Positions 1 through 64,000 of a stretch of 64,000 nucleotides of DNA are shown one piece after another (within the stretch, counting starts at the first letter, position 1; every line of letters starts with the position of its first letter). The notes under the pieces were generated by a model. The model was not told the DNA's origin and ran no database searches. It saw nothing but the letters and a program-made list of their open reading frames with translations. The stretch is taken from contig JAYVSV010000003.1 of the NCBI GenBank assembly GCA_043775015.1, forward strand, positions 3,930-67,929, given 5' to 3'. The translations under genes were made by a program, and so were the position numbers. The stretch comes from Verrucomicrobiota bacterium (lineage in GTDB: Bacteria; Verrucomicrobiota; Verrucomicrobiia; Limisphaerales; CANJXF01).

Positions 1-195
1 CGCAAATTCGTTTGGTGGTGTTTGCTGTTGGCGCTATTCACCATCGGCTCGTTTGCTTACGGATTGCGCGGAAGTTCGCGCGAGAAAATCTTCGAATTCG
101 CCATCGGCACGGGCACGGCGGCGATCTTTCTGACGGTGGGTGGTTTCCTGCTTTATTCGGCGATCAAATATTTCAATCAGGATGAGCAGAAGTAG
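1..195 (+). CDS. 3' end of a membrane protein gene (partial, runs off the window start)
   Basis: Frame 1 is open from the window edge to TAG at 193-195. The translation has two hydrophobic TM-like stretches (WWCLLLALFTIGSFAY, GTAAIFLTVGGFLLY). Confidence 0.4.
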   Translation, partial: RKFVWWCLLLALFTIGSFAYGLRGSSREKIFEFAIGTGTAAIFLTVGGFLLYSAIKYFNQDEQK

Positions 196-327
196 GAGCG
201 GCACGCCGGGACAAACGTCCGGAAAGTTTGATTCCTAGCAGTTACCATCTGGACAGCGTGGAATAGAAAGAACAACGTAGCTTATCGCTCAAGCGGACGA
301 CTCATCGCCCGTTTGGCAATTGTTTTT

Positions 328-891
328 ATGCCATTGAAAATGTTTCTATGTCTTGTAACAGTCAGCCTTCTTGTCGGATGCGGGAAAAACTCTTCCGACG
401 AACCGACACCGGTCAAAAAGGTCAAAGCCGATCTAAATTGGCCGAGTGTCAAATTCACAGAGGTTCGTGCTTACGCTTGGGCGACAAATATTGATTCAGA
501 AACGGTAGTTTCGAAAAAAATGCAGCCTGCACCAAATGCTTTGAATCCGGACGGCACTCGGCTATCAGCCGAACAAGTGCAGCGATTGCTCTCAGCCGTG
601 CGTGAACCGCAACCCGCCTACGCTATTGCGGGGTGTTACCAGCCACATAACGCTCTCATTTTTTTACAAGCTGAAAAACCTGTCGCCTACGTTGAAATCT
701 GTTTTGGCTGCATGAATTCCATAACAAGGCCGGAAGGGGCTTCCAGCTATCCGAACCTCCATATATTGGCAAACTTGTTTACCGAATTGAAATTGTCGCT
801 CGGAGAATATCCCGATGCGGCCGCGTTCGAAAATCGTTTCAAGAAGAGACCGGGCGTTGATACGCAACCGGGTGCTGTAGATGGGCGATGA
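328..891 (+). CDS. hypothetical lipoprotein
   Basis: ORF 313..891. ATG at 328 gives MPLKMFLCLVTVSLLVGC with an L-V-G-C lipobox. No recognisable catalytic motif. Confidence 0.5.
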   Translation: MPLKMFLCLVTVSLLVGCGKNSSDEPTPVKKVKADLNWPSVKFTEVRAYAWATNIDSETVVSKKMQPAPNALNPDGTRLSAEQVQRLLSAVREPQPAYAIAGCYQPHNALIFLQAEKPVAYVEICFGCMNSITRPEGASSYPNLHILANLFTELKLSLGEYPDAAAFENRFKKRPGVDTQPGAVDGR

Positions 892-903
892 TTTAATAAA
901 CGC

Positions 904-1989
904 TCACGGCCAAGTCCAGACGACAGGAAAAATTAAGCGGTAGAACCCCTGCGATTCAGTCGCCGGAAATAACACGCTCTGGATCGTATTGGTGCTGATG
1001 AAACTCGCATTGGTCGCCCAACTCCCCACCCCTAAATCCGCGCGGCCTAGAACCAAACCATTCTGGCCAACGGGAACATTCAGGAGGTCTAACCGGTTAC
1101 TGCCGTTCAGGGTAGTGATGTCGCTTATTTTCACCGGCGAGATGAGTTGCTGGGCGAGACTAGCCATCCAGTTGTGAACCATCGCGGTTGGGTCGGTGTC
1201 ATCCCAAAAGATGTAGTTGGTGCCATACCCATTGATGTTTGCCGTGGGCAACCCATGGTTTTGCGCGTCGAGAGCATAAGTGCTCAATCCATTGACCAAT
1301 GCGTTGGTCACTCCGTAATTGGCGGGATGCGCCAGCAGATTCGTGAGCAGGACAAAAAAATCTGGAACATAAATCGTAAGGCCGGGGTAATTGGAATTGG
1401 TTCTGACCGAGTTCAAGGTGGCAGAGAAAGCGACGTTGTAATTCGTGGCAGCTTGATGAAACAGGTTCGTGTAAGCAGTGTACTTATTAAATGCGGGAAC
1501 CGTGGAAATATCCACGACATTGGGCATGACCAAAGTGCGAATACCTCTGGCATACAGGTTGGTGATGGCCTTGTAATGGTTGGTTTGAGCCTGATTGATA
1601 ACGGCGTTAAACTCCGCCAAGGTCGGGCTGGGATCCAGTGCCGGGTAATACAAATCCGCATTATTGACCCAGACGACGACCAGTGCATTGCTCGCATTGG
1701 TCGGGTTGAAGCTGTTGATCTCCCCCGCCAAATCGCTGCTGGTGTTTCCGAAGTAGGATTTGTTTCTGGAAGGGTAAAAAGTCAACCCTTGTTGCTGCGC
1801 CAACAACTCCACCCAAACCCGGCCGTTGGCATAGCGATCGCCGTAGTAAAGCGGCCCGGCGGGGAGGTTGGTTGTCGCGGCGGAAAGGCCGTCTCCAAAG
1901 ACATAGAAGGACGTGAACGCGGCGCGCGCCGAAAAATGGCCAAGTCCGAACAGCAGAATGGCCAGTGCAACCCGCATGGAACTTTTCAC
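904..1989 (-). CDS. secreted SGNH/GDSL-fold protein with degenerate catalytic blocks
   Basis: Signal peptide present. Block I reads FGDGLS (GDS becomes GDG), block III is VNNAD, block V is FWDDTDPT (the His of DxxH is replaced). C-terminal ~75-aa tail ends GFYRL. Confidence 0.6.
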   Translation of the reverse strand: MKSSMRVALAILLFGLGHFSARAAFTSFYVFGDGLSAATTNLPAGPLYYGDRYANGRVWVELLAQQQGLTFYPSRNKSYFGNTSSDLAGEINSFNPTNASNALVVVWVNNADLYYPALDPSPTLAEFNAVINQAQTNHYKAITNLYARGIRTLVMPNVVDISTVPAFNKYTAYTNLFHQAATNYNVAFSATLNSVRTNSNYPGLTIYVPDFFVLLTNLLAHPANYGVTNALVNGLSTYALDAQNHGLPTANINGYGTNYIFWDDTDPTAMVHNWMASLAQQLISPVKISDITTLNGSNRLDLLNVPVGQNGLVLGRADLGVGSWATNASFISTNTIQSVLFPATESQGFYRLIFPVVWTWP

Positions 1990-2242
1990 GTTTAAGTTCT
2001 AACCCAAGCGGGTTGAATAGTAAAGGCATGCCATGACAGGTGGGGTTCTGATCTGGAATGCGATGGCGCAGCACCGCTGTCACACTGGGCGATCCCGCGA
2101 CTGCTGGACCCCATTCCAAAGCGCGGAACTTTCCTTCCGGCGAAAATAAAAAGTCTGTCTTCCCCATCACAGGGATTTGCTTGCCCGGACGTGTTGCTCA
2201 TGCGTAACTGAATCGGCTGTTCGTTGACCGAAACCGCATCCA

Positions 2243-3517
2243 TTGATATTGAATCCGCGCCATTTTCTAAAGTTGCTGGCCATAACCATGGCCGGGTTGC
2301 CGATTTTGAAAGCGGCCGCCAACGGCTTCGCGGTATCCGACCAGGACGCCTTTGCCACGGCGCGCGGCGAGGCGGTGGTGGCGACGGCGGACAATCCTTC
2401 AGCCATCTACTATAACCCTGCGGGTATTGCGCAACTCGAAGGCCACAACCTGCGCGCCGGCTTTTACGCCATCGATTTTGATTCCAGCTACAAGCCTCCT
2501 TCTGGCGAACAAAACCACGGCCACACTTACAAAAATTCGGACAACTTCGCCGTGATTCCCCGACTCTTCTACACTGACTCACCCACCAATCTGCCTGTGA
2601 GTTTCGGACTGGGGGTCTATGCGCCGTTTGGCGGCAAAACCAGTTGGCCGCAAGACACCGGCTTCCGCTCGGTGGCGCTCAGCGGTGAGCTGAAATACCT
2701 GACGATCAATCCAGTAGTGGCCTGGAAAATCCTACCCTCACTTTCTGTCGGCGCGGGGGTGATGGTGAACTACGTGGACATGAACATAGAACAAGGCTTG
2801 CTCGAGTATGAGAAGCCACTCACCAACTACTTCCGTTTCACCGGCAACGGCTGGAGCGTCGGGTATAACCTGGGCGCACGGTGGCAGCCGGTGGAGAAAA
2901 TTTCATTTGGAGCAACCTTCCGCAGCACGGCGAAGGTGACGCTGGATGGCCAGACGGAATTCGAGTCATACCCCCGCATTCGTAGCTCTGAACGGTCGGC
3001 GCAAATGGATCTTAATTTTCCATTGAGCGCCGTCGGCGGCGTTTCCTACCGGCCCACGCCCAAGTGGAATCTGGAGTTTGACGTGAGCTATACCGATTGG
3101 AGCAGCTTTGGTACGACCACCATTCATCAGTCGGAGCCGCCGTTTCCCTTGCATCCCGACGTTCCGGTGACGCTGAGCTGGCAGCCAAGCTGGATGTATG
3201 AATTCGGTGCGACGCGGTATTTTGACAGTGGCTGGAATGCCAGTGCCGGCTACGTCTTCAGCGGGAACTCCGTGCCGAACGATTATTACTCTCCACTTGC
3301 GGCAGACCTCGACCGGCATTTTTTAAGCATTGGAACGGGCTTCAAAGGAAAGCATTTCAGTTTTGACGTCGCCTACCAGCTCGGTTATGGCCCTACGCGA
3401 AAGGTTACCGGCAGCACGCCTTCATCCACTCCCGGCCAGATTGCCGGCCAGACTGCTGATGGCAAATACAGTTTCAACAGCAGCGCAGTGTCCGTATCAG
3501 CGGGTTGGCGTTTTTAA
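2243..3517 (+). CDS. outer membrane transport protein, OmpP1/FadL/TodX family
   Basis: N-terminal AFATARGEAVVATADNPSAIYYNPAGIAQL is typical of FadL. Alternating beta-strand pattern and terminal aromatic (WRF). Start is uncertain (TTG 2243 or ATG 2288). Confidence 0.8.
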   Translation: MILNPRHFLKLLAITMAGLPILKAAANGFAVSDQDAFATARGEAVVATADNPSAIYYNPAGIAQLEGHNLRAGFYAIDFDSSYKPPSGEQNHGHTYKNSDNFAVIPRLFYTDSPTNLPVSFGLGVYAPFGGKTSWPQDTGFRSVALSGELKYLTINPVVAWKILPSLSVGAGVMVNYVDMNIEQGLLEYEKPLTNYFRFTGNGWSVGYNLGARWQPVEKISFGATFRSTAKVTLDGQTEFESYPRIRSSERSAQMDLNFPLSAVGGVSYRPTPKWNLEFDVSYTDWSSFGTTTIHQSEPPFPLHPDVPVTLSWQPSWMYEFGATRYFDSGWNASAGYVFSGNSVPNDYYSPLAADLDRHFLSIGTGFKGKHFSFDVAYQLGYGPTRKVTGSTPSSTPGQIAGQTADGKYSFNSSAVSVSAGWRF

Positions 3518-3555
3518 TTTATCCACAAAGTTGAATCAGCAAACTCCCGGGTAGA

Positions 3556-3804
3556 TCAGAGCGTGGCCGCTTCCCTGGTTGGAGCGCGAAAATTAACAAC
3601 GCGCACATTGGGTTCGCGCTCTTGAACGAGCGCTTCCATTTCAGCCTGTAACCGACCCATTTCTTTCATCTTCTGATGGAGGAGCGACAGTGTCTTCTTC
3701 GCCTTTTTACATTCAAAGGTTTCAGACGAGATCAGTAACGCCTCCAGCAGATGTTTGGTTTCGGCAACACTCCTCAATGCAACCGTTAACGGATCGGATT
3801 TCAT
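3556..3804 (-). CDS. hypothetical small helical protein
   Basis: 82-aa ORF with an ATG start that fills the spacer between flanking genes. No recognised motif. Confidence 0.3.
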   Translation of the reverse strand: MKSDPLTVALRSVAETKHLLEALLISSETFECKKAKKTLSLLHQKMKEMGRLQAEMEALVQEREPNVRVVNFRAPTREAATL

Positions 3805-3909
3805 GTGCGGCGATAATCTTAGGAAGACGCGAGGGTGTCAATATTTCAGCGGAGCTGATTCAATAAAAACCTTATCGCTTTCAACCTCCGGTTTTTGCAA
3901 AATCGTCAG

Positions 3910-5475
3910 ATGAATTTCTGGCTCATCATCACGTTTGTTGCAGTGCTGCTTCCCCTCCACGCAAAAGATTACGATTTAATTTTGCGCAATGGCCGCATTG
4001 CGGATGGCACAGGCAATCCTGCTTTCTTCGCGGACCTCGGCATCGAAAGCGGACGCATCACCGCCATCGGGAAAATCACGGGACACGGCAAAAAAGAAAT
4101 CGAAGCGCGCGGTCTGGTGATTGCGCCGGGCTTCATTGATGTCCACACGCATGCCGAGGAAATCAACGAGCAACCGCGCGGAGAAAATTTCGTTCGCATG
4201 GGCGTCACCACATTGGTTCTGGGAAACTGCGGCGGCTCGGTGCTGAAGGTGGGCGAGTTTTTCAAAAAATTGGAGGAGATCAAAATGTCGCCCAATGTCG
4301 CGACGTTGATTGGTCATGGAACCGTGCGCGGCAAAGCGATGGGCGGCTCGTTTATGCGCCCACCGACGGATGCGGAGCTGGCGCAAATGAAATCGCTCGT
4401 TGAAGAAGCCATGAAAGAAGGCGCGTTCGGAATGTCCACCGGATTAATTTATTTGCCCGGTGTTTTTGCAAAGACGGAGGAAATCATTGAACTGGCAAAA
4501 GTCGCTTCCGCCTACGATGGCATTTATGCGACGCATCAGCGCAGCGAGAGCGACGAAATTTTCAAGTCGATCGACGAAATCATTCGCATCGCGCGCGAAG
4601 CCCACATCCGCGCGGAAATTTCGCACATCAAACTTTCGGGCAAATCAAATTGGGGCCAGACCGAAAAAGTTTTTGTGCAAATTGAAAAAGCACGCAGCGA
4701 AGGTCTGGACATCACGCAGGATCAATACGCTTACACGGCATCCAGCACGGGGATCAGCCAACTCGTGCCGGAAAGCGCGAAGGATGGCGGGACAAAAAAA
4801 ATGATCGAGCGCCTCGACGACGCGGAGCAGAAAGCGAAGGTGGTTACGGAAATGAAAGATTCTTTACACCGTCGTGGCAGCGAAAATTACAGCTATGCGG
4901 TGATCGCTTTTTACAAACACGACAAGTCTTTGAACGGATTGAATATTGTTGAGGCCGCGCAAAAAAGTGGCCGCAGCGCATCGCTCGACGATCAGATTGA
5001 AATGATTCTGGAGATAGAGCGGAATGGCGGTGCGTCGGCCGTTTTTCACGGCATGAGCGAATCCGATTTGCAGGCGTTCATGCGGCATCCGAACACGATG
5101 ATCGCCTCCGACAGCGGGATGAGGCAATTCAACGAAGGTGTCCCCCACCCTCGTGGTTACGGCAATAACGCCCGTATTTTGGGTCGCTATGTTCGCGAGG
5201 AAAAAGTTTTGCGTTTGGAAGATGCGATTCGCAAGATGACGTCGCTGCCGGCGAACACATTTCAAATCAAAGGGCGCGGTGAATTGCGCGAAGGCAACTG
5301 GGCGGACATCGTGGTGTTCGACCCCGCGACCGTGATCGACCATGGCACCTTCAACGACCCGCATCATTATTCGACCGGATTCAAATACGTTTTCGTGAAC
5401 GGTGGTTTGGTCGTGGAGGATGACAAACACACCGGAGCCAAGCCCGGAATGACGCTACGGCATGGGGCGAATTGA
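3910..5475 (+). CDS. N-acyl-D-amino-acid deacylase (D-aminoacylase) family amidohydrolase
   Basis: DLILRNGRIADGTGNP...APGFIDVHTHAE metal-binding motif and family-typical length. ATG at 3910 gives a signal-like N-terminus. Confidence 0.8.
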   Translation: MNFWLIITFVAVLLPLHAKDYDLILRNGRIADGTGNPAFFADLGIESGRITAIGKITGHGKKEIEARGLVIAPGFIDVHTHAEEINEQPRGENFVRMGVTTLVLGNCGGSVLKVGEFFKKLEEIKMSPNVATLIGHGTVRGKAMGGSFMRPPTDAELAQMKSLVEEAMKEGAFGMSTGLIYLPGVFAKTEEIIELAKVASAYDGIYATHQRSESDEIFKSIDEIIRIAREAHIRAEISHIKLSGKSNWGQTEKVFVQIEKARSEGLDITQDQYAYTASSTGISQLVPESAKDGGTKKMIERLDDAEQKAKVVTEMKDSLHRRGSENYSYAVIAFYKHDKSLNGLNIVEAAQKSGRSASLDDQIEMILEIERNGGASAVFHGMSESDLQAFMRHPNTMIASDSGMRQFNEGVPHPRGYGNNARILGRYVREEKVLRLEDAIRKMTSLPANTFQIKGRGELREGNWADIVVFDPATVIDHGTFNDPHHYSTGFKYVFVNGGLVVEDDKHTGAKPGMTLRHGAN

Positions 5476-5507
5476 TACCCTCTCCAAGTCGCTTATCTGT
5501 AAACGCA

Positions 5508-5606
5508 AAGGAGCGCGGAATTTATTCCGCTTCAACGTTGGCTTACTCCACATCATCAAGCGGAATGATTGTATTTAGATGAAGCGGAATGAATTCCGCG
5601 CTCCTT
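5508..5606. repeat. long imperfect hairpin element between convergent genes
   Basis: AAGGAGCGCGGAAT (5508-5521) pairs with ATTCCGCGCTCCTT (5593-5606). Inner TTCCGCTTCA (5525-5534) pairs with TGAAGCGGAA (5580-5589). The loop holds an extra AAGCGGAATGA copy. Confidence 0.8.
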
Positions 5607-5621
5607 GACCGAACGAGCTTT

Positions 5622-7055
5622 TCACACGTCACCGTTTTTTTTGCCATTCTTCTTTTGGGACGGTTCTTCGATGGATTTATTCGGCGTCGGCATTGGTGCT
5701 TTTAAATCCTTGCGCCACGCGGCGAGTTTGGTTTGAAGCTCTTTGGCTTTGCCGGGATTTTTCTTTGCCAGATCAATTTTTTCGCCGAGATCATCCCGCA
5801 AGTTGTATAGCTCGACGTGATTATCTTCAAAAAATTCCATCAACTTCCAGTCACCGGAACGAATCACACCAACCGGTGTCGTGCGCCAGTTGTTCTCGCC
5901 TGCTCCGAGGTAACCGGGAAAATGCCAATAGATCGCGTCACGATTCAATTTCGCCTTGCCGCCGCTGGTCAACAATTTGAGATAGCTCACGCCATCCAGC
6001 GGATAATCGTTCGGCGGTTTCGCACCCGCCACCTCCAGCAACGTCGGGTAAAGATCCACGCCGATGATCGCTTCGGTGCAGGTCGTGCTCGCCGCGATTT
6101 TTCCCAGCCAACGAAAAATGTAGGGCACGCGATGACCGCCTTCGTAGAGCATTCCTTTCCCGCCGCGCAACGGTGCGTTGTCAGTCACGTCGCCGCCTTG
6201 CTTGATTCCTTCCCGCTCGTAACCGCCGACGCCGCCGTTATCGCTGGAAAAAATCACCAGCGTATTCTCCGCCAGTTTTAATTCGTCCAACGTCGCGAGA
6301 ATGCGCCCGACGCTTTCGTCCACACTCTTGATCATCGCGGCGTAAATCGGATTCTTGTGTCCACCGACAGCGGTTTTTACTTCGAACTTTTCGATCAGCT
6401 CCTTCTTCGCTTGCAGTGGTTGGTGAACGGCGAAATGCGGTAGATACAGGAAGAACGGCCCATCCTTGTGGCGTTGCATAAAATCAACTGCTTTGTCGGT
6501 GAGAAAATCGGCGAGATATTCTCCTTTCGGATAATCGGTTTTCGGATTGGTCGCGAAATCAAAGTGAGCACCGGAACTTTCAATCGCCTCATCGAAACCT
6601 CGCTTCGACGGATGATGCGCCCGGTCATTCCCGAGATGCCATTTGCCAAACATCGCGGTGGCGTAACCAGCATTTTTTAAGGATTGCGCGACGGTAATTT
6701 TTTCCAACGGCAGTTCCGTCACATTATCCACGGGCCGTAATGGACGGCTTTGCCAATTGAATCGGTCGATGCTACCGACAGTATAAACGCCGGTGCGCGG
6801 CATGTATTGACCGCTCATCAAAGCGGCGCGCGACGGCTGGCAATTCGGCGCGCAGGTGTGGCCATCGGTGAAGCGAATTCCTTGTTGGGCAAGACGGTCA
6901 ATATTCGGCGTCTCGTAATATTTGCTCCCGTAACAAGCCAGGTCGGTGTAGCCGAGATCATCTGCCAGAATAAATACGATGTTGGGCCGGTTGGTTTGGG
7001 CCGACGCCACGCCGAGCGAACCGATCACGAACAAAAAAGAAAACAATGTGCGCAT
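5622..7055 (-). CDS. arylsulfatase-family sulfatase
   Basis: Signal peptide, PNIVFILADDLGY, C-x-P-x-R signature (CQPSRAALMSG) and GKWHLG. Confidence 0.85.
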   Translation of the reverse strand: MRTLFSFLFVIGSLGVASAQTNRPNIVFILADDLGYTDLACYGSKYYETPNIDRLAQQGIRFTDGHTCAPNCQPSRAALMSGQYMPRTGVYTVGSIDRFNWQSRPLRPVDNVTELPLEKITVAQSLKNAGYATAMFGKWHLGNDRAHHPSKRGFDEAIESSGAHFDFATNPKTDYPKGEYLADFLTDKAVDFMQRHKDGPFFLYLPHFAVHQPLQAKKELIEKFEVKTAVGGHKNPIYAAMIKSVDESVGRILATLDELKLAENTLVIFSSDNGGVGGYEREGIKQGGDVTDNAPLRGGKGMLYEGGHRVPYIFRWLGKIAASTTCTEAIIGVDLYPTLLEVAGAKPPNDYPLDGVSYLKLLTSGGKAKLNRDAIYWHFPGYLGAGENNWRTTPVGVIRSGDWKLMEFFEDNHVELYNLRDDLGEKIDLAKKNPGKAKELQTKLAAWRKDLKAPMPTPNKSIEEPSQKKNGKKNGDV

Positions 7056-7178
7056 AAAAAAGTTTGTTGTGAATCGAGTTTAGCTAAACCGTTCGCGAAT
7101 GTCTGCTGGCAAATATTTAATCTCACTAAATTTTCCACCGATGTTGCAATCGCAGCCAAAAAATTCTAAAACCCTGCC

Positions 7179-7544
7179 ATGAAAGTGCTCGAACTGAATC
7201 ACGTCGCGTTACATGTCACCGACCTTCCAGCCTCCTGCGCTTTTTACGGCGACATTCTGCGGCTCGATTCGTTGGCGCGCCCCGCCTTTACTTTTCCCGG
7301 AGCATGGTTTCGTTTGGGGCGCGACCAGGAATTGCATCTGATCGGTGAGCGCACGGAGCCGGTTCAATCGCATCATCGCGGAAATCATTTCGCACTCCGC
7401 GTGGATAATCTCGACGAATGGGAACCGCACTTGAAAGCTATGAATGCCGATTTCCAGCCGCGCAAGAAACGTCCGGATGGCGCGTGGCAGGTTTTCGTTC
7501 GCGATCCCGACGGCCACATCATCGAATTGTTCACCGGTCCATAG
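7179..7544 (+). CDS. VOC (glyoxalase/bleomycin-resistance/dioxygenase) family protein
   Basis: 121 aa. Has NHVALHVTDL and HFALRV...GHIIEL metal-ligand-like motifs. Confidence 0.7.
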   Translation: MKVLELNHVALHVTDLPASCAFYGDILRLDSLARPAFTFPGAWFRLGRDQELHLIGERTEPVQSHHRGNHFALRVDNLDEWEPHLKAMNADFQPRKKRPDGAWQVFVRDPDGHIIELFTGP

Positions 7545-7752
7545 CTTCAATTCGTGGACGCACATCACTCTACTCCAGATGTTTTCCAGCGAAGATTTCA
7601 AAGTTAAGCGAAACCTTGCTCATTGGTTGGCAAGACACGAAGCGGCGCGCACGGAGTGACGCGTCCTACCACCCGTTGAAATAAACCTTCACAGAAATCC
7701 GCAAATCGGCTTTTATCAACCGAACAAATGAATGTCGCGTCGCATATTAACC

Positions 7753-7778
7753 GATATACGAATAGCCGTTCGTATATC
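7753..7778. promoter_or_regulatory. candidate operator: perfect 10-bp inverted repeat
   Basis: GATATACGAA-tagccg-TTCGTATATC lies 34-59 bp upstream of the rhodanese-like gene start (7812). Confidence 0.3.
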
Positions 7779-7811
7779 AATAGTTAGGTTACTTTCGCGC
7801 ACTTTGACTAG

Positions 7812-8438
7812 ATGAAACATACAAACATGAAATCTACAATCATTGCCGTATCGATGATGATACTGCTTACCAACGCAGGATTTGCGCAAGACACGAAATA
7901 CCCCAAAGCCAAAGTCAACTTCGATGACTTCAAGGGACTTGTTGCCGAGGTGGAAACTCACCGAGCCAGCCGCCTTATAGACCTCAACACATTCCTCAAG
8001 ATGAGCAAGGAGGAGGGCGTCATCATTCTGGATTCGCGTTCGGACTTTCGTTTTGACCGCATCCACCTCACGGGCGCAAAACACTTAGCCTTCACCGACT
8101 ATACTCAAGACAATCTGAAGAAACTCATTCCGAATCCAGAGACCAAAATTCTCATCTACTGCAACAACAATTTCGACGACAACCAGCAGGATTTTGCCAC
8201 CAAGGCGTTCATACCAGGTCTAAGGGAAAAAAGAGCAGCCGCAACCCAACTCGCAGTCCAAGCAAAGCCCATCATGTTGGCACTGAATATTCCGACCTAC
8301 ATCAATCTGTATGGATACGGTTATCGCAACGTTTACGAACTGAATGAATTGGTCAAAGTGAACGACTCCAGAATCACGTTTGAAGGAACCGTTGTAGAGC
8401 AGAAATCCGCGCTTCCCGCATTCCCTGCTGCCAAGTGA
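7812..8438 (+). CDS. secreted rhodanese-like domain protein
   Basis: Signal peptide. VIILDSRSDFRFDRIHLTGAKHL...ILIYCNNNF has rhodanese-fold spacing with a Cys in the active-site loop. Confidence 0.6.
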   Translation: MKHTNMKSTIIAVSMMILLTNAGFAQDTKYPKAKVNFDDFKGLVAEVETHRASRLIDLNTFLKMSKEEGVIILDSRSDFRFDRIHLTGAKHLAFTDYTQDNLKKLIPNPETKILIYCNNNFDDNQQDFATKAFIPGLREKRAAATQLAVQAKPIMLALNIPTYINLYGYGYRNVYELNELVKVNDSRITFEGTVVEQKSALPAFPAAK

Positions 8439-8469
8439 CATCCAAGCGATCTGAAATCCGTCACAGAGA

Positions 8470-8885
8470 ACCCAAGTGGTTTAACCTCCAAGGCTAGCAT
8501 TGATCGACTGAGTTGGACGAAGGGGTCCAGCAGGCGCGGGACTAGCCGTTGTTGAACAGGCCCGGTCGAACTTCCAGAAGTCTTCCCCCTGTGGCCGTGT
8601 GCCAGCACCTTGCGGTTTCCTTTTTCCCCGTGTCAGCCCGGTTTCACCCTCGCGCCCATGTCTTTGGGGTCGCATTTACCGGTAGAACGGCTGGAGGCCG
8701 TGGTGGCGGCCCCGGCGCGTCGTTTGACCGGGTGGTTTGGCGTGGTGGTATTGCCCTTGAGCCGAGCGGTTTTTGCTCTCCCGGATGCAGCGTGGCAAAA
8801 TCCCGGCGTGCGCGTCCGCTTCATTTAACCATGCGTGAGCGCATTGAGGTCGAGGCTCAGCCTTGCCAGTTAACCTCTCTTTTTC
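8470..8885. other. GC-rich non-coding block with pairable ends (candidate structured RNA or MITE-like element)
   Basis: 460-bp spacer between convergent genes. Only Arg/Pro/Gly-rich ORFs with no motif. GGTTTAACCTCCAAGGCT (near 8477) can pair with AGCCTTGCCAGTTAACC (near 8860). Confidence 0.25.
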
Positions 8886-8902
8886 CAAACTCCGAGACAG
8901 GC

Positions 8903-9448
8903 TCAACGCTTTGTCTGACGTTTCGGTATGCTCCCCGCTGCATCCGCACAAGCGTTGCCGACGGAGGCGAGTTCTTCCAAAAAAATTTCGCGCCGTTCCT
9001 GCGGCAGGCTGGACAAAATCTCGGTCTGCAAGGCCATGGCAATTTCCCGCACCACTTCGTATTTCCGTTTGCCTTCTGTTTTGAGACTAATCTGGTAGGC
9101 GCGCCGGTCCGTCTCGTGGGCCTGCCGTTCGATCAAACCACTTTTCTCCATTCGTTCCACGAGCGACGCAATGGTGTTCGGGTCGCTCGCCATCAGCTTG
9201 GTCAACTGGCTCTGCGTCAGTCCGGCTTTGTCGTTCTCTAAAATAGTGCGCATCGCGGTAAACTGATCCGGCGTCACTCCGGTATGCGCGATTCTCCGGC
9301 GAAAAGCCTGGTTCAATCCGTACCAAGCCCGGCGCAGAAGGATCGGCAAACGCTTTCGCTCCGGCGCATCCACCGGCAATTGTTTGGAATTATTTTCTGA
9401 TTTTCGCACAAATTTCCGAACCACTTTCGTTGTCCACCCGAATACCAA
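8903..9448 (-). CDS. MarR family transcriptional regulator
   Basis: Winged-helix core GVTPDQFTAMRTILENDKAGLTQSQLTKLMASDPNTIASLVERMEKSGLIERQAHETDRRA. Start codon uncertain (TTG). Confidence 0.85.
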   Translation of the reverse strand: MVFGWTTKVVRKFVRKSENNSKQLPVDAPERKRLPILLRRAWYGLNQAFRRRIAHTGVTPDQFTAMRTILENDKAGLTQSQLTKLMASDPNTIASLVERMEKSGLIERQAHETDRRAYQISLKTEGKRKYEVVREIAMALQTEILSSLPQERREIFLEELASVGNACADAAGSIPKRQTKR

Positions 9449-9614
9449 TTTTCACGAAAACCAAAATAGTCTTTGAATTTTCAGACGGAAAGGCAAATAA
9501 TACGTGTAAGTAGCAAATGCGTTGCATCCGGTTCGCTCTTGTAGAATAGTGCAACAGCGTTTGGAAAATATTCGTTGTCCACCCTTCTTCAAGTGGCCGA
9601 CCAAAAAGGTAACT

Positions 9615-11945
9615 ATGAAAAATAAAGATTTATTGATCGCGGCTCCGTTGGCTCTTTTCCTTTCTGCCGCTTCCTTGATTGCAGCGCCGGCGCACGGCTG
9701 GCTCAGTTGGCGCGGGCCGCAACAGAATGGGATGTCGTTGGAAAAAAATCTTCCGGACAAGATCGACGTGAACAAACCGTTGTGGGTCGCTGATTTTCCC
9801 GGTCAATCCACGCCGGTCATCGCCAACGGCAAAGTTTACATCATGGGTTATCTCGGAAGCGGCCCGGATTTGCAGGAAGGAGTCGCCTGTTTCGATGCCG
9901 AGACTGGAAAAAAACTTTGGGAAAAGCGCTACAACGATTTTCTGAGCGACACGATTTATCTGCGCTACGCGACATCGAGTCCGGCGGTTGATCCTGAAAC
10001 GGGCAATGTTTATATGCAAGGCACGCAGGGAATTTTGGCCGCGCTGACCAGCGACGGGAAATTGCTCTGGCAACATTCGCTGATGGAAGAATTTGGCCGT
10101 CTCACTTTTCCCAACAGCCGCACGGCTTCACCGGTAATCGACGGCGATCTCGTCATCACTCGTGGCATCACGGCCAACTGGGGCGCGCAAGGTCCGGCGG
10201 GCGATCGTTTTTATGCCTTCGATAAAAAGACGGGCCAACTCGTCTGGTCGTCCACTCCCGGCGGGCCGCCCAAGGACAATTCATTTTCCCATCCCTACTT
10301 GACGTTCCTCGGCGGCAAACGCGTTTTCTATTCCGCCACCGGCGATGGCAGTGTCGTTTGCGTCAATGCGCGGACCGGCGAACCGATCTGGCGCGTCCCG
10401 ATTTTTAAAGCCGGCATCAACGCGACGTTGCTTGTTCATAATGACGACAAAATCATCGCGATTTACGGGACGCCTTATGAACCGGGGCAAATGGTTGCGC
10501 TGAAAATTCCCAGCGTCACCCCGACAAACGCAGCGAGTGCGCCGGTCGTCGTCGAGCGCGCTTCAGCGCAACTTTGGGCGAACGAACTTTCCACCTCCGC
10601 GAGTTCGCCCATTTTGGTCGGCGATAAAATTTATGTCGTGACGGAAAAGGGCGATCTCAACTCGGTGGATGCGAATACCGGGAAAATTCTCTGGCACATG
10701 AAAATCGGAATCGAGCAACGCAACGCCGCGTTGACCTTCGCCGATGGAAAACTTTACGTGCCGATGCTCGACGATCCCGCGACGAAAACCGGCGGTGGCG
10801 AAGCAGGAACAACCGGTGCGTTTTACATCATTCAACCGGGCGACACGGAGGGAAAAATCCTGGCGCATGTCGCGTTGGACGGACGCTGTTTCGGAACACC
10901 GACGGCTTACAATGGAAAAGTTTATGTGCAAACCACGCGCCATCTTTATGCGTTCGGAAAAAAGGGAGACAACTCTGGTTTGCCTGCCGAACCCACTGTT
11001 GAAAAATGGCCGACCGCAGGACCCGCCCAGCAACTCCAGATTATTCCTTCTGAAGTCTTGATGCGTCCTACACAAACGGAGTCGTTCCGCGTTCGCTCAC
11101 TCGATGCCAACGGATTTCTCGTTCAGGAAATCAAAGATGTGCAATCTGTGAAATGGGCTTCGTTCATCCCGCCAACCGCGAAAGTGAAATCGACCATGAA
11201 CGCGACTTTCAACACGAACGGCGAACTCGTAGCCGCGACCAACTCCACTCCGTCCGCTGGCGCATTCGAAGCGACCGTTGGCAATTTGAAGGGTTACATT
11301 CGCGGTCGCATTTTGCCTTACCTGCCGATCAAACAGGACTTTGAATGGGCGAACCTTTCTGAAACCACCACCAACGAGGTCGAGGAGCCAACGAAGTTTG
11401 CCTACCCGCCGCTGCCGTGGATTGGCGCGCGTTTCAAATTTGAAATTCGCGACAAGGATGGAACCAAAGCACTAACCAAAACGATCGACAACACCTTTTT
11501 CCAACGCGGCACCGTTTTTCTCGGTGAACCGAATACAAAAAATTACACGATTGAAGCCGACGTGATGAGCGAAGGAAACAAACGCAAAATGTCCGACGTC
11601 GGCATCATCTGTCAGCGCTATTTGATCGTGATGAAAGGGAACGAGCAGAAGCTTGAAATCAATTCCAACCTCGAACGGTTGCGGGTTCCCGCCGCCGAGG
11701 AACCGCCGAATTTTCCCTGGGCGGCCAACGTCTGGTATCACTTGAAAGCGCGCGTGGACACAGCCAAAGACGGCTCGGGCGTGGTTCGCGCAAAAGCTTG
11801 GAAACGCGGCGAACCGGAGCCGGAGAAGTGGTCGGCAGAAGTCGCGCACAAAACCGCGCACCAAAACGGTTCGCCCGGCCTGTTTGGATTTTCTCCGCAA
11901 AAAATGCGGGTGTTTATTGATAATGTTACCGTGACAGCAAATTAA
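9615..11945 (+). CDS. secreted PQQ-like (BamB-type) beta-propeller protein with C-terminal ConA-like/DUF1080-like domain
   Basis: ATG 9615 follows AAAAGG and gives a signal peptide. WLSWRGPQQNG and repeated G-K-[IVL]-Y / DG-x-L-W blades. C-terminal jelly-roll-like segment. Confidence 0.7.
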   Translation: MKNKDLLIAAPLALFLSAASLIAAPAHGWLSWRGPQQNGMSLEKNLPDKIDVNKPLWVADFPGQSTPVIANGKVYIMGYLGSGPDLQEGVACFDAETGKKLWEKRYNDFLSDTIYLRYATSSPAVDPETGNVYMQGTQGILAALTSDGKLLWQHSLMEEFGRLTFPNSRTASPVIDGDLVITRGITANWGAQGPAGDRFYAFDKKTGQLVWSSTPGGPPKDNSFSHPYLTFLGGKRVFYSATGDGSVVCVNARTGEPIWRVPIFKAGINATLLVHNDDKIIAIYGTPYEPGQMVALKIPSVTPTNAASAPVVVERASAQLWANELSTSASSPILVGDKIYVVTEKGDLNSVDANTGKILWHMKIGIEQRNAALTFADGKLYVPMLDDPATKTGGGEAGTTGAFYIIQPGDTEGKILAHVALDGRCFGTPTAYNGKVYVQTTRHLYAFGKKGDNSGLPAEPTVEKWPTAGPAQQLQIIPSEVLMRPTQTESFRVRSLDANGFLVQEIKDVQSVKWASFIPPTAKVKSTMNATFNTNGELVAATNSTPSAGAFEATVGNLKGYIRGRILPYLPIKQDFEWANLSETTTNEVEEPTKFAYPPLPWIGARFKFEIRDKDGTKALTKTIDNTFFQRGTVFLGEPNTKNYTIEADVMSEGNKRKMSDVGIICQRYLIVMKGNEQKLEINSNLERLRVPAAEEPPNFPWAANVWYHLKARVDTAKDGSGVVRAKAWKRGEPEPEKWSAEVAHKTAHQNGSPGLFGFSPQKMRVFIDNVTVTAN

Positions 11946-11969
11946 TTTCTTAATCCTAATCTTAATCCC

Positions 11970-12362
11970 ATGCCCTCCCGTTTCGATCACGAAAAGTTGA
12001 ACGTTTACCAACGTTCGCTTCAATTCGTTGTCGTAGTCGCTGGGTTGCTGGATAGAATTCCGGTCAAGCACTCCGCTCCTGACCAGATCGAAAGAGCTTC
12101 AACCTTGATTGCGTTGAATATCGCGGAAGGAAACGGACGTTACAGTCCGGCAGATCGTTGCCGGTTCTTTGATATGGCGCGAGGCTCGGCTCTTGAATGC
12201 GCGGCGGTTCTGGATGTGTTGGTCGCACGAAAGATTTTGACGGAAAAAGAAGTTGAGACTGGAAAAGCAATTCTACTCGAGATCGTTAATATGCTCGTCG
12301 GTTTGATTCGCAGGAATTCCGAGAGCCGACTGCACGAAGAAGAAATTTCCTGCAAAGTTTGA
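11970..12362 (+). CDS. four-helix-bundle protein (23S rRNA intervening-sequence protein family)
   Basis: KLNVYQRSLQF...ALNIAEGNGRYSPADRCRFFDMARGSALECAAVLDVL is the family signature. Confidence 0.85.
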   Translation: MPSRFDHEKLNVYQRSLQFVVVVAGLLDRIPVKHSAPDQIERASTLIALNIAEGNGRYSPADRCRFFDMARGSALECAAVLDVLVARKILTEKEVETGKAILLEIVNMLVGLIRRNSESRLHEEEISCKV

Positions 12363-12391
12363 TAAAAATTTTAGATCAAAGGATTAAGATT

Positions 12392-14014
12392 ATGATGAAG
12401 ATGATTAAGACTCACAAATGGCAGGCGCTCACCGCCGGAATCGTGTTCGGTTTCGGCGCGGTCAACCTTTCTATTGCCGTCGATTGGCCGCAGTGGGGTG
12501 GCAAACAGGAACGCAACATGTATTCGCCGGCCAAGGGTTTGCCCAGCCAGTTCGATCCGGGAAAGCCAAAATCCGGCACGGAAGAAATCGATCTGGCCAC
12601 GACGAAAAACGTGAGGTGGGCCGTGAAAGTCGGTTCGCAAAGTTACGGCAACGTCACGGTCGCGGGTGGTAAAATTTTCATCGGCACCAACAATGAAAAT
12701 CCGCGTGACCCGAAACATCAGGGCGACCGCAGTATTCTCATGTGCTTCGACGAGAAGACCGGAGAATTTCTCTGGCAACTCGTCGTGCCCAAACTCGCTT
12801 CCGGCAAAGTCAACGACTGGGAAAATCTCGGGCTGCTCTCCTCGCCGACCGTTGAGGGCAACCGCGTTTACATCGTGACCAGCCGTTGCGAAGTCATGTG
12901 TCTGGACGTCGATGGAATGAAAAACGGCAACGACGGCCCGTTCAAAGATGAAGGGCAATACGTCGTCGGCCCGGGCAAACCGAAAGTGGAAACAGGCCCG
13001 CGCGACGCCGACATCATTTGGAAATACGACATGATGGATGAGCTTGGTGTTTTCCCGCACAACGCTTCCAATTGCTCAGTGCTAATCGTCGATGATATTG
13101 CTTACGCCTGCACCTCGAACGGCCAGGATTGGACGCACTCAAATATTCCCTCGCCGAACTCGCCCAGCTTTATTGCGCTAAATAAAAACACCGGCGCATT
13201 GCTTGGTGAAGACGATGCGAAAATTGGGCCGCGTATTTTTCACGGCCAATGGAGTTCGCCTTCCACCGGAAAGATCAATGGCAAACCGCTCGTGTTTTTC
13301 GGCGGCGGCGACGGATTTTGTTACGCGTTCGATGCAAAACCGGTCAAGGAAGGCGACACGAGTTTCCTCAAAAAAGTCTGGTGGGTCGATTGCAATCCGC
13401 CGGAATACAAGAAAACCAAAGAAGGCGAAACGATCAAATATCCCGCTGCGGAAGGCCCGAGCGAAGTGAATTCAACTCCGGTGTTTTACAAAAATCGCGT
13501 GTACGTGGCGACGGGGCAGGACCCGGAACACGGCGAAGGTGTGGGACGATTGCTCTGTTTGGATGCAACCAAAACGGGTGACATCACGAAGACCGGAATC
13601 ATCTGGGATTACAAAAAAATTCACCGCAGCATTTCCACGGTGTCGATTGATCCTGAAACCGGCCTTTTGTTCGTCGGCGATTTTTCCGGATTTCTCCACT
13701 GCCTCGATGCCGAAACGGGAAAAGTATATTGGACGCACGACATGAAAGCGCACATGTGGGGTTCAACCTTGGTCGCCGATGGAAAAGTTTATGCCGGTGA
13801 TGAGGATGGCGATTTCGTGGTGCTTGCCGCGACGAAGGAGAAAAAAGTTCTCAGCGAAACAAACATGGGCGCGCCGGTTTATTCCACCCCCGTTGTTGCC
13901 AACGGAAATATTTACATCGCCAGCAACACGCATCTCTATGCGCTTGGAAATTCAGCCAAACCGGTCAACGCAGACCAGGCTCCAAAAGTTGATTTGGATT
14001 TGAAAAAACCGTAA
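12392..14014 (+). CDS. secreted PQQ-like beta-propeller protein
   Basis: Signal/TM at the N-terminus. DWPQWGG motif and repeated GK[IV]Y[IVA] blade motifs. Confidence 0.7.
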   Translation: MMKMIKTHKWQALTAGIVFGFGAVNLSIAVDWPQWGGKQERNMYSPAKGLPSQFDPGKPKSGTEEIDLATTKNVRWAVKVGSQSYGNVTVAGGKIFIGTNNENPRDPKHQGDRSILMCFDEKTGEFLWQLVVPKLASGKVNDWENLGLLSSPTVEGNRVYIVTSRCEVMCLDVDGMKNGNDGPFKDEGQYVVGPGKPKVETGPRDADIIWKYDMMDELGVFPHNASNCSVLIVDDIAYACTSNGQDWTHSNIPSPNSPSFIALNKNTGALLGEDDAKIGPRIFHGQWSSPSTGKINGKPLVFFGGGDGFCYAFDAKPVKEGDTSFLKKVWWVDCNPPEYKKTKEGETIKYPAAEGPSEVNSTPVFYKNRVYVATGQDPEHGEGVGRLLCLDATKTGDITKTGIIWDYKKIHRSISTVSIDPETGLLFVGDFSGFLHCLDAETGKVYWTHDMKAHMWGSTLVADGKVYAGDEDGDFVVLAATKEKKVLSETNMGAPVYSTPVVANGNIYIASNTHLYALGNSAKPVNADQAPKVDLDLKKP

Positions 14015-14035
14015 TCGTTCGCTCAAAATAAAACC

Positions 14036-15742
14036 ATGCCATCGCTGCCTCGATTAACCCGTACACAATGGCTCATCTGCATTATCGCGGCCATCGGATT
14101 TTTATTCGATACCTACGAGCTTCTGATGACGCCGCTCGTTGGGGTTCCCGCGATTGCTGAATTGCTGCAAGTGCCGCCGAACAATCCGCTCGTGACCGAG
14201 TGGATGGGAAAAATGCTTTGGATGAGCGCGCTGTGTGGAGGCGTGTTTGGTTTGCTCGGCGGTTGGCTGATTGATCGTTTCGGTCGCAAACGCATCATGG
14301 CGTTGAGCATTTTTGTTTATTCACTTTCGCCGGTTGCGGCTGCGTTGAGCACCACGTTGCCCATGTTTATTTTTTTTCGTTGCACGACTTTTATCGGCGT
14401 CTGCGTCGAGTTCGTCGCGGCGATTACCTGGCTGGCGGAATTGTTTCCTGATCCGCGCCGCAGGAAAATTATTCTCGGAACCACACAGGCATTCGCTTCG
14501 TTAGGCGGCATTCTAGTTACTTTGGTGAGTGCCTGGATCGTTGCGAACGCCAACTCCCTCCCTGCCCTGCATCTGCCGGAAATTTTCAACGCTCACGCAA
14601 CCTGGCGCTACACCCTTTTTACGGGATTACTTCCCGCGATTCCAATTGCGTTGCTGTTGCCGTTCGTTCCTGAATCGCAAATCTGGCGAGAGAGGCGCGA
14701 AGCCGGAACTTTGAAGCGTCCCAGTTTTGGAGAATTGTTTTCGCCAGCATTGCGTCGCGCCACCATCGTCACGGCGCTGCTTTCGGCCTGCGCGTATGCT
14801 GCAGCTTTCGGCGCGTTGCAATTAACTCCGTTGCGCATCGCGCCCGGTTTGCCGGAACTTGCTGAACAACGCAAAGGGCTGAAGCCGTTGCAAGACGAGG
14901 CAAAAAATCTGAACCAACAACTCACTGCGGCGATGCCCGCGTTCGAGCAAGCGACCAAAGAAATTCCCGGACTGGCTGAAGTCGCCGCGCAACGAGCCAA
15001 AACGCGCATCGCGATGCGCACTCCGAAAAAGATGGTCGATGATCCTGCTGCAACTGATTCCCAAAAGGCTGCTGCCAAAATACAACTCGCGTCGCTCTCC
15101 ACTCGCATCGGCCAACTCGACACGAACCTGACGCAACTGACCGTCGAGAAACCCGAAGCAAAACAAGCCATCATTGCCCGCGAGAAAATTTTGAAACAGC
15201 TCGGTGACAATCGCGAGCTACAAGAACCGCTCGACCGAAAAATCAAGGAGGTCGGCAACAAGATGCAAGGCTTCCAGGAAACAGGTGGATTGATTGGTCG
15301 CATTTCGCTTGCGATTCTGCTGCTTGTCGCAATTTCGCATCGTGCCTTGCTCCGCATTTTTATCGTGCCCGGACTGTTGATGTTTCCCGTCACGTATTGG
15401 ATGCTTTACCACACCTCCGCGCCGGCCATGCAGTGGGGAATTTTCTTTTGCGGGCTACTGGTCGTAGCCCAATTCAGTTACTTCGGCGAATATTTGCCCA
15501 AAATTTTCCCGCTGCATTTGCGCGGGACGGGCGGGAGTTTTGCGACGAACGTGGGCGGTCGAATGATTGGAACGTCCGCCGCATTTCTAACCACCAACCT
15601 GCTCGCTCCGAAAATGAATGCGACTCTGACCTTCGACCAGATCGCAATGGCAGCCGGAATTGTTGGGACGACTGTTTTCGTCCTCGCGCTGATTTTAAGT
15701 TTCTTTCTGCCCGAACCAAAAGTGGAACCTTCAGAGCAGTAA
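14036..15742 (+). CDS. MFS transporter with ~150-aa helical insertion between predicted TM7 and TM8
   Basis: GWLIDRFGRKRIM (MFS motif A), about 12 hydrophobic segments, and a hydrophilic heptad-like block at residues ~266-416. Confidence 0.75.
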   Translation: MPSLPRLTRTQWLICIIAAIGFLFDTYELLMTPLVGVPAIAELLQVPPNNPLVTEWMGKMLWMSALCGGVFGLLGGWLIDRFGRKRIMALSIFVYSLSPVAAALSTTLPMFIFFRCTTFIGVCVEFVAAITWLAELFPDPRRRKIILGTTQAFASLGGILVTLVSAWIVANANSLPALHLPEIFNAHATWRYTLFTGLLPAIPIALLLPFVPESQIWRERREAGTLKRPSFGELFSPALRRATIVTALLSACAYAAAFGALQLTPLRIAPGLPELAEQRKGLKPLQDEAKNLNQQLTAAMPAFEQATKEIPGLAEVAAQRAKTRIAMRTPKKMVDDPAATDSQKAAAKIQLASLSTRIGQLDTNLTQLTVEKPEAKQAIIAREKILKQLGDNRELQEPLDRKIKEVGNKMQGFQETGGLIGRISLAILLLVAISHRALLRIFIVPGLLMFPVTYWMLYHTSAPAMQWGIFFCGLLVVAQFSYFGEYLPKIFPLHLRGTGGSFATNVGGRMIGTSAAFLTTNLLAPKMNATLTFDQIAMAAGIVGTTVFVLALILSFFLPEPKVEPSEQ

Positions 15743-15746
15743 TACC

Positions 15747-16814
15747 ATGACTCAACTCACCTCCGACCAAGCCAGACAACAACTCGAAACGCACCTTCGC
15801 GAAACCATCGAATGGCATTTTTCACCGGAAACGGGCTGCCCCTTCTGGCTCGATTGGGCGAAGAAAAATTTCGATCCGCGCAAAGAAATTCAATCATTCG
15901 CGGACATGCAAAAGTTTCCGCACTTCGCCGATGAATCATTGCGCGACATGCAACCGGAAGTCTGGGTCCCAGCGCAGTTCAAAGGTAAGCCGTTCAGCAT
16001 TTTTGAAACCGGCGGCACAACCGGCATGCCCAAGCAACGGATTGGCTGGAATGATTACAAAGTTGATTACTCCGAGTTCAGCGAAAAAATTTCCGACGAA
16101 CATTTTCCGCGCAATCATTACTGGTTGATGATGGGGCCAACTGGACCACGCCGCCTGCGCCTGGCCATCGAACATCTTGCGAATGTTCGTGGTAGCTCCT
16201 GCTATTTCATCGACCTCGATCCGCGCTGGGTAAAAAAGCTCATCACCAACAAACACTTCGACCAGGCCCGTGCCTACATGGACCACGTTGTGGACCAGGC
16301 CGTGACTATTTTGAAAAACCGCAAGGTGAGCGGACTTTTTACAACGCCAAAACTTCTTGAGGCGCTCGCAGAAAAAATCGACTTGTGGGACGCTGGTATC
16401 CGTGGCGTTTTTTGTGGCGGAACAACGATGGCTCCGCAATACGTGCGATTCATCGTCGAAGAAGTTTTGGAAGGCCGCATCGGCTTTTATCCAACCTACG
16501 GCAATACGCTGATGGGACTCGCAGCGAGTGTTCCGCTGAAACCTGATGACAATTTCTCCATCACTTACTACGCGCCGCAACCTCGCGCCGTTTTGCGCGT
16601 CGTCGATCCGAACAACACCACGCAATTAAAAAATTATGGTGAATGGGGCCGCGTCGAACTCACCACACTGACCAAGGAATTTTTCATGCCGCGCTTTCTC
16701 GAACGCGACGAAGCCATCCGCCGCGAACCGCGCGCGCCTTACGCCTGGGATGGCGTTGCCGAAGTCCGTCCGTTCGGGGCGATGGAGAAAAATATTGTTG
16801 AAGGGGTTTATTAA
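15747..16814 (+). CDS. LuxE/PaaK-like adenylate-forming enzyme (acyl-protein synthetase-like)
   Basis: ETGGTTGMPK P-loop-like adenylation motif. The 355-aa length matches the LuxE/F390-synthetase-like class. Adjacent to a LuxC-like reductase. Confidence 0.55.
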   Translation: MTQLTSDQARQQLETHLRETIEWHFSPETGCPFWLDWAKKNFDPRKEIQSFADMQKFPHFADESLRDMQPEVWVPAQFKGKPFSIFETGGTTGMPKQRIGWNDYKVDYSEFSEKISDEHFPRNHYWLMMGPTGPRRLRLAIEHLANVRGSSCYFIDLDPRWVKKLITNKHFDQARAYMDHVVDQAVTILKNRKVSGLFTTPKLLEALAEKIDLWDAGIRGVFCGGTTMAPQYVRFIVEEVLEGRIGFYPTYGNTLMGLAASVPLKPDDNFSITYYAPQPRAVLRVVDPNNTTQLKNYGEWGRVELTTLTKEFFMPRFLERDEAIRREPRAPYAWDGVAEVRPFGAMEKNIVEGVY

Positions 16815-16826
16815 ACTGCGATCCGT

Positions 16827-16863
16827 TTGACATCTTTTCGTTTCTGGACAAATATCTGTCCAG
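16827..16863 (+). promoter_or_regulatory. candidate yefM-yoeB promoter/operator
   Basis: TTGACA at 16827-16832. Inverted repeat CTGGACA (16844-16850) / TGTCCAG (16857-16863) lies directly upstream of ATG 16866. Confidence 0.3.
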
Positions 16864-16865
16864 AT

Positions 16866-17123
16866 ATGAGTACCATCAGCTACACGACGGCACGCGAGAA
16901 TTTAGCCCGGACGATGGACCGCGTTTGTGACGATCGCGAGCCCGTGGTCATCACCCGCCAGAAACAACGTTCCGTCGTCATGCTTTCGCTGGAAGATTAT
17001 GAGTCATTGTCTGAAACGGCTTATCTGCTCAAAAGCCGCGCCAACGCACGCCGACTGCTCGCGGCCGCAAAGCAGTTGGAGGCCAGCAAAGGTAAATCCC
17101 GCAAGGTCAACCTCGAAGCATGA
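16866..17123 (+). CDS. yefM: Phd/YefM family antitoxin
   Basis: MSTISYTTARENLARTMDRVCDDREPVVITR... Overlaps the toxin gene by 4 nt (ATGA). Confidence 0.85.
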   Translation: MSTISYTTARENLARTMDRVCDDREPVVITRQKQRSVVMLSLEDYESLSETAYLLKSRANARRLLAAAKQLEASKGKSRKVNLEA

Positions 17124-17374
17124 ATCTGATTTTTTCGGATCAGGCCTGGGAAGATTATCAATATTGGCAGGAGACGGACAAAAAAATGATTAGGCGGATT
17201 CACGAATTACTTAAAGACATCCGGCGTAATCCGCACTCCGGTATAGGCAAACCTGAACCGCTGCGCCACGCCCTGGCTGGTTTTTGGTCGCGACGAATTG
17301 ACCAGGAGCATCGCCTGGTCTATCGCTTCACTGAGCAAGTAATTTTGCTGGCGCAAATGCGGTATCATTATTAA
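17120..17374 (+). CDS. yoeB: Txe/YoeB family toxin
   Basis: 84 aa with AWEDYQYW...GIGKPEPL...WSRRIDQEHRLVY...RYHY. Confidence 0.9.
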   Translation: MNLIFSDQAWEDYQYWQETDKKMIRRIHELLKDIRRNPHSGIGKPEPLRHALAGFWSRRIDQEHRLVYRFTEQVILLAQMRYHY

Positions 17375-17385
17375 TTCAAACCATC

Positions 17386-18822
17386 ATGACTCAACTCCCT
17401 CACATTCCCGTTCTCCGTCGCGGCAAAGCCTACGAAAGCCTCGACAAGATAAATATCACGAATCATCGCACCGGCGAAACGATGGCACAAGTCAGCACCG
17501 TCAACGCGGGAATTATTCGCAAAGATTTGCAACGGATCGGTGAATCTCGCGCGGCGGTGAAGAAGTTTTCCGTCGCGCAGCTCATCGAGATTTCGGCCAA
17601 GGCGGGCGATCTTTTCCTGAATGGCACCCTGCCCTTTGGCGACAAGGGCCACACGCAATCACCACAGGAATATATTGAGACGCTTTCGTCCACGAGCGGG
17701 CTGCCGCATGTGATGGTCCGGCGCAACATGCAGAAGGTTCATCACGCGCTGACGAATTTGAAAACGGTTTTGAATGGTTTGACGCGCGGGCTGGATCTCT
17801 CGATCCTCGACAGCGGTTTTGGCGAGCAGTTTGGGACAAAGCTCAGTTTCTTTCCCACCACGCAAGCGCTCGGCCTCGTCATGCCGAGCAATTCACCCGC
17901 AGTCAATTCACTCTGGCTTCCGGCGATTGCGCTGAAAATTCCGGTCATCATCAAACCGGGAAAAGAAGAGCCGTGGACGCCGTATCGTTTGATTCAGGCA
18001 TTCATCGCGGCAGGTTGCCCAGCGGAGGCGTTTGGATTTTATCCGACTGATCATGAAGGCGCGGGTGAAATTTTAAAAAGCTGCGGACGCGCTCTGATTT
18101 TCGGCGACAAAAATACGACAGCACAATATGCGAGCAATCCGGCGATCCAGGTTCATGGCCCGGGCTGGAGCAAGATTCTCATCGGCGACGATTGCATTGA
18201 AAATTGGCGCGACTATTTGGACGTGATGGTTTCATCCATATCCGACAACGGCGGGCGCAGTTGCATCAACGCTTCGGCCATCGTGGTTCCAAAATACGCG
18301 GCAGAGATTGCGGATGCATTGGCGCAAAAACTTGGGCCGATTCAACCGACAAAACCGGATGATGAAAATGCGAAACTCTCCGGCTTTGCGAATGTGAAAA
18401 TGGCGGAGTTCATCGAGGCGCAAATTGAGGATGGATTGAAAACTTCAGGCGCGACTGACGCGACGGCGAAATATCGCAACGGCTCGCGCAAGATCGAATT
18501 CGACGGTGGAACCTACATGCGGCCAACCATCGTGTTGTGCGACTCGTTTGCTCACCCGCTGTCCAACAAGGAATTTCTTTGTCCCTACGCCAGCGTCGTT
18601 CAAATTCCGCAAGCCGAGATGCTGAAACAAATTGGTTACTCTCTCGCGGTCACCGCGATTACGAAGGACAAGAATTTTATCGAACAACTGACGGAGTTTC
18701 CACACATCGAGCGATTGAACATCGGCCCGATTTCCACGATGAAAATTTCCTGGGATCAACCGCACGAGGGCAACATGTTCGAGTTTCTCTACAAACGGCG
18801 AAGTATCGAACGCGCAAGTTGA
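17386..18822 (+). CDS. LuxC-like / acylating aldehyde dehydrogenase-family reductase
   Basis: ALDH fold with catalytic Cys context NGGRSCINASAIVV. HGPGWS replaces the ELGGKS general-base motif, as in acylating/acyl-CoA-reductase-type ALDHs. Confidence 0.65.
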   Translation: MTQLPHIPVLRRGKAYESLDKINITNHRTGETMAQVSTVNAGIIRKDLQRIGESRAAVKKFSVAQLIEISAKAGDLFLNGTLPFGDKGHTQSPQEYIETLSSTSGLPHVMVRRNMQKVHHALTNLKTVLNGLTRGLDLSILDSGFGEQFGTKLSFFPTTQALGLVMPSNSPAVNSLWLPAIALKIPVIIKPGKEEPWTPYRLIQAFIAAGCPAEAFGFYPTDHEGAGEILKSCGRALIFGDKNTTAQYASNPAIQVHGPGWSKILIGDDCIENWRDYLDVMVSSISDNGGRSCINASAIVVPKYAAEIADALAQKLGPIQPTKPDDENAKLSGFANVKMAEFIEAQIEDGLKTSGATDATAKYRNGSRKIEFDGGTYMRPTIVLCDSFAHPLSNKEFLCPYASVVQIPQAEMLKQIGYSLAVTAITKDKNFIEQLTEFPHIERLNIGPISTMKISWDQPHEGNMFEFLYKRRSIERAS

Positions 18823-18895
18823 ACCATGTGTTCATGAATGCGATGGAGAATTACAGCGCGTGACACTAGCGTCAAATCTGCTAAGGTAAAACCAG

Positions 18896-19132
18896 ATGAA
18901 AACAGTGCCGACATATAATTTTCCTCAGGACGTTCCCATCTGGGTTGACGCGGAACGATTGAGCGGCGCACCCTGTTTCAAAGGCACGCGCGTGCCGGTG
19001 GACAGCCTTTTCAAAAATCTGGAAAGCGGCCTTAGCCTCGACGAATACCTGGATTGTTTTCCCGACGTGACGCGTGAACAAGCCGTTGCCGTTTTAGAAT
19101 ACGCCCACAAGGCGGCGCTTCAAGCTGCATGA
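18896..19132 (+). CDS. DUF433 domain protein (antitoxin-like)
   Basis: LSGAPCFKGTRVPVDSLFKNLESGLSLDEYLDCFPDVTREQAVAVLEY. Confidence 0.8.
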   Translation: MKTVPTYNFPQDVPIWVDAERLSGAPCFKGTRVPVDSLFKNLESGLSLDEYLDCFPDVTREQAVAVLEYAHKAALQAA

Positions 19133-19446
19133 AGGTTCTGCTGGATGCTTGCGTCCCGCGTCCGTTGCGCAATTTTCTCCTCAGCCACACCGTTCAAACC
19201 GCGCAGGAAATGGGCTGGGGAAAACTGAAAAATGGTGCGTTGCTTCAAGCCGTCGAACCGCAGTTCGACGCGTTTCTCACCAGCGATCTAAACCTCAAAT
19301 ACCAGCAGAACGTTGCTGGGCGAAAACTTGCAATTCTGGTTTTGCCCACCAACGACTGGCCAACGCTCCGGCGCATGACGGATAAAATTGCGGACAAAGT
19401 CGCCACGCTGAAGCCGGGCGATTTTGTTGAAATGCCGATGGAGTAA
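19129..19446 (+). CDS. DUF5615 / PIN-like (Mut7-C-type) protein (toxin-like)
   Basis: MKVLLDACVP...FLTSDLNL acidic motifs. 4-nt ATGA overlap with the DUF433 gene. Confidence 0.7.
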   Translation: MKVLLDACVPRPLRNFLLSHTVQTAQEMGWGKLKNGALLQAVEPQFDAFLTSDLNLKYQQNVAGRKLAILVLPTNDWPTLRRMTDKIADKVATLKPGDFVEMPME

Positions 19447-19449
19447 TTG

Positions 19450-19626
19450 GCAGCCGCGACAAATCGCAAGAAGCGCAAAACATTTATCGAACAATTGACG
19501 GAATTCCCGCACATCGAGCGCCTGAACATCGGCCCGATTTCCACAATGAAAATTTCCTGGGACCAACCGCATGAAGGGAACATGTTCGAGTTTCTTTACA
19601 AGCGTCGTTCGATTGAGCGGGCTTGA
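19450..19626 (+). pseudogene. orphan second copy of the 3' end of the LuxC-like gene
   Basis: 19483-19623 encodes the same 47 aa as 18676-18816 (FIEQLTEFPH...YKRRSIERA), followed by its own TGA. No upstream gene body. Confidence 0.85.
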
Positions 19627-19628
19627 TC

Positions 19629-19717
19629 CCGTAGCCGCGTCTCAGCAGAGCGCGGGTGACTCTCTTGCATCGTGATATGAAAACGTTCGACCGCGCTCTG
19701 CCGAGACGCGGCTACGG
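19629..19717. repeat. 27-bp-stem hairpin element
   Basis: CCGTAGCCGCGTCTCAGCAGAGCGCGG (19629-19655) pairs with CCGCGCTCTGCCGAGACGCGGCTACGG (19691-19717) with 1 mismatch and a 35-nt loop. The right arm carries the stop codon of the 910-aa gene. Confidence 0.85.
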
Positions 19718-22444
19718 AGTTTGTGGCGCATCGAAAATATTCCCGATCTTTTGCGGCTTGCGCGAAGTGGACAGGAGCGGCGGAATCATTTCATCCCCCC
19801 GCGAAAAATGGCGCGAATCAAATTGCCAGAGCCAGAGACCGCCATCGGCGGCGAGGCTGGTCACACTCCCGAATTGCGACAAAACCGCGACCCAATCGGA
19901 ATGAATTCCCAAGCGCACGGCAGAAGCGCTCTCCGGCCTTGCCAACGAATCTTCAGGAAACTCCCATCGCCACATTGTTCCGTCTGCTTTTAAGGTGATG
20001 ATTAATCCACCTTCGCCAGCAACGGCACGCCAGTCGGTATCTTTTCCAAGTTGAATGTCTTTCTTCACCAGCCCCATTTGATAATTCTTTCCTGTGGTTT
20101 CCCAAGCGGCGCTGATGACGAATTTTCCATCGTCGAGAACTGAAACCTGAAAACCGCCCTGTCGCCCCGACACCCAAGCGAGTGATCCTGCCTTGCCGTC
20201 ACCCAAGTAATCTGAGCGAAACACACTGAGTGTCTCATCCAAGCGCAAGCTATTGGTGTCGCGGGTGTACAGCGGTGGATAAATCCACGTCTCACCGTTT
20301 TTTTTCCGAAATGCAATTCTCCCTTCTGCAGAAAAAATCCCCGCCCAATCGGATTCGGTTCCCAAACGTTGCGGCTCGAATACGCGCAATCCCGGCCATT
20401 GTTTCTTGGAAGGCACTCCCCATCGCCAAAGTGTGCCATCCGCTTTCAACAAAAATGCTTGAAGTCCGTGACTGGTCACGCTGCTCCAATCGTTTTCATT
20501 ACCGAATGGGGTGAGCATTGGTGTTGGCGGCACGTTGGTATGAAAAAGCAGTTCAAAATTCTGCGGCTTTTCCGAAACCCATAAACTTCCGTCCTTTTGC
20601 ACGCCAACTGAGCCCCAAAAAGTTGTCGCGACACTCGTCCAATTTGTTCCGCTCCAAAAGCCGCTGGCTTGCCCTGATATTTTCCAGTTGCTTGAAAAAA
20701 TTGCCGAAAAAGGTGTTCCACCCATCCTGATTCTGGTTGACCAAATTTTCCCATCGTCGAGTTGAATCAACACTCGCGAACCGGACGACTGGATTTTGGG
20801 CGCTGATGATTTTTCCAACCGAACGATGCCATGCGCTGGTTCAAGCGGTGTGAGGAATTCCCAAGCGCGATGGTAAATGGCACTCGTCATTCCAATCACG
20901 AACGCGAGCGACGCGACGAACACGGCTGCGTTTCGTCGCCAGACTTTCCAGCCGATCAAGACGCGTTTGAAATTCCAATACATCAACGCAAGTAGCGTAA
21001 GCGTCATTACAGGAACACCAATGAGATAGATCAGCCAACCGCGCCAGAGCGGGAAGGGGAAAATTCTTGGAGCCTCGTCGAGAACTTTCTGCATTATAAA
21101 CGACACGAGAATTCCCAGCACCGCAGGGGCGAGCGATTGCAACGTGTTGCGCGAAAGCGTCGAGGCGTAGAAGGAAACGGCGGCGATGATGGTGGCGATT
21201 CCGAGCAAAATGAGAACGGGCAATGAATTGTTAATTGCCGGAAAAATGAAGTGGGCAAGTGTTCCTCCGCGCTGCAACATAAAATAATCGGAAAGCCCGC
21301 CGAGAAACTTAGGATGAAAATCTGGAAGAATCCGGGTTCCTTCCAACAGCAGCGGCAGCGCGATTGCCAGAAATAACGACAGCATCATTGCGCTAACGAA
21401 TTTAATCCAAAATTGCGTGCGGCGTCGCACCGGTAAACAGAGTTGGCTTTCCAAGGTTCCAAGTTTGCGTTCCTCCGTGACGGCGGCGCAACCCACGAGC
21501 AACGGCATGGCAAACCAGAGAAGCCAAAACCAGTTCAGCGCAAATCCTGTCGCGGAAGAATTATTAAAGTTTCCGAATTTGCGAACGACGATGACGGCCA
21601 GATGCAGCAACGCCAACGCGCCCGCCATGATGAGTTGCGATTGGTGCAGTTGAAATTCTTTGAAGAACAGAGCGGCGCGCGGTCGCAAGGTTCGTTCGGC
21701 GCGAGAATTAGTTTTCCCTTTCGTCCGCTGGAGAAATTCTGGCAGCGCGATGTTGCCGCCAGTCCATTGCACGTCTTGCGCGCGCAGGAACAGCCAGCGC
21801 GCGAAAAGAAATCCAGCAATGCTATAAATGCTCAGGACGATAAAGATAGGAGTCTCGACTGATACGGAAGTTTTTTCTGCAATGGTCATTGTCACCATAG
21901 CCAGCGCTGCGGGAAAGATCACTGTGAACCAAAACGCCGCAGCCACCTGGCGGAGCAAAAGCACGGTCCAAAGCCCTCCGGAATAAACAATCAGTGAAAA
22001 AAGAACGCTCGTGACAAATACCCCCTGTAGCTTCTTCGTACTGTCGGCGGAAAAATGGTCGTAAGTCACGGCCATAGCGTGGTGTTTAAAAGAGAGCCAC
22101 CACGCCGCCCAGAGAATCACAATTGCGATGGCGAGCAAAACGGTTTTCGTCCGCCAGATTTTACCGCGCGAAATAGGTTGCGAGAGTAAGTTGGAGAAAG
22201 TTCCGGCGCTGAATTCATGGCCAAATGAGTGCAGCACCATCATCAAAACCAGTGCGGGACTTAGTAAAAAGGGCAGAATGAACCAAAGGTCTGTTTTCCC
22301 CGCATTCTCATAAACTTTTCTCATCCCGGACATGGGACTTTCATTTGAAATCAATAAAAGAGAGAACGAAAAAGATGAAAGAATTAAAGCGCCGATAAAG
22401 GTTGGCAACAATGCTCGAATTTCTTTTCTGATCAGTGCGTTCAT
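19712..22444 (-). CDS. ABC-2-type permease fused to C-terminal RCC1-like 7-blade beta-propeller
   Basis: About 520 aa of polytopic membrane region, followed by repeats LDDGKIWSTR, VQKDGSLWVSE, LKADGTLWRWG, RKKNGETWIYP, VLDDGKFVISAAW, LKADGTMWRWEF, LAADGGLWLWQF. Confidence 0.6.
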   Translation of the reverse strand: MNALIRKEIRALLPTFIGALILSSFSFSLLLISNESPMSGMRKVYENAGKTDLWFILPFLLSPALVLMMVLHSFGHEFSAGTFSNLLSQPISRGKIWRTKTVLLAIAIVILWAAWWLSFKHHAMAVTYDHFSADSTKKLQGVFVTSVLFSLIVYSGGLWTVLLLRQVAAAFWFTVIFPAALAMVTMTIAEKTSVSVETPIFIVLSIYSIAGFLFARWLFLRAQDVQWTGGNIALPEFLQRTKGKTNSRAERTLRPRAALFFKEFQLHQSQLIMAGALALLHLAVIVVRKFGNFNNSSATGFALNWFWLLWFAMPLLVGCAAVTEERKLGTLESQLCLPVRRRTQFWIKFVSAMMLSLFLAIALPLLLEGTRILPDFHPKFLGGLSDYFMLQRGGTLAHFIFPAINNSLPVLILLGIATIIAAVSFYASTLSRNTLQSLAPAVLGILVSFIMQKVLDEAPRIFPFPLWRGWLIYLIGVPVMTLTLLALMYWNFKRVLIGWKVWRRNAAVFVASLAFVIGMTSAIYHRAWEFLTPLEPAHGIVRLEKSSAPKIQSSGSRVLIQLDDGKIWSTRIRMGGTPFSAIFSSNWKISGQASGFWSGTNWTSVATTFWGSVGVQKDGSLWVSEKPQNFELLFHTNVPPTPMLTPFGNENDWSSVTSHGLQAFLLKADGTLWRWGVPSKKQWPGLRVFEPQRLGTESDWAGIFSAEGRIAFRKKNGETWIYPPLYTRDTNSLRLDETLSVFRSDYLGDGKAGSLAWVSGRQGGFQVSVLDDGKFVISAAWETTGKNYQMGLVKKDIQLGKDTDWRAVAGEGGLIITLKADGTMWRWEFPEDSLARPESASAVRLGIHSDWVAVLSQFGSVTSLAADGGLWLWQFDSRHFSRGDEMIPPLLSTSRKPQKIGNIFDAPQTP

Positions 22445-23346
22445 GCGTTCGCCTTTAGAATTTTTGACGCGACAAAAATTTCTTCGAGCGAAAGGGATTC
22501 GCAGAGCAACTCTTCGGGTTGACGTGAACGCAAACCTTCGAGCAGTTGTTCGCTGTTACCGTTGGCGAGGATTTCCACTTCGCGGCCGGTTTGTTTCACA
22601 TTCAATGCGCCAATTAAATTTCCAAGCTGTGGCGGCTCCGCGAAGCGCGCGCGGATTTTTTTGAAACGGTCGCGAGCAGCGTCGGCATCCATCGTCAAAA
22701 GTTCGCGGCCTCCTTCGATGATGGTGAATTGATCAATCAAACCTTCAAATTCTGAAATCAAATGAGTCGAAACAAAAACGGTTCTGCGCGCGGCGTCGCC
22801 GGATTGGAAGGCACCGATGACGGTTTCGATGAATTCGCGGCGCACAATGGGATCGAGGCCGGAAGTAGGTTCGTCGAGCACGAGCAATTCGGGTTCGGGA
22901 CAAATGGCGGCGATGAGCGCGAGTTGGGTCTTCTGCCCTTTCGACATCGAACTGGCTTTTTGCGTTTCGTTCAGACCGAAGCGGCGCAACAAATCAGATT
23001 CGATGTCGCGATTCCAATGTTTGCGGAAGGAGGCGAAGTAATTGAGCGAGTCGCGCACAGACATCCACGGATAAAACGCGACGGCGTCCGGCACGTAGGC
23101 GAGGCGGGATTTCACGGCGACTTCATCGCGCTGCGGATTGAGGCCAAACACGCGCACGGAGCCGGACATGGGGCGCAGCAAATTCAACAGACATTTGATC
23201 GTGGTGGTTTTGCCCGCTCCATTGCGCCCGAAAAATCCGTAGCAACGACCGGGCAGCACTTTGAGGCTGAGGCCGTTCACGGCGTCCGTCTTGCCGTAGC
23301 GATGGTGGAGATTTTGGATTTCAATGATGGGAGTTTCGTTGGTCAT
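22441..23346 (-). CDS. ABC transporter ATP-binding protein
   Basis: Start is MTNETPIIEIQNL. Walker A GRNGAGKTT, signature MSKGQKTQL, Walker B LLVLDEPTSGLD. 4-nt overlap with the permease. Confidence 0.9.
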   Translation of the reverse strand: MTNETPIIEIQNLHHRYGKTDAVNGLSLKVLPGRCYGFFGRNGAGKTTTIKCLLNLLRPMSGSVRVFGLNPQRDEVAVKSRLAYVPDAVAFYPWMSVRDSLNYFASFRKHWNRDIESDLLRRFGLNETQKASSMSKGQKTQLALIAAICPEPELLVLDEPTSGLDPIVRREFIETVIGAFQSGDAARRTVFVSTHLISEFEGLIDQFTIIEGGRELLTMDADAARDRFKKIRARFAEPPQLGNLIGALNVKQTGREVEILANGNSEQLLEGLRSRQPEELLCESLSLEEIFVASKILKANA

Positions 23347-23374
23347 AAATTTTTCCTGGGAGCGTGTTTGAAAA

Positions 23375-23462
23375 GTAGCAGCCGAGGTAACGAGGCTCTG
23401 ACTTGTCGGGCATCGTTTCGTGAAGCGCCGGAATATTTGAGCCTCGTTACCTCGGCTGCTAC
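23375..23462. repeat. perfect 24-bp-stem hairpin between gntR and the ABC ATPase gene
   Basis: GTAGCAGCCGAGGTAACGAGGCTC (23375-23398) pairs with GAGCCTCGTTACCTCGGCTGCTAC (23439-23462). 40-nt loop. Confidence 0.9.
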
Positions 23463-23491
23463 GAATTTTGAATGGGTTTTCACACTCATGT

Positions 23492-23899
23492 TTATTTATT
23501 TTTCTCGCTGGCGGAAATTTTGCGCTCGAAGAAATCCAACCGCTCGTCCACCAATTCCAAAAAAGCCTCGCGATCCACTTGGAGGTGATGCGCGGTGACA
23601 ACGGCTTCATCGACTTCCTTGATCAGCAATTTCTGGCGGACTTGTTTGGTGAAGGGAGTTTTGTTGTCTTTGAGGAAGCAGCCTTTGCCGGGAAAATTCT
23701 CAATCACACCCTGGCTTTCCAATTCGTCGTAAGCTTTGGCCACGGTGTTGCGATTCACACGCAACTCTTCGGCGAGCGAGCGGATGGCGGGGAGCGGTTC
23801 ACCGGGGCGCAACATCCCCGAAGCGGCGGCGTAACGCACCTGATCGACCAGTTGCAGATACACCGGCTTGCCCGCTTTGAAATCGATTTGAAAAATCAT
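23492..23899 (-). CDS. GntR family regulator, short YtrA-like subfamily
   Basis: 135 aa with LPAIRSLAEELRVNRNTVAKAYDELESQGVI and a short C-terminal helical tail. Sits upstream of the ABC genes. Confidence 0.85.
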   Translation of the reverse strand: MIFQIDFKAGKPVYLQLVDQVRYAAASGMLRPGEPLPAIRSLAEELRVNRNTVAKAYDELESQGVIENFPGKGCFLKDNKTPFTKQVRQKLLIKEVDEAVVTAHHLQVDREAFLELVDERLDFFERKISASEKNK

Positions 23900-24049
23900 A
23901 ATTTGCCTTGTGTCCTAGAACACTAGGACAGTTTAGAGAAAGTTGTCAAGCGGGAAATTTGCCCGCAACACGCGGGCGGCGTCCGCAGAGAAATTTTGGT
24001 TGCCGACTTGATTGAACAGGCGGCAACTTGGCGCGTCTGAGAATTGCCA

Positions 24050-25261
24050 ATGAGTAACGAAAAACAGGACTTGCGCTCGCCAGCAGAACTTTCCGCGCTG
24101 GCTTCGTTTGATTTTCAATCGCGGACGCGGCTCGTTTTCGGAATCGGGAGCATCGGACGCGTCGGCGAATTCGCAAAAAATCTTCCGGCAAAAAAAATCC
24201 TCCTCGTCACAGACGCTGGAATCGTGACCGCTGGACATGCTGAATGCGTCCAAAAACTTCTGACCGCTGAAAAGCTCTCCGTTTTCGTTTTCGATCAGGT
24301 CCGCGAAAATCCGACGACACGCTGTGTCGATCGTTGTGTTGCGTTTGCCAAAGCAAATCAGATCGATGCGATCGTTGGACTGGGCGGCGGCAGTTCGATG
24401 GACACGGCGAAGGGCTGCAATTTTCTCCTGACCAACGGCGGCGAGATGAAAGATTATTGGGGAGTTGGAAAAGCGACGAAGCCGATGTTGCCGCTCATTG
24501 CGATTCCGACAACGGCGGGGACGGGCAGCGAATGCCAGAGCGCGGCGTTGATCGCGGATGAGGTTACGCATCAAAAAATGGCGTGTCTCGATCCAAAAGC
24601 TGCGGCCAGGATTGCGATTCTCGATCCGGCTTTGACGCTTTCGCAACCGCCGCGCGTGACCGCTTGTACTGGAATTGATGCGATTGCGCACGCCGTTGAA
24701 ACCGCGGTCACGAAAAAGCGCAATCCAATTTCGCTTTTGTATTCGCATGAAGCGTTTCGATTGACGGCAAACAACTTTTCCAAAGTGCTGCAAAACCCTC
24801 GCGATCTCGATGCGCGCGGGCGGGTTTTGCTCGGTGCGGCGTTTGCGGGAACAGCGATTGAAAACAGCATGCTCGGCGCGGCGCACTCGGCGGCGAATCC
24901 GCTGACGGCGCACAATGGAATGGTTCACGGGCAAGCGGTTGGATTGATTTTGCCGCATGTGGTTCGCTTCAACGGCGAGCAATCCGAGGCGCGACAAAGT
25001 TACGCGAATCTCGCGCAGTTGGCAGGAATTTCATCCGCGCCAGATGATCGCAGGCGCTGGATGGATTTAATCGAATGGCTTAAATCGACTTTGGTTTCGG
25101 CGCAGATGCCAACCTCGCTCGAAGAATGTGGAGTTGAGCCATCACAAATACCGAGTCTCGCCGACGAGGCCGCGCGGCAATGGACGGCGCAGTTCAATCC
25201 TAGAACGATGGAGAAAACAGATTTCGTTAGAATCTTCGAAAGCGCCTGGAGCGCAACTTAG
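24050..25261 (+). CDS. iron-containing (group III) alcohol dehydrogenase
   Basis: GGGSSMDTAKG, IAIPTTAGTGSE, and His-rich metal site (IDAIAHAVE, HSAANPL). Confidence 0.85.
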   Translation: MSNEKQDLRSPAELSALASFDFQSRTRLVFGIGSIGRVGEFAKNLPAKKILLVTDAGIVTAGHAECVQKLLTAEKLSVFVFDQVRENPTTRCVDRCVAFAKANQIDAIVGLGGGSSMDTAKGCNFLLTNGGEMKDYWGVGKATKPMLPLIAIPTTAGTGSECQSAALIADEVTHQKMACLDPKAAARIAILDPALTLSQPPRVTACTGIDAIAHAVETAVTKKRNPISLLYSHEAFRLTANNFSKVLQNPRDLDARGRVLLGAAFAGTAIENSMLGAAHSAANPLTAHNGMVHGQAVGLILPHVVRFNGEQSEARQSYANLAQLAGISSAPDDRRRWMDLIEWLKSTLVSAQMPTSLEECGVEPSQIPSLADEAARQWTAQFNPRTMEKTDFVRIFESAWSAT

Positions 25262-25288
25262 TCCCATCGCAAATCAGCCAAAGTGCGA

Positions 25289-25672
25289 TTATTTCGCGTC
25301 GGACTTATCCACGATTTGCAGTTTGTATTCGCGGGACAATTTGCTGTCGGGCAGAGGCTGCGGAATTGCGTTGTAATTGAAATCGAATTTAAAGCGGTAG
25401 ATAACCGCACCCTTGTCCGCCGGAATTGGGACGAGGGTTTCCCAGCGATTACGCATCAAGGAAGTCCTGCGCATGGGATAACTTTCCATTCCTACCACGA
25501 CCGAGGGTTTCATCGACTCTTCGCGAATGGTTTGCTGGCGGGAATCCCACACCGCTTCCACGGGATAGAGTCCCGTGGCGTTACGCGTTTGTTGGGTCGG
25601 GGTTAAATTCGTGATCGTGCTGCAACCGGCGAACAGCAACGGCATCAAGGAAAGTAAAAGAAATTTTTTCAT
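25289..25672 (-). CDS. hypothetical lipoprotein
   Basis: MKKFLLLSLMPLLFAGC lipobox at ATG 25672. No other motif. Confidence 0.5.
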   Translation of the reverse strand: MKKFLLLSLMPLLFAGCSTITNLTPTQQTRNATGLYPVEAVWDSRQQTIREESMKPSVVVGMESYPMRRTSLMRNRWETLVPIPADKGAVIYRFKFDFNYNAIPQPLPDSKLSREYKLQIVDKSDAK

Positions 25673-25835
25673 ATTCGTCTCTGTTCGGAGGTTCGCAAAG
25701 CGGCTGCTGCTTGTAAAGTTGGTTTTCGAATATCGCTTTGTGGAAACACGGCGGCCTTGCGGAAAATTCATTTTCAGTTTGACCGCTCTGATAAGGGACG
25801 GGTAGCTTGCGCCCTCTAATTACAGAAATTTACTT

Positions 25836-27551
25836 ATGATCGGAACGATTCGGCGTCATCAGCAGTGGCTTTGGATAATTATCATTTTGGCAATTATCGT
25901 CAGCTTTGTGGTTTATTTTTCTCCAACGAAAACGGGGGTTTTCGACCGTGAGAACAGCTATAACTTTGGCTCGATCAAAGGTCGGCCCATCACGCGGGAT
26001 CAATTCCGTGATGCCCAGGGTGAAATCCAGATTTTCTATTTCCTGCGTTTCGGGAAATGGCTGACGCCCGAAGATTCTGCGAAAACCGGCTTCGATCTTG
26101 AGCGCGAATCTTACAATCGCCTTCTCCTCATCGAAAAATTGAAGGAAATCAATGTGCAACCCACCACCGAAGCGGCGGCCAAGTGGATTGGCGAAATTTT
26201 TCGCGGCGGCACCGAGCAAGTTTTTCCGATGGAGCGATACCAGGCGTTCGTCAAAACAGAGTTGAGTCCGCATGGTTTGACGGCGGAAGATTTCTCTCGT
26301 TTTGCAAGCCATCAAGTCGGCCAGCAGCATCTCATTTCCGTTTATGGGCTTGGCGGAAAAATGATTACGCCGCAGGAAGCGGAATCGTTTTATCGCCGTC
26401 TCAACGAGCCGTTGTCCACGGAGGCGGTTTTCTTTTCAGCGACGAACTACGTGAGCAAAGTTTCGCTCACCCCCGCAGCACTGGGACAATTCTACACCAA
26501 CAACATGGCGGAATATCGTTTACCCGAACGAGTGCAGGTCAACTACGTGAAATGGGAACTGACGAATTTCCTCGCGGAAGCGGACAAGGAACTGGGCAAA
26601 ATCACGAACCTTTCCCAGCGACTTGAAGCCGCTTACTTCGATCGGGGCGGCACCAACCAATTTAAAGATGCGACTGGAAAACCGCTCTCGCTTGAAGCTG
26701 CGAAAGCCAAAATTAAAGACGATGAACGACACGCCATTTCTGGAATTCTAGCGCGAAAACAAGCGACCGAATTCCTGGCCGAATTGTTCCAAGGTCACGA
26801 TGAGAAAAACCCGTTCAAGCCCGATGATCTCGAGAAAGTTGCAAAAGCCAAAGGTCTGACAATGAAAACGACCGCACCATTTAATCAAATGAATGGCGCG
26901 AGCGAATTGAAAGTTTCTCCGGCATTTGTGCAAACGGCGTTTCGTTTGAGAAATGACGATGTCGAAGATAAAGCGCGCGAACTTCTTTATCCATCCTCCC
27001 CTGTTCTCGCGGAAGACGCCGTTTATGCGATCGGTTTCAATCAACGTTTTCCAAGCGAAAATCAGACATTTGAAAAAGTTCGCGATCAGGTCACCGCCGA
27101 TTTCAAAGCCGATGAATCACTAAAGCTCGCGCGTCAGGCCGGACAAAGTTTTGGCAGCACGCTCACCAATAGCGCGGCGTCCGGCAAATCATTTGCGGAA
27201 CTCGCCGGACAGAGCCAGTTGCAACTGTCCACCATTCCGACATTTTCACTCAGCACCCGCAGTCTTCCTGAACTCGGCGACGGACGCAGCCTCGAAACGT
27301 TGCAAAATGTCGCGTCCAGTTTAGCTCCCGGAAAAACGAGTCCGTTCATCCCAACGACTGAAGGCGGATTAGTAATGCATTTTAAAGCAAAACTTCCCGT
27401 GGACGAAACCAAATTGAAAATAGAAATGCCCGACTTTCTTGCGCGCCAGCGCGAGCAGCGCATGTCCGCAGCTTTCAGCGAATGGTTTCAAAAGTTGCCG
27501 GAAGAAATGAAATTGGTCATTCCATCGAAAACTTCCGGTGGTAAATCTTAG
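25836..27551 (+). CDS. PpiD/SurA-N-like periplasmic chaperone
   Basis: N-terminal MIGTIRRHQQWLWIIIILAIIVSFVVYF anchor typical of PpiD, then a long helical chaperone-like body. No clear PPIase motif seen. Confidence 0.55.
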   Translation: MIGTIRRHQQWLWIIIILAIIVSFVVYFSPTKTGVFDRENSYNFGSIKGRPITRDQFRDAQGEIQIFYFLRFGKWLTPEDSAKTGFDLERESYNRLLLIEKLKEINVQPTTEAAAKWIGEIFRGGTEQVFPMERYQAFVKTELSPHGLTAEDFSRFASHQVGQQHLISVYGLGGKMITPQEAESFYRRLNEPLSTEAVFFSATNYVSKVSLTPAALGQFYTNNMAEYRLPERVQVNYVKWELTNFLAEADKELGKITNLSQRLEAAYFDRGGTNQFKDATGKPLSLEAAKAKIKDDERHAISGILARKQATEFLAELFQGHDEKNPFKPDDLEKVAKAKGLTMKTTAPFNQMNGASELKVSPAFVQTAFRLRNDDVEDKARELLYPSSPVLAEDAVYAIGFNQRFPSENQTFEKVRDQVTADFKADESLKLARQAGQSFGSTLTNSAASGKSFAELAGQSQLQLSTIPTFSLSTRSLPELGDGRSLETLQNVASSLAPGKTSPFIPTTEGGLVMHFKAKLPVDETKLKIEMPDFLARQREQRMSAAFSEWFQKLPEEMKLVIPSKTSGGKS

Positions 27552-27578
27552 GGGCCTGGCGCACGTTCACAGAATATT

Positions 27579-28382
27579 GTGAGCGACGTCATTAAACTAT
27601 CTTCGCCGGCTACCCGCGAATTCTGGGAGGTTCCGATTTTATTCGAGGACGAGCACTTGCTTGCCCTGAGCAAACCAGCACGACTGCTCACTTCGCCCGA
27701 TCGCTATGATCCCGACCGGACCAACCTGATGAAACTGCTCCACCACGACCTCGAACGCGGAGCGCCGTGGGCCAAAAAACGCATTGGACTTACTTATTTG
27801 ATGAACGCGCACCGGCTCGATTTCGAAATGACCGGCATCATTCTCCTTGCGAAAACAAAACCCGACTTGGTCGCCCTGGCCAATCTATTTGGCTCGGAGA
27901 AACCGCTAAAAACCTACGCCGCCCTCGTTCGCGGATCGATGCATCAGGATACATTTGAAGTGAACGCCAAGATTGCACCGCATCCATTGAAAACTGGTGT
28001 GATGCGCATCGACGAAAGAAGCGGAAAACGTTCTCGCACCGAATTCACCGTGCGCGAACGATTCAAAGGCTATTCACTTTTGCAATGCCGTCCGCTCACG
28101 GGACGGACGCATCAAATTCGCGTTCATCTGCAACATCTTGGCTTATCCGTCCTTGGCGACAGCACCTACGGCGGTCCGCAGTTACTGCTCTCATCACTGA
28201 AAAAAGATTTTCATTTGAAGCCGAAAAAAGTAGAACGCCCTCTCATCTCAACGCTTGCGTTACACGCGGAAAAATTGGTGTTGCCCCATCCGGTGACAGG
28301 AAATGAGATCACGATTGAAGCTCCCTGGCCGAATGATTTAAAAGTAGCGGTGAAATACCTGCGACTCCACGCATCTGTGTAG
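27579..28382 (+). CDS. RluA family pseudouridine synthase
   Basis: HRLDFEMTGIILLAK catalytic Asp motif and GRTHQIRVHL. GTG start. Confidence 0.85.
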   Translation: MSDVIKLSSPATREFWEVPILFEDEHLLALSKPARLLTSPDRYDPDRTNLMKLLHHDLERGAPWAKKRIGLTYLMNAHRLDFEMTGIILLAKTKPDLVALANLFGSEKPLKTYAALVRGSMHQDTFEVNAKIAPHPLKTGVMRIDERSGKRSRTEFTVRERFKGYSLLQCRPLTGRTHQIRVHLQHLGLSVLGDSTYGGPQLLLSSLKKDFHLKPKKVERPLISTLALHAEKLVLPHPVTGNEITIEAPWPNDLKVAVKYLRLHASV

Positions 28383-28401
28383 CACCTGGCTCCGGCCAGC
28401 G

Positions 28402-29298
28402 CTATCCGACGATCCAACTCAGAATCGTCTTTTGCACGTGCAAGCGATTCTCCGCTTCGTCAAAAATAGTTTGCGCATGGGCTTCGAATGTTTCTTCGTC
28501 GATTTCTTTACCACGATACGCTGGCAGGCAATGCATCACCAACGCATCGCGCTTGGCGAGTTTCAGCAGCGACTGGTTGATTTGATAACCAGCCAACTGT
28601 CGAATGCGCTCCGCCGATTCCGCTTCTTTACCCATGGAAATCCAGACGTCGGTGTAGAGAACATCGGCGTTTTCTGCCGCAGCTTTTAGATCTTCTGTGA
28701 CAATAATTTTTCCGCCCGCACGTTTCAGAATTTCAGGAGCTGGTTGGAAATTTTTCGGGGCGGCAATGCGCAATTCAAAACCAAGTTTCGCTGCCGCGAA
28801 AATCCACGAGACCGGCATGTTGCACGCGCCGTCGCCGATGAACGTCACCACTTTCCCCGCGATCGGCCCACGCTTCTCCTGGAAGGTAAAAATATCGGCC
28901 AACACCTGGCAGGGATGTTCGTCGTCGGTCAACGCGTTGATCGTCGGGATATTTGAAAACGCGGCAAACTCTTCAACATCGCTCTGCGCAAAGGTCCGAA
29001 TAATTGCGCCGTGAATCATCCGCCCCAGCACGCGCGCGGTGTCTTTGATCGGTTCACCGCGTCCGAGTTGAATGTCATTCGCATTCAGGAACAGCGCGTT
29101 ACCACCCAGTTCTCGAACTCCCACCTCAAACGAAACCCGCGTTCGCGTGGAAGATTTGGAAAAAATCAAACCCCAGGTCTTTCCGCGCAGCGGCTGCTCT
29201 GTTTCCCTGCCGCGCTTTTGTTTGACCAGCGTTGTTGCCGACAAAATTTGCTCCATGTCAGCGCGCCCCAAATTTTCCATGCTCAAGAGATGTTTCAT
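28402..29298 (-). CDS. argF: ornithine carbamoyltransferase
   Basis: SKSSTRTRVSFE, HPCQ, HCLPAYRG motifs. Confidence 0.9.
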   Translation of the reverse strand: MKHLLSMENLGRADMEQILSATTLVKQKRGRETEQPLRGKTWGLIFSKSSTRTRVSFEVGVRELGGNALFLNANDIQLGRGEPIKDTARVLGRMIHGAIIRTFAQSDVEEFAAFSNIPTINALTDDEHPCQVLADIFTFQEKRGPIAGKVVTFIGDGACNMPVSWIFAAAKLGFELRIAAPKNFQPAPEILKRAGGKIIVTEDLKAAAENADVLYTDVWISMGKEAESAERIRQLAGYQINQSLLKLAKRDALVMHCLPAYRGKEIDEETFEAHAQTIFDEAENRLHVQKTILSWIVG

Positions 29299-29301
29299 AA
29301 T

Positions 29302-30588
29302 TTACTGGAGCAGCTTCTTCAGCGTCGATTCGATGATTACAATTCCGTGCTCCGCCTCTTCGCGGCGCAAATTCAGCGGTGGCAGGAAACGAATCACCTG
29401 CGTGCCGGAAGGAATCGCGAGCATGCCCGCCTCGTGCAAACGGACGACAAATTGCATCGCGTGTGATTTTTCACTGGAAGCAAATGCAGGAATTCTTTCA
29501 GCGAGCTCGAGACCGATCAACATCCCGAAACCGCGCGCTGTTTTAATGACTTGCGGAAATTCCCGGGCGAGTCGGAGCAATTCGTTTTTCAGGAAATCTC
29601 CCACGCTCCGAGCATTGTCTGCGATCTTTTCGCGCTCGATCACTTCAAAAACCTTCAGTGCCACGGCACACGCCAGCGGACTGCCGCCGTACGTGGAACC
29701 ATGCGAACCCGCGCTCAAAAAATCCGCGAACGGCTGGCGCACCCAAAATGCGCCGATGGGAAATCCGCCACCGAGTGATTTCGCCATCGCAATTCCGTCC
29801 GGCAAAAATGTTTCCGCTCCTGGAATGTTTTCCAAAATGCGTTGGTAGCTTTGATTGCGGCCCGTTCGAAAATGTCCGCACTGCACACTGTCCATCAGCA
29901 ACAGCAGCTTCTTTTCGTCACACAGTTTGCGCAAGCCAAGCAGATACTCGGGCGACGCCGCCGTGATTCCGCCTTCGCCCTGGACGCCTTCGATCATGAT
30001 GGCGACGGTCGCGGGAGAAATAGCGTTGCGCATCGCCTCCACGTCATTGTAGGGCACGTGACGGAAGCCGGTCATCATCGGCTCAAAACCCTTTTTGACT
30101 TTGTCCTGACCCGTGGCGGAAATTCCGGCGAGCGTGCGGCCGTGAAAAGAATTTTGCGCGGTGAGGATTTCAAAACGTCCTTCGTCATGACCGAATTTCC
30201 GCGCGAGCTTGAATAAACCTTCGTTGGCTTCGGCGCCGCTGTTGGAAAAAAATATTTTCCCAGGCCCGATGGCATTGACGAGCTTTTCGGCAAGGTGTCC
30301 TTGCGGTTCGTTGAAATAAAGATTGGAAGTGTGAACCAATTTTTTGGACTGCTCGATCAGGGCCTCGGTCATTGCTGGATGCGCGTGACCCAGCGAGGAA
30401 ACGGCGATGCCGCCGCCAAAATCAAGATAGCGTTTCCCAACAATATCCCAGACATAGCTTCCGTTTCCGTGACTCAGCACGAGTTCAAAACGCGCGTAGC
30501 TGGGAACAACATTTCTGTCGAACAGACCTTTGATCGCAGCAACGTCGTTGCGAACGATTGCAGGTGGTGGAGGAACAATGTCTTTCAT
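29302..30588 (-). CDS. argD: acetylornithine aminotransferase (class III PLP)
   Basis: NSGAEANE, LLLMDSVQCG...GR, MAKSLGGGFPIG (PLP Lys context). In the arg operon. Confidence 0.9.
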   Translation of the reverse strand: MKDIVPPPPAIVRNDVAAIKGLFDRNVVPSYARFELVLSHGNGSYVWDIVGKRYLDFGGGIAVSSLGHAHPAMTEALIEQSKKLVHTSNLYFNEPQGHLAEKLVNAIGPGKIFFSNSGAEANEGLFKLARKFGHDEGRFEILTAQNSFHGRTLAGISATGQDKVKKGFEPMMTGFRHVPYNDVEAMRNAISPATVAIMIEGVQGEGGITAASPEYLLGLRKLCDEKKLLLLMDSVQCGHFRTGRNQSYQRILENIPGAETFLPDGIAMAKSLGGGFPIGAFWVRQPFADFLSAGSHGSTYGGSPLACAVALKVFEVIEREKIADNARSVGDFLKNELLRLAREFPQVIKTARGFGMLIGLELAERIPAFASSEKSHAMQFVVRLHEAGMLAIPSGTQVIRFLPPLNLRREEAEHGIVIIESTLKKLLQ

Positions 30589-30589
30589 T

Positions 30590-31465
30590 TTAAATTACAA
30601 TTTCAGTGCCGATTCCTGCATCAGTGAAAATTTCCAGCAGCACGGAATGTTGAACCCGGCCATCCACAAAAGAAACTTTTTCCACGCCAGCCGTAATCGC
30701 GACAACGGCGCTATCCACCTTTGGAATCATTCCTTTGTCGATCACACCGGTTTTTTTCAATCCGTCCACTTCGGAAATTTGCAGGTGCGAAATCACGGTG
30801 GACGGATCTTTCGGATCACGCATCAAACCTGGAACGTCGCTCATGAAAACAAGTCGTTTCGCCTTCAGCGCGATCGCGACCTGCGCCGCCGCAACATCCG
30901 CATTGCAGTTGTAAATTTTCCCGTCTTCACCGAGTGCGGTTGGACTGATGACCGGTGTGATACCCTGCTTGATACAGGCAAGCAGCGGCGCAGTGTTCAC
31001 TTTAAAAACTTCACCGACGTAACCGATGTCGAGTGGTTGTCCCTGCGAATCTTTGAGAAAAGTTTTTTGACATTTGAAAATTTCTGTTCCAGAGAAACCT
31101 TTGGCCGCGCCGCCGAGGGAATTGATCGTCGCGACAATCTCTGGATTGATTTCAGAAGAAAGAACGTCGTCCACAATCTTCACCGTCGCCTCATCGGTCA
31201 CGCGCTGGCCTTGAATGAAACTGGCTTTCAATCCCGCCGCTTCCATCGCGCGAGTGATTGCTTTGCCGCCGCCGTGAACGACCACCGGATTAATTTCGAC
31301 TGCTTCAAGAAAAACAATGTCGCGCGCCACGCCATTGCGAATCGCCGCGTCCGGGGAATCCATAAAACTTCCGCCGTATTTCACGACGAACGTTTCGCCG
31401 CTGAATTTCTGAATGTAAGGCAACGCTTCAAGCAACGTCGCGGCTTTGGAGATGAGGTCTTGCAT
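30590..31465 (-). CDS. argB: acetylglutamate kinase
   Basis: FVVKYGGSFM, VVVHGGG, NADVAA motifs. Confidence 0.9.
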   Translation of the reverse strand: MQDLISKAATLLEALPYIQKFSGETFVVKYGGSFMDSPDAAIRNGVARDIVFLEAVEINPVVVHGGGKAITRAMEAAGLKASFIQGQRVTDEATVKIVDDVLSSEINPEIVATINSLGGAAKGFSGTEIFKCQKTFLKDSQGQPLDIGYVGEVFKVNTAPLLACIKQGITPVISPTALGEDGKIYNCNADVAAAQVAIALKAKRLVFMSDVPGLMRDPKDPSTVISHLQISEVDGLKKTGVIDKGMIPKVDSAVVAITAGVEKVSFVDGRVQHSVLLEIFTDAGIGTEIVI

Positions 31466-31468
31466 GAG

Positions 31469-31792
31469 TTAAATGAAAAACGAAGCCGGGTTTGCGCGCC
31501 AGTTTTGTGCGCCGTAGATGACACGCAGAATTTCAATCTCTTTTTCCAATCCGCGATAAAAAACCAACCAACGATTGAAAGGTGGTGGCAGGACGCTGAA
31601 GCGAACGCCGGCGAGACGGCGATGTTTCAATCGCGCCATCGGGCCGGATTCAGGAAATTTCGCCAATCGGTCAAACGCTTTGAAGGTTGCGTCCAAAAAA
31701 CACCGTGCTGCTTTCGGATTGTCCGCAAAAATCCAGCGTGCGCCTTCCACCAGGTCATGGTCGGCTTTCGGCTTGGTGCGATAGCCGCTCAT
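31469..31792 (-). CDS. parE: ParE/RelE-fold type II toxin
   Basis: 107 aa. DLVEGARWI...FLDATFKAFDRLAKFPESG...WLVFYR...IEILRVIYGAQN matches the ParE pattern. Confidence 0.8.
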   Translation of the reverse strand: MSGYRTKPKADHDLVEGARWIFADNPKAARCFLDATFKAFDRLAKFPESGPMARLKHRRLAGVRFSVLPPPFNRWLVFYRGLEKEIEILRVIYGAQNWRANPASFFI

Positions 31793-32055
31793 TTCACTTT
31801 CAGTGCCTGATGATAAATGCGTTTCTTACGTTCATCCGTCATCCGCACGCTCTCGCCGCTGTCCAATCCTTCCAGCAACAGCTCTTCCAAATCTTCGCGC
31901 CCATTCACCGAACACCCGCGAGGTCCGGCGTTGCGTTCGAGCGCATCGGCCAGCCGCAACGAATGGCGGATCACTTCACCTTCGTTGGCGAACTGTCCCG
32001 TGGCGATCTGTCGCTGGACGATGCGCTTGTAATAGGGAGTCAATGTTTGGCTCAT
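31789..32055 (-). CDS. parD: ParD-type (RHH, CC2985-like) antitoxin
   Basis: MSQTLTPYYKRIVQRQIATGQFANEGEVIRHSLRL. 4-nt overlap with parE. Confidence 0.7.
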   Translation of the reverse strand: MSQTLTPYYKRIVQRQIATGQFANEGEVIRHSLRLADALERNAGPRGCSVNGREDLEELLLEGLDSGESVRMTDERKKRIYHQALKVK

Positions 32056-32198
32056 ACGGAAGAAATTTCTATCCATCGCCAATGGGAGTCAAGCGTCCGA
32101 AGCGGCCCGTATTTCACGACAAATATTTCGCCACTGAATTTCTGGATGTAAAGCAACGCTTCGAGCAACGTTGCGGCTTTGGAGATGAGGTCGTGCAT
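32052..32198 (-). pseudogene. orphan 5' fragment of argB (31 homologous codons, then an out-of-context tail)
   Basis: MHDLISKAATLLEALLYIQKFSGEIFVVKYG versus argB MQDLISKAATLLEALPYIQKFSGETFVVKYG. The 48-aa ORF ends in a TGA that overlaps the parD ATG (ATGA). Confidence 0.85.
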
Positions 32199-32203
32199 GT
32201 CGA

Positions 32204-32800
32204 TTAAGATTTTTTCAATGAGAGAGCAAGTAAGGCATCTTTCATTCCCTTCTTAGCAGGGCCATATTTCGGATCAATCTCGATTGCTTTGCGATAACAA
32301 TCGATCGCTTCCTGATAACGGCTTTGTGCCACGAAGACGCCTCCGAGGTTGAAATACGCTTCATCAATACATTCTGCGGAGCGATCAATTGCCTTTTGAT
32401 AAAACAGTGCGGCTTTGTCGAGCAGACCACCCTTAAAGGCGATGTGCCCTAAATAAATATAAACGCCACCACATTTGGGGTCGGCTCGTAATCCACGCCG
32501 ATACCAAAATGAAGCCTTTTTCAGATCGCCCTTCGAATCGAACAAGTGTCCCATTTGAACGGAAGCCAACCGGATTGCTCTTCCATTCCCTTTGCTCAAA
32601 GATATTGCACGGCGAAGAGCGTTTTCTGCCTGGGCATATTGGGCAAGTTGAATCTTTGCCATTGCATACCAAATCAATGCGAACTGGTCGTCTGGGAATC
32701 GGTGAAAATGATCCTCGCACAATTCTACAACTAATGCAGTTAGTCCTTTTTTATCCGCAATTGGAATGCGTCTGTAACTTTGGCTTTCATCAAGAATCAT
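32204..32800 (-). CDS. TPR repeat protein
   Basis: Repeated A-x-x-x-[FY]-x-x-A-[LI] TPR helices (AENALRRAISL, ASFWYRRGLRADP, AALFYQKAIDR, AIDCYRKAIEIDP). Visibly more AT-rich than its neighbours. Confidence 0.7.
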   Translation of the reverse strand: MILDESQSYRRIPIADKKGLTALVVELCEDHFHRFPDDQFALIWYAMAKIQLAQYAQAENALRRAISLSKGNGRAIRLASVQMGHLFDSKGDLKKASFWYRRGLRADPKCGGVYIYLGHIAFKGGLLDKAALFYQKAIDRSAECIDEAYFNLGGVFVAQSRYQEAIDCYRKAIEIDPKYGPAKKGMKDALLALSLKKS

Positions 32801-32864
32801 AAGTTTGTGATTTTCATTTTACTGCGTTTGGTTCTTGAGCATCACAAAAAAACAAATTTTTGAC

Positions 32865-33056
32865 TCAGACAAACTCGACGTTAACTCCGCTGTTCATCAA
32901 GGAGTCCAGTTCCTTTTTGTCCACCACCATCATTTTGCGGTCAAAATCAGCCAGTGGATCTTGCGCTAATTGAGAGTCGGTTGCGGCCGGATCGCGAGGG
33001 TCGTAAATCCAGATGAGCGGCTCGTCGAAATTATGATTTGTTTTTTTGTCATTCAT
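32865..33056 (-). CDS. hypothetical small acidic protein
   Basis: ATG at 33056 lies 1 nt after the argJ stop codon. 63 aa, no motif. Confidence 0.35.
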   Translation of the reverse strand: MNDKKTNHNFDEPLIWIYDPRDPAATDSQLAQDPLADFDRKMMVVDKKELDSLMNSGVNVEFV

Positions 33057-33057
33057 C

Positions 33058-34419
33058 TCAACCTCCAAGTGTCGTCGGATCAGTTACGTCGCCTTTGTTG
33101 AACTCAACGTATTCCTCGGTCAAATCGGCGGCATACATCAACGCGGCAGCTTTTCCGAGATTCAGATGGATATGCAAATCAAATTCCTTCGGCGCGACGG
33201 CGGCGCAAAGTTCTTTGAAGCTGGTTTTCGTCGGCTGGCCGCGTTTCAAACTCCAAACAATTTTTTTGGAACCCGGCGCGCTGTAACCGATATCGACTTT
33301 TTCTTCGACAACGCGTGCGGCGCTGTAACCGATTGCATCAATGATGCGGCCCCAGTTCGGATCACCGCCGTGCCAACTGGTTTTCACCAATGCGCTGTTG
33401 GCGACCGCGCGGGCTGCGGCATCGGCGTCGGCATAATTTTTTGCTCCGCTTACGCGAACCGTCACAAATGTGGAAACACCTTCGCCATCTCGCACAATCA
33501 TTTTGGCGAGTTCTAGGCAGACGTGATTTAAGGCGGCTTGGAAAGTTTCTAAATCGCGGTGGGGCGAGGCTCCTGACGAGCCGGCTCGCGGGGACGCTCG
33601 CCCCACCAAGCGCGGGTTTTCAGAGAGGCCATTTGCCAAAACTAAAACGGTGTCGTTGGTGCTCATATCGCCATCGACGGTGATGCGATTGAAACTATGC
33701 GCGACGGCTTCGTGCAGTGCGGTTTGCAACGCACTTTTCTCAATCGCGGCATCAGTGGTGATGAAGCAAAGCATCGTTGCGTGTAAAGGAATCGCCGCAG
33801 GGCGCGCGCCGGTTGCGCTCATGCCGGGCTGAATCATCCCTGCGCCTTTGCAAATGCCGCCAATCGTCACGCGCTTGTCGCCGAGCTTGAATTCCACCGC
33901 GATTTGCTTCGGCTTGGTGTCGCTCGTCATGATGGCTTCGGCGACGTGATTGGCGTTTTCAGTGGAACTGTTCAATCGCCACGCTGCGTCCTGAATACCG
34001 CGCTTCACATTTTCCATCGGCATGTTGACGCCGATGCGTCCCGTCGAACCGACGAGCACACTTTTTTCTGAAAGGCCGAGTTCCTTTGCGACAAGGCGTG
34101 CCATTTCAATCGCGTCCTGCATCCCCTGTTTTCCAGTGCAAGCGTTGGCGTTGCCCGAATTGACCACGACCGCCTGAGCTACTCCTGCTTTGACACGCTG
34201 AACGCACACCTTCACCGGCGCGGCGCAAATCTGGTTCGTGGTGAACATGCCGGCGACCGTCGCTGGAACTTTGGAAACGATGAGCGCGAGATCGCGTTTC
34301 TTGCCTTTGTTGGAACCTTTGCCGGTGCCGAGTTTTTTGATGTCGCAAAAAATCCCGGAGGCGAGGAAGCCCTGGGGCACCGTGATTGAACCTGGAACAG
34401 TTTTGAAAGAAGGTTTCAT
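33058..34419 (-). CDS. argJ: bifunctional glutamate N-acetyltransferase / amino-acid acetyltransferase
   Basis: Autoprocessing site PLHATMLCFITTDA, NSGNANACTG, GKGAGMIQP, DPNWGRI. Confidence 0.9.
   Translation of the reverse strand: MKPSFKTVPGSITVPQGFLASGIFCDIKKLGTGKGSNKGKKRDLALIVSKVPATVAGMFTTNQICAAPVKVCVQRVKAGVAQAVVVNSGNANACTGKQGMQDAIEMARLVAKELGLSEKSVLVGSTGRIGVNMPMENVKRGIQDAAWRLNSSTENANHVAEAIMTSDTKPKQIAVEFKLGDKRVTIGGICKGAGMIQPGMSATGARPAAIPLHATMLCFITTDAAIEKSALQTALHEAVAHSFNRITVDGDMSTNDTVLVLANGLSENPRLVGRASPRAGSSGASPHRDLETFQAALNHVCLELAKMIVRDGEGVSTFVTVRVSGAKNYADADAAARAVANSALVKTSWHGGDPNWGRIIDAIGYSAARVVEEKVDIGYSAPGSKKIVWSLKRGQPTKTSFKELCAAVAPKEFDLHIHLNLGKAAALMYAADLTEEYVEFNKGDVTDPTTLGG
33558..33607. 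repeat. nested GC-rich palindromic element lying in frame inside argJ
   Basis: GGTGGGGCGAG (33558-33568) pairs with CTCGCCCCACC (33597-33607). Core palindrome CGAGCCGGCTCG at 33577-33588. Encodes ...LVGRASPRAGSSGASPH... Confidence 0.6.
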
Positions 34420-34450
34420 CGAATATCAATTCATCAACACAAACGGAAGA

Positions 34451-34471
34451 CAGCAATTTTTAAAATTGCTG
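34451..34471. promoter_or_regulatory. candidate operator upstream of argJ (21-bp palindrome)
   Basis: CAGCAATTTT-t-AAAATTGCTG lies 32-52 bp upstream of the argJ ATG (34419). AT-rich core resembles ARG-box-type operators. Confidence 0.3.
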
Positions 34472-34654
34472 AATGCGGGAACGGAGTGGTCTCACAGCCC
34501 AATTCATGGGAAAACGGAAACAGGTAGCGCCGCTGCTGTCAATAGTTCTGAAACTGCTCTTTGCAACACCGCCTCCCGCCGCAAAAATGGTCTGTTGGTT
34601 TGCTCTTGATTCAGAAATGCACTAATAGATGAAAGCTTGTGAAAATTTTTCTCG

Positions 34655-37351
34655 ATGACAAAATTTAAATTCTTATCCGGCATTCGGATCGTTCTGCTGG
34701 TGGCTTGTGTTTCTCCGCTTCGATTTGATCCTCTGTTTGCATCAAACCAGCCCGAAATTATTCAAGGAACTCAGGGAACGGCAACGACGCAATCCTCGAT
34801 TATTTTCTCAGATCTCGCAAAAAAAGAAAACGATCTCCGCGAACCGCGCGTGGTTCCACGTCCTAAATTTCCGAATTCAAAGAAAAAATCCAACGCTGAT
34901 TCAACAGTCGAAGGATCGGCCGGAAAAGGAGGGCCGCTTGCTCCGGGGCCATCTCCATCTTCCAGTTTTTTAGGTCTGTCGGATGACGATCTCAATATTC
35001 CGCCGGACACGCACGGCGCGGTGGGGCCGAATCACGTGATGACCACTTTAAACGGCGAAGTTCGAATTCAAAATCGCACGGGCGGCGTGATCAGCACGGT
35101 TTCGTTCAGCAATTTTTGGGCTTCGGTTGGCAATGCGGATCCCTTCGATCCCAAGGCTCTTTATGATCCTTATCATAATCGGTGGATGTTCACCGCAGGC
35201 GCAAACGGCAGATTGACCAGTTCAGCAGCGTTGGTCGGCGTGTCCCAAACCAGCGATCCGACGGGCGCATGGTTTTTGTATAAAATCACGGCCGATGCGA
35301 CCGGGGCTTATTGGGCGGATTATCCAAGCCTCGGTTTCAACAAAGATTGGATTGTAGCCTCATTCAACATGTTTCTGGTCAGCGGCGCAGCGGGCAGTCA
35401 GGTCAATATTTATGTATTGAACAAAACAAATCTCTATGCGGGAACGGCTACCTTCACTTTGTTGAAAGATACGACGGGTAACGGCTTCACCATGGTTCCT
35501 GCCATCACTTACGACACGAACCTGAACCGAGTCTATCTGCTCGAAGATTTCGATAATAGCATCGGCCAATTGCGACTGAGCACAATTACCGGCTCGATCG
35601 GGGCAGAGGTTTTGACCAAAGGAACCTTTTTTCCTACCTCGGCCAGTAATTGGGATTTTGGTGGAACCGGTGATTTCATGCCGCAACTCGGTTCCCTCAA
35701 TAAAATTGATGGCGGCGATTCGCGCATTCAAAATGTGGTTTATCGCAACGGAAGTCTTTGGACGACGCACACTGTATTCTTGCCCGCCGCCACGCCGACG
35801 CGAGCCGCCGTGCAATGGTGGGAAATCGCGACGAACGGAGTCGTGAAACAATTTGGTCGGCTCGAAGATGCCACCGGCAAAACGAATTACGGCTATCCAA
35901 CCATCGCGGTGAATAAAAATAGCGACGCGCTGATCGGCTACTCGCGGTTCGCCACCAACCAATATGCGAGCGGAAATTATTCGTTCCGTTTTTCATTCGA
36001 CGCGACCAACACGCTGCGCGACGACACCGTTTTTAAATCCGGCGAAAGCGCTTACTATAAAACTTTTGGCGGGCCGGATAATCGTTGGGGCGATTACAGC
36101 AGCACGGTCGTCGATCCGGTGAACGACCTCACCTTCTGGACGATTCAGGAATACGCGGCAGCCTCTGTCGGGAATCCAGACATTGAAGGGAACAGCCGTT
36201 GGGGAACCTGGTGGGCACGGATTGATGCCGGGCCAAATGTGATCATCGAATCCGCGACCTTGGTTTCGGAAAACTGCGCGCCAACCAATGGCGTCATCGA
36301 TCCGGGTGAAACGGCAACGGTGAGCTTCGCTTTGAAAAATGTTGGAGGACTGAACGTCACCAACCTGACCGCGACTCTTCAAACGAGCACCGGGATTATT
36401 TCACCCAGCGGTGCGCAAAACTATGGCGGACTGATTGCAGGCGGTTCATCGGTCGCAAGGTCATTTAGCTTCACTGCGCTTGGTGGCTGCGGGGGGACCA
36501 ACAACGCCGTTTTTTCGTTGCTGGATGGAATAAATAATCTCGGCACCATCACAAATACTTTTCAACTCGGCAAAGCGCAGATCGCTTTCTCCCAAAATTT
36601 TGATGGCGTCGTTTCGCCAACGTTGCCGGCCGGTTGGACGGTGATTGCGAGTGGCGTCGCTGCTTGGAATACGTCCACCACTTTTCGTGATACTCTCCCG
36701 AACGCGGCTTTCTCTGCGGCTCCCGGTATCGTCAGCAGCAATCGTTTAACTTCACCGGCGTTTTCGATCACCACCACGAATGCACAGCTTAGTTTTGTGC
36801 ATAAATACGATTTTGAATTATTCTACGATGGAGGCGTTCTGGAAATTTCCACGAACGCTGGCGCTTTTTCGGACTTCATTACTGCGGGCGGTTCTTTCAC
36901 GACCAAAGGTTACGTCACGAACCTTCTGAGCGGTTCCGGAAATCCTCTCGGGAGCAGATCAGCGTGGACGGGAAATTCCGGCGGTTTCGTGACCACCACG
37001 GCAAAACTACCCGTCGCCGCCGCAGGTAAATCGGTTCAACTGCGTTGGTATTGCGGCACGGATAACAGCAACAACGGCACCGGTTGGTATCTGGATACCA
37101 TTTCCGTAAGCGACGGATTCGCTTGCTGCATTTCGCCTCCAACCATCGTCAACGTCCTGCGCAATGGAACGAACATTAACTTTTCATTCCTCACCGCTTC
37201 CGGCCAAAACTATACGGTCGAATACAAGGATTCTTTGAACGATATAAACTGGCTCATCTTGCAAAGTGTTTTAGGCGACGGCAGCGCAAAAGTAATTACC
37301 AATTTGCTCTCAGCATCAGCCACACGATTCTATCGGGTCAGAGCGCCGTAA
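34655..37351 (+). CDS. large secreted multidomain protein (N-terminal propeller-like region, CARDB-like domain, choice-of-anchor-J-like domain, C-terminal FYRV beta-sandwich)
   Basis: Signal peptide. GVIDPGETATVSFALKNVGG (CARDB-like). FSQNFDG...LPAGW. Tail ...YTVEYKDSLNDINW...RFYRVRAP. Confidence 0.5.
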   Translation: MTKFKFLSGIRIVLLVACVSPLRFDPLFASNQPEIIQGTQGTATTQSSIIFSDLAKKENDLREPRVVPRPKFPNSKKKSNADSTVEGSAGKGGPLAPGPSPSSSFLGLSDDDLNIPPDTHGAVGPNHVMTTLNGEVRIQNRTGGVISTVSFSNFWASVGNADPFDPKALYDPYHNRWMFTAGANGRLTSSAALVGVSQTSDPTGAWFLYKITADATGAYWADYPSLGFNKDWIVASFNMFLVSGAAGSQVNIYVLNKTNLYAGTATFTLLKDTTGNGFTMVPAITYDTNLNRVYLLEDFDNSIGQLRLSTITGSIGAEVLTKGTFFPTSASNWDFGGTGDFMPQLGSLNKIDGGDSRIQNVVYRNGSLWTTHTVFLPAATPTRAAVQWWEIATNGVVKQFGRLEDATGKTNYGYPTIAVNKNSDALIGYSRFATNQYASGNYSFRFSFDATNTLRDDTVFKSGESAYYKTFGGPDNRWGDYSSTVVDPVNDLTFWTIQEYAAASVGNPDIEGNSRWGTWWARIDAGPNVIIESATLVSENCAPTNGVIDPGETATVSFALKNVGGLNVTNLTATLQTSTGIISPSGAQNYGGLIAGGSSVARSFSFTALGGCGGTNNAVFSLLDGINNLGTITNTFQLGKAQIAFSQNFDGVVSPTLPAGWTVIASGVAAWNTSTTFRDTLPNAAFSAAPGIVSSNRLTSPAFSITTTNAQLSFVHKYDFELFYDGGVLEISTNAGAFSDFITAGGSFTTKGYVTNLLSGSGNPLGSRSAWTGNSGGFVTTTAKLPVAAAGKSVQLRWYCGTDNSNNGTGWYLDTISVSDGFACCISPPTIVNVLRNGTNINFSFLTASGQNYTVEYKDSLNDINWLILQSVLGDGSAKVITNLLSASATRFYRVRAP

Positions 37352-37431
37352 ACCACTGGATCGAGTTTGCGCGTTGTTTTCCCCACCCACCCTCAGCGCC
37401 TTCGCCTTGAATCCAATCGCATGGTTAAAAC

Positions 37432-39666
37432 TTAGTGTCCTGACTGGTGCTCCTGAATATATTCCTGCTTGAGTCCGAGTTTTTCGGGCGCGTGCAACAC
37501 GAGCATTTTCATTCGCACATCGGAGGGAATATCTTTTCGCGTCAGTTTGGAAACAACGATCATCAACGTGATCGCCAACGGCACGGCCCAGATCGCGGGT
37601 TGTTCGCACATGATCCGAATGGCCGGATGTGCGATCCAGAAAGTCTCCAGCGCTTGCATCGAATTCGGAATTCCTTTCGTCACACTGTTCTTCAACGCGA
37701 TGTCGCTCACGCTCGTCAACGTGATTCCCGCCAACGCCAGCAAACCGCCGGTCAACATTCCTGTCGCCGCGCCTTTCTGCGTCATGCCGCGCCACCAGAC
37801 GCTCATGAACAGCAGCGGAAAATAACTCGCCGCCGCGATGGCGAACGCCTGACCGACCATGAAATTAATTTCCAATTGTTCGACTTGCATGCCGAGCAGA
37901 ATCGCCACCGCGCCGATGAGCACCGCGCCGAATTTGAACATTCTCATGCGCTGTTCCGGCGTCGATTTCGGGCGCAGAATTCTTCCGTAAACATCGTGGG
38001 CCAGCGCGCCGGTCATGGAAACGAGCAAACCGCTGAACGTGCTCATGAACGCCGCGAACGCTCCCGCGCAAGTGATGCCGCTGAGAATCGAACCCCACGG
38101 AATTCCTTTTTTGTTGGGGAGCACACGCGTCTCGCGTGTTGAATCCGGCGTCGCGCCGGATTCTTGTTCATCTGATTTTAAGTTAGTCGAACGAAGTCCT
38201 CCGCGAGACGCGTCGGACGGCACGCCAGAGGCGTGCGCTCCCCGCTCATTCAGAATCCGCGGCAACTCCAGAACCACCTTGTCCGTCCCCTTCGAGCCTG
38301 CGCCGAGATAAAGTTCCGGCAAAAGATTTCGTCCCATCACGCCGAACACCGGCGGGAAAACGTAAAACACGCCGATGAGAATCATCACCCACATCGTCGT
38401 GCGCTTGGCGGCGACGCCGTCGGGGTTCGTGTAAAAGCGAACGAGAATGTGCGGCAAACCCGCCGTGCCGCAGACCAGCGCGATGATGAGCGAGTAAGTG
38501 TAAAGCAGCGAAAATGGTTTTTGTTCTTCGGCTTTCAAGCCTGCTTTCGCCGCGGCTTTGGTGGTCAACGGGCCGAAAGGAGAAATCCATTTGGCATCGG
38601 CGGGAGCTTTTTCGGGGAGCGGTTTGCGTAATCCGGAGAACTCTTTTGGAAAATCACTCAGCGGAACGGCGTAAATGTTTTCCGCACTACGAACCATCCT
38701 AATGTTGTTTTTCAGGAGAACTCGCTGCAATGCTTCGAGGTGTTGACCTCGATTTTTCATTTCTGGCCCGCCAAAAGACACAACAAGATTCGTAAATGAT
38801 GAGGGATAAATTATCCGCTTTGCATTTCCATCCCAAATTCCATATCGCTGCATTGCTTCGTCAAAAGGTAATTGCCCCAACGGAAAAGTTGTTTTGGAAT
38901 TAAATACTTCCAGCGTTGAATTGATAAGATTAGAAACGGGCTCGCGTCCGCCAAATTCCATTTTAATAGATGGTATTGCGATGAAATAATCCTCTATTGC
39001 TTTAGAATTAATGGATTTCGTCGGCAAATTTTCAACGAGTTGTTTCCCATAATGCCCATACACACTCATCAGCACGAAAATCGGCACGCAGATGGCGAAG
39101 AGTTTGATCCAGTATTGAAAGGCTTGCACCAGCGTGATGCCTTTCATGCCGCCGAGCGCGACGTTGAGTGTAATGACCGCGCCGACCAGCGCCACGCCCA
39201 CCCAATACGGCAAGCCCGGAAAAATGTAGGCGAGCGTCGTCCCGGCCCCTTTCATCTGCGGCATCGTGTAGAAAAATCCGATGAACATCACGAAGATGAC
39301 GGCGATCTTGCGGAAGATCGGCGAATCGTAGCGGCCCTCGGCGAAATCAGGAATCGTGTAAGCGCCGAAGCGTCGCAGCGGCCCCGCAATGAACAGCAGC
39401 AAAAATAAATAACCGCACGCATAACAAACCGGATACCAAAGTGCGTCGTAACCGGAACTCATCACCATTCCCGCCACGCCCATGAACGACGCGGCGCTCA
39501 AGTATTCGCCAGAAATCGCCGACGCATTCCAACCGACGCTCACGCTGCGGCCCGCGACGAAAAAGTCGGAAGCGGTTTTTGATCGTCGCGCGGACCAGAA
39601 GCCCATGAAGATCGTGGCGGCAACGGTGATGGCGCTAAAGCTGAGAATCCAGGGGTCGATGTTCAT
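37432..39666 (-). CDS. sodium:solute symporter, large subunit (VC_2705-like SSS family), with two in-frame insertions
   Basis: Start is MNIDPWILSF. SSS-type TM pattern (GRSVSVGWNASAISGEYLSAASFMG). Directly follows a DUF4212-like small subunit gene. Confidence 0.8.
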   Translation of the reverse strand: MNIDPWILSFSAITVAATIFMGFWSARRSKTASDFFVAGRSVSVGWNASAISGEYLSAASFMGVAGMVMSSGYDALWYPVCYACGYLFLLLFIAGPLRRFGAYTIPDFAEGRYDSPIFRKIAVIFVMFIGFFYTMPQMKGAGTTLAYIFPGLPYWVGVALVGAVITLNVALGGMKGITLVQAFQYWIKLFAICVPIFVLMSVYGHYGKQLVENLPTKSINSKAIEDYFIAIPSIKMEFGGREPVSNLINSTLEVFNSKTTFPLGQLPFDEAMQRYGIWDGNAKRIIYPSSFTNLVVSFGGPEMKNRGQHLEALQRVLLKNNIRMVRSAENIYAVPLSDFPKEFSGLRKPLPEKAPADAKWISPFGPLTTKAAAKAGLKAEEQKPFSLLYTYSLIIALVCGTAGLPHILVRFYTNPDGVAAKRTTMWVMILIGVFYVFPPVFGVMGRNLLPELYLGAGSKGTDKVVLELPRILNERGAHASGVPSDASRGGLRSTNLKSDEQESGATPDSTRETRVLPNKKGIPWGSILSGITCAGAFAAFMSTFSGLLVSMTGALAHDVYGRILRPKSTPEQRMRMFKFGAVLIGAVAILLGMQVEQLEINFMVGQAFAIAAASYFPLLFMSVWWRGMTQKGAATGMLTGGLLALAGITLTSVSDIALKNSVTKGIPNSMQALETFWIAHPAIRIMCEQPAIWAVPLAITLMIVVSKLTRKDIPSDVRMKMLVLHAPEKLGLKQEYIQEHQSGH
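38117..38243. repeat. composite GC-rich palindromic element in frame inside the symporter gene
   Basis: ACGCGTCTCGCG (38125-38136) pairs with CGCGAGACGCGT (38202-38213). Perfect hairpin GAATCCGGCG-tcg-CGCCGGATTC (38141-38163). Outer GGGGAGCACACGC pairs with GCGTGCGCTCCCC. Confidence 0.6.
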
Positions 39667-39671
39667 GATTT

Positions 39672-40136
39672 TTAAGCTCCAAGCACCAACGTCCAAGCTC
39701 CAGAGAAATTCCAAATTCCAAACAGCAAAAGCAAAGTCGTCGCGTCCTTGGAGCTTGGGTCATTGGGGCTTCTCTGGATGTTGGACGTTGGTGCTTGGAG
39801 CTTTTCGACTTCGCTGACTTCCGCATCCTCCAGCGCAATCGAACGCTTGATGAAAACGTAGGAAATAACCCAGACAAACGGAAAAAAGGCGATGCCGAGA
39901 ATGAACCACGTCAGCGTGAAACCGAAGATGCGTTTGGCCATCAGCTCAGGCAGGAAATAATTCGCCAGCGGCAAACCGAGCAACACGATCATGAAAGTCA
40001 CGGCGCACGTGACGGAAAGTTTGAGCTGCCGACGCATCAACGTGTGCAAAAAACTCTCACTGTGGATGTCCACCTTCTCAGAACTCGGATTTTTCATGGG
40101 TCGCATTGGTGTAACAAAGCGCTGGCGGCGGAGCAA
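39672..40136 (-). CDS. DUF4212-like solute:sodium symporter small subunit, C-terminally extended through a hairpin element
   Basis: Two-TM core LSVTCAVTFMIVLLGLPLANYF...FTLTWFILGIAFFPFVWVISYVF. The last ~44 codons and the stop codon lie in the repeat 39674-39803. Confidence 0.7.
   Translation of the reverse strand: MLRRQRFVTPMRPMKNPSSEKVDIHSESFLHTLMRRQLKLSVTCAVTFMIVLLGLPLANYFLPELMAKRIFGFTLTWFILGIAFFPFVWVISYVFIKRSIALEDAEVSEVEKLQAPTSNIQRSPNDPSSKDATTLLLLFGIWNFSGAWTLVLGA
39674..39803. repeat. ~34-bp-stem hairpin element at the junction of the two symporter subunit genes
   Basis: AAGCTCCAAGCACCAACGTCCAA (39674-39696) pairs perfectly with TTGGACGTTGGTGCTTGGAGCTT (39781-39803). Adjacent TCCAGAGAA pairs with TTCTCTGGA. 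62-nt loop. Confidence 0.9.
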
Positions 40137-40166
40137 TGTTTGTCTCCAGCAAAACGGTTTTGGAAA

Positions 40167-40952
40167 TCATTTCATCGCGCGTTTCAAAGCAGCCACTCGC
40201 CTGGCATCCACCGGATTTTCCAAACGGCCATTGCGTTTGAGCGAACTGCCCACGATCACGCCATTGATCAACGGCAGAAGCGTTTTAACATTTTCAACGG
40301 TGACGCCGCTGCCGATTAAAATTTTCGTGCCGGGACACGCATTCCGAACACGCCGCACATCTTCCACATCCGTTGCCATGCCGGTGCCCGTTCCAGAAAC
40401 AATGAGCGCATCCGCCAACCCGCGCTCGATTGTGTCGCGCGCGGAATCTTCGATTGTCCAATTGCCGAGCGGCACGGCGTGCTTAACGTGAACATCGGCA
40501 AAAATTTGCGCCTCGGGACAAAGATTTTTCTTAAGACGCAACGTTTCATAAGCGTTGCCTTCGATTAACCCCTGGTCAGTCAGCATCGCGCCAGTATGGA
40601 CGTTGATGCGCACAAAGCTTCCTCCACACGACGCAACCAAAGCGAGCGCCGCGTGGCCGTCGTTGCGCAAGACATTGAAACCAATCGGGATTTTCACCGC
40701 GTCACGAATCGCGCGACCGACCACGGCCATGCTGGCGATTGTTTCCGGCGCGACAGAGTTTTTCGTGAAAGGAACATCGCCGAAATTCTCAATAAAGATC
40801 GCATCCGCCCCGCCCTGCTCGTAAGCCCGCGCGTCGGCAACGGCTCCGCGAATGATGTGGCTAATCGATTCTCGATTTCGCGGCGAACCAGGAAGAGGTG
40901 CGAGATGAACCACGCCAACCAACACTTTACCTTTGGAAAAAATAGAACTCAT
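40167..40952 (-). CDS. BtpA/SgcQ family (TIM-barrel) protein
   Basis: Start is MSSIF. VGVVHLAPLPGSP...GADAIFIENFGDVPF...NVLRND... The longer annotated ORF runs through upstream repeats. Confidence 0.75.
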   Translation of the reverse strand: MSSIFSKGKVLVGVVHLAPLPGSPRNRESISHIIRGAVADARAYEQGGADAIFIENFGDVPFTKNSVAPETIASMAVVGRAIRDAVKIPIGFNVLRNDGHAALALVASCGGSFVRINVHTGAMLTDQGLIEGNAYETLRLKKNLCPEAQIFADVHVKHAVPLGNWTIEDSARDTIERGLADALIVSGTGTGMATDVEDVRRVRNACPGTKILIGSGVTVENVKTLLPLINGVIVGSSLKRNGRLENPVDARRVAALKRAMK

Positions 40953-41165
40953 GCGGCGATGTTTACCGAGAGCCGGTTTTGAGCGAAGGAAAAAAAGCAC
41001 CGAACACAATGCAAAGAGCGCGGGGTAATCCCGGGACGCGGCCGTGTCGCAGACCAGGCGCAGCACAGCGCAATTTCCCTGAGTCAACGTTTGTTCAATC
41101 GTTATCACACGTGCGGCTGATGCTTTGCACACCGCCGCGATCTGCCCAAGAGAGACAGTTTTATT

Positions 41166-41345
41166 GTCCCAAAGGGACAGCCGACAATAGCCCACGATTT
41201 CAATCGTGGGTGGCAATTTAAAAAGGAACCAAGTCCCGCAGGGACGGCTGACAATTGCCGTTTCAGTCGTTCCTTCGGAACTTGCGAACGCCCATCGTTC
41301 CCGGCGTTGAAAACGCCGGGCTATTGTCATCTGTCCCTCCGGGAC
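41166..41345. repeat. cluster of three ~45-bp REP-like units (two direct, one inverted)
   Basis: Unit a is 41166-41210 (GTCCCaaaGGGACAGCCGACAATAGCCCACGATTTCAATCGTGGG). Unit b starts at 41233 (GTCCCgcaGGGACGGCTGACAATTGCC...). Unit c is 41300-41345, the reverse complement of the same pattern. Confidence 0.8.
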
Positions 41346-41452
41346 CAAAGCCGCCAACCTTCGTTCTTGGAGAATTTTGATGCATCAAAGAAACCATCTG
41401 GCTGGTTAGGAGTTGAATCCATAAACTTCATTCGTATGATAGCTCGCGCCCA

Positions 41453-43834
41453 ATGAAGAAAATCTTTTTTCCAACCATCTGGCTCCTGATCGCGGGACTC
41501 GGTGCGTGGGCTTACGCCGTGCTGGCATTCAAACGCGGCGAACAACTCAACTCCATTTTCATTCTAACGGCGGCGCTTTGCACCTACGCCATGGGCTACC
41601 GCTTTTATTCTAAATGGATCGCGACCCGCGTCCTCGTCCTCAACGATCGCCGCGCCACTCCCTGTGAAGTTCAAGATGACGGCAAGGATTTTGTTAAGAC
41701 GAATAAATGGATCGTGTTCGGCCATCACTTCGCCGCGATTTCCGGTCCCGGCCCGCTGGTCGGCCCGGTGCTCGCCGCGCAATTTGGCTATTTGCCAAGC
41801 ACACTTTGGATTTTGATCGGCGTGGTGCTCGGCGGCGCGGTGCAGGATTTTGTCATTCTGTTTTGTTCGATGCGACGCAATGGAAAATCGCTCGGGCAAA
41901 TGGTCAAAGAAGAGTTGAACAATCCCGCCGGCTACGTCGCGATGTTTGCCATTCTCGCGATCATGATCATCCTGCTCGCAGTGCTGGCGCTGGTCGTGGT
42001 CAAGGCGCTCGCGGAAAGTCCCTGGGGAATTTTCACGGTGGCGGCAACCATTCCCATCGCGATGTTTATGGGCGGTTATCTTCGCTACTGGCGCATCGGA
42101 AAAGTCATGGAAGCTTCGGCGATTGGAGTGGTTCTGCTGTTGCTGGCGGTGTGGGGCGGAAAATTTTTCCACGAGGTTCCGGGTCTTGCGAAATTGTTCA
42201 CGATTGGCGCGTTGCCATTGGCCTGGTCGATCATCCTTTACGGACTGGCCGCGAGCGTGCTTCCCGTCTGGCTCTTGCTGGCACCGCGCGATTATCTGAG
42301 CACGTTTATGAAGCTCGGAACCATTTTCGCACTGGCGATGGGAATATTTCTGGTTCGTCCGGATTTGGAAATGCCTGCCGTGAGCAAATTCATCGACGGC
42401 TCCGGTCTGGTGGTTGCCGGAAAACTATTTCCATTTTGTTTCATCACGATTGCGTGCGGCGCGATTTCCGGTTTCCACACGCTGATCGCCAGCGGGACGA
42501 CTCCGAAAATTATCACGCGCGAAAGTTATGCGCGAACGATTGGTTACGGCGCGATGTGTTTGGAATCGCTCGTGGCGATCATGGCCTTGATTGCGGCCTG
42601 CACGCTCGACCCCGGCGTTTATTTCAGCATCAACGTCAAAGGTGAACCGGCGGAAACGGTCGCGAAAGTTTCTGCGCTCGGTTTCCCCGTCACAACTCAA
42701 CAAATGGACAACCTTGCCAATGAGCTTGGCGAAAAAACTTTGTTTGGACGAACCGGCGGCGCATCGACTCTCGCGGTCGGCATGGCTCATATATTTTCCA
42801 AGGTTGTCAACGGCCGCGGCCTCGATCTTTGGTATCACTTTGCGATCATGTTCGAGGCGTTGTTTATCCTGACCACGCTTGATGCCGGCACGCGTGTAGG
42901 AAGATATTTGCTTCAGGATTTGCTCGGCCACGTTTGGAAACCGTTGGGCGAAACAAAAAATGCAGCGGCAACGTGGCTGGCCAGCGTGCTGATGGTAAGC
43001 GCGTGGGGATATTTTTTGATTCAAGGCGTCAAAGATCCGCTCGGCGGAATTAATTCGTTGTGGCCTCTGTTTGGAATAGCCAATCAACTGCTCGCCGCGA
43101 TTGCTCTTTGCCTTGCCACAACCGTCATTTTAAAAATGCAGCTTGGGGGTGAGCTTAAAGTTCAAGGTTCAAAGTTTAAAGTTGGGCGACCGGCGTTTGC
43201 GTTGATTACGCTGGTTCCACTGGTGTGGCTGCTGGCCGTGACGGGGACGGCGGGAGTGCAGAAAATTTTTAGCGGTGACGAACGAATCGGTTTTCTCGCT
43301 GCTGCAAAAGATTTGGATTTGAAACTGTCGAAACTTCAAGACGCGGTGGATGCCGCGAAGCCGCTGGCGGATTCCTCAATCCTCGTCGCTGCACAAAAAG
43401 CGGTGCGCAACAATCGTGTATTGCGCTTCAACCTTCTGCTGGACGCGGTTGTCACGGGAGCTTTCCTTTCGATGGTGGTTTTGATTGTGGTGCTGAGTTT
43501 GCGCGAATGGACTCTTCTAATGGCACGAAAACGATTGGCGGTTTTGCGCGAATCCGATCCAGTCTGGTTGCCGGATTATGCCATCGTCGAATCGAAGCCG
43601 ACTCATGTTTTTTCAACTCTCGCGCTCGCGTTTGCGCTGGCCAAGGAGCTTTCCGGCGAAGCCGCTGTCGAACGGTCCCGCATCGCCAACCACGCCGCCT
43701 GCTGCGCGGAACACCAACCGGAAATGGGTTTGGATTCCACAGATTCTGATTTGGCGAAGACGTCGCTTGAAAAAACTTATCTGCAAGAAACGGAACGACG
43801 GTTCAACAGCGGCAGCGTGAATCGTTGTTGCTGA
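41453..43834 (+). CDS. cstA: carbon starvation protein A family transporter with C-terminal extension
   Basis: YRFYSKWIATRVL...HFAAISGPGPLVGPVLAAQFGYLP...GAISGFHTLIASGTTPK. Confidence 0.85.
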   Translation: MKKIFFPTIWLLIAGLGAWAYAVLAFKRGEQLNSIFILTAALCTYAMGYRFYSKWIATRVLVLNDRRATPCEVQDDGKDFVKTNKWIVFGHHFAAISGPGPLVGPVLAAQFGYLPSTLWILIGVVLGGAVQDFVILFCSMRRNGKSLGQMVKEELNNPAGYVAMFAILAIMIILLAVLALVVVKALAESPWGIFTVAATIPIAMFMGGYLRYWRIGKVMEASAIGVVLLLLAVWGGKFFHEVPGLAKLFTIGALPLAWSIILYGLAASVLPVWLLLAPRDYLSTFMKLGTIFALAMGIFLVRPDLEMPAVSKFIDGSGLVVAGKLFPFCFITIACGAISGFHTLIASGTTPKIITRESYARTIGYGAMCLESLVAIMALIAACTLDPGVYFSINVKGEPAETVAKVSALGFPVTTQQMDNLANELGEKTLFGRTGGASTLAVGMAHIFSKVVNGRGLDLWYHFAIMFEALFILTTLDAGTRVGRYLLQDLLGHVWKPLGETKNAAATWLASVLMVSAWGYFLIQGVKDPLGGINSLWPLFGIANQLLAAIALCLATTVILKMQLGGELKVQGSKFKVGRPAFALITLVPLVWLLAVTGTAGVQKIFSGDERIGFLAAAKDLDLKLSKLQDAVDAAKPLADSSILVAAQKAVRNNRVLRFNLLLDAVVTGAFLSMVVLIVVLSLREWTLLMARKRLAVLRESDPVWLPDYAIVESKPTHVFSTLALAFALAKELSGEAAVERSRIANHAACCAEHQPEMGLDSTDSDLAKTSLEKTYLQETERRFNSGSVNRCC

Positions 43835-43847
43835 GAATATCAAACAC

Positions 43848-44423
43848 ATGGAACGAATTGGTTTATACGGCGGTTCATTTGACCCGGTTCACCTTGGCCA
43901 TTTATTAGTGGCGCAAGCGGCGCGCGAAGAGTTGACACTCGGCCGGATTTTTTTCATTCCGGCAGCGCAATCTCCGTTCAAACCGGACGCAAAACCGACG
44001 CCAGCAGCGGAACGCACCAAGATGTTGCGCCTGGCTTTGGCGGGAAATTCGCGAGCGGAAGTCGATGAACAGGAAATCAATCGCGGCGGAATTTCTTACA
44101 CGATCGAAACCGTGCGCGATTACGCCCGCCGTTTTCCAAAAGCAAAATTGTTTTACTTGATCGGCGCAGACCACGTCGCGCAGTTGCCGAAATGGCGCGA
44201 GGCCAATGATCTGGCAAGCCACGTCGAGTTTTTGATCATTCCCAGACCCGGCGAACTAAAAGTGGAAATCCCAGCGCCGTTTCGTGGAGAATTCCTCAGG
44301 GGATTTCCGCTGGGCGTTTCGTCCTCGCAAATTCGCGCGCGGGTGAAAGCGCGTTTGCCCATCGAACATCTCGTTCCGGGCGCAGTGGCCGAGGCGGTTC
44401 GCAACAATCGCCTTTATCTTTGA
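43848..44423 (+). CDS. nadD: nicotinate-nucleotide adenylyltransferase
   Basis: GLYGGSFDPVHLGHL (HxGH) and ISYTIETV...SSSQIR. Confidence 0.85.
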   Translation: MERIGLYGGSFDPVHLGHLLVAQAAREELTLGRIFFIPAAQSPFKPDAKPTPAAERTKMLRLALAGNSRAEVDEQEINRGGISYTIETVRDYARRFPKAKLFYLIGADHVAQLPKWREANDLASHVEFLIIPRPGELKVEIPAPFRGEFLRGFPLGVSSSQIRARVKARLPIEHLVPGAVAEAVRNNRLYL

Positions 44424-44447
44424 GGTTGTTGGGTTATTTTGGCTTCA

Positions 44448-44822
44448 ATGGATTCAAAAAAACTGGCGCTGCTCTGCAAGGAATTAGCCGAGAATAGAAA
44501 AGCGGAAGATGTCGCCATCCTTGATGTCGCAAAACTTTCCTCCATCACCGACTATTTCGTCATTGCCACGGGAACAAGCGAACCTCATTTGCGAGCCATC
44601 ATCAGTGAAATCAAGGACAAGCTGCGCGATGATTTTGATTTGCGCCCTCGAGCAATTGACGGAGATTTTCAGGCGGCCTGGCAGGTCCTCGATTTCTTCG
44701 ATGTGATCGTCCACGTCATGCGAAAGGATGCCCGGGAAAAATACGATCTCGAAAGTCTTTGGGGTGACGCGCCGAAGGTGAAAATTTCCAAACCACGCGC
44801 CCGGGCTAGAAAAACCAAGTAA
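44448..44822 (+). CDS. rsfS: ribosome silencing factor
   Basis: KAEDVAILDV...SITDYFVIATGTSEPHLRAI...WQVLDFFDVIVHVM...YDLESLW. Confidence 0.85.
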   Translation: MDSKKLALLCKELAENRKAEDVAILDVAKLSSITDYFVIATGTSEPHLRAIISEIKDKLRDDFDLRPRAIDGDFQAAWQVLDFFDVIVHVMRKDAREKYDLESLWGDAPKVKISKPRARARKTK

Positions 44823-44833
44823 TTGCCGCTTGT

Positions 44834-45148
44834 TTAAGCAGCCGGTTTTGGCGGAGGAATCTCGATACTTGCCTTAACCATGTCGTCCAGAATTTTCTTA
44901 AATTCTTCGAGGCCAGTGGAGGAAATAATCACGTTGTCACGGCGTCCATTGACTTCCTCTGTGATCCGCAGAAAACGTCCGCGCGGATTTTCCTTGAGCG
45001 TGAAAATAAATGTTTTGCGTTCAATCTGAACCTGGTCGGTTTTGAGCGTGTCTTCATTCACGGGCGGTCTCGGCGGCCCCGCGTTGAAGCCCGACCCAGC
45101 ATTGAAAGGCCGATTACCGTAAGGCGATGGACGTTCGTTTGAAATCAT
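44834..45148 (-). CDS. PUR-alpha-like nucleic-acid-binding protein (DUF3276-like)
   Basis: QIERKTFIFTLKENPRGRFLRITEEVNGRRDNVIISSTGLEEF matches the PUR repeat pattern. Confidence 0.65.
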   Translation of the reverse strand: MISNERPSPYGNRPFNAGSGFNAGPPRPPVNEDTLKTDQVQIERKTFIFTLKENPRGRFLRITEEVNGRRDNVIISSTGLEEFKKILDDMVKASIEIPPPKPAA

Positions 45149-45227
45149 ACTTGAAAAAATTTGCGGGTTAAATCTACTCCTGATTACTGGTTCAACAGGA
45201 ACGTGTATTTGTCAAATTTTTGAGCGA

Positions 45228-45752
45228 TCAAGTTCTGAATTTTTGCGCACTGACAAAGCGCGTTCCATCCCCTGGTTTTCCAATCCGCCACAAATAAATC
45301 AGCAATCCACCCATCACAAACAGGTTCATTGTCTGCGACATGCCGTGCCACATTTTGAACGAATGATCGGCGGCGCCACGCACCTCGATGGAAGCGCGCA
45401 CGTCATATTTTTTCCGATGCAAATCTTTCAATTTCGGCTGTAGCCAAAAACCGGCGATCAAACCCAGGGAAATTGTTGCGGCGAGCAGAATTAAAACGAA
45501 TCGCTCGGTCATTTTGCCGAGATAAAGTTTTTCGATGGTCCAATGGAGCAATGCGATGCCACCACAGCAATTCAGCAGAATGAAATAGCGCTCCATCACC
45601 AGTTGCGCGGCGACTCCGTTGTGGGGCGGAGGAACGTTCGCTTTCATTTCAGGGGAAAAGAAAGCCGGCCCAATGGCTATCGTGAATGAAACTACGGCGC
45701 CCAGCCAAACCGCCGCATTGAGCAAGCCAATAAACCTTAAGATGCCGATCAC
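45228..45752 (-). CDS. DUF4149-like integral membrane protein
   Basis: Four to five hydrophobic segments. No catalytic motif. Confidence 0.45.
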   Translation of the reverse strand: MIGILRFIGLLNAAVWLGAVVSFTIAIGPAFFSPEMKANVPPPHNGVAAQLVMERYFILLNCCGGIALLHWTIEKLYLGKMTERFVLILLAATISLGLIAGFWLQPKLKDLHRKKYDVRASIEVRGAADHSFKMWHGMSQTMNLFVMGGLLIYLWRIGKPGDGTRFVSAQKFRT

Positions 45753-45801
45753 GCAGCCATTCTAAAAAAAGATTGTGCGCTGCCAAGCTTCGATTGTTCG
45801 G

Positions 45802-46782
45802 TCACGGTGGAGAATTGGTCGCCGTCAGCGGATTGGGCGGCACCGGCGGAAATTTCATCCCGGGCGGCAGCGGTGGCATCTCCGGAAGTTTGTGAACCAA
45901 CTCACGCCATGATTTTCGCTCGGTGGGTGTCATTTCCTGCCACAGCTCGGCTTTTTTCAGAAATTGATTTCGCTCGCTGCGAGTCATGTTTGAAATTTTC
46001 CCGAACGATTCGATGCACTGCTTCCTTTGAATCGCCGGCAACGCTTGAAAAGTTTTTAAGGTTGTTTCCATTTGCGCCCGTTCCGCTTCGGGAAGTTTGC
46101 CGAGAGTTTTTTCCTTTTCGTCCGCGTTTAAATCGAAGAATTTCTGAAAGCCTTCGCACATGCGATCTCGTTTCTCGGTTGGCAAAGCAAGCCAGCGCGC
46201 CAGGTCTGCTTCCAGTTTTTCGCGCCGTTGCGCAGGAATCGTTTCGAGAAAAATTTCTTTTTCTGCCGGCGTGCTGGATTGCAAACGCAGGAAATATTGC
46301 ACCGCCATTTCGTTTTCCAAAAATTCCTTTTGCTGGGGAGCCGACAGTTCATCCCAGTGACGCAGGCGTTCTTCGACGAGCTTCCGTTTCTCCTCGGGGA
46401 TTTTTTCCACCCGCTCACGCCGGTCGTTCAGAGCGGTTCTCATCAACGGAACTAAATACCAGCGCAGTTCAGTCACACCGAGGCGGAGTTCACGTTGCGC
46501 CGGTGTGATCGCTTCGTATTCTTTCACTTTCGCCAGGAGAATTCGTTTTTGATCCGCTGAAATCGATCGTTCATCCATCAACTTCAATCGCTCTTCCGGT
46601 GATAACGTCAGCAAAACGCGGAAGAATTCGATGGGTGCCTGTGGAATCGGCGGAACCGGCGGCGCTGCCTGTTTCGCTGGCGCTTTCGCAGAATCCTCAG
46701 CCAGACAAACGACGACCGACGTGCCAGCGATTCCGCAAATGATGCAGCTTGAAAAAACCAGGATGTTCAGCCGCGCACGCAT
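45802..46782 (-). CDS. secreted helical-repeat protein (DUF3106-like), downstream of the anti-sigma gene
   Basis: Signal peptide, then repeated E-x-R-x-K-x-x-E-x-x-x-R-W-x-x-L/M-x-P-x-E-[RK] units. Confidence 0.5.
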   Translation of the reverse strand: MRARLNILVFSSCIICGIAGTSVVVCLAEDSAKAPAKQAAPPVPPIPQAPIEFFRVLLTLSPEERLKLMDERSISADQKRILLAKVKEYEAITPAQRELRLGVTELRWYLVPLMRTALNDRRERVEKIPEEKRKLVEERLRHWDELSAPQQKEFLENEMAVQYFLRLQSSTPAEKEIFLETIPAQRREKLEADLARWLALPTEKRDRMCEGFQKFFDLNADEKEKTLGKLPEAERAQMETTLKTFQALPAIQRKQCIESFGKISNMTRSERNQFLKKAELWQEMTPTERKSWRELVHKLPEMPPLPPGMKFPPVPPNPLTATNSPP

Positions 46783-46786
46783 GAAG

Positions 46787-47275
46787 TTATTGCAAGGCGG
46801 CAAGAAGTTCGTTGTCCACGGGCGGTTGTTCGAAACGGTTGATGGCTTCGAAATCGACCAACCACTGCTGCGGGAAAGCGGCGGCTTGCGAGACAGCAGA
46901 AACGCCTTGAGCCATGTTCATTCGTTGAAGGGAACGATATTGCTGGGCAGAAACAAATCCGCCGCAAACCAACAGGCTCACCAATGCAGTCGAACGCAGC
47001 CAGTGGCGTCGCACCCAATCGTAAATGGCGGGATAATGGTGAACGACTTGAACGCTTTCCTGCTCCACCGATCTCATAACCAACGCGGTGAAATTGCTGG
47101 CCACTTGCGCTTCCGGCAACCGGCGCAACGCCTGAGCCAAGGCAAATTCCTCGTCCCATTCGGTTCGCGTTTCCGGGTGTGCGACAAAATGCGCTTCGAG
47201 CGCGGAGTGCTCTTGCTCGGTCAGCTTGCGCTGCCAGCTCACTCGCTTCATTTTTTCAAACTCGATCTGGTTCAT
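46787..47275 (-). CDS. membrane-anchored anti-sigma factor (putative)
   Basis: Position immediately after the ECF sigma gene. N-terminal cytoplasmic helices plus a single TM (WLRSTALVSLLVCGGFVSA). Confidence 0.5.
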   Translation of the reverse strand: MNQIEFEKMKRVSWQRKLTEQEHSALEAHFVAHPETRTEWDEEFALAQALRRLPEAQVASNFTALVMRSVEQESVQVVHHYPAIYDWVRRHWLRSTALVSLLVCGGFVSAQQYRSLQRMNMAQGVSAVSQAAAFPQQWLVDFEAINRFEQPPVDNELLAALQ

Positions 47276-47319
47276 TTGTTCCTCTCAGTTTAAAACCCGT
47301 TTGTTCAGCAAAGTTTCTT

Positions 47320-47931
47320 TCATTTTTCCGCTTCTTTCCACGCGCCACTTTGCAGGTAAGGTTTCAGTTTCAACTTCAAAGTCTCCCGGGCGCGGTGAAT
47401 CAACGATTTGGTGGCAGAAAGCGAGCAGCCCAACACCTTGGAAATATCGTCATAGGACAATTCTTCCTGGCGACAAAGCAACAAAGCCGTGCGCTGATTT
47501 TCCGGCAATTCATCGAGCGCAAGCTGGACTTTGTTTTCCAACTCGGCGTGCAAGACGTTTTCGGTTGGAGAAAATGTTTTTACATCCTCGAATTGCCGCG
47601 CGGGATGATCGTCGCTTTCGGTTTGGGAGGTTTCGAGCGATTCGGCCGGATGCCGCGAGCGGCGGCGAATCTCGTTCAGGCAAAGATTTCGCGCGATCGT
47701 GAACAGCCAGGTGGAGAATTTAGCCGTGACCTGATAGCGGTGGGCCGATTTAAAAACCTGCACAAAGACATTTTGCGTGAGGTCTTCTGCTTCGGTCTGG
47801 TCGCGTAACGTCCGAAAAATCACGTTCATTACCGGCTGCTTATATTTGTTGACCAACTCCTCAAATGCACGCATGTCTCCGCCTTTTACGCGCAGCATCA
47901 ATGCAGCATCTGGTTCCAGTTCAGTCGCCAT
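47320..47931 (-). CDS. ECF-type RNA polymerase sigma-70 factor
   Basis: Region 2 (FEELVNKYKQPVMNVIFRTLRDQTEAEDLTQNVFVQVF...FSTWLFTIARN) and region 4 (LPENQRTALLLCRQEELSYDDISKVLGCSLSATKSLIHRAR). Confidence 0.85.
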   Translation of the reverse strand: MATELEPDAALMLRVKGGDMRAFEELVNKYKQPVMNVIFRTLRDQTEAEDLTQNVFVQVFKSAHRYQVTAKFSTWLFTIARNLCLNEIRRRSRHPAESLETSQTESDDHPARQFEDVKTFSPTENVLHAELENKVQLALDELPENQRTALLLCRQEELSYDDISKVLGCSLSATKSLIHRARETLKLKLKPYLQSGAWKEAEK

Positions 47932-48042
47932 TACAATGGATATTGTAGTTAAAACCGGATGTCTCACAAGGTTGCGACTTTTTTGATCCTCCGCAGCACG
48001 CTCCTTGCTTCAGCTTATTCCACCCGCTAACGTCCCCCGCTA

Positions 48043-50811
48043 ATGCCAACTTTGTTGGAAAAAATTGAAGCTAATGCCGCCGGGCGGCTGACTTTGCCCG
48101 AAGGACGCCAACCCTCGGAGGAATTGGCGCGCTACAAAAATTTTCTCAAAGTAGAAACGCACCGCTTAAAAATTCTTCATCGCGCCGGCGGCAGCGGTCG
48201 GGAGGTTTGTCAGGCGCGTTCCGCCATTCTTGACGTCTCGTTGCGCTATATTTTGGAAGCAGTCAGCAAACTAATGCAGCCAACTTCGGCGAAGATTCCT
48301 ACCCTCGCGCTCGTTGCCATCGGCGGTTATGGGCGCGGCGAACTCAATCCGCACAGCGACATTGACATCATGTTTTTGTACGACGGCGAGCTGGTGACGC
48401 GCGGAAAAGTTCATCCCACTTTAACCGCAGTGACCGATGGTTTGCTCTACACGCTTTGGGACATCGGACTGAAAGTGGGACATTCGGTTCGCAGCATTGA
48501 CGATTGCGTGAAAGTGGCGAACAGCGACATGCAGTCCAAAACATCGTTGATCGAAGCGCGGCTCATCACTGGTAGCCAGGCGTTGTTCGAAAAATTTGAG
48601 AAAACGGTTTTATCCAAATGCGTCTCCGGCCATGAAGACGAATACATCACTGCCCGCGTGCAAGACCAGGCGGTCCGCCGCGCCAAGTTTGGCAATTCCG
48701 CATTCATGCAAGAGCCAAATATTAAAAACGGCTGCGGTGGTTTACGCGATTATCAAAACCTGATCTGGATGGCGTTTTTCAAATATCGCACCCGTTCGCT
48801 CAGCGAGTTGCAACAAAAGGAAATGATCAGCGCGAGCGAACGTAAACAGCTCGAAACCGCCTATGATTATCTGCTGCGCGCGCGCAACGAAGTCCACTAT
48901 GACGTGGGTCGGCCCGTTGATATTTTAGGCAAAAGTATTCAGCCCTCCATCGCCCACAACCTTGGCTACCGCGAACGCTCCGCCAGCAAACGGATTGAGA
49001 TGTTTATGCGCGATTTCTACACTCACACGCGCAACATCGATTTAATCACCCGCACGGTCGAACAACGCCTTGCCCTGCTGCCAAGCCAAAAATTTCTACC
49101 GTCGTTTCGTCGGATGCTGCAAACGCAAACGCAGAAGATGCGCCAACAGATTATCGACGGTTTCAAAGTTCTCGACGGAGAAATTCATCCGCTCAATCAG
49201 CACGTTTTTCGCGACCACCCCAAGCGGCTGATGCGCGTTTTTCTTTACGCCCAACAACGCCGTTTAAAGTTGCATCCCGATCTCACGCAACTCATTCGCA
49301 GCCAGCTCCCGCTCGTCAACAATTCCTTTCTGCGCGACACGCATGTGCGCGAAACATTTCTGGAAATCCTCGATCAACGCGGAACCGTCGCGCCCATTCT
49401 TCGCGCCATGCACGAGGTCGGTTTTCTTGGAAAATTTTTACCCGAATTCGGGCGCCTCACCTGCCTCGTTCAGCACGAATTCTATCATCAATACACCGCC
49501 GACGAACACACCCTGGTCTGCATCGAAAAACTCGACCAGGTCTGGAACGCAAAAACTCCTCCCTTTGAAACTTACGCTGAAATTTTGCGAACTGTGGAAC
49601 GTCCGTTCGTATTGTATCTCGCGCTCTTGTTGCATGATTCCGGCAAAGCCGCGCGCTCCGGCAAGCACGAAGAATTGGGCAGCCAACTCGCCTTGCGCGT
49701 TTCGCGCCGTCTCGGTCTCGATGGCGCAACTGCGCACACGCTGAGTTTGGTCATCGAACATCATTTGACCATGGCGCAGGTCTCGCAACGTCGTGACCTC
49801 GAAGATCCCTCGGTCATTCGGAATTTTGCGCGCCAGATTCAAACCGTGGAAAACCTCACCCTGCTCACTCTACACACGTTTGCCGATTCGATGGGCACGA
49901 GCGACCAACTGTGGAATGGGTTTAAAGATTCTCTGCTCTGGACGTTGTTTCATCGGACACGCGAATTGCTGATGGGTGGATCTGAGTTTTTCCGGGCGGA
50001 AGAAAAACAACGCGAACTGCTCGCCGACGAAGTGCAACGTCTCATGCCGGCAAGCTTCAGCTACGACGAAGTTCAAGCGCACTTTGCCAATCTTCCGTCG
50101 CGCTACTTTCAGATTAATAACGCTCACGAGATTCTCACCGACCTGACCCAGGTGCATCGGTTCATGCACTATCAATTATCGGAGAACGAGCAGGCGCTTT
50201 CGCCGGTTCTATATTGGCACAACGAACCGGACCGCGGTTACACCACGGTGCATGTCTGCACGTGGGATCGTGCGGGGTTGTTCAGCAAGATCACCGGCTC
50301 GTTGACTTCGGCCGGCCTGAATATTTTGAGCGCTGAAATCATTACGCGCGGCGACGGCATCATTCTTGACTCGTTCTTTGTGACCGATGCAAAAACCGGT
50401 TTGCTCGCCAAGCGTGAGGAACGCGAGGCCTTTGAAACCGTGCTGAACGCGATTCTCAATGGCAAAGAAGTTGATCTCGCTGCGCTCATCGCCAAACAAA
50501 AATCGGCTGGGATCAGAAATATTTTTGAAGGCGAGCGGATGCCGACGGTCATTGATTTTGATAACGAAACCTCCGAAACACGCACCATCATTCAAGTAGA
50601 AACCGAAGACCGGCTCGGCTTGCTTTACGCCATTTCGCACGTGCTGAATGATCTGGAACTCGACATCTACGTCGCAAAAATCTCCACGGAAAAAGGCGCG
50701 GCGATCGACAGCTTTTACATCGCCGAGGAAGACGGCAGCAAAATCAACGCACCTGAGCGGCAAAAAATTATTGAGAAAAAACTGCGCGCGGCCATCCATC
50801 GCCTCGGCTGA
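48043..50811 (+). CDS. glnD: [protein-PII] uridylyltransferase / uridylyl-removing enzyme
   Basis: NTase motif GGYGRGELNPHSDIDI, HD domain LLLHDSGK, and two C-terminal ACT domains. Confidence 0.9.
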   Translation: MPTLLEKIEANAAGRLTLPEGRQPSEELARYKNFLKVETHRLKILHRAGGSGREVCQARSAILDVSLRYILEAVSKLMQPTSAKIPTLALVAIGGYGRGELNPHSDIDIMFLYDGELVTRGKVHPTLTAVTDGLLYTLWDIGLKVGHSVRSIDDCVKVANSDMQSKTSLIEARLITGSQALFEKFEKTVLSKCVSGHEDEYITARVQDQAVRRAKFGNSAFMQEPNIKNGCGGLRDYQNLIWMAFFKYRTRSLSELQQKEMISASERKQLETAYDYLLRARNEVHYDVGRPVDILGKSIQPSIAHNLGYRERSASKRIEMFMRDFYTHTRNIDLITRTVEQRLALLPSQKFLPSFRRMLQTQTQKMRQQIIDGFKVLDGEIHPLNQHVFRDHPKRLMRVFLYAQQRRLKLHPDLTQLIRSQLPLVNNSFLRDTHVRETFLEILDQRGTVAPILRAMHEVGFLGKFLPEFGRLTCLVQHEFYHQYTADEHTLVCIEKLDQVWNAKTPPFETYAEILRTVERPFVLYLALLLHDSGKAARSGKHEELGSQLALRVSRRLGLDGATAHTLSLVIEHHLTMAQVSQRRDLEDPSVIRNFARQIQTVENLTLLTLHTFADSMGTSDQLWNGFKDSLLWTLFHRTRELLMGGSEFFRAEEKQRELLADEVQRLMPASFSYDEVQAHFANLPSRYFQINNAHEILTDLTQVHRFMHYQLSENEQALSPVLYWHNEPDRGYTTVHVCTWDRAGLFSKITGSLTSAGLNILSAEIITRGDGIILDSFFVTDAKTGLLAKREEREAFETVLNAILNGKEVDLAALIAKQKSAGIRNIFEGERMPTVIDFDNETSETRTIIQVETEDRLGLLYAISHVLNDLELDIYVAKISTEKGAAIDSFYIAEEDGSKINAPERQKIIEKKLRAAIHRLG

Positions 50812-50891
50812 AGATAACGCAACCACGCTCTACGGGCGTGGCTGCCCGAACTTGCCTTTGAACTTTGTTTGGTGAATCGTGATCCATAAAT

Positions 50892-51578
50892 ATGAAGCAT
50901 TCGGGAAAAGCGTCCCAAGCGGCGCTCAAATTAATTTTTACATCTTTGATTATTCTCGCTGCCATTCTGGCGACCGGCCTGATCGCGAAATATCTCGGCG
51001 GAGCTGTCATCGCGCTCGCGTCAGCCTTGGTTTTCATATGGATTCTCTTCGCCCTCTTCACCTTCTATTTTTTCCGCGATCCGACCGCCACGGTGCCGAT
51101 TGGAAAAAATCTGGTTGTCTCGCCCGCCCACGGAACGATCGATGTCATCGACGAAACTTCCGAGGGCGAATTCATTGGCGGCAAGTGCAGGCGCGTTTCC
51201 ATTTTTCTCAATGTGTTCAACGTTCACGTCCAGCAATCGCCCATCGCGGGCCGGGTCACTTTTCTGAAACACACCGCCGGACTCTTCATCAACGCGATGA
51301 AAACGGATTCAGCGGCTCACAATGAAAATGTTTTGATCGGCTTTTCGCCCGCCGAAAACGCGGCCGAGAAAATCGGCGTTCGGTTGATCGCCGGTTTGAT
51401 TGCGCGCCGCATTATTCCATGGGTGGCGGTCAATGACGTCGTCGCTGCCGGCGAGCGCATCAGCCTCATTCAATTTGGTTCGAGAGTGGATCTTTACCTG
51501 CCGCTTCATTACACCATTCGCGCAAAGCTCGGCGACAAAGTAGTTGGCGGCGAAACAATCATTGCCTCGAAGGAATAA
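50892..51578 (+). CDS. psd: phosphatidylserine decarboxylase (short, membrane-anchored type)
   Basis: FFRDP...VSPAHG...FLNVFNVHVQ...QFGSRVD self-cleavage G-S motif. Confidence 0.85.
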   Translation: MKHSGKASQAALKLIFTSLIILAAILATGLIAKYLGGAVIALASALVFIWILFALFTFYFFRDPTATVPIGKNLVVSPAHGTIDVIDETSEGEFIGGKCRRVSIFLNVFNVHVQQSPIAGRVTFLKHTAGLFINAMKTDSAAHNENVLIGFSPAENAAEKIGVRLIAGLIARRIIPWVAVNDVVAAGERISLIQFGSRVDLYLPLHYTIRAKLGDKVVGGETIIASKE

Positions 51579-51580
51579 AC

Positions 51581-52450
51581 ATGGCGAACCCGGAAATCAA
51601 AGCGGCAGAATTGGGATCGTCGGAGCCGAAATTAAAAATTTATTTTCTGCCCAATTTGATGACGGCAGGAAATCTCTTTTGCGGTTTTCTCGCGCTCACC
51701 AAAATTGTAGAGGCCGATCCAAACCAGGGCGCAGATTTCAACAAAATCATTCGCCACGCGCTGTTTTACATTTTGCTCGCCTGTATTTTCGACTTGCTTG
51801 ATGGCCGCGTTGCCCGAATGGGCGGCTCGGAAAGTCCGTTCGGTCGGGAATTTGATTCGCTCGCGGACATTATTTCTTTCGGTGTGGCTCCGGCGTTTCT
51901 CGTCCACCGCATTGTGCTTCATGGCGTCTTTAATCAACATCCGCAACTCGGCTGGTTCATTGCTTCGATCTATCTGATTTGCGGCGCATTTCGATTGGCG
52001 CGGTTCAACTGTCTGGCCGCCATGAAAGGCGGAGGAGGCGGCAGCGAATTTCTCGGATTCCCCATTCCCGCAGCGGCCGGCTTGGTGGCCTCACTCACGT
52101 TGTTTCTGATGTGGCTCGACGACAAAAATTTTTCCACAGGCAACTGGCGCTTCGCTTTGCCCGTCATCATGGTTTTCCTCTCAATGATGATGGTGAGCGA
52201 AGTAAAATATCCGACCTTCAAGCAATTGGATTTTCGCGCCACACGAACTTTTACCAAGATGGTTCTTATCGTGTTGCTCATCGGATTTTTCGTTCTCCTT
52301 TGGGACAAAATTCTGCAAGTGGTCCTGCCTGCGGTTTTCACGCTTTATTTGCTGTATGGATTTGTTCGCCCGTATATCTCGCGCAGAATTCGCCACGAAA
52401 TTGAAGATGAAGAGGGCGACGCCGAGGATACTCCAACGACCAAAGGCTAA
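51581..52450 (+). CDS. pssA: CDP-diacylglycerol--serine O-phosphatidyltransferase
   Basis: CDP-alcohol transferase motif DLLDGRVARMGGSESPFGREFDSLADIISFG. Confidence 0.9.
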   Translation: MANPEIKAAELGSSEPKLKIYFLPNLMTAGNLFCGFLALTKIVEADPNQGADFNKIIRHALFYILLACIFDLLDGRVARMGGSESPFGREFDSLADIISFGVAPAFLVHRIVLHGVFNQHPQLGWFIASIYLICGAFRLARFNCLAAMKGGGGGSEFLGFPIPAAAGLVASLTLFLMWLDDKNFSTGNWRFALPVIMVFLSMMMVSEVKYPTFKQLDFRATRTFTKMVLIVLLIGFFVLLWDKILQVVLPAVFTLYLLYGFVRPYISRRIRHEIEDEEGDAEDTPTTKG

Positions 52451-52452
52451 CA

Positions 52453-53121
52453 ATGTTTGACCTGCATCCCAATGCATTGGCGGCTGTCACTGGATTTATC
52501 AGTGGCATACTGCTTTCCATTCCGGTCGGCCCGGTCAACCTGACCATCATCAACGAAGGCGCTCGGCGGGGATTTATCTGGGCGACATTGATTGCGCTCG
52601 GAGCGGTTTCAGCCGACCTGATCTATTGCACAATTGCCTTCACCGGGTTCGCATCCTTTTTCGGGAATCGTCTGGTCAAAGCGGGCATGGAATTAACCAG
52701 TTTCGTTTTCCTGCTCTATTTGGGCGTGAGTTTTCTGAAGGCAAAAAAAGTCCAGTCAGCCAACCGCATTGAAGCGCGGATCGAGGAAAAACTTCGCCCG
52801 CACTCGGCCTTCATGATTGGTTTCGTGCGCGTCATCGGTAATCCCGGAATTCTTTTGTTTTGGATAATCCTCGCAGCAAACTTCATCTCGCGCGATTGGG
52901 TGGAACCAGATTGGCCGGGAAAAATTTCGTGCATCTTCGGCGTGGCCTGCGGCGCGGTTCTTTGGTTCCTCGGACTCAGCTACACCGTATCGAGAGGCAG
53001 CAAGAGGTTTACGGACAAAACGTTGCTGCGGCTGGAACATTTTTCCGGAATCGGCTTGATCACTTTGGCGTTGATTCACGGCGGGCGAATCATCTGGCAA
53101 ATGGCGAAGCATAAGATGTGA
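52453..53121 (+). CDS. LysE/RhtB family translocator
   Basis: GPVNLTIINEG...NPGILLFW motifs and six hydrophobic segments. Confidence 0.75.
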   Translation: MFDLHPNALAAVTGFISGILLSIPVGPVNLTIINEGARRGFIWATLIALGAVSADLIYCTIAFTGFASFFGNRLVKAGMELTSFVFLLYLGVSFLKAKKVQSANRIEARIEEKLRPHSAFMIGFVRVIGNPGILLFWIILAANFISRDWVEPDWPGKISCIFGVACGAVLWFLGLSYTVSRGSKRFTDKTLLRLEHFSGIGLITLALIHGGRIIWQMAKHKM

Positions 53122-53134
53122 ATGCATTCAAGTT

Positions 53135-53563
53135 ATGGGCTGGACTGTTGTTACTTACAGGAACGACTCGACGGATTGTAAAGACTGGCATTTGTGGGCG
53201 CTCCGTCATTTTTTCGTTGAGGCGGCGCGAGAAATGAAAGAAACATCACAATCAGAATATGACGTTCAGGCTGTCATCACATTCTTCGAGCATTGGGACT
53301 GGTTGGTGCCGGGCGTGGTTGGTGGCACAGATATTACGGAATTGGTGGAGAGTTCCGCCGTTCGATGGCGAATCGTTCTGGATGTAATGCAGCGCGCAGC
53401 AGATCGTATTGGAAGCTTTGGGGAATGGCTACCCGATTGCTATCTAACCAACGACATCAGTTCGACCGGGAGTTCAGTGGATCATTGCATGACAAAGCCA
53501 CTTTTGGAGTGTATTGGTCGAATCTCAAATTTATTATCGAGGCATGAACCTCTCTCGCACTGA
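53135..53563 (+). CDS. hypothetical protein
   Basis: 142-aa ORF with an ATG start and no recognisable motif. Confidence 0.35.
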   Translation: MGWTVVTYRNDSTDCKDWHLWALRHFFVEAAREMKETSQSEYDVQAVITFFEHWDWLVPGVVGGTDITELVESSAVRWRIVLDVMQRAADRIGSFGEWLPDCYLTNDISSTGSSVDHCMTKPLLECIGRISNLLSRHEPLSH

Positions 53564-53607
53564 GTCGAATCTCAGCCAGTTAATTTCCGATTTCGGAATG
53601 CCTCCCG

Positions 53608-54030
53608 TTACATGGTTTCCTTTTCGGAAAGTTCCAACAATTTCTTAAACTGAACCTCATTCAAAGGTGTGACCGACAAACGCGACTGACGCACCAACGG
53701 AATATCTTTCAAAACCTTATCCGACTTGATGGTTTCCAGCGTGACAGGCGTTTTTAATTTTTTTCCGGGAACCAGATCGACGCACGACCAATCGCCTTCC
53801 TTCGCGGTTGGGTCTGCATAAAACCCTTTCTCCACGGTGGCAATTCCGACCACCTGTTTCTCGCTGACACTGTGGTAAAACAAAACCAGGTCGCCGCGCT
53901 TCATTGCCCGCAGGTTATTTCGCGCCTGAAAATTGCGCACGCCGGTCCAGACGGTTTTTCCATCCTTCACCAAGTCGGACCACGAGTAAGCTTCCGGTTC
54001 CGATTTCACGAGCCAATAGTTCTTTGCCAT
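53608..54030 (-). CDS. EVE (PUA-like) domain protein
   Basis: YWLVKSEPEAYSWSDL...WTGVRNFQARNNLRAMKRGDLVLFYHS. Confidence 0.85.
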   Translation of the reverse strand: MAKNYWLVKSEPEAYSWSDLVKDGKTVWTGVRNFQARNNLRAMKRGDLVLFYHSVSEKQVVGIATVEKGFYADPTAKEGDWSCVDLVPGKKLKTPVTLETIKSDKVLKDIPLVRQSRLSVTPLNEVQFKKLLELSEKETM

Positions 54031-54100
54031 GCGGAATTTTTAGTTCCAATGAATCAAAGCGAAAGAAAAAAGGCGGACAAAAGACGAGACGCAAATTTTA

Positions 54101-54159
54101 CGAATTAACACGAATTCCAAAACATCTTTCCCAATTCGCGTTAATTCGCGCAATTCGCG
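54101..54159. repeat. hairpin plus triple AATTCGCG repeat in a divergent promoter region
   Basis: CGAATTAACACGAATT (54101-54116) pairs with AATTCGCGTTAATTCG (54133-54148) with 1 mismatch. AATTCGCG occurs three times in 54133-54159. Confidence 0.75.
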
Positions 54160-54172
54160 TTCTTCCCTCGTG

Positions 54173-54299
54173 CTGATTGCACTTGCGGCTCTCCGCATTC
54201 TGCGAGAAACAAGGGCGAGTGAATATCGAAAAGAAATTCCGGCGCGGAGTGCTCGGTTCCGGCAAAGGGTCGAATTTCGTCGCGATCTCGGAGCCTTGC
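54173..54299 (+). pseudogene. duplicated purN 5' region (leader plus first ~27 codons), fused in frame to the DUF1553-family gene
   Basis: 127 nt aligns gap-free with 58694-58820 (12 mismatches). VNIEKKFRRGVLGSGKGSNFVAISEPC versus purN VNNEKKFRLGVLGSGKGSNFVAIAEAC. Confidence 0.85.
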
Positions 54300-57083
54300 A
54301 TCAAGAAGCATCACCCCTGCATCACGCTTCCACTTTGGCTTGTTCTTTTCGCACTCTTGTCGTTCGCGCTGACGGCTCGGCTTGATGCCGGCGTGGACTA
54401 CGTCAAAAGCGTTAAACCACTGTTGAAGGAGCGATGCTACGCGTGCCACGGGGCACTCAAACAAAAGGCCCGACTGCGGCTCGACACGGTCGAGTTGATG
54501 CTCCAAGGAGGCAAATCTGGTGCGGCCTTCACGCGCGGGAAACCGGAGGAAAGCCTCATCATTCAACGCGTGACTGCGCCCGACATGGAAGAGCGCATGC
54601 CGCCCGAACACGAAGGCGAGCCGTTCACCCCGGCGCAGGTTGCGCTGCTCCAAGAGTGGATCGTCACAGGTGCTTCCTCTCCGGCGGATGAAAGGGCCGA
54701 GACAGACCCGAAGGAACATTGGGCCTTCCGCCAACGGATGCGTCCGCCGGTTCCGGCAGTAGCCAATGCGAAATGGGTGCGCAATCCCATTGATGCCTTC
54801 CTTGCTAAACAGCACGAGGACCACGGCCTCACCCCGCAACCCGAAGCGTCACGGGCGGTTCTCCTGCGCAGGTTGTATCTCGACTTGATCGGTTTGCCGC
54901 CGAGCCTCGCGGAAATCACCGTCTTCGAGAACGACTCATCACCCGATTGGTATGAGCGCGCTGTGAATTATTTGCTCGATGACCCGCGTCACGGGGAACG
55001 CTGGGCGCGGCACTGGATGGACATTTGGCGCTACAGCGATTGGTGGGGCCTCGGCGACCAGCACCGCAACAGCCAGAAACATATTTGGCACTGGCGGGAT
55101 TGGATTGTGGAATCGCTCAACGCAGACACGCCCTACGACGAGATGATCCGCCTCATGCTGGCCGCTGACGAATCGCATCCCAACGACCTCCAGAAACTCC
55201 GCGCCACCGGCTTTCTCGCCCGCAACTGGTTCCTGTTCAATCGCAATCAGTGGATGGATGAAACCGTCGAGCATGTGAGCAAAGGGTTTCTCGGTCTCAC
55301 GGTGAACTGCGCCAAGTGCCACGACCACAAATTCGACCCCATCTCGCAGGTTGATTACTACCGGATGCGCGCGTTTTTTGAGCCGTATCACGTGCGGATG
55401 GACATGCTCCCCGACGAAGTGGATCTCTTACGCGACGGTATTCCCCGCGTCTTCGACGGTCTGCTCGATACTCCCACGTATCGCTTTGTGCGCGGCGACG
55501 AGGGCAAGCCCGACAAATCTGCCGTCATTGCACCCGGCGTTCCCACGCTGTTCGCCTTCACTCAGTTGGACATCCAGCCCATCGCGTTCCCGCCGGAAGC
55601 CTGGCAACCAGAGCGACGCCCCTGGGTTCTCGATGCCCACCTCGCCACGGCCCGGAAGAAAGTGGAGATTGTGGAGAAAGCTCTTACCCCGGCGCGGGAA
55701 AGACTCGCCGCTGCTCAAACGCGCGAGGCAAAAATAGTCGCGACAGCAACTGCGCCTGCTTTGAAGCCGACTTCACCCGACGAGGCCAAGGCCGCAGTCG
55801 CCACCGCGCACGGCGAGCTAAATGTCGCCGAACTGGCCTTGACCGTGGCCACGGCGGAACTCCTGAGCATCGAAAGTAATTGCACAGCAATGCGCGCTGC
55901 GTGGGCAAGGGCCGATGCTGGCCCCAACCAAGCGAGTGCTGCCCTGGCCAAGCTTGAACGCGATGCGACTTCGTCTGCAATACGCGCGGAACGCGAAGTC
56001 GCCGTCGCGAAGGCCCGCCACGCCATTGCCGATGCCGGGCTTCGCCTTGCCAGCCCGACTGACCCCAAGAAAGACGCCATCGAGAAGGAATTGAAAACCG
56101 CCCGCGAGTCCCTCGACACAGCCACCAAAGCCGTGACTGCTCCGATCACGGAGACCAACAAAATCACCCCGCTCTACGGAGCAAAATGGACACCCACTCG
56201 ATTCTTTAATTCGCAAAAAGACGACCCCACCGTCGAGTTCGGCCCCACAAGCAGTGGCCGCCGCACCGCACTCGCCGGCTGGATTACCGACCCACGCAAC
56301 CCGCTCACCGCGCGCGTCGCTGTAAATCACCTCTGGGCGCGTCATCTGGGAACGCCACTCGTATCCACCACGTTTGACTTCGGGCGCAAGAACGGATCAC
56401 CCACGCATACTGAGTTGCTTGATTGGCTGGCGTCTGAGTTGGTGGATCATGGCTGGAGCATGAAACACTTGCACCGGCTGATCGTCACTTCGGCTGCCTA
56501 TCGAATGAATTCGTCGGCAGCGGGCGGTGAATCCAACATGGCGAAGGATCCCGACAACCTGGGCTGGTGGCGGCGCACACCCATCCGCATCGAGGCAGAG
56601 GTGGTGAGGGATTCTATTCTCGCGCTCGCCGACCAACTGGACACAGCCATCGGTGGCCCCTCGGTTCCGACGGCCAGCCAGGCCGACTCGAAACGCCGCA
56701 GCCTTTATTTCTTCCACTCGAACAACGAGCGAAATCTTTTCCTCACCACATTCGACGAAGCCAGTGTGAAGGAATGTTACCGCCGGGAACAGAGCATCGT
56801 CCCGCAGCAGGCGCTTGCTCTTTCTAACAGCGGCCTCGTGCAGGATTGCACCCACCACATCGCCGCCCGTTTCGGCGCAAACGTTCCAGCGAATGACGAC
56901 CCCGCGTTTGTCCGGCAGGCATTTCGCGGCGTGCTCGGCGTTGAACCTCAACGGGCAGAAGTCGCAGCCTGCGTCACGACCATGGACGCCTGGCGCAAGA
57001 TCCCGGACACTACTCACGATCAGGCGCGCTCTCATCTCATCTGGGCACTACTCAACCACAACGATTTTGTCATGCTGCGTTAA
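54219..57083 (+). CDS. PSCyt / DUF1549 / DUF1553 family protein (planctomycete-type cytochrome-c-motif protein)
   Basis: CYACHG heme motif after the signal-like segment LPLWLVLFALLSFALTA. CAKCHDHKFDP. DUF1553-like C-terminus. The only in-frame start codons (GTG 54219, GTG 54249) lie in purN-derived sequence. Confidence 0.75.
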   Translation: MNIEKKFRRGVLGSGKGSNFVAISEPCIKKHHPCITLPLWLVLFALLSFALTARLDAGVDYVKSVKPLLKERCYACHGALKQKARLRLDTVELMLQGGKSGAAFTRGKPEESLIIQRVTAPDMEERMPPEHEGEPFTPAQVALLQEWIVTGASSPADERAETDPKEHWAFRQRMRPPVPAVANAKWVRNPIDAFLAKQHEDHGLTPQPEASRAVLLRRLYLDLIGLPPSLAEITVFENDSSPDWYERAVNYLLDDPRHGERWARHWMDIWRYSDWWGLGDQHRNSQKHIWHWRDWIVESLNADTPYDEMIRLMLAADESHPNDLQKLRATGFLARNWFLFNRNQWMDETVEHVSKGFLGLTVNCAKCHDHKFDPISQVDYYRMRAFFEPYHVRMDMLPDEVDLLRDGIPRVFDGLLDTPTYRFVRGDEGKPDKSAVIAPGVPTLFAFTQLDIQPIAFPPEAWQPERRPWVLDAHLATARKKVEIVEKALTPARERLAAAQTREAKIVATATAPALKPTSPDEAKAAVATAHGELNVAELALTVATAELLSIESNCTAMRAAWARADAGPNQASAALAKLERDATSSAIRAEREVAVAKARHAIADAGLRLASPTDPKKDAIEKELKTARESLDTATKAVTAPITETNKITPLYGAKWTPTRFFNSQKDDPTVEFGPTSSGRRTALAGWITDPRNPLTARVAVNHLWARHLGTPLVSTTFDFGRKNGSPTHTELLDWLASELVDHGWSMKHLHRLIVTSAAYRMNSSAAGGESNMAKDPDNLGWWRRTPIRIEAEVVRDSILALADQLDTAIGGPSVPTASQADSKRRSLYFFHSNNERNLFLTTFDEASVKECYRREQSIVPQQALALSNSGLVQDCTHHIAARFGANVPANDDPAFVRQAFRGVLGVEPQRAEVAACVTTMDAWRKIPDTTHDQARSHLIWALLNHNDFVMLR

Positions 57084-57095
57084 CCATTTCCATTT

Positions 57096-58553
57096 ATGAA
57101 ACCTGGCTTCAACCCACTCCACCACCTCCGCTCGCGCCGAACTTTTCTTGCCGACATGGGCATGGGTTTCACCGGACTCGCACTCGGCGCCATGCTCCAG
57201 CGCGATGGCTACGCCAGTAGCGGCGGGTGGACGCCACCGACCGGCCTGCCGCATTTCGCGCCCAAAGCCAAGAACGTCATCTGGCTCTTCATGAACGGAG
57301 GTGTGAGCCATGTGGAAAGTTTCGACCCCAAACCCATGCTCACCAAGTATGGCGGCAAAACCATCGCGGAGACGCCATTCAAGGACACCCAGGACCCGAA
57401 GAAACTTGCGCTCGAACGGCTGGTGGTGCCCGATGCCAACGGCAACCAGCGCAACACGCTTTATCCGCTGCAAGTCGGTTTCAAAAAATATGGAGAAAGC
57501 GGTATTGAAGTGAGCGACTGGTTCCCGCACATCGCGCAGAACGTGGACAAACTGGCCGTGGTGCGCTCGATGTGGACGACCGACAGCAATCACGGCGCGC
57601 AGACCCAGTTTCACTCCGGACGCCACCAGAATGACGGTGATTTTCCGACGCTCGGCGCCTGGGTCCACTACGGGCTTGGCAGCCTCAACGATAACCTGCC
57701 GCAGTTCATCTCCATTGGTGCCCGCGAATACTGGAACAAACGCGACGGCCATTACCTCGGCCCCGCGCACGACGCCGTGCCACTGCGCATTGATCCGGAC
57801 AACCCGCTCGATTTCGGCAAACCCGAACGCCCATTTTCCGCCGAAGCGCAAACCTTGGGTCTGGATCTCATCCAGAAGCTCAACGGGCTGCGCGGCGTCG
57901 AGTATCCGCAAGACCCCACGATGGCCGCCCGCGTCGCCTCTTATGAGCTGGCTTTCCGCATGCAGCGCTCGGTGCCCGAGGTGCTCGACTTCTCAAGGGA
58001 GACTTCCGAGACCAAGGCCCTTTATGGCATCGACCAGCCGCATTGTCGCGACTTTGCCATGCAACTCCTCGCCGCCCGGCGCTTCGTCGAGCGTGGCGTG
58101 CGCTTCATCCAGATTCAGCACGGCGGCAGCGGCGCGGGCGCCTGGGACGCGCACGGCGGACTCAAGGACAACCACGCCAAAAATTCGCTCGCCGTCGATC
58201 AACCCACCGGCGCTCTGCTCCAGGACCTCGAACGACGCGGTCTGCTCGACGAGACGATTGTCATTTTTGCCACGGAGTTCGGTCGCACGCCTGGTTCGCA
58301 AGGCTCCGACGGGCGGGATCATCACATCTTTGGCTTCTCCGTCTGGATGGCGGGCGGCGGACTCAAACGCGGGGTCGTCCACGGTGCGACTGATGAGATC
58401 GGATTCCACGCCACGGAGAACCGCCACTACGTCACGGACATCCACGCCACCATTCTCCACCAACTCGGCCTCGACTCCCGCCAACTCGAGATCCCAGGCC
58501 GCAAGCGCCTCGAGATTGACCACGGTAAACCGATCCACGAAATCATTGCGTGA
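57096..58553 (+). CDS. DUF1501 (sulfatase-fold) protein with Tat-type signal
   Basis: [20 protein letters not shown] twin-arginine leader, [19 protein letters not shown]...GRDHH. Confidence 0.9.
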
Positions 58554-58739
58554 AGCTTACGATCTCCCTTCCCAAGCAGCGTCAGCGGAAGACCCGCCAA
58601 GAGTGACGAGAGAAGATTGCCGATAGCCAGTCATCTCTTCGCGATCTTCTATCTTCCAGCCTCTGCATTCTGCTGTTTTCCAAATCCGAAACACTGATTC
58701 CGCTTGCGACTGTTCGCATTCTGCGAGAAACAAGGGCTA

Positions 58740-59375
58740 GTGAATAACGAAAAGAAATTCCGGCTCGGCGTGCTCGGTTCCGGCAAAGGGTCGAACTTCG
58801 TCGCGATCGCGGAGGCTTGCGCCGAAGGAAAAATCCCGGCGGAGGTCGCCATTGTCATCAGCGATGTGGCGGAAGCCGGAATTCTGGATCGAGCACGGGA
58901 GCGCGGGTTGCGGGCGGAATTTATTTCGCCCGGAAAATTCCGGACTAAACTCGACGACGATGCGGAACGCGCCTTCATCGACACGTTGCAAAAGGCGCAG
59001 GTTGATTTAATCGTGCTCGCCGGTTTTATGCGGATTCTAAAAGGCGAATTCCTGCGCGTGTTTGCGAATCGGGTCATCAACATCCATCCATCTCTTCTGC
59101 CCGCGTTCCCCGGTTTGGAATCATGGAAACAAGCGCTGGATTACGGCGTGAAATTCACCGGCTGCACCGTTCATTTTGTCGATCAAGGCGTCGATACCGG
59201 GCCGATCATCGCCCAACAAACCGTTCCAATTCTGGCAGGCGATACGCCGGAAAGTTTACATGGGCGCATTCAAAAGGCGGAATGGGAACTTTACCCTGCG
59301 GCAGTCAGGGCTTTGGCGCGCGGAGAAGTTCAAGTGCAAGGACGGCAGACGATCTGGAAAACGGTGGCGGGTTGA
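58740..59375 (+). CDS. purN: phosphoribosylglycinamide formyltransferase
   Basis: GVLGSGKGSNF, VLAGFMRIL, NIHPSLLPAFPG, and D in VDQGVDTGPII. GTG start at 58740. Confidence 0.9.
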   Translation: MNNEKKFRLGVLGSGKGSNFVAIAEACAEGKIPAEVAIVISDVAEAGILDRARERGLRAEFISPGKFRTKLDDDAERAFIDTLQKAQVDLIVLAGFMRILKGEFLRVFANRVINIHPSLLPAFPGLESWKQALDYGVKFTGCTVHFVDQGVDTGPIIAQQTVPILAGDTPESLHGRIQKAEWELYPAAVRALARGEVQVQGRQTIWKTVAG

Positions 59376-59573
59376 AAAGATTCCGCCGATTTTGCCGGGC
59401 GCTTTCCTTGAAAATACTTCGACTCTGCGGATTTCTTAAAACTTCACCGACTTAGCCATTGGAAGAAAAAAGTCGCTTTGCAACGCGGACACTGGCAAAT
59501 GATGGGGCGACGCGCGTGAAGAAGTCAGGCGAACCGTTCCTGCCAGCGTGCAATTTAAGATTCCCAAGTTTGG

Positions 59574-60452
59574 ATGATGAAGAAAAAATTACGTTTTGGC
59601 CTGCCGAAAGGCAGTTTGCAGGAGGCAACCATCGAGAAGATGGCCAAGGCTGGTTACAATATTCAAATCAGCAGCCGCTCCTACGTTCCTTACGTGGATG
59701 ACGACGAATTGGAAATCCGCCTGATTCGCGCGCAGGAAATCAGCCGCTATGTCGAACATGGTTATCTGGACTGCGGCATCACCGGCTACGACTGGGTGCA
59801 GGAGAATAATTCCGATGTGCACGAGGTCGGCGAATTTTTGTTCAGCAAAGCCACCCGGCAACCGGCGCGATGGGTTTTGGCTGTGCCTGAAAATTCTCCG
59901 ATCAAAACGGTTAAAGATTTGGAAGGCAAACGGATTGCGACGGAAGTCGTTAACCTGACAAAAAAATATTTAAGGAAACACGGCGTCAAAGCCGAAGTGG
60001 AATTTTCCTGGGGCGCCACCGAAATGAAGGCGCACGAATTAGTCGATGCGATTGTGGAACTGACGGAAACGGGTTCTTCGTTGCGCGCGAACAAATTGCG
60101 CATCGTCGAAACACTTTTGAGTTCCACGCCGAGGTTGATCGTGAATCACAAGGCATGGAAGGAAACTTGGAAGCGAAGCAAAATCGAGACGCTCGCGTTG
60201 TTGCTCAAAGGTGCGTTGGAGGCCGAGGCAAAAGTTGGTTTGAAGATGAACATTGCGGAGAAAAACATCGCGCGCTTGCTGAAAACTTTGCCCGCCTTGC
60301 GTAATCCAACGATTTCAGCCTTGAGCCAATCAGGATGGGTTGCAGTGGAAACAATTATAGACGAGCATGTCGCTCGCGAAATCATCCCTCAGCTAAAAGC
60401 GGCTGGTGCTGAAGGAATCATTGAATATCCGCTGAACAAAGTAGTATATTAA
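59574..60452 (+). CDS. hisG: ATP phosphoribosyltransferase (long form)
   Basis: [31 protein letters not shown], and a C-terminal regulatory domain. Confidence 0.9.
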
Positions 60453-60467
60453 GCCGAAGTAAAAAAT

Positions 60468-60569
60468 ATGGGTTCACTAAAAAAACGTCGTAAAAGCAAA
60501 ATCAACAAACATAAACGTCGAAAAAAGCTCCGCGCTAATCGTCACAAGAAGCGCACCTGGCAGAAGTAA
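60468..60569 (+). CDS. 33-aa highly basic peptide, bS22 / AURKAIP1-COX24-type small ribosomal protein candidate
   Basis: ATG 60468 to TAA 60567-60569. [33 protein letters not shown]. Followed by a terminator. Below the ORF-track length cutoff. Confidence 0.55.
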
Positions 60570-60602
60570 CGGTTGCCATTTCGGCTACACCAATTTGGTC
60601 GG

Positions 60603-60636
60603 GCGCAGCCTGTTTTTCGGGCTGCGCTGTTTTTTC
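60603..60636 (+). terminator. rho-independent terminator after hisG and the small basic ORF
   Basis: GCGCAGCC (60603-60610) pairs with GGCTGCGC (60620-60627), followed by TGTTTTTTC. Confidence 0.6.
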
Positions 60637-60650
60637 GGCATGGCGCTGTC

Positions 60651-62336
60651 ATGAAGTATTCACTTCTGATTTTAGCGACGGTTGCGTGGATCGCTTCCGG
60701 TTGCAGCAACCTGCATCCGAAGCACTATTCCGCGACTCTTCGCAGTTCAAAACCGAGCGAAACGCCGGAACCAGACCGGTTCTCCGAAAATCGATCGGAA
60801 GCTTTTGCGCGGTTTGCCACCGGCATCAGCTACGAACTGAGCGACAAATCTGAACTGGCCACGGAGGAATTTTACAAAGCCGCTCTGGCTGATCCTGCGA
60901 ACGAATCGCTCTCAATCGATTTAGCGATCCGTTTTCTCAAAACCAAAGAGCCGGACAAAGCGATCGAGCTTTTGTCTAAATCGGCCAGTCTTCCACAGGT
61001 ATCTGGAAAAATTTTCTCACTGCTCGCACAGGCTTACATCTCCACCGGCGAGACGAACCGCGCGATCACGGCGTGTCGTTCCGCCATCAAAAGAGAGCCG
61101 TCCTCAATTTTCGGTTACCAGGTTTTATCGGATATTCTTTTAAAACAAGGTAAGCCGGATGAGGTCATCAAACTTCTCGGGAACGCCTCGCGCCAAACCA
61201 ACAGCGACCCATTGTTCTTCATCGGCCTGGGAGAGTTGCACGCCAAGCTGTTTCACGCTCAGCCAAAAGAAGCGGACGCGGTTAAGCTTCACGGATTGGA
61301 GGCGCTGAATCGTGCTGCGAAATTGAAGCCGACCAATCCAAACGTGCGGCAAAAATTGGCTGACGTTTTCAACCAGTTGGGTGATTCCAAGAAGGCGTCC
61401 GAATTGTATTTGGAATTGCTGGAGGAATTTCGCGATGTGCCGCTGATGCGCGATGCGTTGCGCGAAAAGCTGGCGAATATTTATTTGCGCGGTCGCGACA
61501 AAGGCAAAGCCGCGGACCAGTTGGAAGCGATCGTTCGCGACAGCCCGACCCGCTATCCCGAAGCGTGGTATTACCTCGGCGCATTTGCGGCGGACGCCAA
61601 AGATTTGGACAAAGCCGCTGAATATTATAACCGCGCGCTGGTCGTAAATCCGGATATGGAGCAAGCCTATTACGATCTCGCCGGGGTGCAGCTCGGCAAA
61701 AACCAGGCGGGTGAGGCGTTGAAAACCTTGGAGAAAGCGCGGGCGAAGTTCTCGGATACTTTCACGGTTGAATTCTTCAGCGGCCTCGTCTATTCCCAAA
61801 TGAAAAATTACGGGGAAGCCGTCCGGCATTTCACCGCTGCGGAATTAATCGGCAGAAATGCCAACACGAACCGGCTGAATCACTTGTTTTACTTTCAACT
61901 CGGCACTGCTTTTGAGCGGAACAAAGATTACGAGCAGGCGGAAATGTATTTCGAGAAATCGTTAAAGCTTTCGCCTGATTTCGCCGAGGCGTTGAACTAC
62001 CTCGGTTTCATGTGGGCCGATCGTGGTGTAAATCTGGAGAAGGCGCGCACGCTGCTGGAAAAAGCGGTCAAGTTGGAACCGAAAAACGCGGCGTTCGTGG
62101 ATAGTCTCGGCTGGGTTTTGTTCAAGTTGAACCAGCCCGAACCCGCCTTGGAAAATTTATGGAAAGCCGTTGAGTTTAGTGAGCAACCTGACGCAGCCAT
62201 TTATGATCACATCGGTGATGTTTACCATTCTATGAAGCAAACCGAAAAAGCCATCGCCGCATGGCAAAAATCTCTTTCGCTCGAACCAAACGAAGAGGTT
62301 CAGAAAAAATTGAAGGCCGTCTCCTCTTCTTTGTGA
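60651..62336 (+). CDS. TPR repeat lipoprotein
   Basis: MKYSLLILATVAWIASGC lipobox. More than 10 TPR-like helices (e.g. AEYYNRALVVNPDMEQAYYDLAGV). Confidence 0.7.
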   Translation: MKYSLLILATVAWIASGCSNLHPKHYSATLRSSKPSETPEPDRFSENRSEAFARFATGISYELSDKSELATEEFYKAALADPANESLSIDLAIRFLKTKEPDKAIELLSKSASLPQVSGKIFSLLAQAYISTGETNRAITACRSAIKREPSSIFGYQVLSDILLKQGKPDEVIKLLGNASRQTNSDPLFFIGLGELHAKLFHAQPKEADAVKLHGLEALNRAAKLKPTNPNVRQKLADVFNQLGDSKKASELYLELLEEFRDVPLMRDALREKLANIYLRGRDKGKAADQLEAIVRDSPTRYPEAWYYLGAFAADAKDLDKAAEYYNRALVVNPDMEQAYYDLAGVQLGKNQAGEALKTLEKARAKFSDTFTVEFFSGLVYSQMKNYGEAVRHFTAAELIGRNANTNRLNHLFYFQLGTAFERNKDYEQAEMYFEKSLKLSPDFAEALNYLGFMWADRGVNLEKARTLLEKAVKLEPKNAAFVDSLGWVLFKLNQPEPALENLWKAVEFSEQPDAAIYDHIGDVYHSMKQTEKAIAAWQKSLSLEPNEEVQKKLKAVSSSL

Positions 62337-62716
62337 ACTTTCATTTTTCAAAACACTACACCCTTGAAGAAGCGCGGGCCTTGTTGCCAGACGTTCGGAA
62401 ATGGTTGGCGGAAATCGAAGTGCTTCAGGAGCAATTGAGGCTGCTTGATCTGCGGCTCAGCAGTTTAATTTCTTCCGGCGACGATGTGGGCGGTGAAACG
62501 GTTAATACTTCCATCAAAACTCAAGCCAAGCTGCAGGGCGCGTTGCGGGAATTTGAATCGCGCTCCATTCAAGTCAAAGATTTGGAACGCGGGTTGATCG
62601 ATTTCCCCGCGCTGCGAAACGGAAAAGAAATTCTTCTGTGCTGGGAAAAAGACGAGGACGACATCGAATTCTGGCACGATCTCGAATCGGGCTACCCGGG
62701 CCGCGAACGGCTCTAG
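62333..62716 (+). CDS. DUF2203 family protein
   Basis: HYTLEEARALLPDV...LIDFPALRNGKEILLCWEKDEDDIEFWHDLESGYPGR. GTG start overlaps the upstream stop codon (GTGA). Confidence 0.65.
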   Translation: MNFHFSKHYTLEEARALLPDVRKWLAEIEVLQEQLRLLDLRLSSLISSGDDVGGETVNTSIKTQAKLQGALREFESRSIQVKDLERGLIDFPALRNGKEILLCWEKDEDDIEFWHDLESGYPGRERL

Positions 62717-62722
62717 GTCTCG

Positions 62723-63976
62723 TTATCTCGAAAGGCTTATCGAAGGCCCAGGTTCCGGATCCATTCCTGCCACACAAATGCTTTGGATTCTCAACTCGCC
62801 ATTGCTGCCAAGCGCGAACACCGGATAAATTTCCACGTTATGCCGACCCTGGGAAAAACTTTGAGCCACTTCATGCCAAAAGAAATTTTTTCCGCCATTG
62901 GCTGCCGTGCGCGTCGGCCAGACCTCATCCCGGGGAGTCGTCGCGTAGGGGATGGTTTTGCCATCGACCACAATCTTGTAGCCGAGGCCGTTGGTAATTG
63001 TTTCGCCCAAAATGCCGAGAAAACTTCCGTTGAAATTTAAGTGGAGCGGCTTGGTGGAATCGTGATCCTTCCCGTCGCACACGGCCAATTCGTTCATTGA
63101 ACTGCTGGCGCGGGCCACGTTTTCGCGAAGCGGCGAACCCGTTTGCCAACCTGCCGGAAGCGGGAAGGTTCCCGGTAAAAATTGAAAAACCCTTTTGTAC
63201 TCGACCGCAAAAACCGAATCGCGCGGCACGTAACAAATTCGCCTGGCTTGAATTGCCTCCGTCAACCCGGCGCGTGCGGCCAGATAAATAAATCGGTGGC
63301 CGACATCCGTCATCGCGGCACCGTCGCCCGTCCAAATCTGCTCACGGGTACGACTGAGGTTGTTCATCAAGAAAATTTGAATCACAGCGAGGCTGTTACC
63401 GATGCCGGTGTTATACAGTTTTGCCATTTCAAGGTGATCGCGAAGACGCGGTGGCCCGAGGTGTTTCCAGTCCTTACCCGCAAAATCCAGGGTGGCATTG
63501 AGAACTTGAACGACCGGAGTCCCTTCGGAAATGACTTCGCGCAAAATCTTTTCATAACTTGCCAGCGTTTGGCGATCGGTTCCGGTCAATTTGTCCTCCA
63601 CCGTAAAATCAATAAAAAGCAAATTTGGCCGGATCATCAAAACATCCTGGTCCAAGCGAAACATTCCAAACTTCGAGCCAGTGCCAGTCATTGCAGCATT
63701 GTGAAAGGTAAACTTCGCAGCGGGATAGCTCTGTTTCAAATGCGCCTCCATCAAGGCCCGGTAACTCGTCACATTCCGATCACTCGCACCTTCACCGGCG
63801 GCGAGCGCACCACCGAAAAAAACAACCGATTGAGGTTTTCCGGCGCGGGCCGCGCGATCGAACTCCGCAAAAGAAGCTGCGGTTTTTTCTTCATCCGCAA
63901 CGGCAGGAAAAATCGCGGAAAGTGTGATGGCCAAAACAATTTGCCAGCCGATGTAAAATTTGAATTTTGTTTTCAT
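62723..63976 (-). CDS. secreted SGNH-fold-like protein with C-terminal beta-rich domain (catalytic Ser not evident)
   Basis: Signal peptide. VVFFGGALAAGEGAS occupies the position of GDS block I. TGTGS and FIDFTVED follow in block order. Confidence 0.4.
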   Translation of the reverse strand: MKTKFKFYIGWQIVLAITLSAIFPAVADEEKTAASFAEFDRAARAGKPQSVVFFGGALAAGEGASDRNVTSYRALMEAHLKQSYPAAKFTFHNAAMTGTGSKFGMFRLDQDVLMIRPNLLFIDFTVEDKLTGTDRQTLASYEKILREVISEGTPVVQVLNATLDFAGKDWKHLGPPRLRDHLEMAKLYNTGIGNSLAVIQIFLMNNLSRTREQIWTGDGAAMTDVGHRFIYLAARAGLTEAIQARRICYVPRDSVFAVEYKRVFQFLPGTFPLPAGWQTGSPLRENVARASSSMNELAVCDGKDHDSTKPLHLNFNGSFLGILGETITNGLGYKIVVDGKTIPYATTPRDEVWPTRTAANGGKNFFWHEVAQSFSQGRHNVEIYPVFALGSNGELRIQSICVAGMDPEPGPSISLSR

Positions 63977-64000
63977 AAAGTGCGGAGCAGCTCGTTAATA

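Follow-up and report, generated by a model that had tools for sequence, protein, structure and literature searches.

A toxin-antitoxin-like cassette between two silently diverged copies of a gene end in a Verrucomicrobiota bacterium, a likely footprint of recombinase-free gene capture

In the window, that is, the whole 64,000-nucleotide stretch of DNA analyzed here, a putative toxin-antitoxin gene pair lies between two copies of the 3' end of a conserved enzyme gene. The copies (positions 18676-18816 and 19483-19623) have an identical 47-residue translation, FIEQLTEFPHIERLNIGPISTMKISWDQPHEGNMFEFLYKRRSIERA, and differ from each other only at silent sites. The locus is most likely a natural footprint of recombinase-free gene capture, a process that is already known, and it represents no new type of element. 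As the best reading of its structure we propose one-sided homologous capture, also called homology-facilitated illegitimate recombination (HFIR), with displacement of the resident gene end, and we give this reading about an even chance. The features of the locus are as follows.

17386..18822, plus strand: host gene of the aldehyde dehydrogenase superfamily ('LuxC-like'), 478 aa (open reading frame; Pfam Aldedh, 4e-16)
18194..18822, plus strand: 3' part of the host gene from the crossover to the stop, inferred donor segment (mosaic relative to L397; left limit approximate, 18194-18346)
18676..18816, plus strand: copy 1, the last 47 codons, on the working gene, followed by Ser-TGA (18817-18822)
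18823..18844, plus strand: 22-nt segment between the host stop and the conserved cassette left end
18845..18895, plus strand: conserved cassette left end, GGAGAATTACAGCGCGTGACA..., shared by homologous cassettes in unrelated contexts
18896..19132, plus strand: DUF433 gene, 78 aa, antitoxin-like (Pfam DUF433, PF04255, 3.8e-18, above the curated cut-off)
19129..19446, plus strand: 105-aa partner, DUF5615-like, putative toxin (weak DUF5615 match; homologs with PF18480)
19447..19482, plus strand: 36-nt segment joining the cassette to copy 2, ending at an abrupt, apparently illegitimate joint (19482/19483)
19483..19626, plus strand: copy 2, displaced 5'-truncated gene end, 47 codons and TGA (19624-19626), intact
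19629..19717, no strand assigned: hairpin with a 27-bp stem (arms 19629-19655 and 19691-19717; 26 of 27 bases complementary; dG -61 kcal/mol; z -7.25)
19712..22444, minus strand: convergent gene of a 910-aa ABC-2-type membrane protein (Pfam ABC2_membrane_2), the ancestral downstream neighbor

The recurrence of the last 47 host codons after the cassette had been reported in the initial annotation, and every figure given there was reproduced exactly on re-counting: 22 nucleotides differ, falling in 20 codons, all 20 changes are synonymous, and a serine codon switch (AGT/TCG) is among them. The copies are thus 84% identical, with 13 transitions and 9 transversions, no indel in copy 2 relative to copy 1, and a longest identical run of 22 nt; a weak similarity detected by repeat finders reaches 13 nt further 5' (18663/19470). 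In the codon alignment that the initial annotation had proposed as a check, the Nei-Gojobori method counts 29 synonymous and 112 non-synonymous sites and yields pS of 0.68, dS of about 1.8, and dN of 0, and the probability that 19 random single substitutions would all be silent is about 4e-12. The same 84% identity is found between orthologs from different genera that share an identical 47-aa tail, and, together with dN of 0, this supports the earlier proposal that both copies diverged inside working genes of different lineages. That all 22 differences are silent would be explained by purifying selection on both ends until the event and by the invariance of the 47-aa tail in the clade. Copy 2 is in frame both with the toxin gene and with an unannotated 59-aa open reading frame (19447-19626), whose TTG start abuts the toxin stop and has GGAG 3 nt upstream, only TAA separating the two frames. 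No gene call in the public collection covers this open reading frame, the exact-protein look-up has no record of it, and the junction peptide KKRKTFIEQL has no match in any GTDB representative genome.

The cassette genes at 18896..19446 on the plus strand are co-oriented, overlap by ATGA, and are as originally described, except that the name DUF5615 had to be softened: the 105-aa protein matches PF18480 with an E-value of 0.016 and 15.5 bits, below the cut-off of 23.8, while several of its 73-82% identical homologs carry precomputed PF18480. Some of its 516 homologs at E<=1e-10 bear the JGI name 'predicted nuclease of predicted toxin-antitoxin system'. We predict that the cassette is a type II toxin-antitoxin-like pair, with both the toxin and the antitoxin roles being predicted from protein similarity. 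The left-end sequence also precedes homologous cassettes in L290, L286, L315, L389, and L304, and presumably constitutes the cassette's own promoter/operator; a promoter search found no consensus promoter on the plus strand. A scan with the 17-nt cassette left end returned 106 matches, which are mostly random, the pattern being too short, and of which four are real cassettes. In L004, a DUF433 homolog with 82% amino acid and 79% nucleotide identity occupies the same hotspot, and close cassette homologs occur in at least ten other Verrucomicrobial contexts. The GC content over the insert shows no anomaly; such a host-like composition and the close homologs in these contexts make donors of the cassette plausible. 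One 152-aa toxin homolog (P0013) was considered as a toxin fused to a gene tail and rejected, as its extension is unrelated.

The host gene is the last gene of an operon encoding an MFS transporter, an adenylating enzyme, and a reductase, and its product is conserved with about 80% amino acid identity across Verrucomicrobiota. Its NCBIfam and PDB matches are to distant aldehyde dehydrogenases only, and the exact-protein look-up gave no record. The initial annotation had the coordinates of this gene right, and its family name, LuxC-like, had to be softened, as the protein matches Pfam Aldedh and no LuxC model. Compared with L397, the nearest relative found, which has an empty site and is 12% divergent overall, the gene is 90.2% identical at 17386-18345, 80.6% at 18346-18675, and 85.8% at 18676-18816, whereas a control pair of sisters, L398 and L399, is about 89.5% identical in the first two segments and 95.7% in the third. 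The maximum-chi-square breakpoint between the window and L397 falls at about 18194, its value being reached by none of 1000 permutations. Judging from these comparisons, the host gene is mosaic relative to L397 from about 18.2-18.35 kb onward; the recombinant lineage could be that of L397 instead of that of the window. Which copy is foreign does not follow from nucleotide identity alone, since of the 22 differing sites L397 shares 8 with copy 1 and 12 with copy 2. A wider attempt to recognize the resident copy in this way was abandoned, as L001-L005, L081, and L397-L399 are all 82-88% identical and the 141 nt are too short and saturated. The relatives searched include neither a donor nor an empty-site strain that is very close to the window.

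The resident status of copy 2 is derived instead from flanking synteny, L397 being nearly equidistant from the two copies over the last 141 nt. Unlike copy 1, copy 2 is contiguous with the ancestral downstream context, consisting of TGATCC, the hairpin, and the convergent gene. TGATCC after the stop is common to copy 2 and L397, the ABC-2 gene is syntenic in L004, L005, L019, L074, and L397, and L004 retains a gene-end remnant of about 12 nt ahead of the same hairpin. The 27-bp-stem hairpin noted earlier behind copy 2 is indeed present and is the only such hairpin in the window, but it is a resident intergenic feature outside the insert: in L004 it is 82% conserved, adjoins the convergent gene 3.2 kb from the gene end, and lies away from any cassette boundary. 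It matches no Rfam family and, situated between convergent genes, is probably a bidirectional terminator. On the other side of copy 2, the last 13 nt of the 36-nt junction segment resemble the gene sequence upstream of codon 432, with 9 matches in the final 20 nt. Homology also stops abruptly at the joints in L005, L290, L074, and L019, and short repeats are seen at the joints of L290 (GACA/GACA and GATGGA) and L074 (TCAACCACA).

The two copies lie on a single molecule. Independent Logan assemblies of other read sets (L280 and L281) are 100% identical to the window across both copies, and a third sample (L282) has the same structure with 99.2% identity. All seven SNPs of L282 fall at 19473-19557, within 85 nt, and none in the other 843 nt; six of the seven are silent in the copy-2 frame, one (19473) lies in the part not homologous to the gene, and the copy-2 variants do not match copy 1. 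By a binomial estimate the probability of this silent bias is about 0.001 if all seven SNPs arose in situ. Their clustering indicates a recombination patch from another functional allele, which alone may explain the third-position bias.

The arrangement of a gene end, cargo, and a second, 5'-truncated gene end is repeated at this gene in four further Verrucomicrobial MAGs, which come from other studies.

L005: cargo, PIN/Phd-like pair; copy 2, 46 codons
L019: cargo, NTase-like; copy 2, about 22 or more codons
L054: cargo, HNH-like; copy 2, about 33 codons
L074: cargo, 1012-aa ECF-sigma fusion; copy 2, 22 codons

The truncation points vary between events (codon 432 in the window and 433 in L005, about 445, and about 454-458), no recombinase was found in the cargo of these four loci, and in L054 and L019 the two copies are identical over 45-66 nt. 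The search of relatives with and without the cassette, suggested in the initial annotation, thus yielded the empty site of L397 and four loci with other cargo. An ancient fixed tandem arrangement, named there as an observation that could overturn the proposal, is not what the orthologous loci display, as these arose independently and differ in cargo and truncation point. Within the window, the same footprint is seen at the 5' ends of an argB-like and a purN-like gene, and in L057 and L058 at LuxE-like 3' ends. In L290, the homologous cassette lies amid 3'-end fragments of another gene, gcvPB, with up to three further partial gcvPB-end copies downstream, the third of which (4004-4098) is visibly more decayed; the 7.3-kb locus contains no full-length gcvPB. 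Older displaced copies in L057, L058, and L074 carry frameshifts or stop codons, as is expected of relics. A scan of genome contigs for double matches to the degenerate motif DQPHEGNMFEF gave 120 blocks, none with two matches, and hence no new case. Two candidate orphan-fragment loci, L220 and L249, proved to be frameshifted full-length genes, and the self-comparison repeats in L073, L095, L174, and L214 are not duplicated gene ends but repeats within proteins or REP-like elements.

Under one-sided homologous capture, a linear (not circular) fragment from a related Verrucomicrobial lineage, carrying the 3' part of the orthologous aldehyde dehydrogenase-family gene and the downstream DUF433/DUF5615 cassette, would have entered the cell by a presumed uptake route. 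The gene part would have served as the homologous anchor for a RecA-type crossover at about 18.2-18.35 kb, while the other end, which lies 36 nt beyond the toxin stop and has no homology, would have been joined illegitimately at codon 432 of the resident gene. As a result, the working gene would now end in donor sequence (copy 1), and the resident last 47 codons (copy 2), not being replaced, would have been shifted 807 bp downstream together with the resident hairpin and the convergent gene, so that copy 2 would be a young pseudogene fragment. In this reading, the direction of transfer, the linear form of the intermediate, the exact crossover point, and the uptake route are inferred. The mosaic host gene, the ancestral context of copy 2, the L290 cassette amid gcvPB ends, and the lack of a recombinase agree with the idea, put forward from the start, that cassette and foreign gene-end allele came in together. 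Besides the missing donor and the mosaic that could lie in the L397 lineage, two further considerations count against capture: RecA-dependent anchoring at about 16-20% divergence between donor and recipient would be very inefficient, and the confinement of the L282 SNPs to the copy-2 region is not predicted by a simple 'inert relic' model. To our knowledge, no natural competence or transfer route has been described for the host organism. Linear import and a circular intermediate would look alike at the level of sequence.

A circular route is less likely. In a Campbell-type insertion-duplication, an 807-bp circle of the cassette and one gene end, made by flanking-repeat recombination in a donor already so structured, would have entered by a single crossover inside the 141-nt end; in that case each copy would be a hybrid of donor and recipient, with the repeats acting as portable homology arms. 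In the laboratory, a circle with a gene-end fragment gives the same topology, although such constructs are artificial. This route requires no illegitimate joint at insertion and equals the two-step model for Rhs C-terminal displacement, variable-length core fragments included (PMC2935791). The identity of 45-66 nt between the copies in L054 and L019 would suffice for the crossover, whereas the window copies, given their 84% identity and 22-nt longest run, make a poor substrate, and the mosaic reaches 330-480 nt upstream of copy 1, more than the circle would carry. L290, where gcvPB ends surround the cassette and the locus lacks the full-length gene, looks as if the arms had co-travelled, but flanking repeats are missing in most contexts of the cassette family, and the junction peptide is absent from all GTDB representatives. 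The copy-2 variation of L282 could reflect different crossover points or alleles; alternative crossovers between the same partners would, however, require the variants to match copy 1. We also consider it unlikely that displaced gene ends act more generally as portable arms with which a cassette is excised, transferred, and re-inserted by host homologous recombination into whatever genome possesses the gene concerned. If so, silent differences between the arms would guard the insert against deletion, and a class of 'homology-arm hitch-hiking' toxin-antitoxin cassettes would account for the recurrence at conserved gene ends; in its strongest form, this reading makes the 59-aa copy-2 frame a selected third component. 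A functional copy 2, translated as the 59-aa protein or by toxin read-through and kept by selection as a mimic of the host-enzyme C-terminus, would fit any insertion mechanism and seems very unlikely to us. The complete lack of non-synonymous changes and indels in spite of dS of about 1.8, the frame shared with the toxin, and the six of seven L282 SNPs silent in that frame, including the one at 19473 (P of about 0.001), speak for it. The displaced copies of the other loci do not conform, being 22-34 codons long, on the strand opposite to the cargo, or affected by stops, frameshifts, or several replacements; the frame has remained uncalled, its junction peptide is missing in other species, and seven SNPs in 85 nt versus none in 843 nt resemble a patch from another functional allele.

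Toxin-antitoxin modules often outlast the decay of the mobile elements that carried them, and e14 is a 15-kb prophage with its own integrase. The classic pattern of integrase-mediated insertion, in which the target gene receives a new end from the element while its old end persists at the far junction, is known from e14/phage 21 at E. coli icd (Hill et al. 1989, summarized in PMC6379469) and is present in the window, the displaced pseudo-3'-end measuring 163 bp in icd and 144 bp here. The locus could therefore be a remnant of such an element or of a CIME, left with the toxin-antitoxin pair between attL and attR after deletion of the integrase and most of the cargo, which we regard as quite unlikely. 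The truncation points of the window and L005 are only one codon apart; among all events, however, the boundaries vary, in contrast to the fixed att core of e14, and several unrelated genes, as well as 5' ends, show the footprint too. The insert, of just 0.66 kb, has 22-36 nt of non-cassette sequence per side with no shared core and no inverted repeats. In line with the initial annotation, no integrase, transposase, or other recombinase was detected in the insert or in the large open reading frames of the window that were scanned, nor in the cargo of the four other loci, and no terminal inverted repeat is present. Two weak tests point the same way: a tyrosine-recombinase motif screen of 485 downstream open reading frames from 276 loci gave no candidates, and a Pfam scan of 146 representative open reading frames showed none among the 25 commonest families listed. 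The simplest route to direct repeats around an insert, an in-place tandem duplication or a long target-site duplication at cassette insertion followed by divergence, is highly improbable: about 75% of the changes in an unconstrained copy would be non-synonymous, and none was seen in 20 codons (about 4e-12), the AGT/TCG switch has no single-step silent path, and dS of about 1.8 implies a great age at odds with an indel-free copy 2. An assembly chimera of two co-assembled strains, named in the initial annotation as something that would overturn the proposal, is hardly credible at all: the window is probably metagenomic and all relatives are MAGs, yet three independent read sets reproduce both junctions and an analogous structure exists in four unrelated MAGs. 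Several other readings were discarded. For an integron gene cassette, the window has no intI, its sole palindrome being the resident, near-perfect 27-bp hairpin; for a diversity-generating retroelement, no reverse transcriptase was found among the open reading frames scanned, and the substitutions are of all types and all silent. Xer/dif-type and MITE/TIR readings were likewise considered and dropped.

One-sided homologous capture has close parallels among known systems. The displacement of Rhs C-termini (Jackson et al. 2009) was explained by homologous recombination on the conserved part (PMC2935791). As with Rhs and the orphan cdiA-CT/rhs-CT modules, cargo separates an intact gene from downstream, 5'-truncated fragments of its conserved 3' region, the fragments vary in length and may form strings of successively displaced pieces (compare L290), and no recombinase is encoded by the element. 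In contrast to Rhs, where the tips encode different toxins and serve to diversify the protein, the end displaced here encodes an identical peptide, the host is a metabolic enzyme, the real cargo is an unrelated toxin-antitoxin pair, and the duplication is a by-product. Effector-immunity modules of the Vibrio cholerae T6SS are proposed to have been sequentially displaced by HFIR (Kirchberger et al. 2017, PMC5361080), which was demonstrated experimentally in Acinetobacter, Pseudomonas stutzeri, and Streptococcus pneumoniae (references in PMC5361080). On the capture reading, a conserved upstream gene provides the one-sided anchor in both cases, the joint opposite is illegitimate, and old material is moved downstream instead of being replaced; displacement of this type is rarer than clean double-crossover replacement. 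The present case differs by a far more diverged anchor than in experimental HFIR (16-20% in the mosaic gene part) and by a footprint that includes a perfectly preserved homeologous gene end. The minimal mobile elements of Neisseria described by Saunders and Snyder are reportedly small recombinase-free cassettes between conserved genes, moved by host homologous recombination; unlike the window locus, they rely on two conserved flanks that differ from each other, and no duplication is left behind.

While HFIR is well documented in the laboratory, its natural footprints have mostly been inferred from polymorphic-toxin loci. The footprint described here is unusually clean, with a perfectly preserved displaced end, a mosaic host gene, and a relative that has an empty site; the silent-site divergence of the displaced end dates the donor. 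Orphan gene-end fragments are easily mis-annotated as small open reading frames or N-terminal extensions (for example, at 54177), and they can be used as markers of recent gene gains and for inference of donors. The footprint is also common: the 64-kb window alone has three, and about 2.2 Mb of Verrucomicrobial sequence has at least ten. These observations suggest that one-sided capture is a routine way of small-gene gain in uncultivated Verrucomicrobia, especially of toxin-antitoxin pairs, without mobile-element machinery.

The host gene (17386-18822), the last member of an operon with an MFS transporter, an adenylating enzyme, and a YefM/YoeB pair, is convergent with the gene of a 910-aa ABC-2-type membrane protein. 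Its 478-aa product belongs, as a distant member, to the aldehyde dehydrogenase (ALDH) superfamily, although the name "LuxC-like" given in the initial annotation proved loose. The 3' end of this gene, 47 codons at 18676-18816 followed by Ser-TGA (copy 1), recurs at 19483-19623 with its own TGA at 19624-19626 (copy 2), and both stretches encode the peptide FIEQLTEFPHIERLNIGPISTMKISWDQPHEGNMFEFLYKRRSIERA. The synonymous-only divergence originally described was reproduced: 22 nt are changed in 20 codons, all 20 of them synonymously, including an AGT/TCG serine switch. The codon-level comparison proposed at that time, with 29 synonymous and 112 non-synonymous sites, gives pS 0.68, dS of about 1.8, and dN 0. 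Identical runs are at most 22 nt long, and weak similarity reaches 13 nt further 5'. In-place duplication is excluded by these silent-only changes, the chance of drawing only silent changes in 19 random single substitutions being about 4e-12.

The cassette between the two copies consists of the following genes.

18896-19132: DUF433 gene (Pfam, 3.8e-18)
19129-19446: gene of a 105-aa DUF5615-like putative toxin (weak match, E 0.016), overlapping the DUF433 gene by ATGA

The DUF5615 domain is present in several homologues of the 105-aa protein. Verrucomicrobial data contain many toxin homologues with 75-90% identity, which occur in at least ten contexts, for instance, after hisG, after moaA, or beside another ParE pair. 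The conserved unit starts with GGAGAATTACAGCGCGTGACA (window 18845), about 50 nt ahead of the DUF433 gene, and ends just beyond the toxin stop. Since the unit ends at the cassette and flanking repeats are absent in most contexts, the gene-end duplication is not a property of the cassette family. The GC content of the insert equals that of its surroundings. As initially noted, the cassette has no recombinase or terminal inverted repeats: scanning of the insert and of large ORFs throughout the 64-kb window found no integrase or transposase gene, and no inverted repeats bound the insert.

Assembly chimerism is excluded by matching contigs from three other sequencing runs, found by searching for exact matches to the toxin and antitoxin proteins. 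L280 (SRR22198267) is 100% identical to 17619-23394 and spans both copies, L281 (SRR23617269) is 100% identical to 18977-23394, and L282 (SRR22198269) contains 18756-19683 at 99.2% identity. Because contigs of other runs reproduce the locus, both copies reside on one molecule in several samples. All seven SNPs of L282 fall within 19473-19557, a stretch comprising the junction and the left part of copy 2, with none in the remaining 843 nt. In the reading frame of copy 2, six of them alter third positions and are silent; one of these six lies outside the gene homology, and the changes do not bring the sequence closer to copy 1. If a third functional allele had contributed a short patch by recombination, this would account for the third-position bias, but not easily for the left limit of the region. 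Selection on an unannotated 59-aa ORF (19447-19626), which is in frame with the toxin gene and whose TTG start abuts the toxin stop, would account for that limit. Arguing against such selection, no gene call corresponds to this ORF elsewhere, other species lack its junction peptide, and displaced copies at other loci clearly decay. The L282 contig begins at 18756, immediately after the copy-1 stretch equivalent to the SNP region.

The best nucleotide match of copy 1 is in L004 (90.8%) and that of copy 2 in L005 (87.2%), while the closest relative, L397 (95% aa identity, empty site), carries the base of copy 1 at eight of the 22 differing sites and that of copy 2 at 12. Nucleotide identity gives no decision on the resident copy, and context is more informative. 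After copy 2 come TGATCC and sequence homologous to the L397/L004 intergenic region as far as the convergent gene; the sequence after copy 1 is unrelated. Further, identity between the window and L397 is 90.2% in 17386-18345, 80.6% in 18346-18675, and 85.8% in copy 1, the last two segments being no closer than other genera. In the control sister pair L398/L399 it is about 89.5% in the first two segments and 95.7% in the third. The maximum-chi-square breakpoint between the window and L397 is at about 18194, and the observed value was reached in 0 of 1000 permutations. Such a mosaic would be expected if the imported segment started inside the host gene and continued through copy 1 into the cassette, although the L397 lineage, not the window, may be the recombinant one. 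The mosaic host gene, the silent-only changes, and the ancestral flank at copy 2 support the earlier proposal that two working gene ends diverged and the cassette came with a foreign allele.

The 27-bp-stem hairpin reported after copy 2 is real (19629-19717, dG -61 kcal/mol, z -7.25). It overlaps the final codons of the convergent ABC-2 gene, occurs once in the window, is conserved in L004, and has no match in Rfam. Since it has no T-tract, it is not a canonical intrinsic terminator.

We compared orthologous loci, 160 fetched from genomes and metagenomes and 119 obtained via a motif scan. Four further loci contain a second, 5'-truncated copy of the host-gene end downstream of inserted DNA, with no recombinase in their cargos.

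Inserts downstream of the host gene in related loci
L005: PIN/Phd-like pair on the opposite strand; copy 2 of 46 codons, from codon 433
L019: NTase-like gene; copy 2 of about 22 codons, with traces further upstream
L054: small HNH-like ORF; copy 2 of about 33 codons
L074: 1012-aa ECF-sigma fusion protein; copy 2 of 22 codons, with an in-frame stop
L004, 6561-9746: 3.2-kb islet between the ALDH-family gene and the hairpin

The L004 islet contains a DUF6883 gene, two small paralogous ORFs, and an orphan DUF433 gene (79% nt identity to that of the window) with an esterase gene in place of the toxin partner. The gene-end remnant is only about 12 nt long and directly precedes a hairpin 82% identical to that of the window. 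The ALDH-family gene of L004 has an in-frame insertion of about 41 codons, and this gene is frameshifted in two MAG contigs, L220 and L249, by either sequencing error or pseudogenization.

In the window, the YefM/YoeB pair (16827-17374) separates the adenylating-enzyme and ALDH-family genes, which overlap directly (ATGA) in the related locus L003. As other relatives carry different cargo of 1.2-3.6 kb at this junction, it is a second insertion hotspot; no duplication was found there in the window.

Repeated gene ends were also observed at other genes, those in L057 and L058 being added by self-comparison of 291 sequences (about 2.2 Mb, window included).

Repeated ends of other genes
31374-31466 and 32107-32199, minus strand: 5' end of the argB-like gene 30590-31465, 93 nt, 90% identical
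54173-54299 and 58694-58820: 5' end of a purN-like gene with about 45 nt upstream, 127 nt, 91% identical
L057, 2367-2481 and 3207-3320: LuxE-like 3' end, around a toxin-antitoxin-like pair
L058, 291-453 and 4384-4556: LuxE-like 3' end, around a 3.9-kb insert with a 1145-aa gene
L290, 2758-5427: four or five gcvPB 3'-end pieces (124-aa fragment ORF, 8-codon remnant, 52-codon copy, two decayed copies)

The argB-like duplication, a 5'-end mirror image of that at the host gene, comprises the first 31 codons around a ParD/ParE toxin-antitoxin pair (insert 31469-32082), and the orphan upstream copy has five silent and three replacement codons. The purN-like repeats surround a 4.4-kb insert (about 54300-58693) with a PSCyt/DUF1549/DUF1553 gene and a DUF1501 gene, and the orphan fragment gives ORF 54177-57083 a false N-terminal extension. 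The displaced LuxE-like copies are frameshifted in both loci. The L290 cassette, homologous to that of the window (toxin 84% aa identity), is flanked by 160-nt repeats of the gcvPB 3' end, 92% identical. The 8-codon remnant is fused to its left end at GATGGA microhomology, and two more partial copies lie downstream, at 4004-4098 (visibly more decayed) and 5333-5427; the 7.3-kb locus has no full-length gcvPB. Genes of rve- and HTH_Tnp_1-type transposases are located near this cassette. REP-like direct repeats in relatives (L095, 3063-3197 and 3778-3912; L174, L214, and L389) were rejected as unrelated to gene-end duplication; those of L095 flank an ORF whose C-terminus, judged by eye, resembles an IS200/RAYT-type transposase.

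Truncation points vary among the events, and homology stops abruptly on the cargo side, with short microhomologies at most. From these sequence comparisons we favor one-sided homologous capture by linear import, giving it about an even chance. Donor DNA with the 3' part of the host gene and the cassette would have recombined homologously within the host gene, its far end would have been joined illegitimately at codon 432, and the resident 47 codons would have been displaced, not replaced. That all copy differences are silent would follow from purifying selection acting on both ends up to the event and from the invariance of the tail in the clade. For the T6SS arrays of V. cholerae, homology-facilitated illegitimate recombination was proposed to give the same outcome (PMC5361080). 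Integration of a circular intermediate by one crossover, as proposed for Rhs tip displacement (PMC2935791), is a possible but doubtful route: no identical stretch shared by the copies exceeds 22 nt, the mosaic tract reaches well upstream of copy 1, and for these reasons linear import is preferred. It is unlikely that the repeats function as portable homology arms or that selection maintains copy 2 as an ORF, and still less likely that the structure is the remnant of an integrase element, like e14 at icd (PMC6379469).

The locus exemplifies, in a well-preserved natural form, a known process in which capture of foreign DNA without a recombinase displaces the end of a gene. In this case a toxin-antitoxin cassette was captured at a metabolic gene, and gene-end footprints of this type appear unusually common in the lineage.

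Follow-up and report, generated by a model that had tools for sequence, protein, structure and literature searches.

The window analysed here, 64,000 nucleotides of Verrucomicrobiota DNA, was compared with itself, and exactly three significant direct repeats were found (E 1e-29 to 1e-44). All three bracketed a cargo and overlapped a CDS terminus, namely the 3' end of a LuxC-like gene (D1), the 5' end of argB (D3), and the 5' end of purN (D2). A protein-level search with the N- and C-terminal 60 aa of every gene returned the same three cases and none besides, confirming the original prediction of three cargos that each lie between two copies of a host gene end. The repeat identities first given as 84% (D1), ~89% (D3), and ~90% (D2) were slightly exceeded on measurement (Table 1). 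The segments between the repeats were 654 nt (D1), 640 nt (D3), and 4394 nt (D2). Cargo identities were assigned by Pfam as DUF433 plus PIN-like of the DUF5615 family (D1), ParD plus ParE (D3), and PSCyt1/PSCyt2/PSD1 plus DUF1501 (D2), so that the cargo was mostly a type II toxin-antitoxin (TA) cassette and once a 4.4-kb PSCyt/DUF1501 pair. As predicted, one full-length host gene was left at each locus, with a length matching its relatives. Cassette-free sites were found in close relatives at all three loci, where the repeated sequence was single-copy and aligned with both repeats.

Table 1. Positions of host genes, repeat copies and cargos at the three loci of the window.
Locus	Feature	Position	Strand	Basis
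D1	Repeat pair	18663-18815 / 19470-19622	+	86% over 138 nt, 83% over 153
D1	LuxC-like acyl-CoA reductase / aldehyde dehydrogenase, intact host gene, 478 aa	17386..18822	+	Pfam Aldedh; 95%-identity homologs equally long
D1	Repeat copy, 3' end of intact LuxC-like gene	18663..18822	+	self-comparison
D1	Cargo: DUF433 antitoxin (18896-19132), DUF5615-family PIN-like toxin (19129-19446)	18866..19446	+	Pfam
D1	Orphan LuxC 3' fragment, 47 codons and TGA	19470..19626	+	sequence comparison
D3	Repeat pair	31374-31466 / 32107-32199	-	90% over 93 nt
D3	argB (acetylglutamate kinase), intact host gene	30590..31465	-	Pfam AA_kinase
D3	Repeat copy, first 31 codons of intact argB	31374..31466	-	self-comparison
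D3	Cargo: ParD (31789-32055), ParE (31469-31792)	31469..32055	-	Pfam, sequence
D3	Orphan argB 5' fragment (repeat 32107-32199)	32052..32199	-	sequence
D2	Repeat pair	54173-54299 / 58694-58820	+	91% over 127 nt
D2	Orphan: purN 5' UTR (46 nt) and codons 1-27	54173..54299	+	sequence
D2	Cargo: PSCyt1/PSCyt2/PSD1 protein (reads 54219 to 57083), DUF1501 protein (57096-58553), 140-nt spacer	54300..58693	+	Pfam
D2	Repeat copy, 5' UTR and start of intact purN (58740-59375)	58694..58820	+	sequence; 211 aa, P0121

The D1 cargo consisted of two small co-oriented ORFs of antitoxin and toxin families with a 4-nt overlap, as expected of a type II TA module, and its homologs carried PF18480. Upstream of it, a conserved region of ~30 nt lay inside a conserved leader of ~45-55 nt. 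A native hairpin (19629-19717) followed the orphan 3' fragment. The two LuxC copies differed at 20 of 135 nt with 0 amino-acid changes (pS ~0.65), and would therefore come from different species-level lineages; since the orphan had reached such a pS with no amino-acid change, it was probably part of a functional gene until recently. The two copies and the sequences of L002, L008, and L185 were all roughly equidistant, and the closest cassette-free relatives were equidistant from both copies. Empty sites were located in the LuxC downstream region of L002-L007 and of L185, the latter having a 97% patch inside LuxC in common with the window. The D1 structure was identical in an independent Logan contig (L001).

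At D3, argB belonged to an argJ-(TPR)-argB-argD-argF operon and its ATG lay 3 nt past the ParE stop. The orphan formed a 48-codon ORF with its end joined to the parD start by an ATGA overlap; ParD and ParE, again an antitoxin and a toxin family, were co-oriented with a 4-nt overlap, which is the type II TA arrangement. Two further MAGs, L088 and L089, carried the insert at ~89% identity, and argB of L090 represented the empty site. D3 is thus old enough to be common to three species-level relatives. Between the window and L088, the orphans differed at 16/93 sites and the intact copies at 6/93, which fits copies that were identical at insertion and subsequent decay of the orphan, the repeats being probably host-derived. 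At D2, the orphan ran on without a break from the native EVE-purN intergenic region, and its reading frame continued into the cargo ORF as a fusion. The cargo was compositionally foreign, with a GC content of 60% versus 52.7% for the window, and was absent in L168, L171, and L172, where the flank of the orphan aligned with the native EVE-purN spacer. Both purN copies had derived bases in common versus these three relatives, and the non-synonymous changes sat in the orphan. On sequence grounds, D2 is a true duplication of the host target around foreign cargo.

Mobility functions were searched for in the window and around related inserts. A Pfam scan of ~39 window ORFs, chiefly those between 14 and 64 kb, revealed no integrase or transposase, the window genes scanned and the surroundings of the clade inserts yielded no tyrosine or serine recombinase, and an inverted-repeat scan of the window found no terminal inverted repeats. 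The sole tRNA call in the window fell within a gene and was probably false. No 8-mer was present in more than 2 of 8 orphan junctions, and no 7-mer in more than 3 of 8. The distance from the toxin stop to the repeat was only 3-36 nt, and the non-coding DNA between TA genes and repeats amounted to only 2-75 nt. As for attC sites, there was no inverted repeat at the D1 cargo ends, and those of the D3 and D2 regions were few, short, internal or at chance level. Integron gene cassettes were made unlikely by the lack of an attC palindrome, of an integrase among the window ORFs scanned, and of room (3-36 nt), and DNA transposons or IS elements by the lack of a transposase, of terminal inverted repeats, and of a short (2-15 bp) target-site duplication, all of which the original prediction had correctly reported as missing along with an integrase. 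Two hallmarks of an integrase-mediated island or CIME with a gene-end mimic, a recombinase gene and a fixed crossover core with a recognisable shared site, were likewise not found, and boundaries differed. Lineage-specific insertion without an element-encoded recombinase, as first proposed, was therefore supported by the empty sites and the missing recombinase, and the empty sites in close relatives argued against an ancient fixed tandem duplication, which the prediction had named as a competing explanation, at D1 and D2.

The same architecture was found elsewhere in Limisphaerales at the 3' ends of argJ (L090, L106, and L103), mgsA (L113), gcvPB (L176), and a rhamnosidase gene (L177-L180), the L177 structure being seen in four contigs from four samples. 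The cargo of L113 was not co-oriented with its host gene; the predicted constant co-orientation thus held within the window but not within the clade. L176 was a serial array in which five copies of the gcvPB end (A to E) separated three cargos, whereas the window itself contained single events only. Repeat lengths were 93, 127, and 153 nt at the window loci and ranged from 87 to 540 nt across the clade, and repeat boundaries varied at a given target (argJ, -138 in L090 and L103 versus -87 in L106; gcvPB, 540/160/95 nt). The DUF433-PIN block occurred at ~90% nucleotide identity in at least six contexts, next to three different host gene ends, and repeats were absent in half of these contexts (L173, L175, and L181). 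Its ends were sharply conserved and bore TGGAG(T)AA as a short direct repeat at the termini, and the cassette in the window showed ~40-60 nt of terminal redundancy. Unrelated IS transposases were located 0.6-2 kb away in L175 and L176.

We further examined if both copies of a gene end were the recipient's own sequence. This was the case at D2, given the shared derived bases, and was consistent with D3, whereas the copies at D1, L090, L176, and L177 differed like separate lineages under purifying selection. The argJ copies of L090 had a pS of 0.62 and a pN/pS of 0.09, with the nearest empty-site relatives equidistant from both; copies A and B of L176 had a pN/pS of 0.087 over 149 codons, and this array held three distinct alleles in series with patchy identity. 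In L177, a sharp breakpoint separated 97-100% identity from ~55%. The repeats therefore look to have two origins, host-host duplicates (purN and argB) versus gene ends of different lineages (LuxC and several clade loci). Gene conversion after the original crossover, not the crossover itself, could account for the patchy identity of L176 and for the mosaics of L177 and L090. The proposal that the cargo brought its own gene-end homology arm was in line with D1 and several clade relatives but not with D2 and probably not with D3. A homology arm alone would be insufficient for the primary events, because the D2 and probably the D3 repeats are host-derived and the same cassette occurs with three different gene ends.

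With rather more confidence than doubt, we interpret the three loci as scars of recombination-driven gene-end displacement, a mechanism that we infer from end products only. Cargo without mobility genes of its own would enter a conserved chromosomal gene within its terminal ~90-160 nt. A complete substitute for the gene end would arrive with the cargo or be regenerated by it, so that the gene stays intact, and the resident end would come to lie beyond the cargo as an orphan. The first formation of a scar may involve a join at staggered positions of sister chromosomes. The resulting repeat-cargo-repeat module would carry homology to a single-copy conserved gene, i.e. portable homology arms, and host recombination of the RecA type could pass it on to related genomes, either by single crossover of a circle that had been excised or by double crossover with the two repeats as arms. 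Either route would regenerate the scar and pair the donor gene end with that of the recipient. The Campbell-type single crossover originally put forward is compatible with copies of the D1 type, yet a double crossover of a linear molecule with two arms, or homologous joining on one side combined with illegitimate joining, would fit the end products equally well. Direct repeats would favour deletion of the cargo, such that addictive cargo persists (TA here, restriction-modification (RM) systems in published cases).

That the insertions were purely illegitimate, a staggered break or end joining having duplicated the host target, with all lineage-level divergence brought about afterwards by gene conversion or by allelic replacement of the intact gene, and with no homology-guided spread, is unlikely. 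D2 and D3 do behave as host-host duplications, the same cassette lies next to different host gene ends, and homologous replacement is active in these populations, as seen in the 97% LuxC patch and in the patchy L176. However, this reading would require D1, L090, L176 (three alleles in series), and L177 each to have undergone a separate allelic replacement that stopped precisely near the gene terminus, and the D1 orphan shows no amino-acid change at its high pS. Assembly error, i.e. two strain variants of one gene end joined in a metagenome, is hardly credible. The window and most comparison loci are metagenome-derived and the copies differ like alleles, but a chimeric path would need k-mer overlap of the cargo end with the gene interior, and the D1 structure recurs in the Logan contig, D3 in two other MAGs, and L177 in four samples; the strain mixture raised as a caveat by the original prediction was thus not borne out.

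Integration at specific sites, with a tyrosine or serine recombinase supplied in trans to integrase-less, CIME-like cassettes whose attP includes a mimic of the target gene end, seems decidedly improbable. The D1 layout (~150-nt repeats, synonymous-only differences, distal orphan) is what integrase-borne gene-end replacement leaves, tandem accretion as in L176 is typical for att-site islands, and the DUF433-PIN cassette has sharply defined ends. Yet no such recombinase was found in the window or next to the inserts, the non-coding DNA leaves no space for a complex attP, boundaries differ at the same target gene, the junctions have no common motif, the same cassette lies at unrelated genes, and the D2 repeats are host-derived around foreign cargo. 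The conserved ends and terminal redundancy of the DUF433-PIN cassette hint at a defined cassette-level intermediate for which gene-end displacement does not account. It is very improbable, though conceivable, that Limisphaerales possess a dedicated trans-acting machinery that recognises defined cassette ends, e.g. (A)TGGAG(T)AATT...GTGACA and the terminal redundancy of this cassette, and inserts circular or tandem-derived cassettes at gene termini with staggered target duplications of ~90-160 nt. If so, its very long target-site duplications would make it an integration system of a new class.

Gene-end displacement resembles several known systems. Integrase elements such as phage 21 and e14 at icd, or SXT at the prfC 5' end, carry a replacement gene end, and integrase-less CIMEs exist; most differences in the substitute end are synonymous, the native end that it displaces is found at the distal border, and 5'-end and 3'-end versions occur. 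Our loci likewise keep the host gene intact through a substitute end with the displaced end at the far border, but have no integrase, attP space, fixed core position or shared junction motif, and the cargo can be only ~0.6 kb. Experimental homology-facilitated illegitimate recombination usually deletes recipient DNA instead of creating a ~100-nt duplication. Its one-sided homology anchoring foreign DNA (de Vries & Wackernagel 2002; Prudhomme et al. 2002, as cited in PMC5361080) is a likeness, as is interchromatid integration in transformation, where pairing can create duplications (Johnston et al. 2013, PMC3784515), although documented merodiploids span 100-900 kb.

Closer parallels showed that calling the route undescribed was too strong. 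"Insertion with long target duplication" was documented for RM systems (Furuta, Abe & Kobayashi 2010, PMC2853133; review PMC3874152; Nobusato et al. 2000, as cited in PMC2853133), with direct repeats that span 46 to ~420 bp and occur only once in the genome with the empty site, and a mechanism described as unknown. Our loci share with it addiction-type cargo, inserts without transposase, integrase, other mobility genes or terminal inverted repeats, and long direct repeats (>30 bp) of variable length; in RM cases too, repeats sometimes overlap a gene 3' end and gene fusions are occasional. They differ in that the cargo is TA modules and a PSCyt/DUF1501 pair, the host is Verrucomicrobiota, the repeats consistently cover the CDS terminus and keep the gene intact, and several pairs come from different lineages, not from simple duplication of recipient sequence. 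In rhs C-terminal displacement, the same architecture was published with the same circle/Campbell model (Jackson et al. 2009, PMC2935791), and CDI/T6SS effector-immunity loci undergo displacement likewise (Kirchberger et al. 2017, PMC5361080), the mechanisms proposed being a circular intermediate with single crossover or homology-facilitated illegitimate recombination. As in rhs, the module that comes in here would bring part of the conserved gene and recombine with the resident gene, leaving the former end downstream as an orphan, and arrays would build up by repetition: attached and displaced ends were homologous, the displaced end appeared formerly functional or of other origin (D1, L176, and L177), and L176 contained a string of orphan ends from sequential events. 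Unlike in rhs, where the targets are polymorphic-toxin genes whose variable tip serves as the payload, a separate cassette forms the payload here, the targets are housekeeping genes (argB, argJ, purN, gcvPB, mgsA, and LuxC-like), the replaced end encodes the same protein, and 5' and 3' ends are both used. In the literature, we found no description of such a route for TA modules at housekeeping gene ends. The scars are a variant of these two known phenomena.

The movement of chromosomal TA modules is poorly understood, because TA modules encode no mobility function. Our loci point to a recurrent, enzyme-less route by which cassettes settle at conserved gene ends with the end duplicated, and such scars suggest an explanation for the spread of TA modules. 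The duplicated end can act as a portable homology arm into any genome having the gene, and deletion favoured by the flanking repeats offers a simple reason for the predominance of addictive cargo. Together, the loci connect three phenomena that had each been described on their own (long target duplication in RM systems, C-terminal displacement in rhs/T6SS loci, and gene-end replacement of the integrase style), and widen their range to housekeeping targets, to either end of a gene, and to a phylum that has received little study.

Self-comparison of the window (GC 52.7%) revealed exactly three significant direct repeats, named D1, D2 and D3 (a and b for the left and right copies), each of which overlapped a CDS terminus and bracketed a cargo. 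D1 repeated the 3' end of a gene for a LuxC-like aldehyde dehydrogenase and enclosed a toxin-antitoxin (TA) pair of DUF433 and a DUF5615-type PIN-like protein. D3 repeated the 5' end of argB within an argJ-TPR-argB-argD-argF operon and enclosed ParD/ParE, and D2 repeated the purN 5' UTR and 27 codons and enclosed genes for a PSCyt1/PSCyt2/PSD1 protein and a DUF1501 protein. One full-length host gene was kept at each locus; the displaced second gene end is referred to as the orphan. A protein-level search of all gene termini in the window found no further gene-end repeats, and no decayed orphans were detected beside the Phd/YoeB cassette or elsewhere in the window. Misassembly was excluded because the D1 structure recurred in the independent assembly L001 and the D3 structure in L088 and L089. 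Since no terminal inverted repeat, attC-like palindrome or genuine tRNA was associated with D1-D3, transposon, integron and tRNA-island origins were ruled out, and neither an integrase nor a transposase was associated with these loci. A DGR (template/variable repeat) was ruled out for D1, as the differences were not adenine-specific and there was no reverse transcriptase. ARAGORN called a 94-nt tRNA-Lys(TTT) within an MFS transporter gene, which is probably a false positive. At the D2 junction, the PSCyt1/PSCyt2/PSD1 ORF had no start codon of its own and continued the reading frame opened by the GTG of the purN orphan, placing 27 PurN codons ahead of a signal-peptide-like segment.

Coordinates and properties of repeats, cassettes and neighboring features in the window and in comparison loci (L-numbers, from relatives or other assemblies)
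Feature	Sequence	Coordinates	Details
D1 repeat	window	18663-18815 / 19470-19622	self-comparison; DUF433-PIN at LuxC 3' end, 153 nt
D3 repeat	window	31374-31466 / 32107-32199	self-comparison
D2 repeat	window	54173-54299 / 58694-58820	self-comparison
gcvPB array	L176 (ENA ERZ25039495 contig_26770)	320-6927	DUF433-PIN at gcvPB 3' end, 160 nt
Rhamnosidase repeat	L177-L180		DUF433-PIN at rhamnosidase 3' end, 392 nt
argJ repeat	L090		argJ 3' end, 138 nt; Phd-PIN cargo; pS 0.62, pN/pS 0.09
argJ repeat	L106		argJ 3' end, 87 nt, 95% identity; homologous Phd-PIN cargo
argJ orphan, decayed	L103		cassette as in L090; orphan start at same codon as L090
mgsA/rarA-like repeat	L113		3' end, 119 nt; DUF433-PIN cargo convergent to host gene
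DUF433-PIN end similarity	window	18828-18865 vs 19420-19460	
DUF433-PIN end similarity	L175/L176	4713-4740	
LuxC-like genes compared	window / L185	17386-18822 / 3404-4840	
Intergenic imperfect palindromes	window	5508-5606, 19629-19717, 23375-23462, 33558-33607, 39674-39803, 54089-54160	50-130 nt, 72-80% self-complementary
Phd/YoeB pair	window	16827-17374	12-nt gaps
MNT (NTP_transf_2) + HEPN pair	L185	255-1062	
23S_rRNA_IVP-family ORF	window	11970-12362	130 aa
argB' orphan ORF	window	32052-32198 (-)	ATGA overlap with parD start
argJ-orphan ORF	L090	4068-4211	ATG overlapped by PIN toxin stop
PSCyt1/PSCyt2/PSD1 ORF	window	54219-57083	
tRNA-Lys(TTT) call	window	15553-15646 (-)	MFS gene at 14036-15742
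IS200-like/RAYT-type transposase genes	L022; L077	2985-3963; 22-1036	

Comparison with empty sites indicated that the three window loci are insertions, of different ages. The TA pair and second gene end of D1 were absent from the closest LuxC relatives, L002-L007 (94% aa) and L185 (95% aa). The closest purN relatives (L168, 94% aa; L171; L172) carried an EVE gene directly upstream of purN, and their native EVE-purN spacer aligned with the sequence left of D2a, not with that left of D2b. L088 and L089 also carried the ParDE and orphan structure (~89% nt identity), which L090 lacked; D3 had therefore formed before at least three species-level lineages diverged.

We further compared the repeat copies with each other and with their orthologs, several of the inferences depending on repeats of just 90-150 nt. 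D2a and D2b had several derived bases in common relative to three relatives, non-synonymous changes sat in the orphan D2a (pN/pS 0.65), and the cargo was compositionally foreign (GC 60%, GC3 70-76%); at D2, foreign DNA went in and 127 nt of the host's own sequence were duplicated. At D3, the orphans of the window and L088 differed at 16/93 sites versus 6/93 for the intact copies, with orphan-to-intact distances of 9-11, as would follow from near-identical copies at insertion and later decay of the orphan. D1a, the intact 3' end, and D1b encoded identical amino acids despite 20 differences in 45 codons (pS ~0.65), an AGT/TCG serine switch among them; mutual distances among D1a, D1b and the orthologous ends of L002, L008 and L185 were all 15-21 differences. 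Neutral orphan decay cannot produce this pattern; until recently, each D1 copy must have belonged to a functional gene, the two genes residing in different species-level lineages. Donor and host could not be polarized, as L185, L002 and L008 were about equidistant from both D1 copies, and the window and L088 from both L090 copies. The LuxC-like genes of the window and its closest relative, L185, were 97% identical at nt 300-525 and 81-85% over the last 600 nt; the 97% stretch is a recombination patch, not assignable to either genome as the recombinant. A 41-nt identical block in L090 was considered as a crossover core and dropped, being simply conserved among close species.

The architecture recurred in the clade, which was sampled partly by cargo or around a hot spot, and further examples came from 80 argB loci of GTDB genomes. 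The argJ-argB gap, ancestrally 4-37 nt, has turned into a hot spot where Phd-PIN and ParDE cassettes insert; no orphan was found upstream of ParD in L146. The convergent cargo of L113 shows that co-orientation of cargo with host gene, which the original prediction had described for all three cargos of the window, is not general. Among LuxC relatives, L074 carried a 55-nt repeat and was at first sight a candidate further example. L022 and L077 were rejected as such: they carry IS200/RAYT-like genes upstream of the LuxC relatives, bracketed by 110-135-nt REP-like direct repeats unlike the gene-end scars, a different phenomenon.

Close homologs of the window PIN-like toxin placed a ~610-nt DUF433-PIN cassette, ~90% identical in nucleotides, in at least six unrelated contexts, three with duplication of a host gene 3' end and the other three without; none was found in the viral contigs searched. 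The conserved block ran from ~45-55 nt upstream of the antitoxin to the toxin stop. The same cassette formed part of a serial array in L176, where five gcvPB 3'-end copies lay between three different cargos in the order gcvPB, 2.9-kb cargo, 540-nt orphan, DUF433-PIN, 160-nt orphan, 95-nt orphan, two-gene cargo and second 95-nt orphan. Differences between the L176 alleles were mostly synonymous (A/B pN/pS 0.087 over 149 codons). The L177 repeat was a mosaic, 97-100% identical over the first ~210 nt and only ~55% over the last ~180 nt, with a sharp switch just past the conserved FNW motif. The left end of the cassette is conserved, (A)TGGAGAATTACAGCGCGTGACA, and repeats the bases with which its toxin gene ends (ATGGAGTAA). 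About 40-60 nt at both ends were alike, a similarity real in the window and ambiguous in the multiple alignment, and the redundancy looks as if excision from a tandem or circular arrangement had produced the unit.

Other features were observed near gene ends. The Phd/YoeB pair lay between the LuxE-like AMP-binding and LuxC-like genes with no flanking repeat; in L002-L007 this slot was occupied by a 3.5-kb GH20+NHL insert on the opposite strand, and in L185 by two unknown ORFs, which makes the opposite end of the LuxC-like gene a second hot spot for insertion. The MNT-HEPN pair of L185, immediately upstream of its LuxE-like gene and absent from the window, adds to the evidence that TA modules turn over at the gene boundaries of this operon. 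The 23S_rRNA_IVP-family ORF lay between two PQQ-repeat genes without a flanking repeat, and the close relative L002 had a 25-nt spacer instead. Orphan fragments form short ORFs putatively translationally coupled to the cargo, and the D1 orphan was in frame with the toxin ORF with a single TAA between them; such overlaps were given no weight because the D3 ATGA overlap was not conserved in L088. Two of the long intergenic palindromes, which are probably bidirectional terminators, lay directly outside the D1 and D2 orphans, and the one at D2 is native because it was conserved in the empty-site relative L168.

The short terminal direct repeat and the redundancy of the DUF433-PIN cassette leave a slight probability that a dedicated mechanism acts on the cassette. 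The data argue against element-encoded or site-specific integration: a recombinase was absent, no more than 75 nt of non-coding DNA separated cargo genes from repeats, boundaries varied within one target gene, no motif common to the eight junctions was found, and one cassette occurred at unrelated genes. The loci fit products of host recombination, with an in-register crossover, homologous or homeologous, at the junction next to the gene and the resident end pushed outward. Two tiers of events seem necessary. A primary event would join non-homologous cargo to the target with duplication of ~100-130 nt, as required by D2 and by the switching of DUF433-PIN between host genes. Such events would correspond to the "insertion with long target duplication" of restriction-modification (RM) systems, reported in several bacteria, mostly naturally competent (PMC2853133, PMC3874152). 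A documented source of duplications is interchromatid integration during transformation (PMC3784515).

The resulting repeat-cargo-repeat module would bear homology to a conserved single-copy gene and could then spread. It may be excised as a circle that integrates again through a single crossover, the model put forward for rhs C-terminal displacement (PMC2935791), it may recombine as a linear module by two crossovers, one per repeat, or it may enter by one-sided homologous plus illegitimate joining, a mechanism suggested in the case of T6SS effector-immunity arrays (PMC5361080). Each of the three would bring together gene ends from donor and recipient, the pairing seen in D1, L090, L176 and L177, and would build arrays. 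The nearest empty-site relatives were equidistant from both copies and did not discriminate among these topologies, and the patchy identity in L176 suggests that crossover points can be obscured by gene conversion at a later stage. The single-crossover (Campbell-type) integration through a gene-end homology arm originally predicted is plausible. Support for it is not unique, as the linear and one-sided routes also fit, and the concept is not new given the rhs model.

In descriptive terms the architecture matched both RM long target duplication and rhs/CDI/T6SS C-terminal displacement. Unlike those cases, the targets here were housekeeping genes, both 5' and 3' ends were used, the cargo was TA and the host belonged to Verrucomicrobiota. 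It also resembled the gene-end replacement carried out by integrase-bearing elements (phage 21/e14 at icd, SXT at prfC), but the loci lacked the defining properties of integrase islands, as well as those of transposons and integron cassettes. No description of gene-end displacement for TA modules was found in the searched literature. The enrichment of TA cargo plausibly reflects survivorship, in that direct repeats promote deletion and addictive cargo would resist loss, an argument already made for RM systems.

Follow-up and report, generated by a model that had tools for sequence, protein, structure and literature searches.

Foreign DUF1553/DUF1501 gene pair between duplicated purN 5′ ends in Limisphaerales: a probable case of an acquired gene using a housekeeping promoter and start codon

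Introduction

The elements e14 and phage 21 integrate into the E. coli icd gene and carry a duplicate of the icd 3′ end. In IS26 translocatable units, a cassette located between direct repeats leaves as a one-copy circle and re-enters at another copy of the repeat. In E. coli, single-crossover (Campbell-type) integration of circular DNA results in 109–950-bp duplications of the homologous segment (PMC3240628). Homology-facilitated illegitimate recombination involves homology at one end only; the other end is joined by microhomology, and recipient DNA is usually lost (PMC3240628).

Here, we describe a purN locus of a Limisphaerales (Verrucomicrobiota) lineage, found in a 64-kb stretch of DNA (hereinafter, the window). 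Like the icd locus with e14 or phage 21, it has a duplicated gene end, a functional gene, a displaced fragment with scattered differences, and foreign DNA between the copies. However, e14 and phage 21 encode a site-specific integrase and target the gene 3′ end, whereas the purN insert has no recombinase and lies at the 5′ end, and the displaced purN fragment appears to be translated within a new protein. As with IS26 units, a cassette with two direct repeat copies could move via a one-copy circle; unlike them, purN-type repeats are fragments of housekeeping genes and are accompanied by no transposase, and the movement would need host homologous recombination.

The similarity to Campbell-type integration in E. 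coli is that the insert is bracketed by target repeats, has no dedicated recombinase, and is reversible by repeat recombination; the range of duplications known there spans the 93–153 bp found here (PMC3240628). In contrast, the purN case is natural, evolutionarily retained, and belongs to Verrucomicrobiota, and a circular intermediate is presumed. In addition, the homologous segment of purN is a probable promoter-plus-start module, the displaced copy of which would serve the expression and the N-terminus of the incoming gene. Orphan gene ends of T6SS/Rhs loci and homology-facilitated illegitimate recombination also use a conserved gene portion as a homologous anchor, with the older ends displaced downstream (PMC3240628; PMC5361080). 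The latter process typically deletes recipient DNA and leaves one microhomology joint; it does not fit the purN locus, where the target has been doubled instead of deleted and both ends show homology.

With a probability of about 0.7, we consider that the gene pair was inserted at purN with a 127-bp duplication, that the upstream copy supplies the promoter, the start codon, and the N-terminus to the acquired DUF1553 gene, and that the insertion followed a single-crossover route.

Structure of the purN locus

The features of the locus are as follows:

53608–54030, minus strand: EVE-domain gene, the ancestral left neighbour of purN (Pfam EVE, E = 3.6e-44)
54031–54172: ancestral EVE–purN intergenic DNA, 5′ of the duplicated segment (aligns with the L002 spacer)
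54173–54299, plus strand: left (displaced) purN 5′ module with the CTTGCGG −35-like element, AAACAA −10 region, GTG 54219, and 27 purN-derived codons (91% repeat)
54219–57083, plus strand: chimeric ORF, 954 aa, consisting of 27 purN-derived codons followed by a donor-derived signal peptide and PSCyt1/PSCyt2/PSD1 (DUF1553) (Pfam; open from 54177)
54300–58693, plus strand: foreign insert, 4394 nt, containing the DUF1553 body, DUF1501, and a 140-nt tail (GC, GC3, missing from L001–L003)
54333–54377, plus strand: hydrophobic core of the putative signal peptide, LWLVLFALLSFALTA, followed by RLDA↓GVDY (Kyte–Doolittle)
57096–58553, plus strand: DUF1501 gene (Pfam DUF1501, E = 2.6e-124)
58554–58693: non-coding insert tail, 140 nt (not alignable with the corresponding L161 regions)
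58694–58820, plus strand: right purN 5′ module copy, still joined to the functional purN (127-nt repeat)
58740–59375, plus strand: intact purN (phosphoribosylglycinamide formyltransferase), GTG start (Pfam Formyl_trans_N, E = 1.8e-52)
59574–60452: HisG (Pfam)

A repeat search bore out the preliminary description, according to which the segments 54173–54299 and 58694–58820 form an ungapped direct repeat of 127 nt with 12 mismatches (115/127 identical, 91%; spacing 4521 nt). The repeat includes 46 nt 5′ of the purN GTG (58740) and 27 codons, i.e., the region from −46 to +81. Only three families of direct repeats of at least 45 nt exist in the whole 64-kb window; thus, the purN repeat is not background. 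Two contigs from separate runs (L162, SRR22198268, and L170, SRR23617269) match the window at 100% identity over the entire structure, which makes an assembly artefact unlikely. The assignment of purN follows from a full-length Formyl_trans_N domain, 85–91% identity to PurN of related Limisphaerales MAGs, and hisG downstream, as in the relatives. The DNA at 54031–54172 aligns with the EVE–purN spacer of L002 (67–78% identity) and shows no alignment to the sequence preceding the right copy.

As had been described, the reading frame of the DUF1553 ORF extends into the upstream copy, and a stop codon lies in frame just 5′ of 54177. A recount of the 27 duplicated codons gave exactly the reported 4 non-synonymous and 2 synonymous differences. 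Polarized against the outgroups L001–L003, the left copy has about 8 derived changes among the 12 differences in the repeat and the right one only 2, both 5′ of the GTG, which agrees with the suggested relaxed constraint on the upstream copy.

Foreign gene pair and its relatives

Pfam and the coordinates confirm a DUF1553 gene, a DUF1501 gene, and a spacer of ~140 bp between the repeats. PSCyt1, PSCyt2 (DUF1549), and PSD1 (DUF1553) were identified in the ORF ending at 57083; the matches to PF07635, PF07583, PF07587, and PF07394 are all far over the gathering thresholds. The sequence CYACH, satisfying the CxxCH motif, was read in the translation of the DUF1553 protein. Adjacent co-oriented DUF1553 and DUF1501 genes recur in L163–L167.

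The GC content of the insert is 0.60–0.65, and that of the gene pair about 0.60–0.62, compared with 0.49–0.56 elsewhere in the window, and the GC3 of the two cassette genes is 0.70 and 0.76 versus 0.50–0.67 in the 32 other ORFs; both values are the window maximum. A synteny comparison, proposed earlier as a check, showed that in the close relatives L001, L002, and L003, whose PurN proteins are 85–86% identical to that of the window, the EVE gene (minus strand) is directly beside purN and the pair is missing. At the empty site, only one purN 5′ end is present, after the EVE–purN spacer. The high GC and GC3, together with this adjacency, indicate that the DUF1553/DUF1501 pair is foreign and horizontally acquired. 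The dN/dS values obtained against L161 and L168 are 0.17 for the DUF1553 gene and 0.075 for the DUF1501 gene; both genes are under purifying selection and their function is retained.

L161 and L168, two other metagenomic lineages, have the EVE gene (minus strand), an in-frame fusion of the purN 5′ end with DUF1553, and DUF1501 at the same site. Their DUF1501 proteins are 92–93% identical to that of the window, and no other lineage among the matches listed has a close orthologue of the pair. The fusion proteins of both begin on purN-derived sequence (VNDEKK...); neither has the pair with its own start and without purN sequence upstream, an arrangement which the preliminary description had named as contrary evidence. 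More distant homologues (at most 76% identity) among the matches listed have their own M or V start, and none has a purN-like N-terminus. The L168 contig stops before purN, so the left boundary of the repeat was compared between the window and L161, the contig of which reaches purN; it is identical (ACTGATT at −46). The L161 insert is longer (10.8 kb). In the inserts of the window and L161, matches were found only to PSCyt/DUF1553, DUF1501, N_methyl/DUF1559, and CBM35/GH26, and two paralogous ORFs have no Pfam match.

The common site (in all three lineages) and the common left boundary (in the window and L161) would also be expected if foreign DNA had been inserted once, long ago, in a single local step, either at a staggered break with fill-in or at the junction of a small tandem duplication, and had then been inherited vertically. 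The relatives without the pair would have lost it by repeat recombination, which is easy, as 127-bp repeats can delete the insert precisely. One substitution common to all left copies and found in no purN copy (GGCTC versus GGC[G/T]G) also fits such a history. At the same time, the window left copy is closest to the window right copy (115/127), ahead of its L161 and L168 counterparts; hence, a single ancient insertion would need later gene conversion, the alternative being that the cassette entered the lineages separately. Gene conversion from purN would keep the window left copy similar to the right one, and the lineage-specific states shared by both copies within a genome are what it would produce. 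However, L002 lacks the pair despite being nearer to the window than L168 in the EVE gene and the intergenic DNA, and the identity at four-fold sites between the window and L161/L168 is 0.62–0.70 for the purN cassette but 0.48–0.50 for purN and EVE, although codon-usage constraint could account for part of the reduced synonymous divergence in the cassette. Moreover, we know of no bacterial end-joining or transposition process that yields target duplications of ~100–150 bp. Taken with the two other cassettes discussed below, this makes a purely local insertion unlikely.

Start codon and N-terminus of the chimeric protein

The in-frame canonical start codons of the chimeric ORF are TTG 54177, TTG 54183, GTG 54219, and GTG 54249; the next one, TTG 54357, is within the hydrophobic core. 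In L161 and L168, a 57-nt (19-codon) in-frame deletion has removed ATC 54300 and the codons around it and trimmed the extension, and GTG 54249 is not conserved. The reading frame is intact in all three lineages, even across this deletion. The canonical starts 5′ of the hydrophobic core common to the three lineages are the purN GTG and a TTG within the −35-like element, with no others, the purN GTG being the sole ATG or GTG before the signal peptide shared by them. The loss of the ATC region and the lack of conservation of GTG 54249 argue against a non-canonical downstream start and point to the purN GTG. Comparison of the window, L161, and L168 thus supports the earlier claim that translation of the exported protein starts on purN-derived sequence, most probably at GTG 54219.

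It is very improbable that the purN-derived codons are untranslated and that the left copy is only a promoter and a 5′ UTR, with the start at a non-canonical or internal codon such as ATC 54300 or TTG 54357. Such a start would have some attraction, since a protein starting at ATC 54300 would have KKHH and then the hydrophobic core, a textbook signal peptide, and this ATC may be a relic of the donor ATG; the gene caller behind P0001 also picked a different start, GTG 54249. Nevertheless, the frame from the purN GTG is still open in L161 and L168, which have no ATC region; the deletion there is a multiple of three, and the purN-derived part contains no frameshift or stop in the three lineages. 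Initiation at TTG 54357, a codon at the centre of the hydrophobic core, would destroy the signal peptide. There is no Shine–Dalgarno-like sequence ahead of ATC 54300 or TTG 54357, and ATC served as an initiation-incompetent control codon in reporter assays (PMC4633059).

The maximal Kyte–Doolittle mean for 11 residues is 2.87 and falls on LVLFALLSFAL within the core. Homologues have a hydrophobic N-terminal segment immediately preceding the conserved VDY motif. Cleavage could occur at LTA↓R or LDA↓G, and the n-region, containing Lys and Arg, is long (38 residues): the haem motif is 72 residues from GTG 54219, compared with a median of 43 among 120 homologues. An n-region of this length would presumably still permit Sec export.

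Promoter-plus-start module of purN

Promoter geometry was analyzed in 69 purN loci, with positions counted from the first base of the start codon. CTTG is located at −37 or −36 in 44 of the 69 loci; enrichment is seen for T at −12 and for A at −11 and −8, and the −10-like hexamer occupies −12 to −7. No conserved Shine–Dalgarno sequence was found across the 69 loci, in which −6 to −1 is not Shine–Dalgarno-like, and the start codon is GTG in 57 of them. A −10-like element at such a distance without a Shine–Dalgarno sequence is an in-silico signature of leaderless genes (PMC3160421), and a 5′-terminal ATG or GTG is both required and sufficient for leaderless translation in mycobacteria (PMC4633059). 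The purN loci resemble the leaderless bacterial genes described in these works in having a −10-like element ~12 nt before the start, a GTG/ATG start, and no conserved Shine–Dalgarno sequence. They differ in that the local −10 region of the window purN, AAACAA, departs from TAnnnT, and in that leaderlessness in Limisphaerales is deduced from sequence.

Given the conserved spacing of the −35-like and −10-like elements, transcription should begin at the start codon. A sigma-70 consensus scan of the window found no promoter here, and AAACAA is a poor match to TAnnnT; the leaderless interpretation is based on the conservation of positions among relatives. Every left copy (window, L161, and L168) retains the conserved promoter positions. 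The repeat probably carries a complete near-leaderless promoter-plus-start module, and the mRNA of the purN fusion would be leaderless. The 46 nt 5′ of the GTG had been called the purN leader: they are indeed upstream of the gene, but the motif positions in the 69 loci suggest that they are more likely the core promoter than a leader or 5′ UTR.

Parallel gene-end duplications in the window

The purN event has counterparts: the window contains three cassettes bracketed by gene-end duplications, of which this is one. The only two other long direct repeats also duplicate gene ends, at unrelated genes:

31374–32199, minus strand: parD/parE cassette (31469–32082) between the displaced first 31 argB codons (32107–32199) and the real argB start (31374–31466); 93-nt repeat, 90% identity
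18663–19622, plus strand: DUF433 gene and a small partner ORF (18896–19446) between the 3′ end of an aldehyde-dehydrogenase-family gene (18663–18815) and its displaced copy (19470–19622); 153-nt repeat, 83% identity

Pfam matches are ParD_antitoxin, ParE_toxin, and AA_kinase at the first locus and DUF433 and Aldedh at the second. L251 has the same parDE–argB arrangement. In L252, parD–parE is directly upstream of argB, and the contig starts in parD; neither parD nor parE was found in L253. The parDE cassette and the adjacent repeat copy are 90–98% identical between lineages, compared with 85% for the rest of argB and 84% for the displaced copy. This high-identity tract, a cassette with one repeat, is the content expected of a circle. 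The aldehyde dehydrogenase end copies have 21 synonymous and 3 non-synonymous codon differences; such nearly all-synonymous differences are expected if one copy derives from a functional gene of another lineage. These features suggest that both cassettes were exchanged between lineages. Donor-allele signatures of this kind are not predicted by purely local duplication.

The slightly diverged gene-end repeats bracketing compositionally foreign DNA, with the gene left intact, are the classic signature of an integrase-driven island, as with e14 and phage 21 at icd. The purN insert might accordingly be a remnant of such an island or of a prophage with an att site overlapping the purN 5′ end and its own purN copy, the integrase being lost or acting in trans. 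This explanation is already weakened and appears improbable: Pfam revealed no integrase, excisionase, or phage or conjugation gene in the 4.4-kb insert or its 10.8-kb L161 version, where no recombinase, transposase, or tRNA was found either, and no tRNA is nearby. A search of 2.9 million viral contigs yielded no relative of DUF1501 or of ParE, and the purN 5′, argB 5′, and aldehyde dehydrogenase 3′ ends would require three site specificities.

Route of insertion

Under the preferred explanation, the foreign PSCyt/DUF1553–DUF1501 pair would have entered the first codons of purN in a Limisphaerales lineage, duplicating 127 bp of the target (−46 to +81 of the purN GTG). The downstream copy would leave purN complete with its own core promoter, while the upstream copy, fused in frame, would provide the promoter, the start GTG 54219, and an N-terminal extension ahead of the donor signal peptide. 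If purN is leaderless or nearly so, its promoter and start codon are inseparable, and an in-frame fusion would be the way for the newcomer to use the module. On this explanation, the purN cassette is a clear natural example of an acquired gene being switched on.

The likeliest route would be single-crossover (Campbell-type) recombination of a circle carrying the cassette and a short purN fragment; by the same route, the repeat-bounded cassette could be excised and enter related genomes again. On both sides, the insert borders a copy of one contiguous target segment, a complete purN is retained, and the empty site of L001–L003 contains one repeat copy in its native context. As for a hybrid repeat, the argB tract fits it, and the aldehyde dehydrogenase copies suggest likewise. 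At purN, the 4 non-synonymous and 2 synonymous changes of the left copy resemble drift more than a donor allele; hence, a hybrid repeat is not visible there, and only the weaker four-fold-site signal points in this direction. The first joining of the purN fragment to the foreign pair is unexplained in the single-crossover model.

Transposons and insertion sequences typically have a 2–14-bp target duplication, terminal inverted repeats, and a transposase. Such an element with target-site duplication was ruled out, as the duplication is 127 bp and the insert has neither inverted repeats at its ends nor a transposase.

The three loci together raise the possibility, which we regard as tentative and rather doubtful, that integrase-free mobile cassettes, delimited by 90–150-bp direct repeats of housekeeping-gene ends, form a class in Limisphaerales genomes. 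The cargo of such a class would include toxin–antitoxin pairs and the DUF1553/DUF1501 pair. Repeat recombination would release a circle consisting of the cassette and one repeat, a portable homology arm through which related genomes could be entered at the same gene end by a single crossover, with the host gene always intact. At the 5′ ends of leaderless genes, the displaced copy would double as a promoter-plus-start module for the cargo. Three such structures in one 64-kb window would mean that the clade often gains genes in this way.

Several smaller features of the locus can be noted. No terminator-like site was found on the plus strand of the insert tail (58554–58693). The translation of the DUF1501 gene has a twin-arginine-like motif, SRRTFL, at the N-terminus, and a 28-nt inverted repeat is located at 54089–54160, inside the EVE–purN intergenic DNA.

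The purN duplication and the surrounding genes

The repeat search and alignments revealed an ungapped direct repeat of 127 nt at 54173-54299 and 58694-58820, in which 115 of the 127 positions are identical, as reported in the preliminary description of this region. It is one of only three direct-repeat families of at least 45 nt found by the repeat scan in the whole 64-kb window. Every gene named in that description was confirmed by Pfam, and the arrangement is as follows:

53608-54030, minus strand: EVE-domain gene
54173-54299, plus strand: left copy of the repeat, 188 nt from the start of the divergent EVE-domain gene
long ORF in frame with the left copy, ending at 57083: PSCyt1, PSCyt2/DUF1549 and PSD1/DUF1553 domains
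57096-58553: DUF1501 gene
58694-58820, plus strand: right copy of the repeat, comprising the 46 nt that precede the purN GTG (58740) and the first 27 purN codons
58740-59375: purN (Formyl_trans_N, PurN)
59574-60452: HisG gene

An in-frame stop is located immediately before 54177, and from this position the frame remains open into the DUF1553 ORF, in agreement with the fusion described earlier. The canonical in-frame starts are TTG 54177, TTG 54183, GTG 54219, and GTG 54249; the next one is a TTG inside the hydrophobic core, so it was correctly noted that no canonical start separates the purN-derived GTGs from the signal-peptide segment. The earlier count of four non-synonymous and two synonymous codon differences between the fused copy and purN is also accurate. 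The Logan contigs L162 and L170, assembled from two different sequencing runs (SRR22198268 and SRR23617269), match the window at 100% over the whole structure, and an assembly artefact is therefore unlikely. Both contigs stop at window coordinate 59744, within hisG, which suggests a strain-variable or repeat-related assembly break in this gene.

A 28-nt inverted repeat (54089-54160), 82% complementary and rich in ACGAATT/AATTCGCG, can be noted in the EVE–purN intergenic region. Similar inverted-repeat-like sequences were seen by eye at the same place in two related contigs, L001 and L002; the element may act as an operator or represent a repeated-element hairpin.

Foreign origin of the gene pair

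The window belongs to a Limisphaerales (Verrucomicrobiota) genome. The GC content of the 4.4-kb insert is 0.60-0.65 versus 0.49-0.56 elsewhere, and it is the only part of the window exceeding 0.57. The GC3 values of the two cassette genes (0.70 and 0.76) are the highest among 34 ORFs, the others ranging from 0.50 to 0.67. The adjacency of EVE and purN in relatives, named in the preliminary description as a check, was found in L001, L002, and L003 (PurN 85-86% identical): their gene order is LysE, EVE (minus strand), purN, hisG, TPR, with EVE directly adjoining purN and DUF1553/DUF1501 genes absent. The EVE–purN spacer of L002 can be aligned with the DNA preceding the left copy in the window but not with that preceding the right copy, which places the left copy in the ancestral context and the insert at 54300-58693. 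Composition and gene order identify the pair as a foreign insertion at the purN site. No clear homology extending past 54299 was detected beyond the junction by alignment, without a statistical test.

The nucleotide identity between the window and L002 is 86-97% in hisG, 88-90% in the spacer upstream of it, 68-93% in purN (68-79% in its 5' part), and 61-88% within LysE and EVE of the left flank, being lower over the hyp142 region. Recombination between lineages appears to be frequent around the purN locus, judging by the mosaic similarity of 58694-60450 to L002. With relationships this mosaic, the comparison with L002 gives no clean boundary for a recombination tract around purN.

Conservation of the fusion in two other lineages

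Among the homologues listed from a search of 5.8 billion proteins, the only DUF1553 protein more than 76% identical, besides the window's own, is P0002 (78%), and its N-terminus, VNDEKKIQLGPLGSG, is purN-derived. On L161, the metagenomic contig encoding it, EVE (minus strand) is followed by a purN 5' module copy (377-470) with the DUF1553 gene fused to it, by DUF1501 and four minus-strand genes, and finally by the real purN with the second copy of the repeat (11222-11315; 94 nt, 79% identical). This right copy starts on the same base as that of the window (ACTGATT, position -46). A third lineage, L168, was reached via its DUF1501 protein (93% identical) and has the same head as L161. Compared with the window, both are shorter by 57 nt (19 codons, KGSNFVAISEPCIKKHHPC...), an in-frame gap across the original junction that reduces the length of the N-terminal extension. 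The ATC at 54300, possibly a relic of the donor's ATG, is deleted in both. The second GTG (54249) is not conserved across the three lineages, and, apart from the purN GTG, the only canonical start before the hydrophobic core common to all of them is the TTG within the -35-like element.

The dN/dS values between the window and L161 or L168 are 0.17 for DUF1553 and 0.075 for DUF1501, which implies that both cassette genes have remained functional after the fusion and that this start region must serve their translation. The comparison of the three lineages supports the central claim of the preliminary description, that the exported protein would start on purN-derived sequence. All more distant DUF1553 homologues listed (identity of 76% or less) have their own M or V start and no purN-like N-terminus, and the closest of them (P0003, P0005, and P0007) lie in ordinary genomic contexts. 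The close orthologues in L161 and L168 carry purN-derived heads, and the contrary case considered earlier, relatives having the pair with an independent start and no upstream purN homology, was not encountered. A scan of metagenome contigs seeded with the chimeric N-terminus gave, among the matches listed, ordinary purN N-termini only and no further fusion.

The four extra minus-strand genes of L161 (4703-11221, about 0.54-0.63 GC), located between DUF1501 and purN, are an N_methyl/DUF1559-like gene, a CBM35-GH26 glycoside hydrolase, and two paralogous ORFs (64% protein identity) with no Pfam match. Either the window lost these genes or L161 gained them; the spacers of the two do not align. 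In the MAG with the closest PurN (91%), contig L004 (JBBQAX010000145.1) ends, at its position 1, at purN codon 15, inside the segment duplicated in the window, which could be an assembly break at a repeat. No close DUF1501 orthologue from this MAG appeared in the protein search; the MAG also has the parDE–argB structure (contig L251).

A proposed promoter-plus-start module

Positional conservation was analyzed in 69 purN loci of relatives anchored on their start codons. CTTG is present at -37 or -36 in 44 of them, and there is enrichment of T at -42, -41, and -12 and of A at -11 and -8; no Shine-Dalgarno-like conservation was found in these loci, 57 of which use a GTG start. Numbered from the first base of the start codon, a -35-like element (-36 to -31) and a -10-like element (-12 to -7) would correspond to the geometry of a transcript starting on that codon. 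The accepted in silico signature of leaderless genes is a TA-like signal located some 12 nt before the start (PMC3160421). In mycobacteria, leaderless translation has a 5'-end ATG or GTG as its necessary and sufficient condition; the incompetent control codon in that work was ATC (PMC4633059).

Since the repeat begins at -46, it holds every conserved promoter position. CTTGCGG and AAACAA (-12 to -7) are retained in all left copies, in contrast to the drifting spacer and coding part. We infer that the duplication copied a promoter-plus-start module in its entirety. Should the mRNA be leaderless, its promoter would be unusable without the start codon, so an in-frame fusion would be the natural outcome and GTG 54219, rather than 54249, would be the start of the fused ORF. 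The -10 of the window (AAACAA) is a weak match to TAnnnT, and no promoter passed an E. coli-style sigma-70 scan; the promoter assignment therefore rests on positional conservation in the 69 loci. The terminator scan found none on the plus strand between DUF1501 and purN. A known RNA element in the duplicated leader was also considered, and an Rfam search of 53900-59500 at permissive thresholds gave only sub-threshold chance matches.

The putative chimeric signal peptide

Counted from 54219, the n-region consists of 38 residues, 27 purN-derived followed by IKKHHPCITLP. Next come the strong hydrophobic core LWLVLFALLSFALTA, with a Kyte-Doolittle mean of 2.87, and RLDA|GVDY. From the start to CxxCH there are 72 residues in the window and 53 in L161, against a median of 43 in 120 homologues; the shortening seen in L161 and L168 is compatible with selection for a reduced extension.

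The DUF1501 protein carries a twin-arginine-like motif at its N-terminus (57096-57200), and hence export of the two cassette proteins may follow separate pathways, Sec-type for DUF1553 and Tat-type for DUF1501. None of the papers in the collection searched mentions both DUF1553 and DUF1501.

Divergence of the copies and history of the cassette

With L001-L003 as outgroups, about eight of the 12 differences between the repeat copies are derived in the left copy and two, both upstream of the GTG, in the right one, which fits the relaxed constraint proposed earlier for the fused copy (relaxed or altered constraint). One substitution is common to all left copies. A single ancient insertion followed by strictly vertical inheritance fits these data poorly: the nearest match to the window's left copy is the window's own purN copy rather than a left copy from L161 or L168; at four-fold degenerate sites, L161 and L168 match the window at 0.62-0.70 identity in the cassette, compared with 0.48-0.50 in purN and EVE; and L002, which has no pair, is nevertheless nearer to the window than L168 in EVE and the spacer. 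Movement of the cassette between related lineages, or gene conversion, would fit better.

Similar cassettes at argB and an aldehyde dehydrogenase gene

The whole-window repeat scan indicated that the other long direct repeats are likewise gene-end duplications around small cassettes:

31374-32199, minus strand: parD/parE cassette in the first argB codons, with a 93-nt duplication of the argB start, 90% identical
18663-19622, plus strand: aldehyde-dehydrogenase case, with a displaced 153-nt copy of the gene's 3' end
18896-19132, plus strand: DUF433 gene between the aldehyde-dehydrogenase-family 3' end and its displaced copy
19129-19446, plus strand: 105-aa ORF overlapping the DUF433 gene, no Pfam match

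The parD and parE genes separate argB from a displaced copy of its codons 1-31. Among the contigs compared at this locus, L251 has the same arrangement including the displaced fragment. In L252, parD and parE lie directly upstream of argB, and the contig begins within parD, short of where a displaced fragment would lie. L309 and L324 have a diverged parD (69-74% identical) upstream of argB, with parE in L324 only (69%); neither gene was found in L253. The nucleotide identity of the window to L251 and L252 is 94-98% for parD, 93% for parE, 90-94% for the first 93 nt of argB, and 85% for the rest of argB, and the displaced argB copy, compared with L251 only, is 84% identical. This pattern indicates that the recently shared tract is the parDE cassette plus the adjacent repeat. 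Such a tract matches exactly the content of a circle that inter-repeat recombination would produce and that would then integrate through one crossover close to the distal end of the homology.

The two aldehyde-dehydrogenase 3'-end copies differ by 21 synonymous and three non-synonymous codon changes. This synonymous excess implies that both evolved within functional genes and that one came from another lineage; the copies look allele-like.

Insertion route and comparison with known systems

A circle with the cassette and a homologous segment would enter by a Campbell-type single crossover, duplicating the target, and later repeat-mediated excision and re-entry of the cassette would be possible. 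In E. coli, single-crossover integration of circular DNA gave 109-950-bp duplications of the homologous segment (PMC3240628). Given this precedent, the shared tract, and the lack of a recombinase, homology-driven Campbell-type insertion is the route we favour. Homology-facilitated illegitimate recombination typically deletes recipient DNA (PMC3240628), and the purN structure does not qualify as its product, nor as a transposon insertion; an integrase-driven island was rejected because no recombinase is present.

The window structure works like a Campbell-type integration product. It also resembles e14 and phage 21 at icd, where the gene end is duplicated and the gene stays intact. Conceptually, IS26 translocatable units are comparable as well, the IS copies being replaced here by fragments of housekeeping genes. 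The unusual feature is that the displaced promoter-plus-start module apparently provides the cargo with an in-frame leading part of its signal peptide, a use lasting long enough for trimming to have occurred in sister lineages.

We regard the structure as a well-documented case of natural expression capture by in-frame fusion, adding to an already known kind of event. The sequence illustrates how a horizontally acquired gene may gain expression immediately, a duplicated fragment of the host gene supplying the promoter, start codon, and first residues and the host gene itself being kept whole. The earlier interpretation of a start borrowed from purN is thereby supported and extended by sequence comparison. 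Three lineages keep the fusion under selection, and the two trimmed in frame provide a natural series on the tolerance of the signal peptide to N-terminal ballast. The recurrent gene-end duplications, the signs of inter-lineage exchange, and the lack of a recombinase suggest homology-driven movement of small cassettes, a hint of integrase-free mobility in this uncultured clade. If general, this would bear on the spread of accessory genes and toxin-antitoxin modules in uncultured Verrucomicrobiota and on the treatment of starts in such chimeras by gene callers.

The purN, argB, and aldehyde-dehydrogenase inserts have no associated integrase, transposase, phage gene, or tRNA. A phage vehicle was rejected, as no DUF1501 or ParE relatives were found on viral contigs, and so was a tRNA or integrase target, as no recombinase domains were found and the sole tRNA in the window is at 15553-15646. 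This tRNA, identified by ARAGORN as tRNA-Lys(TTT) on the minus strand, is unusually long (94 nt) and lies inside the mechanical ORF 14036-15742.
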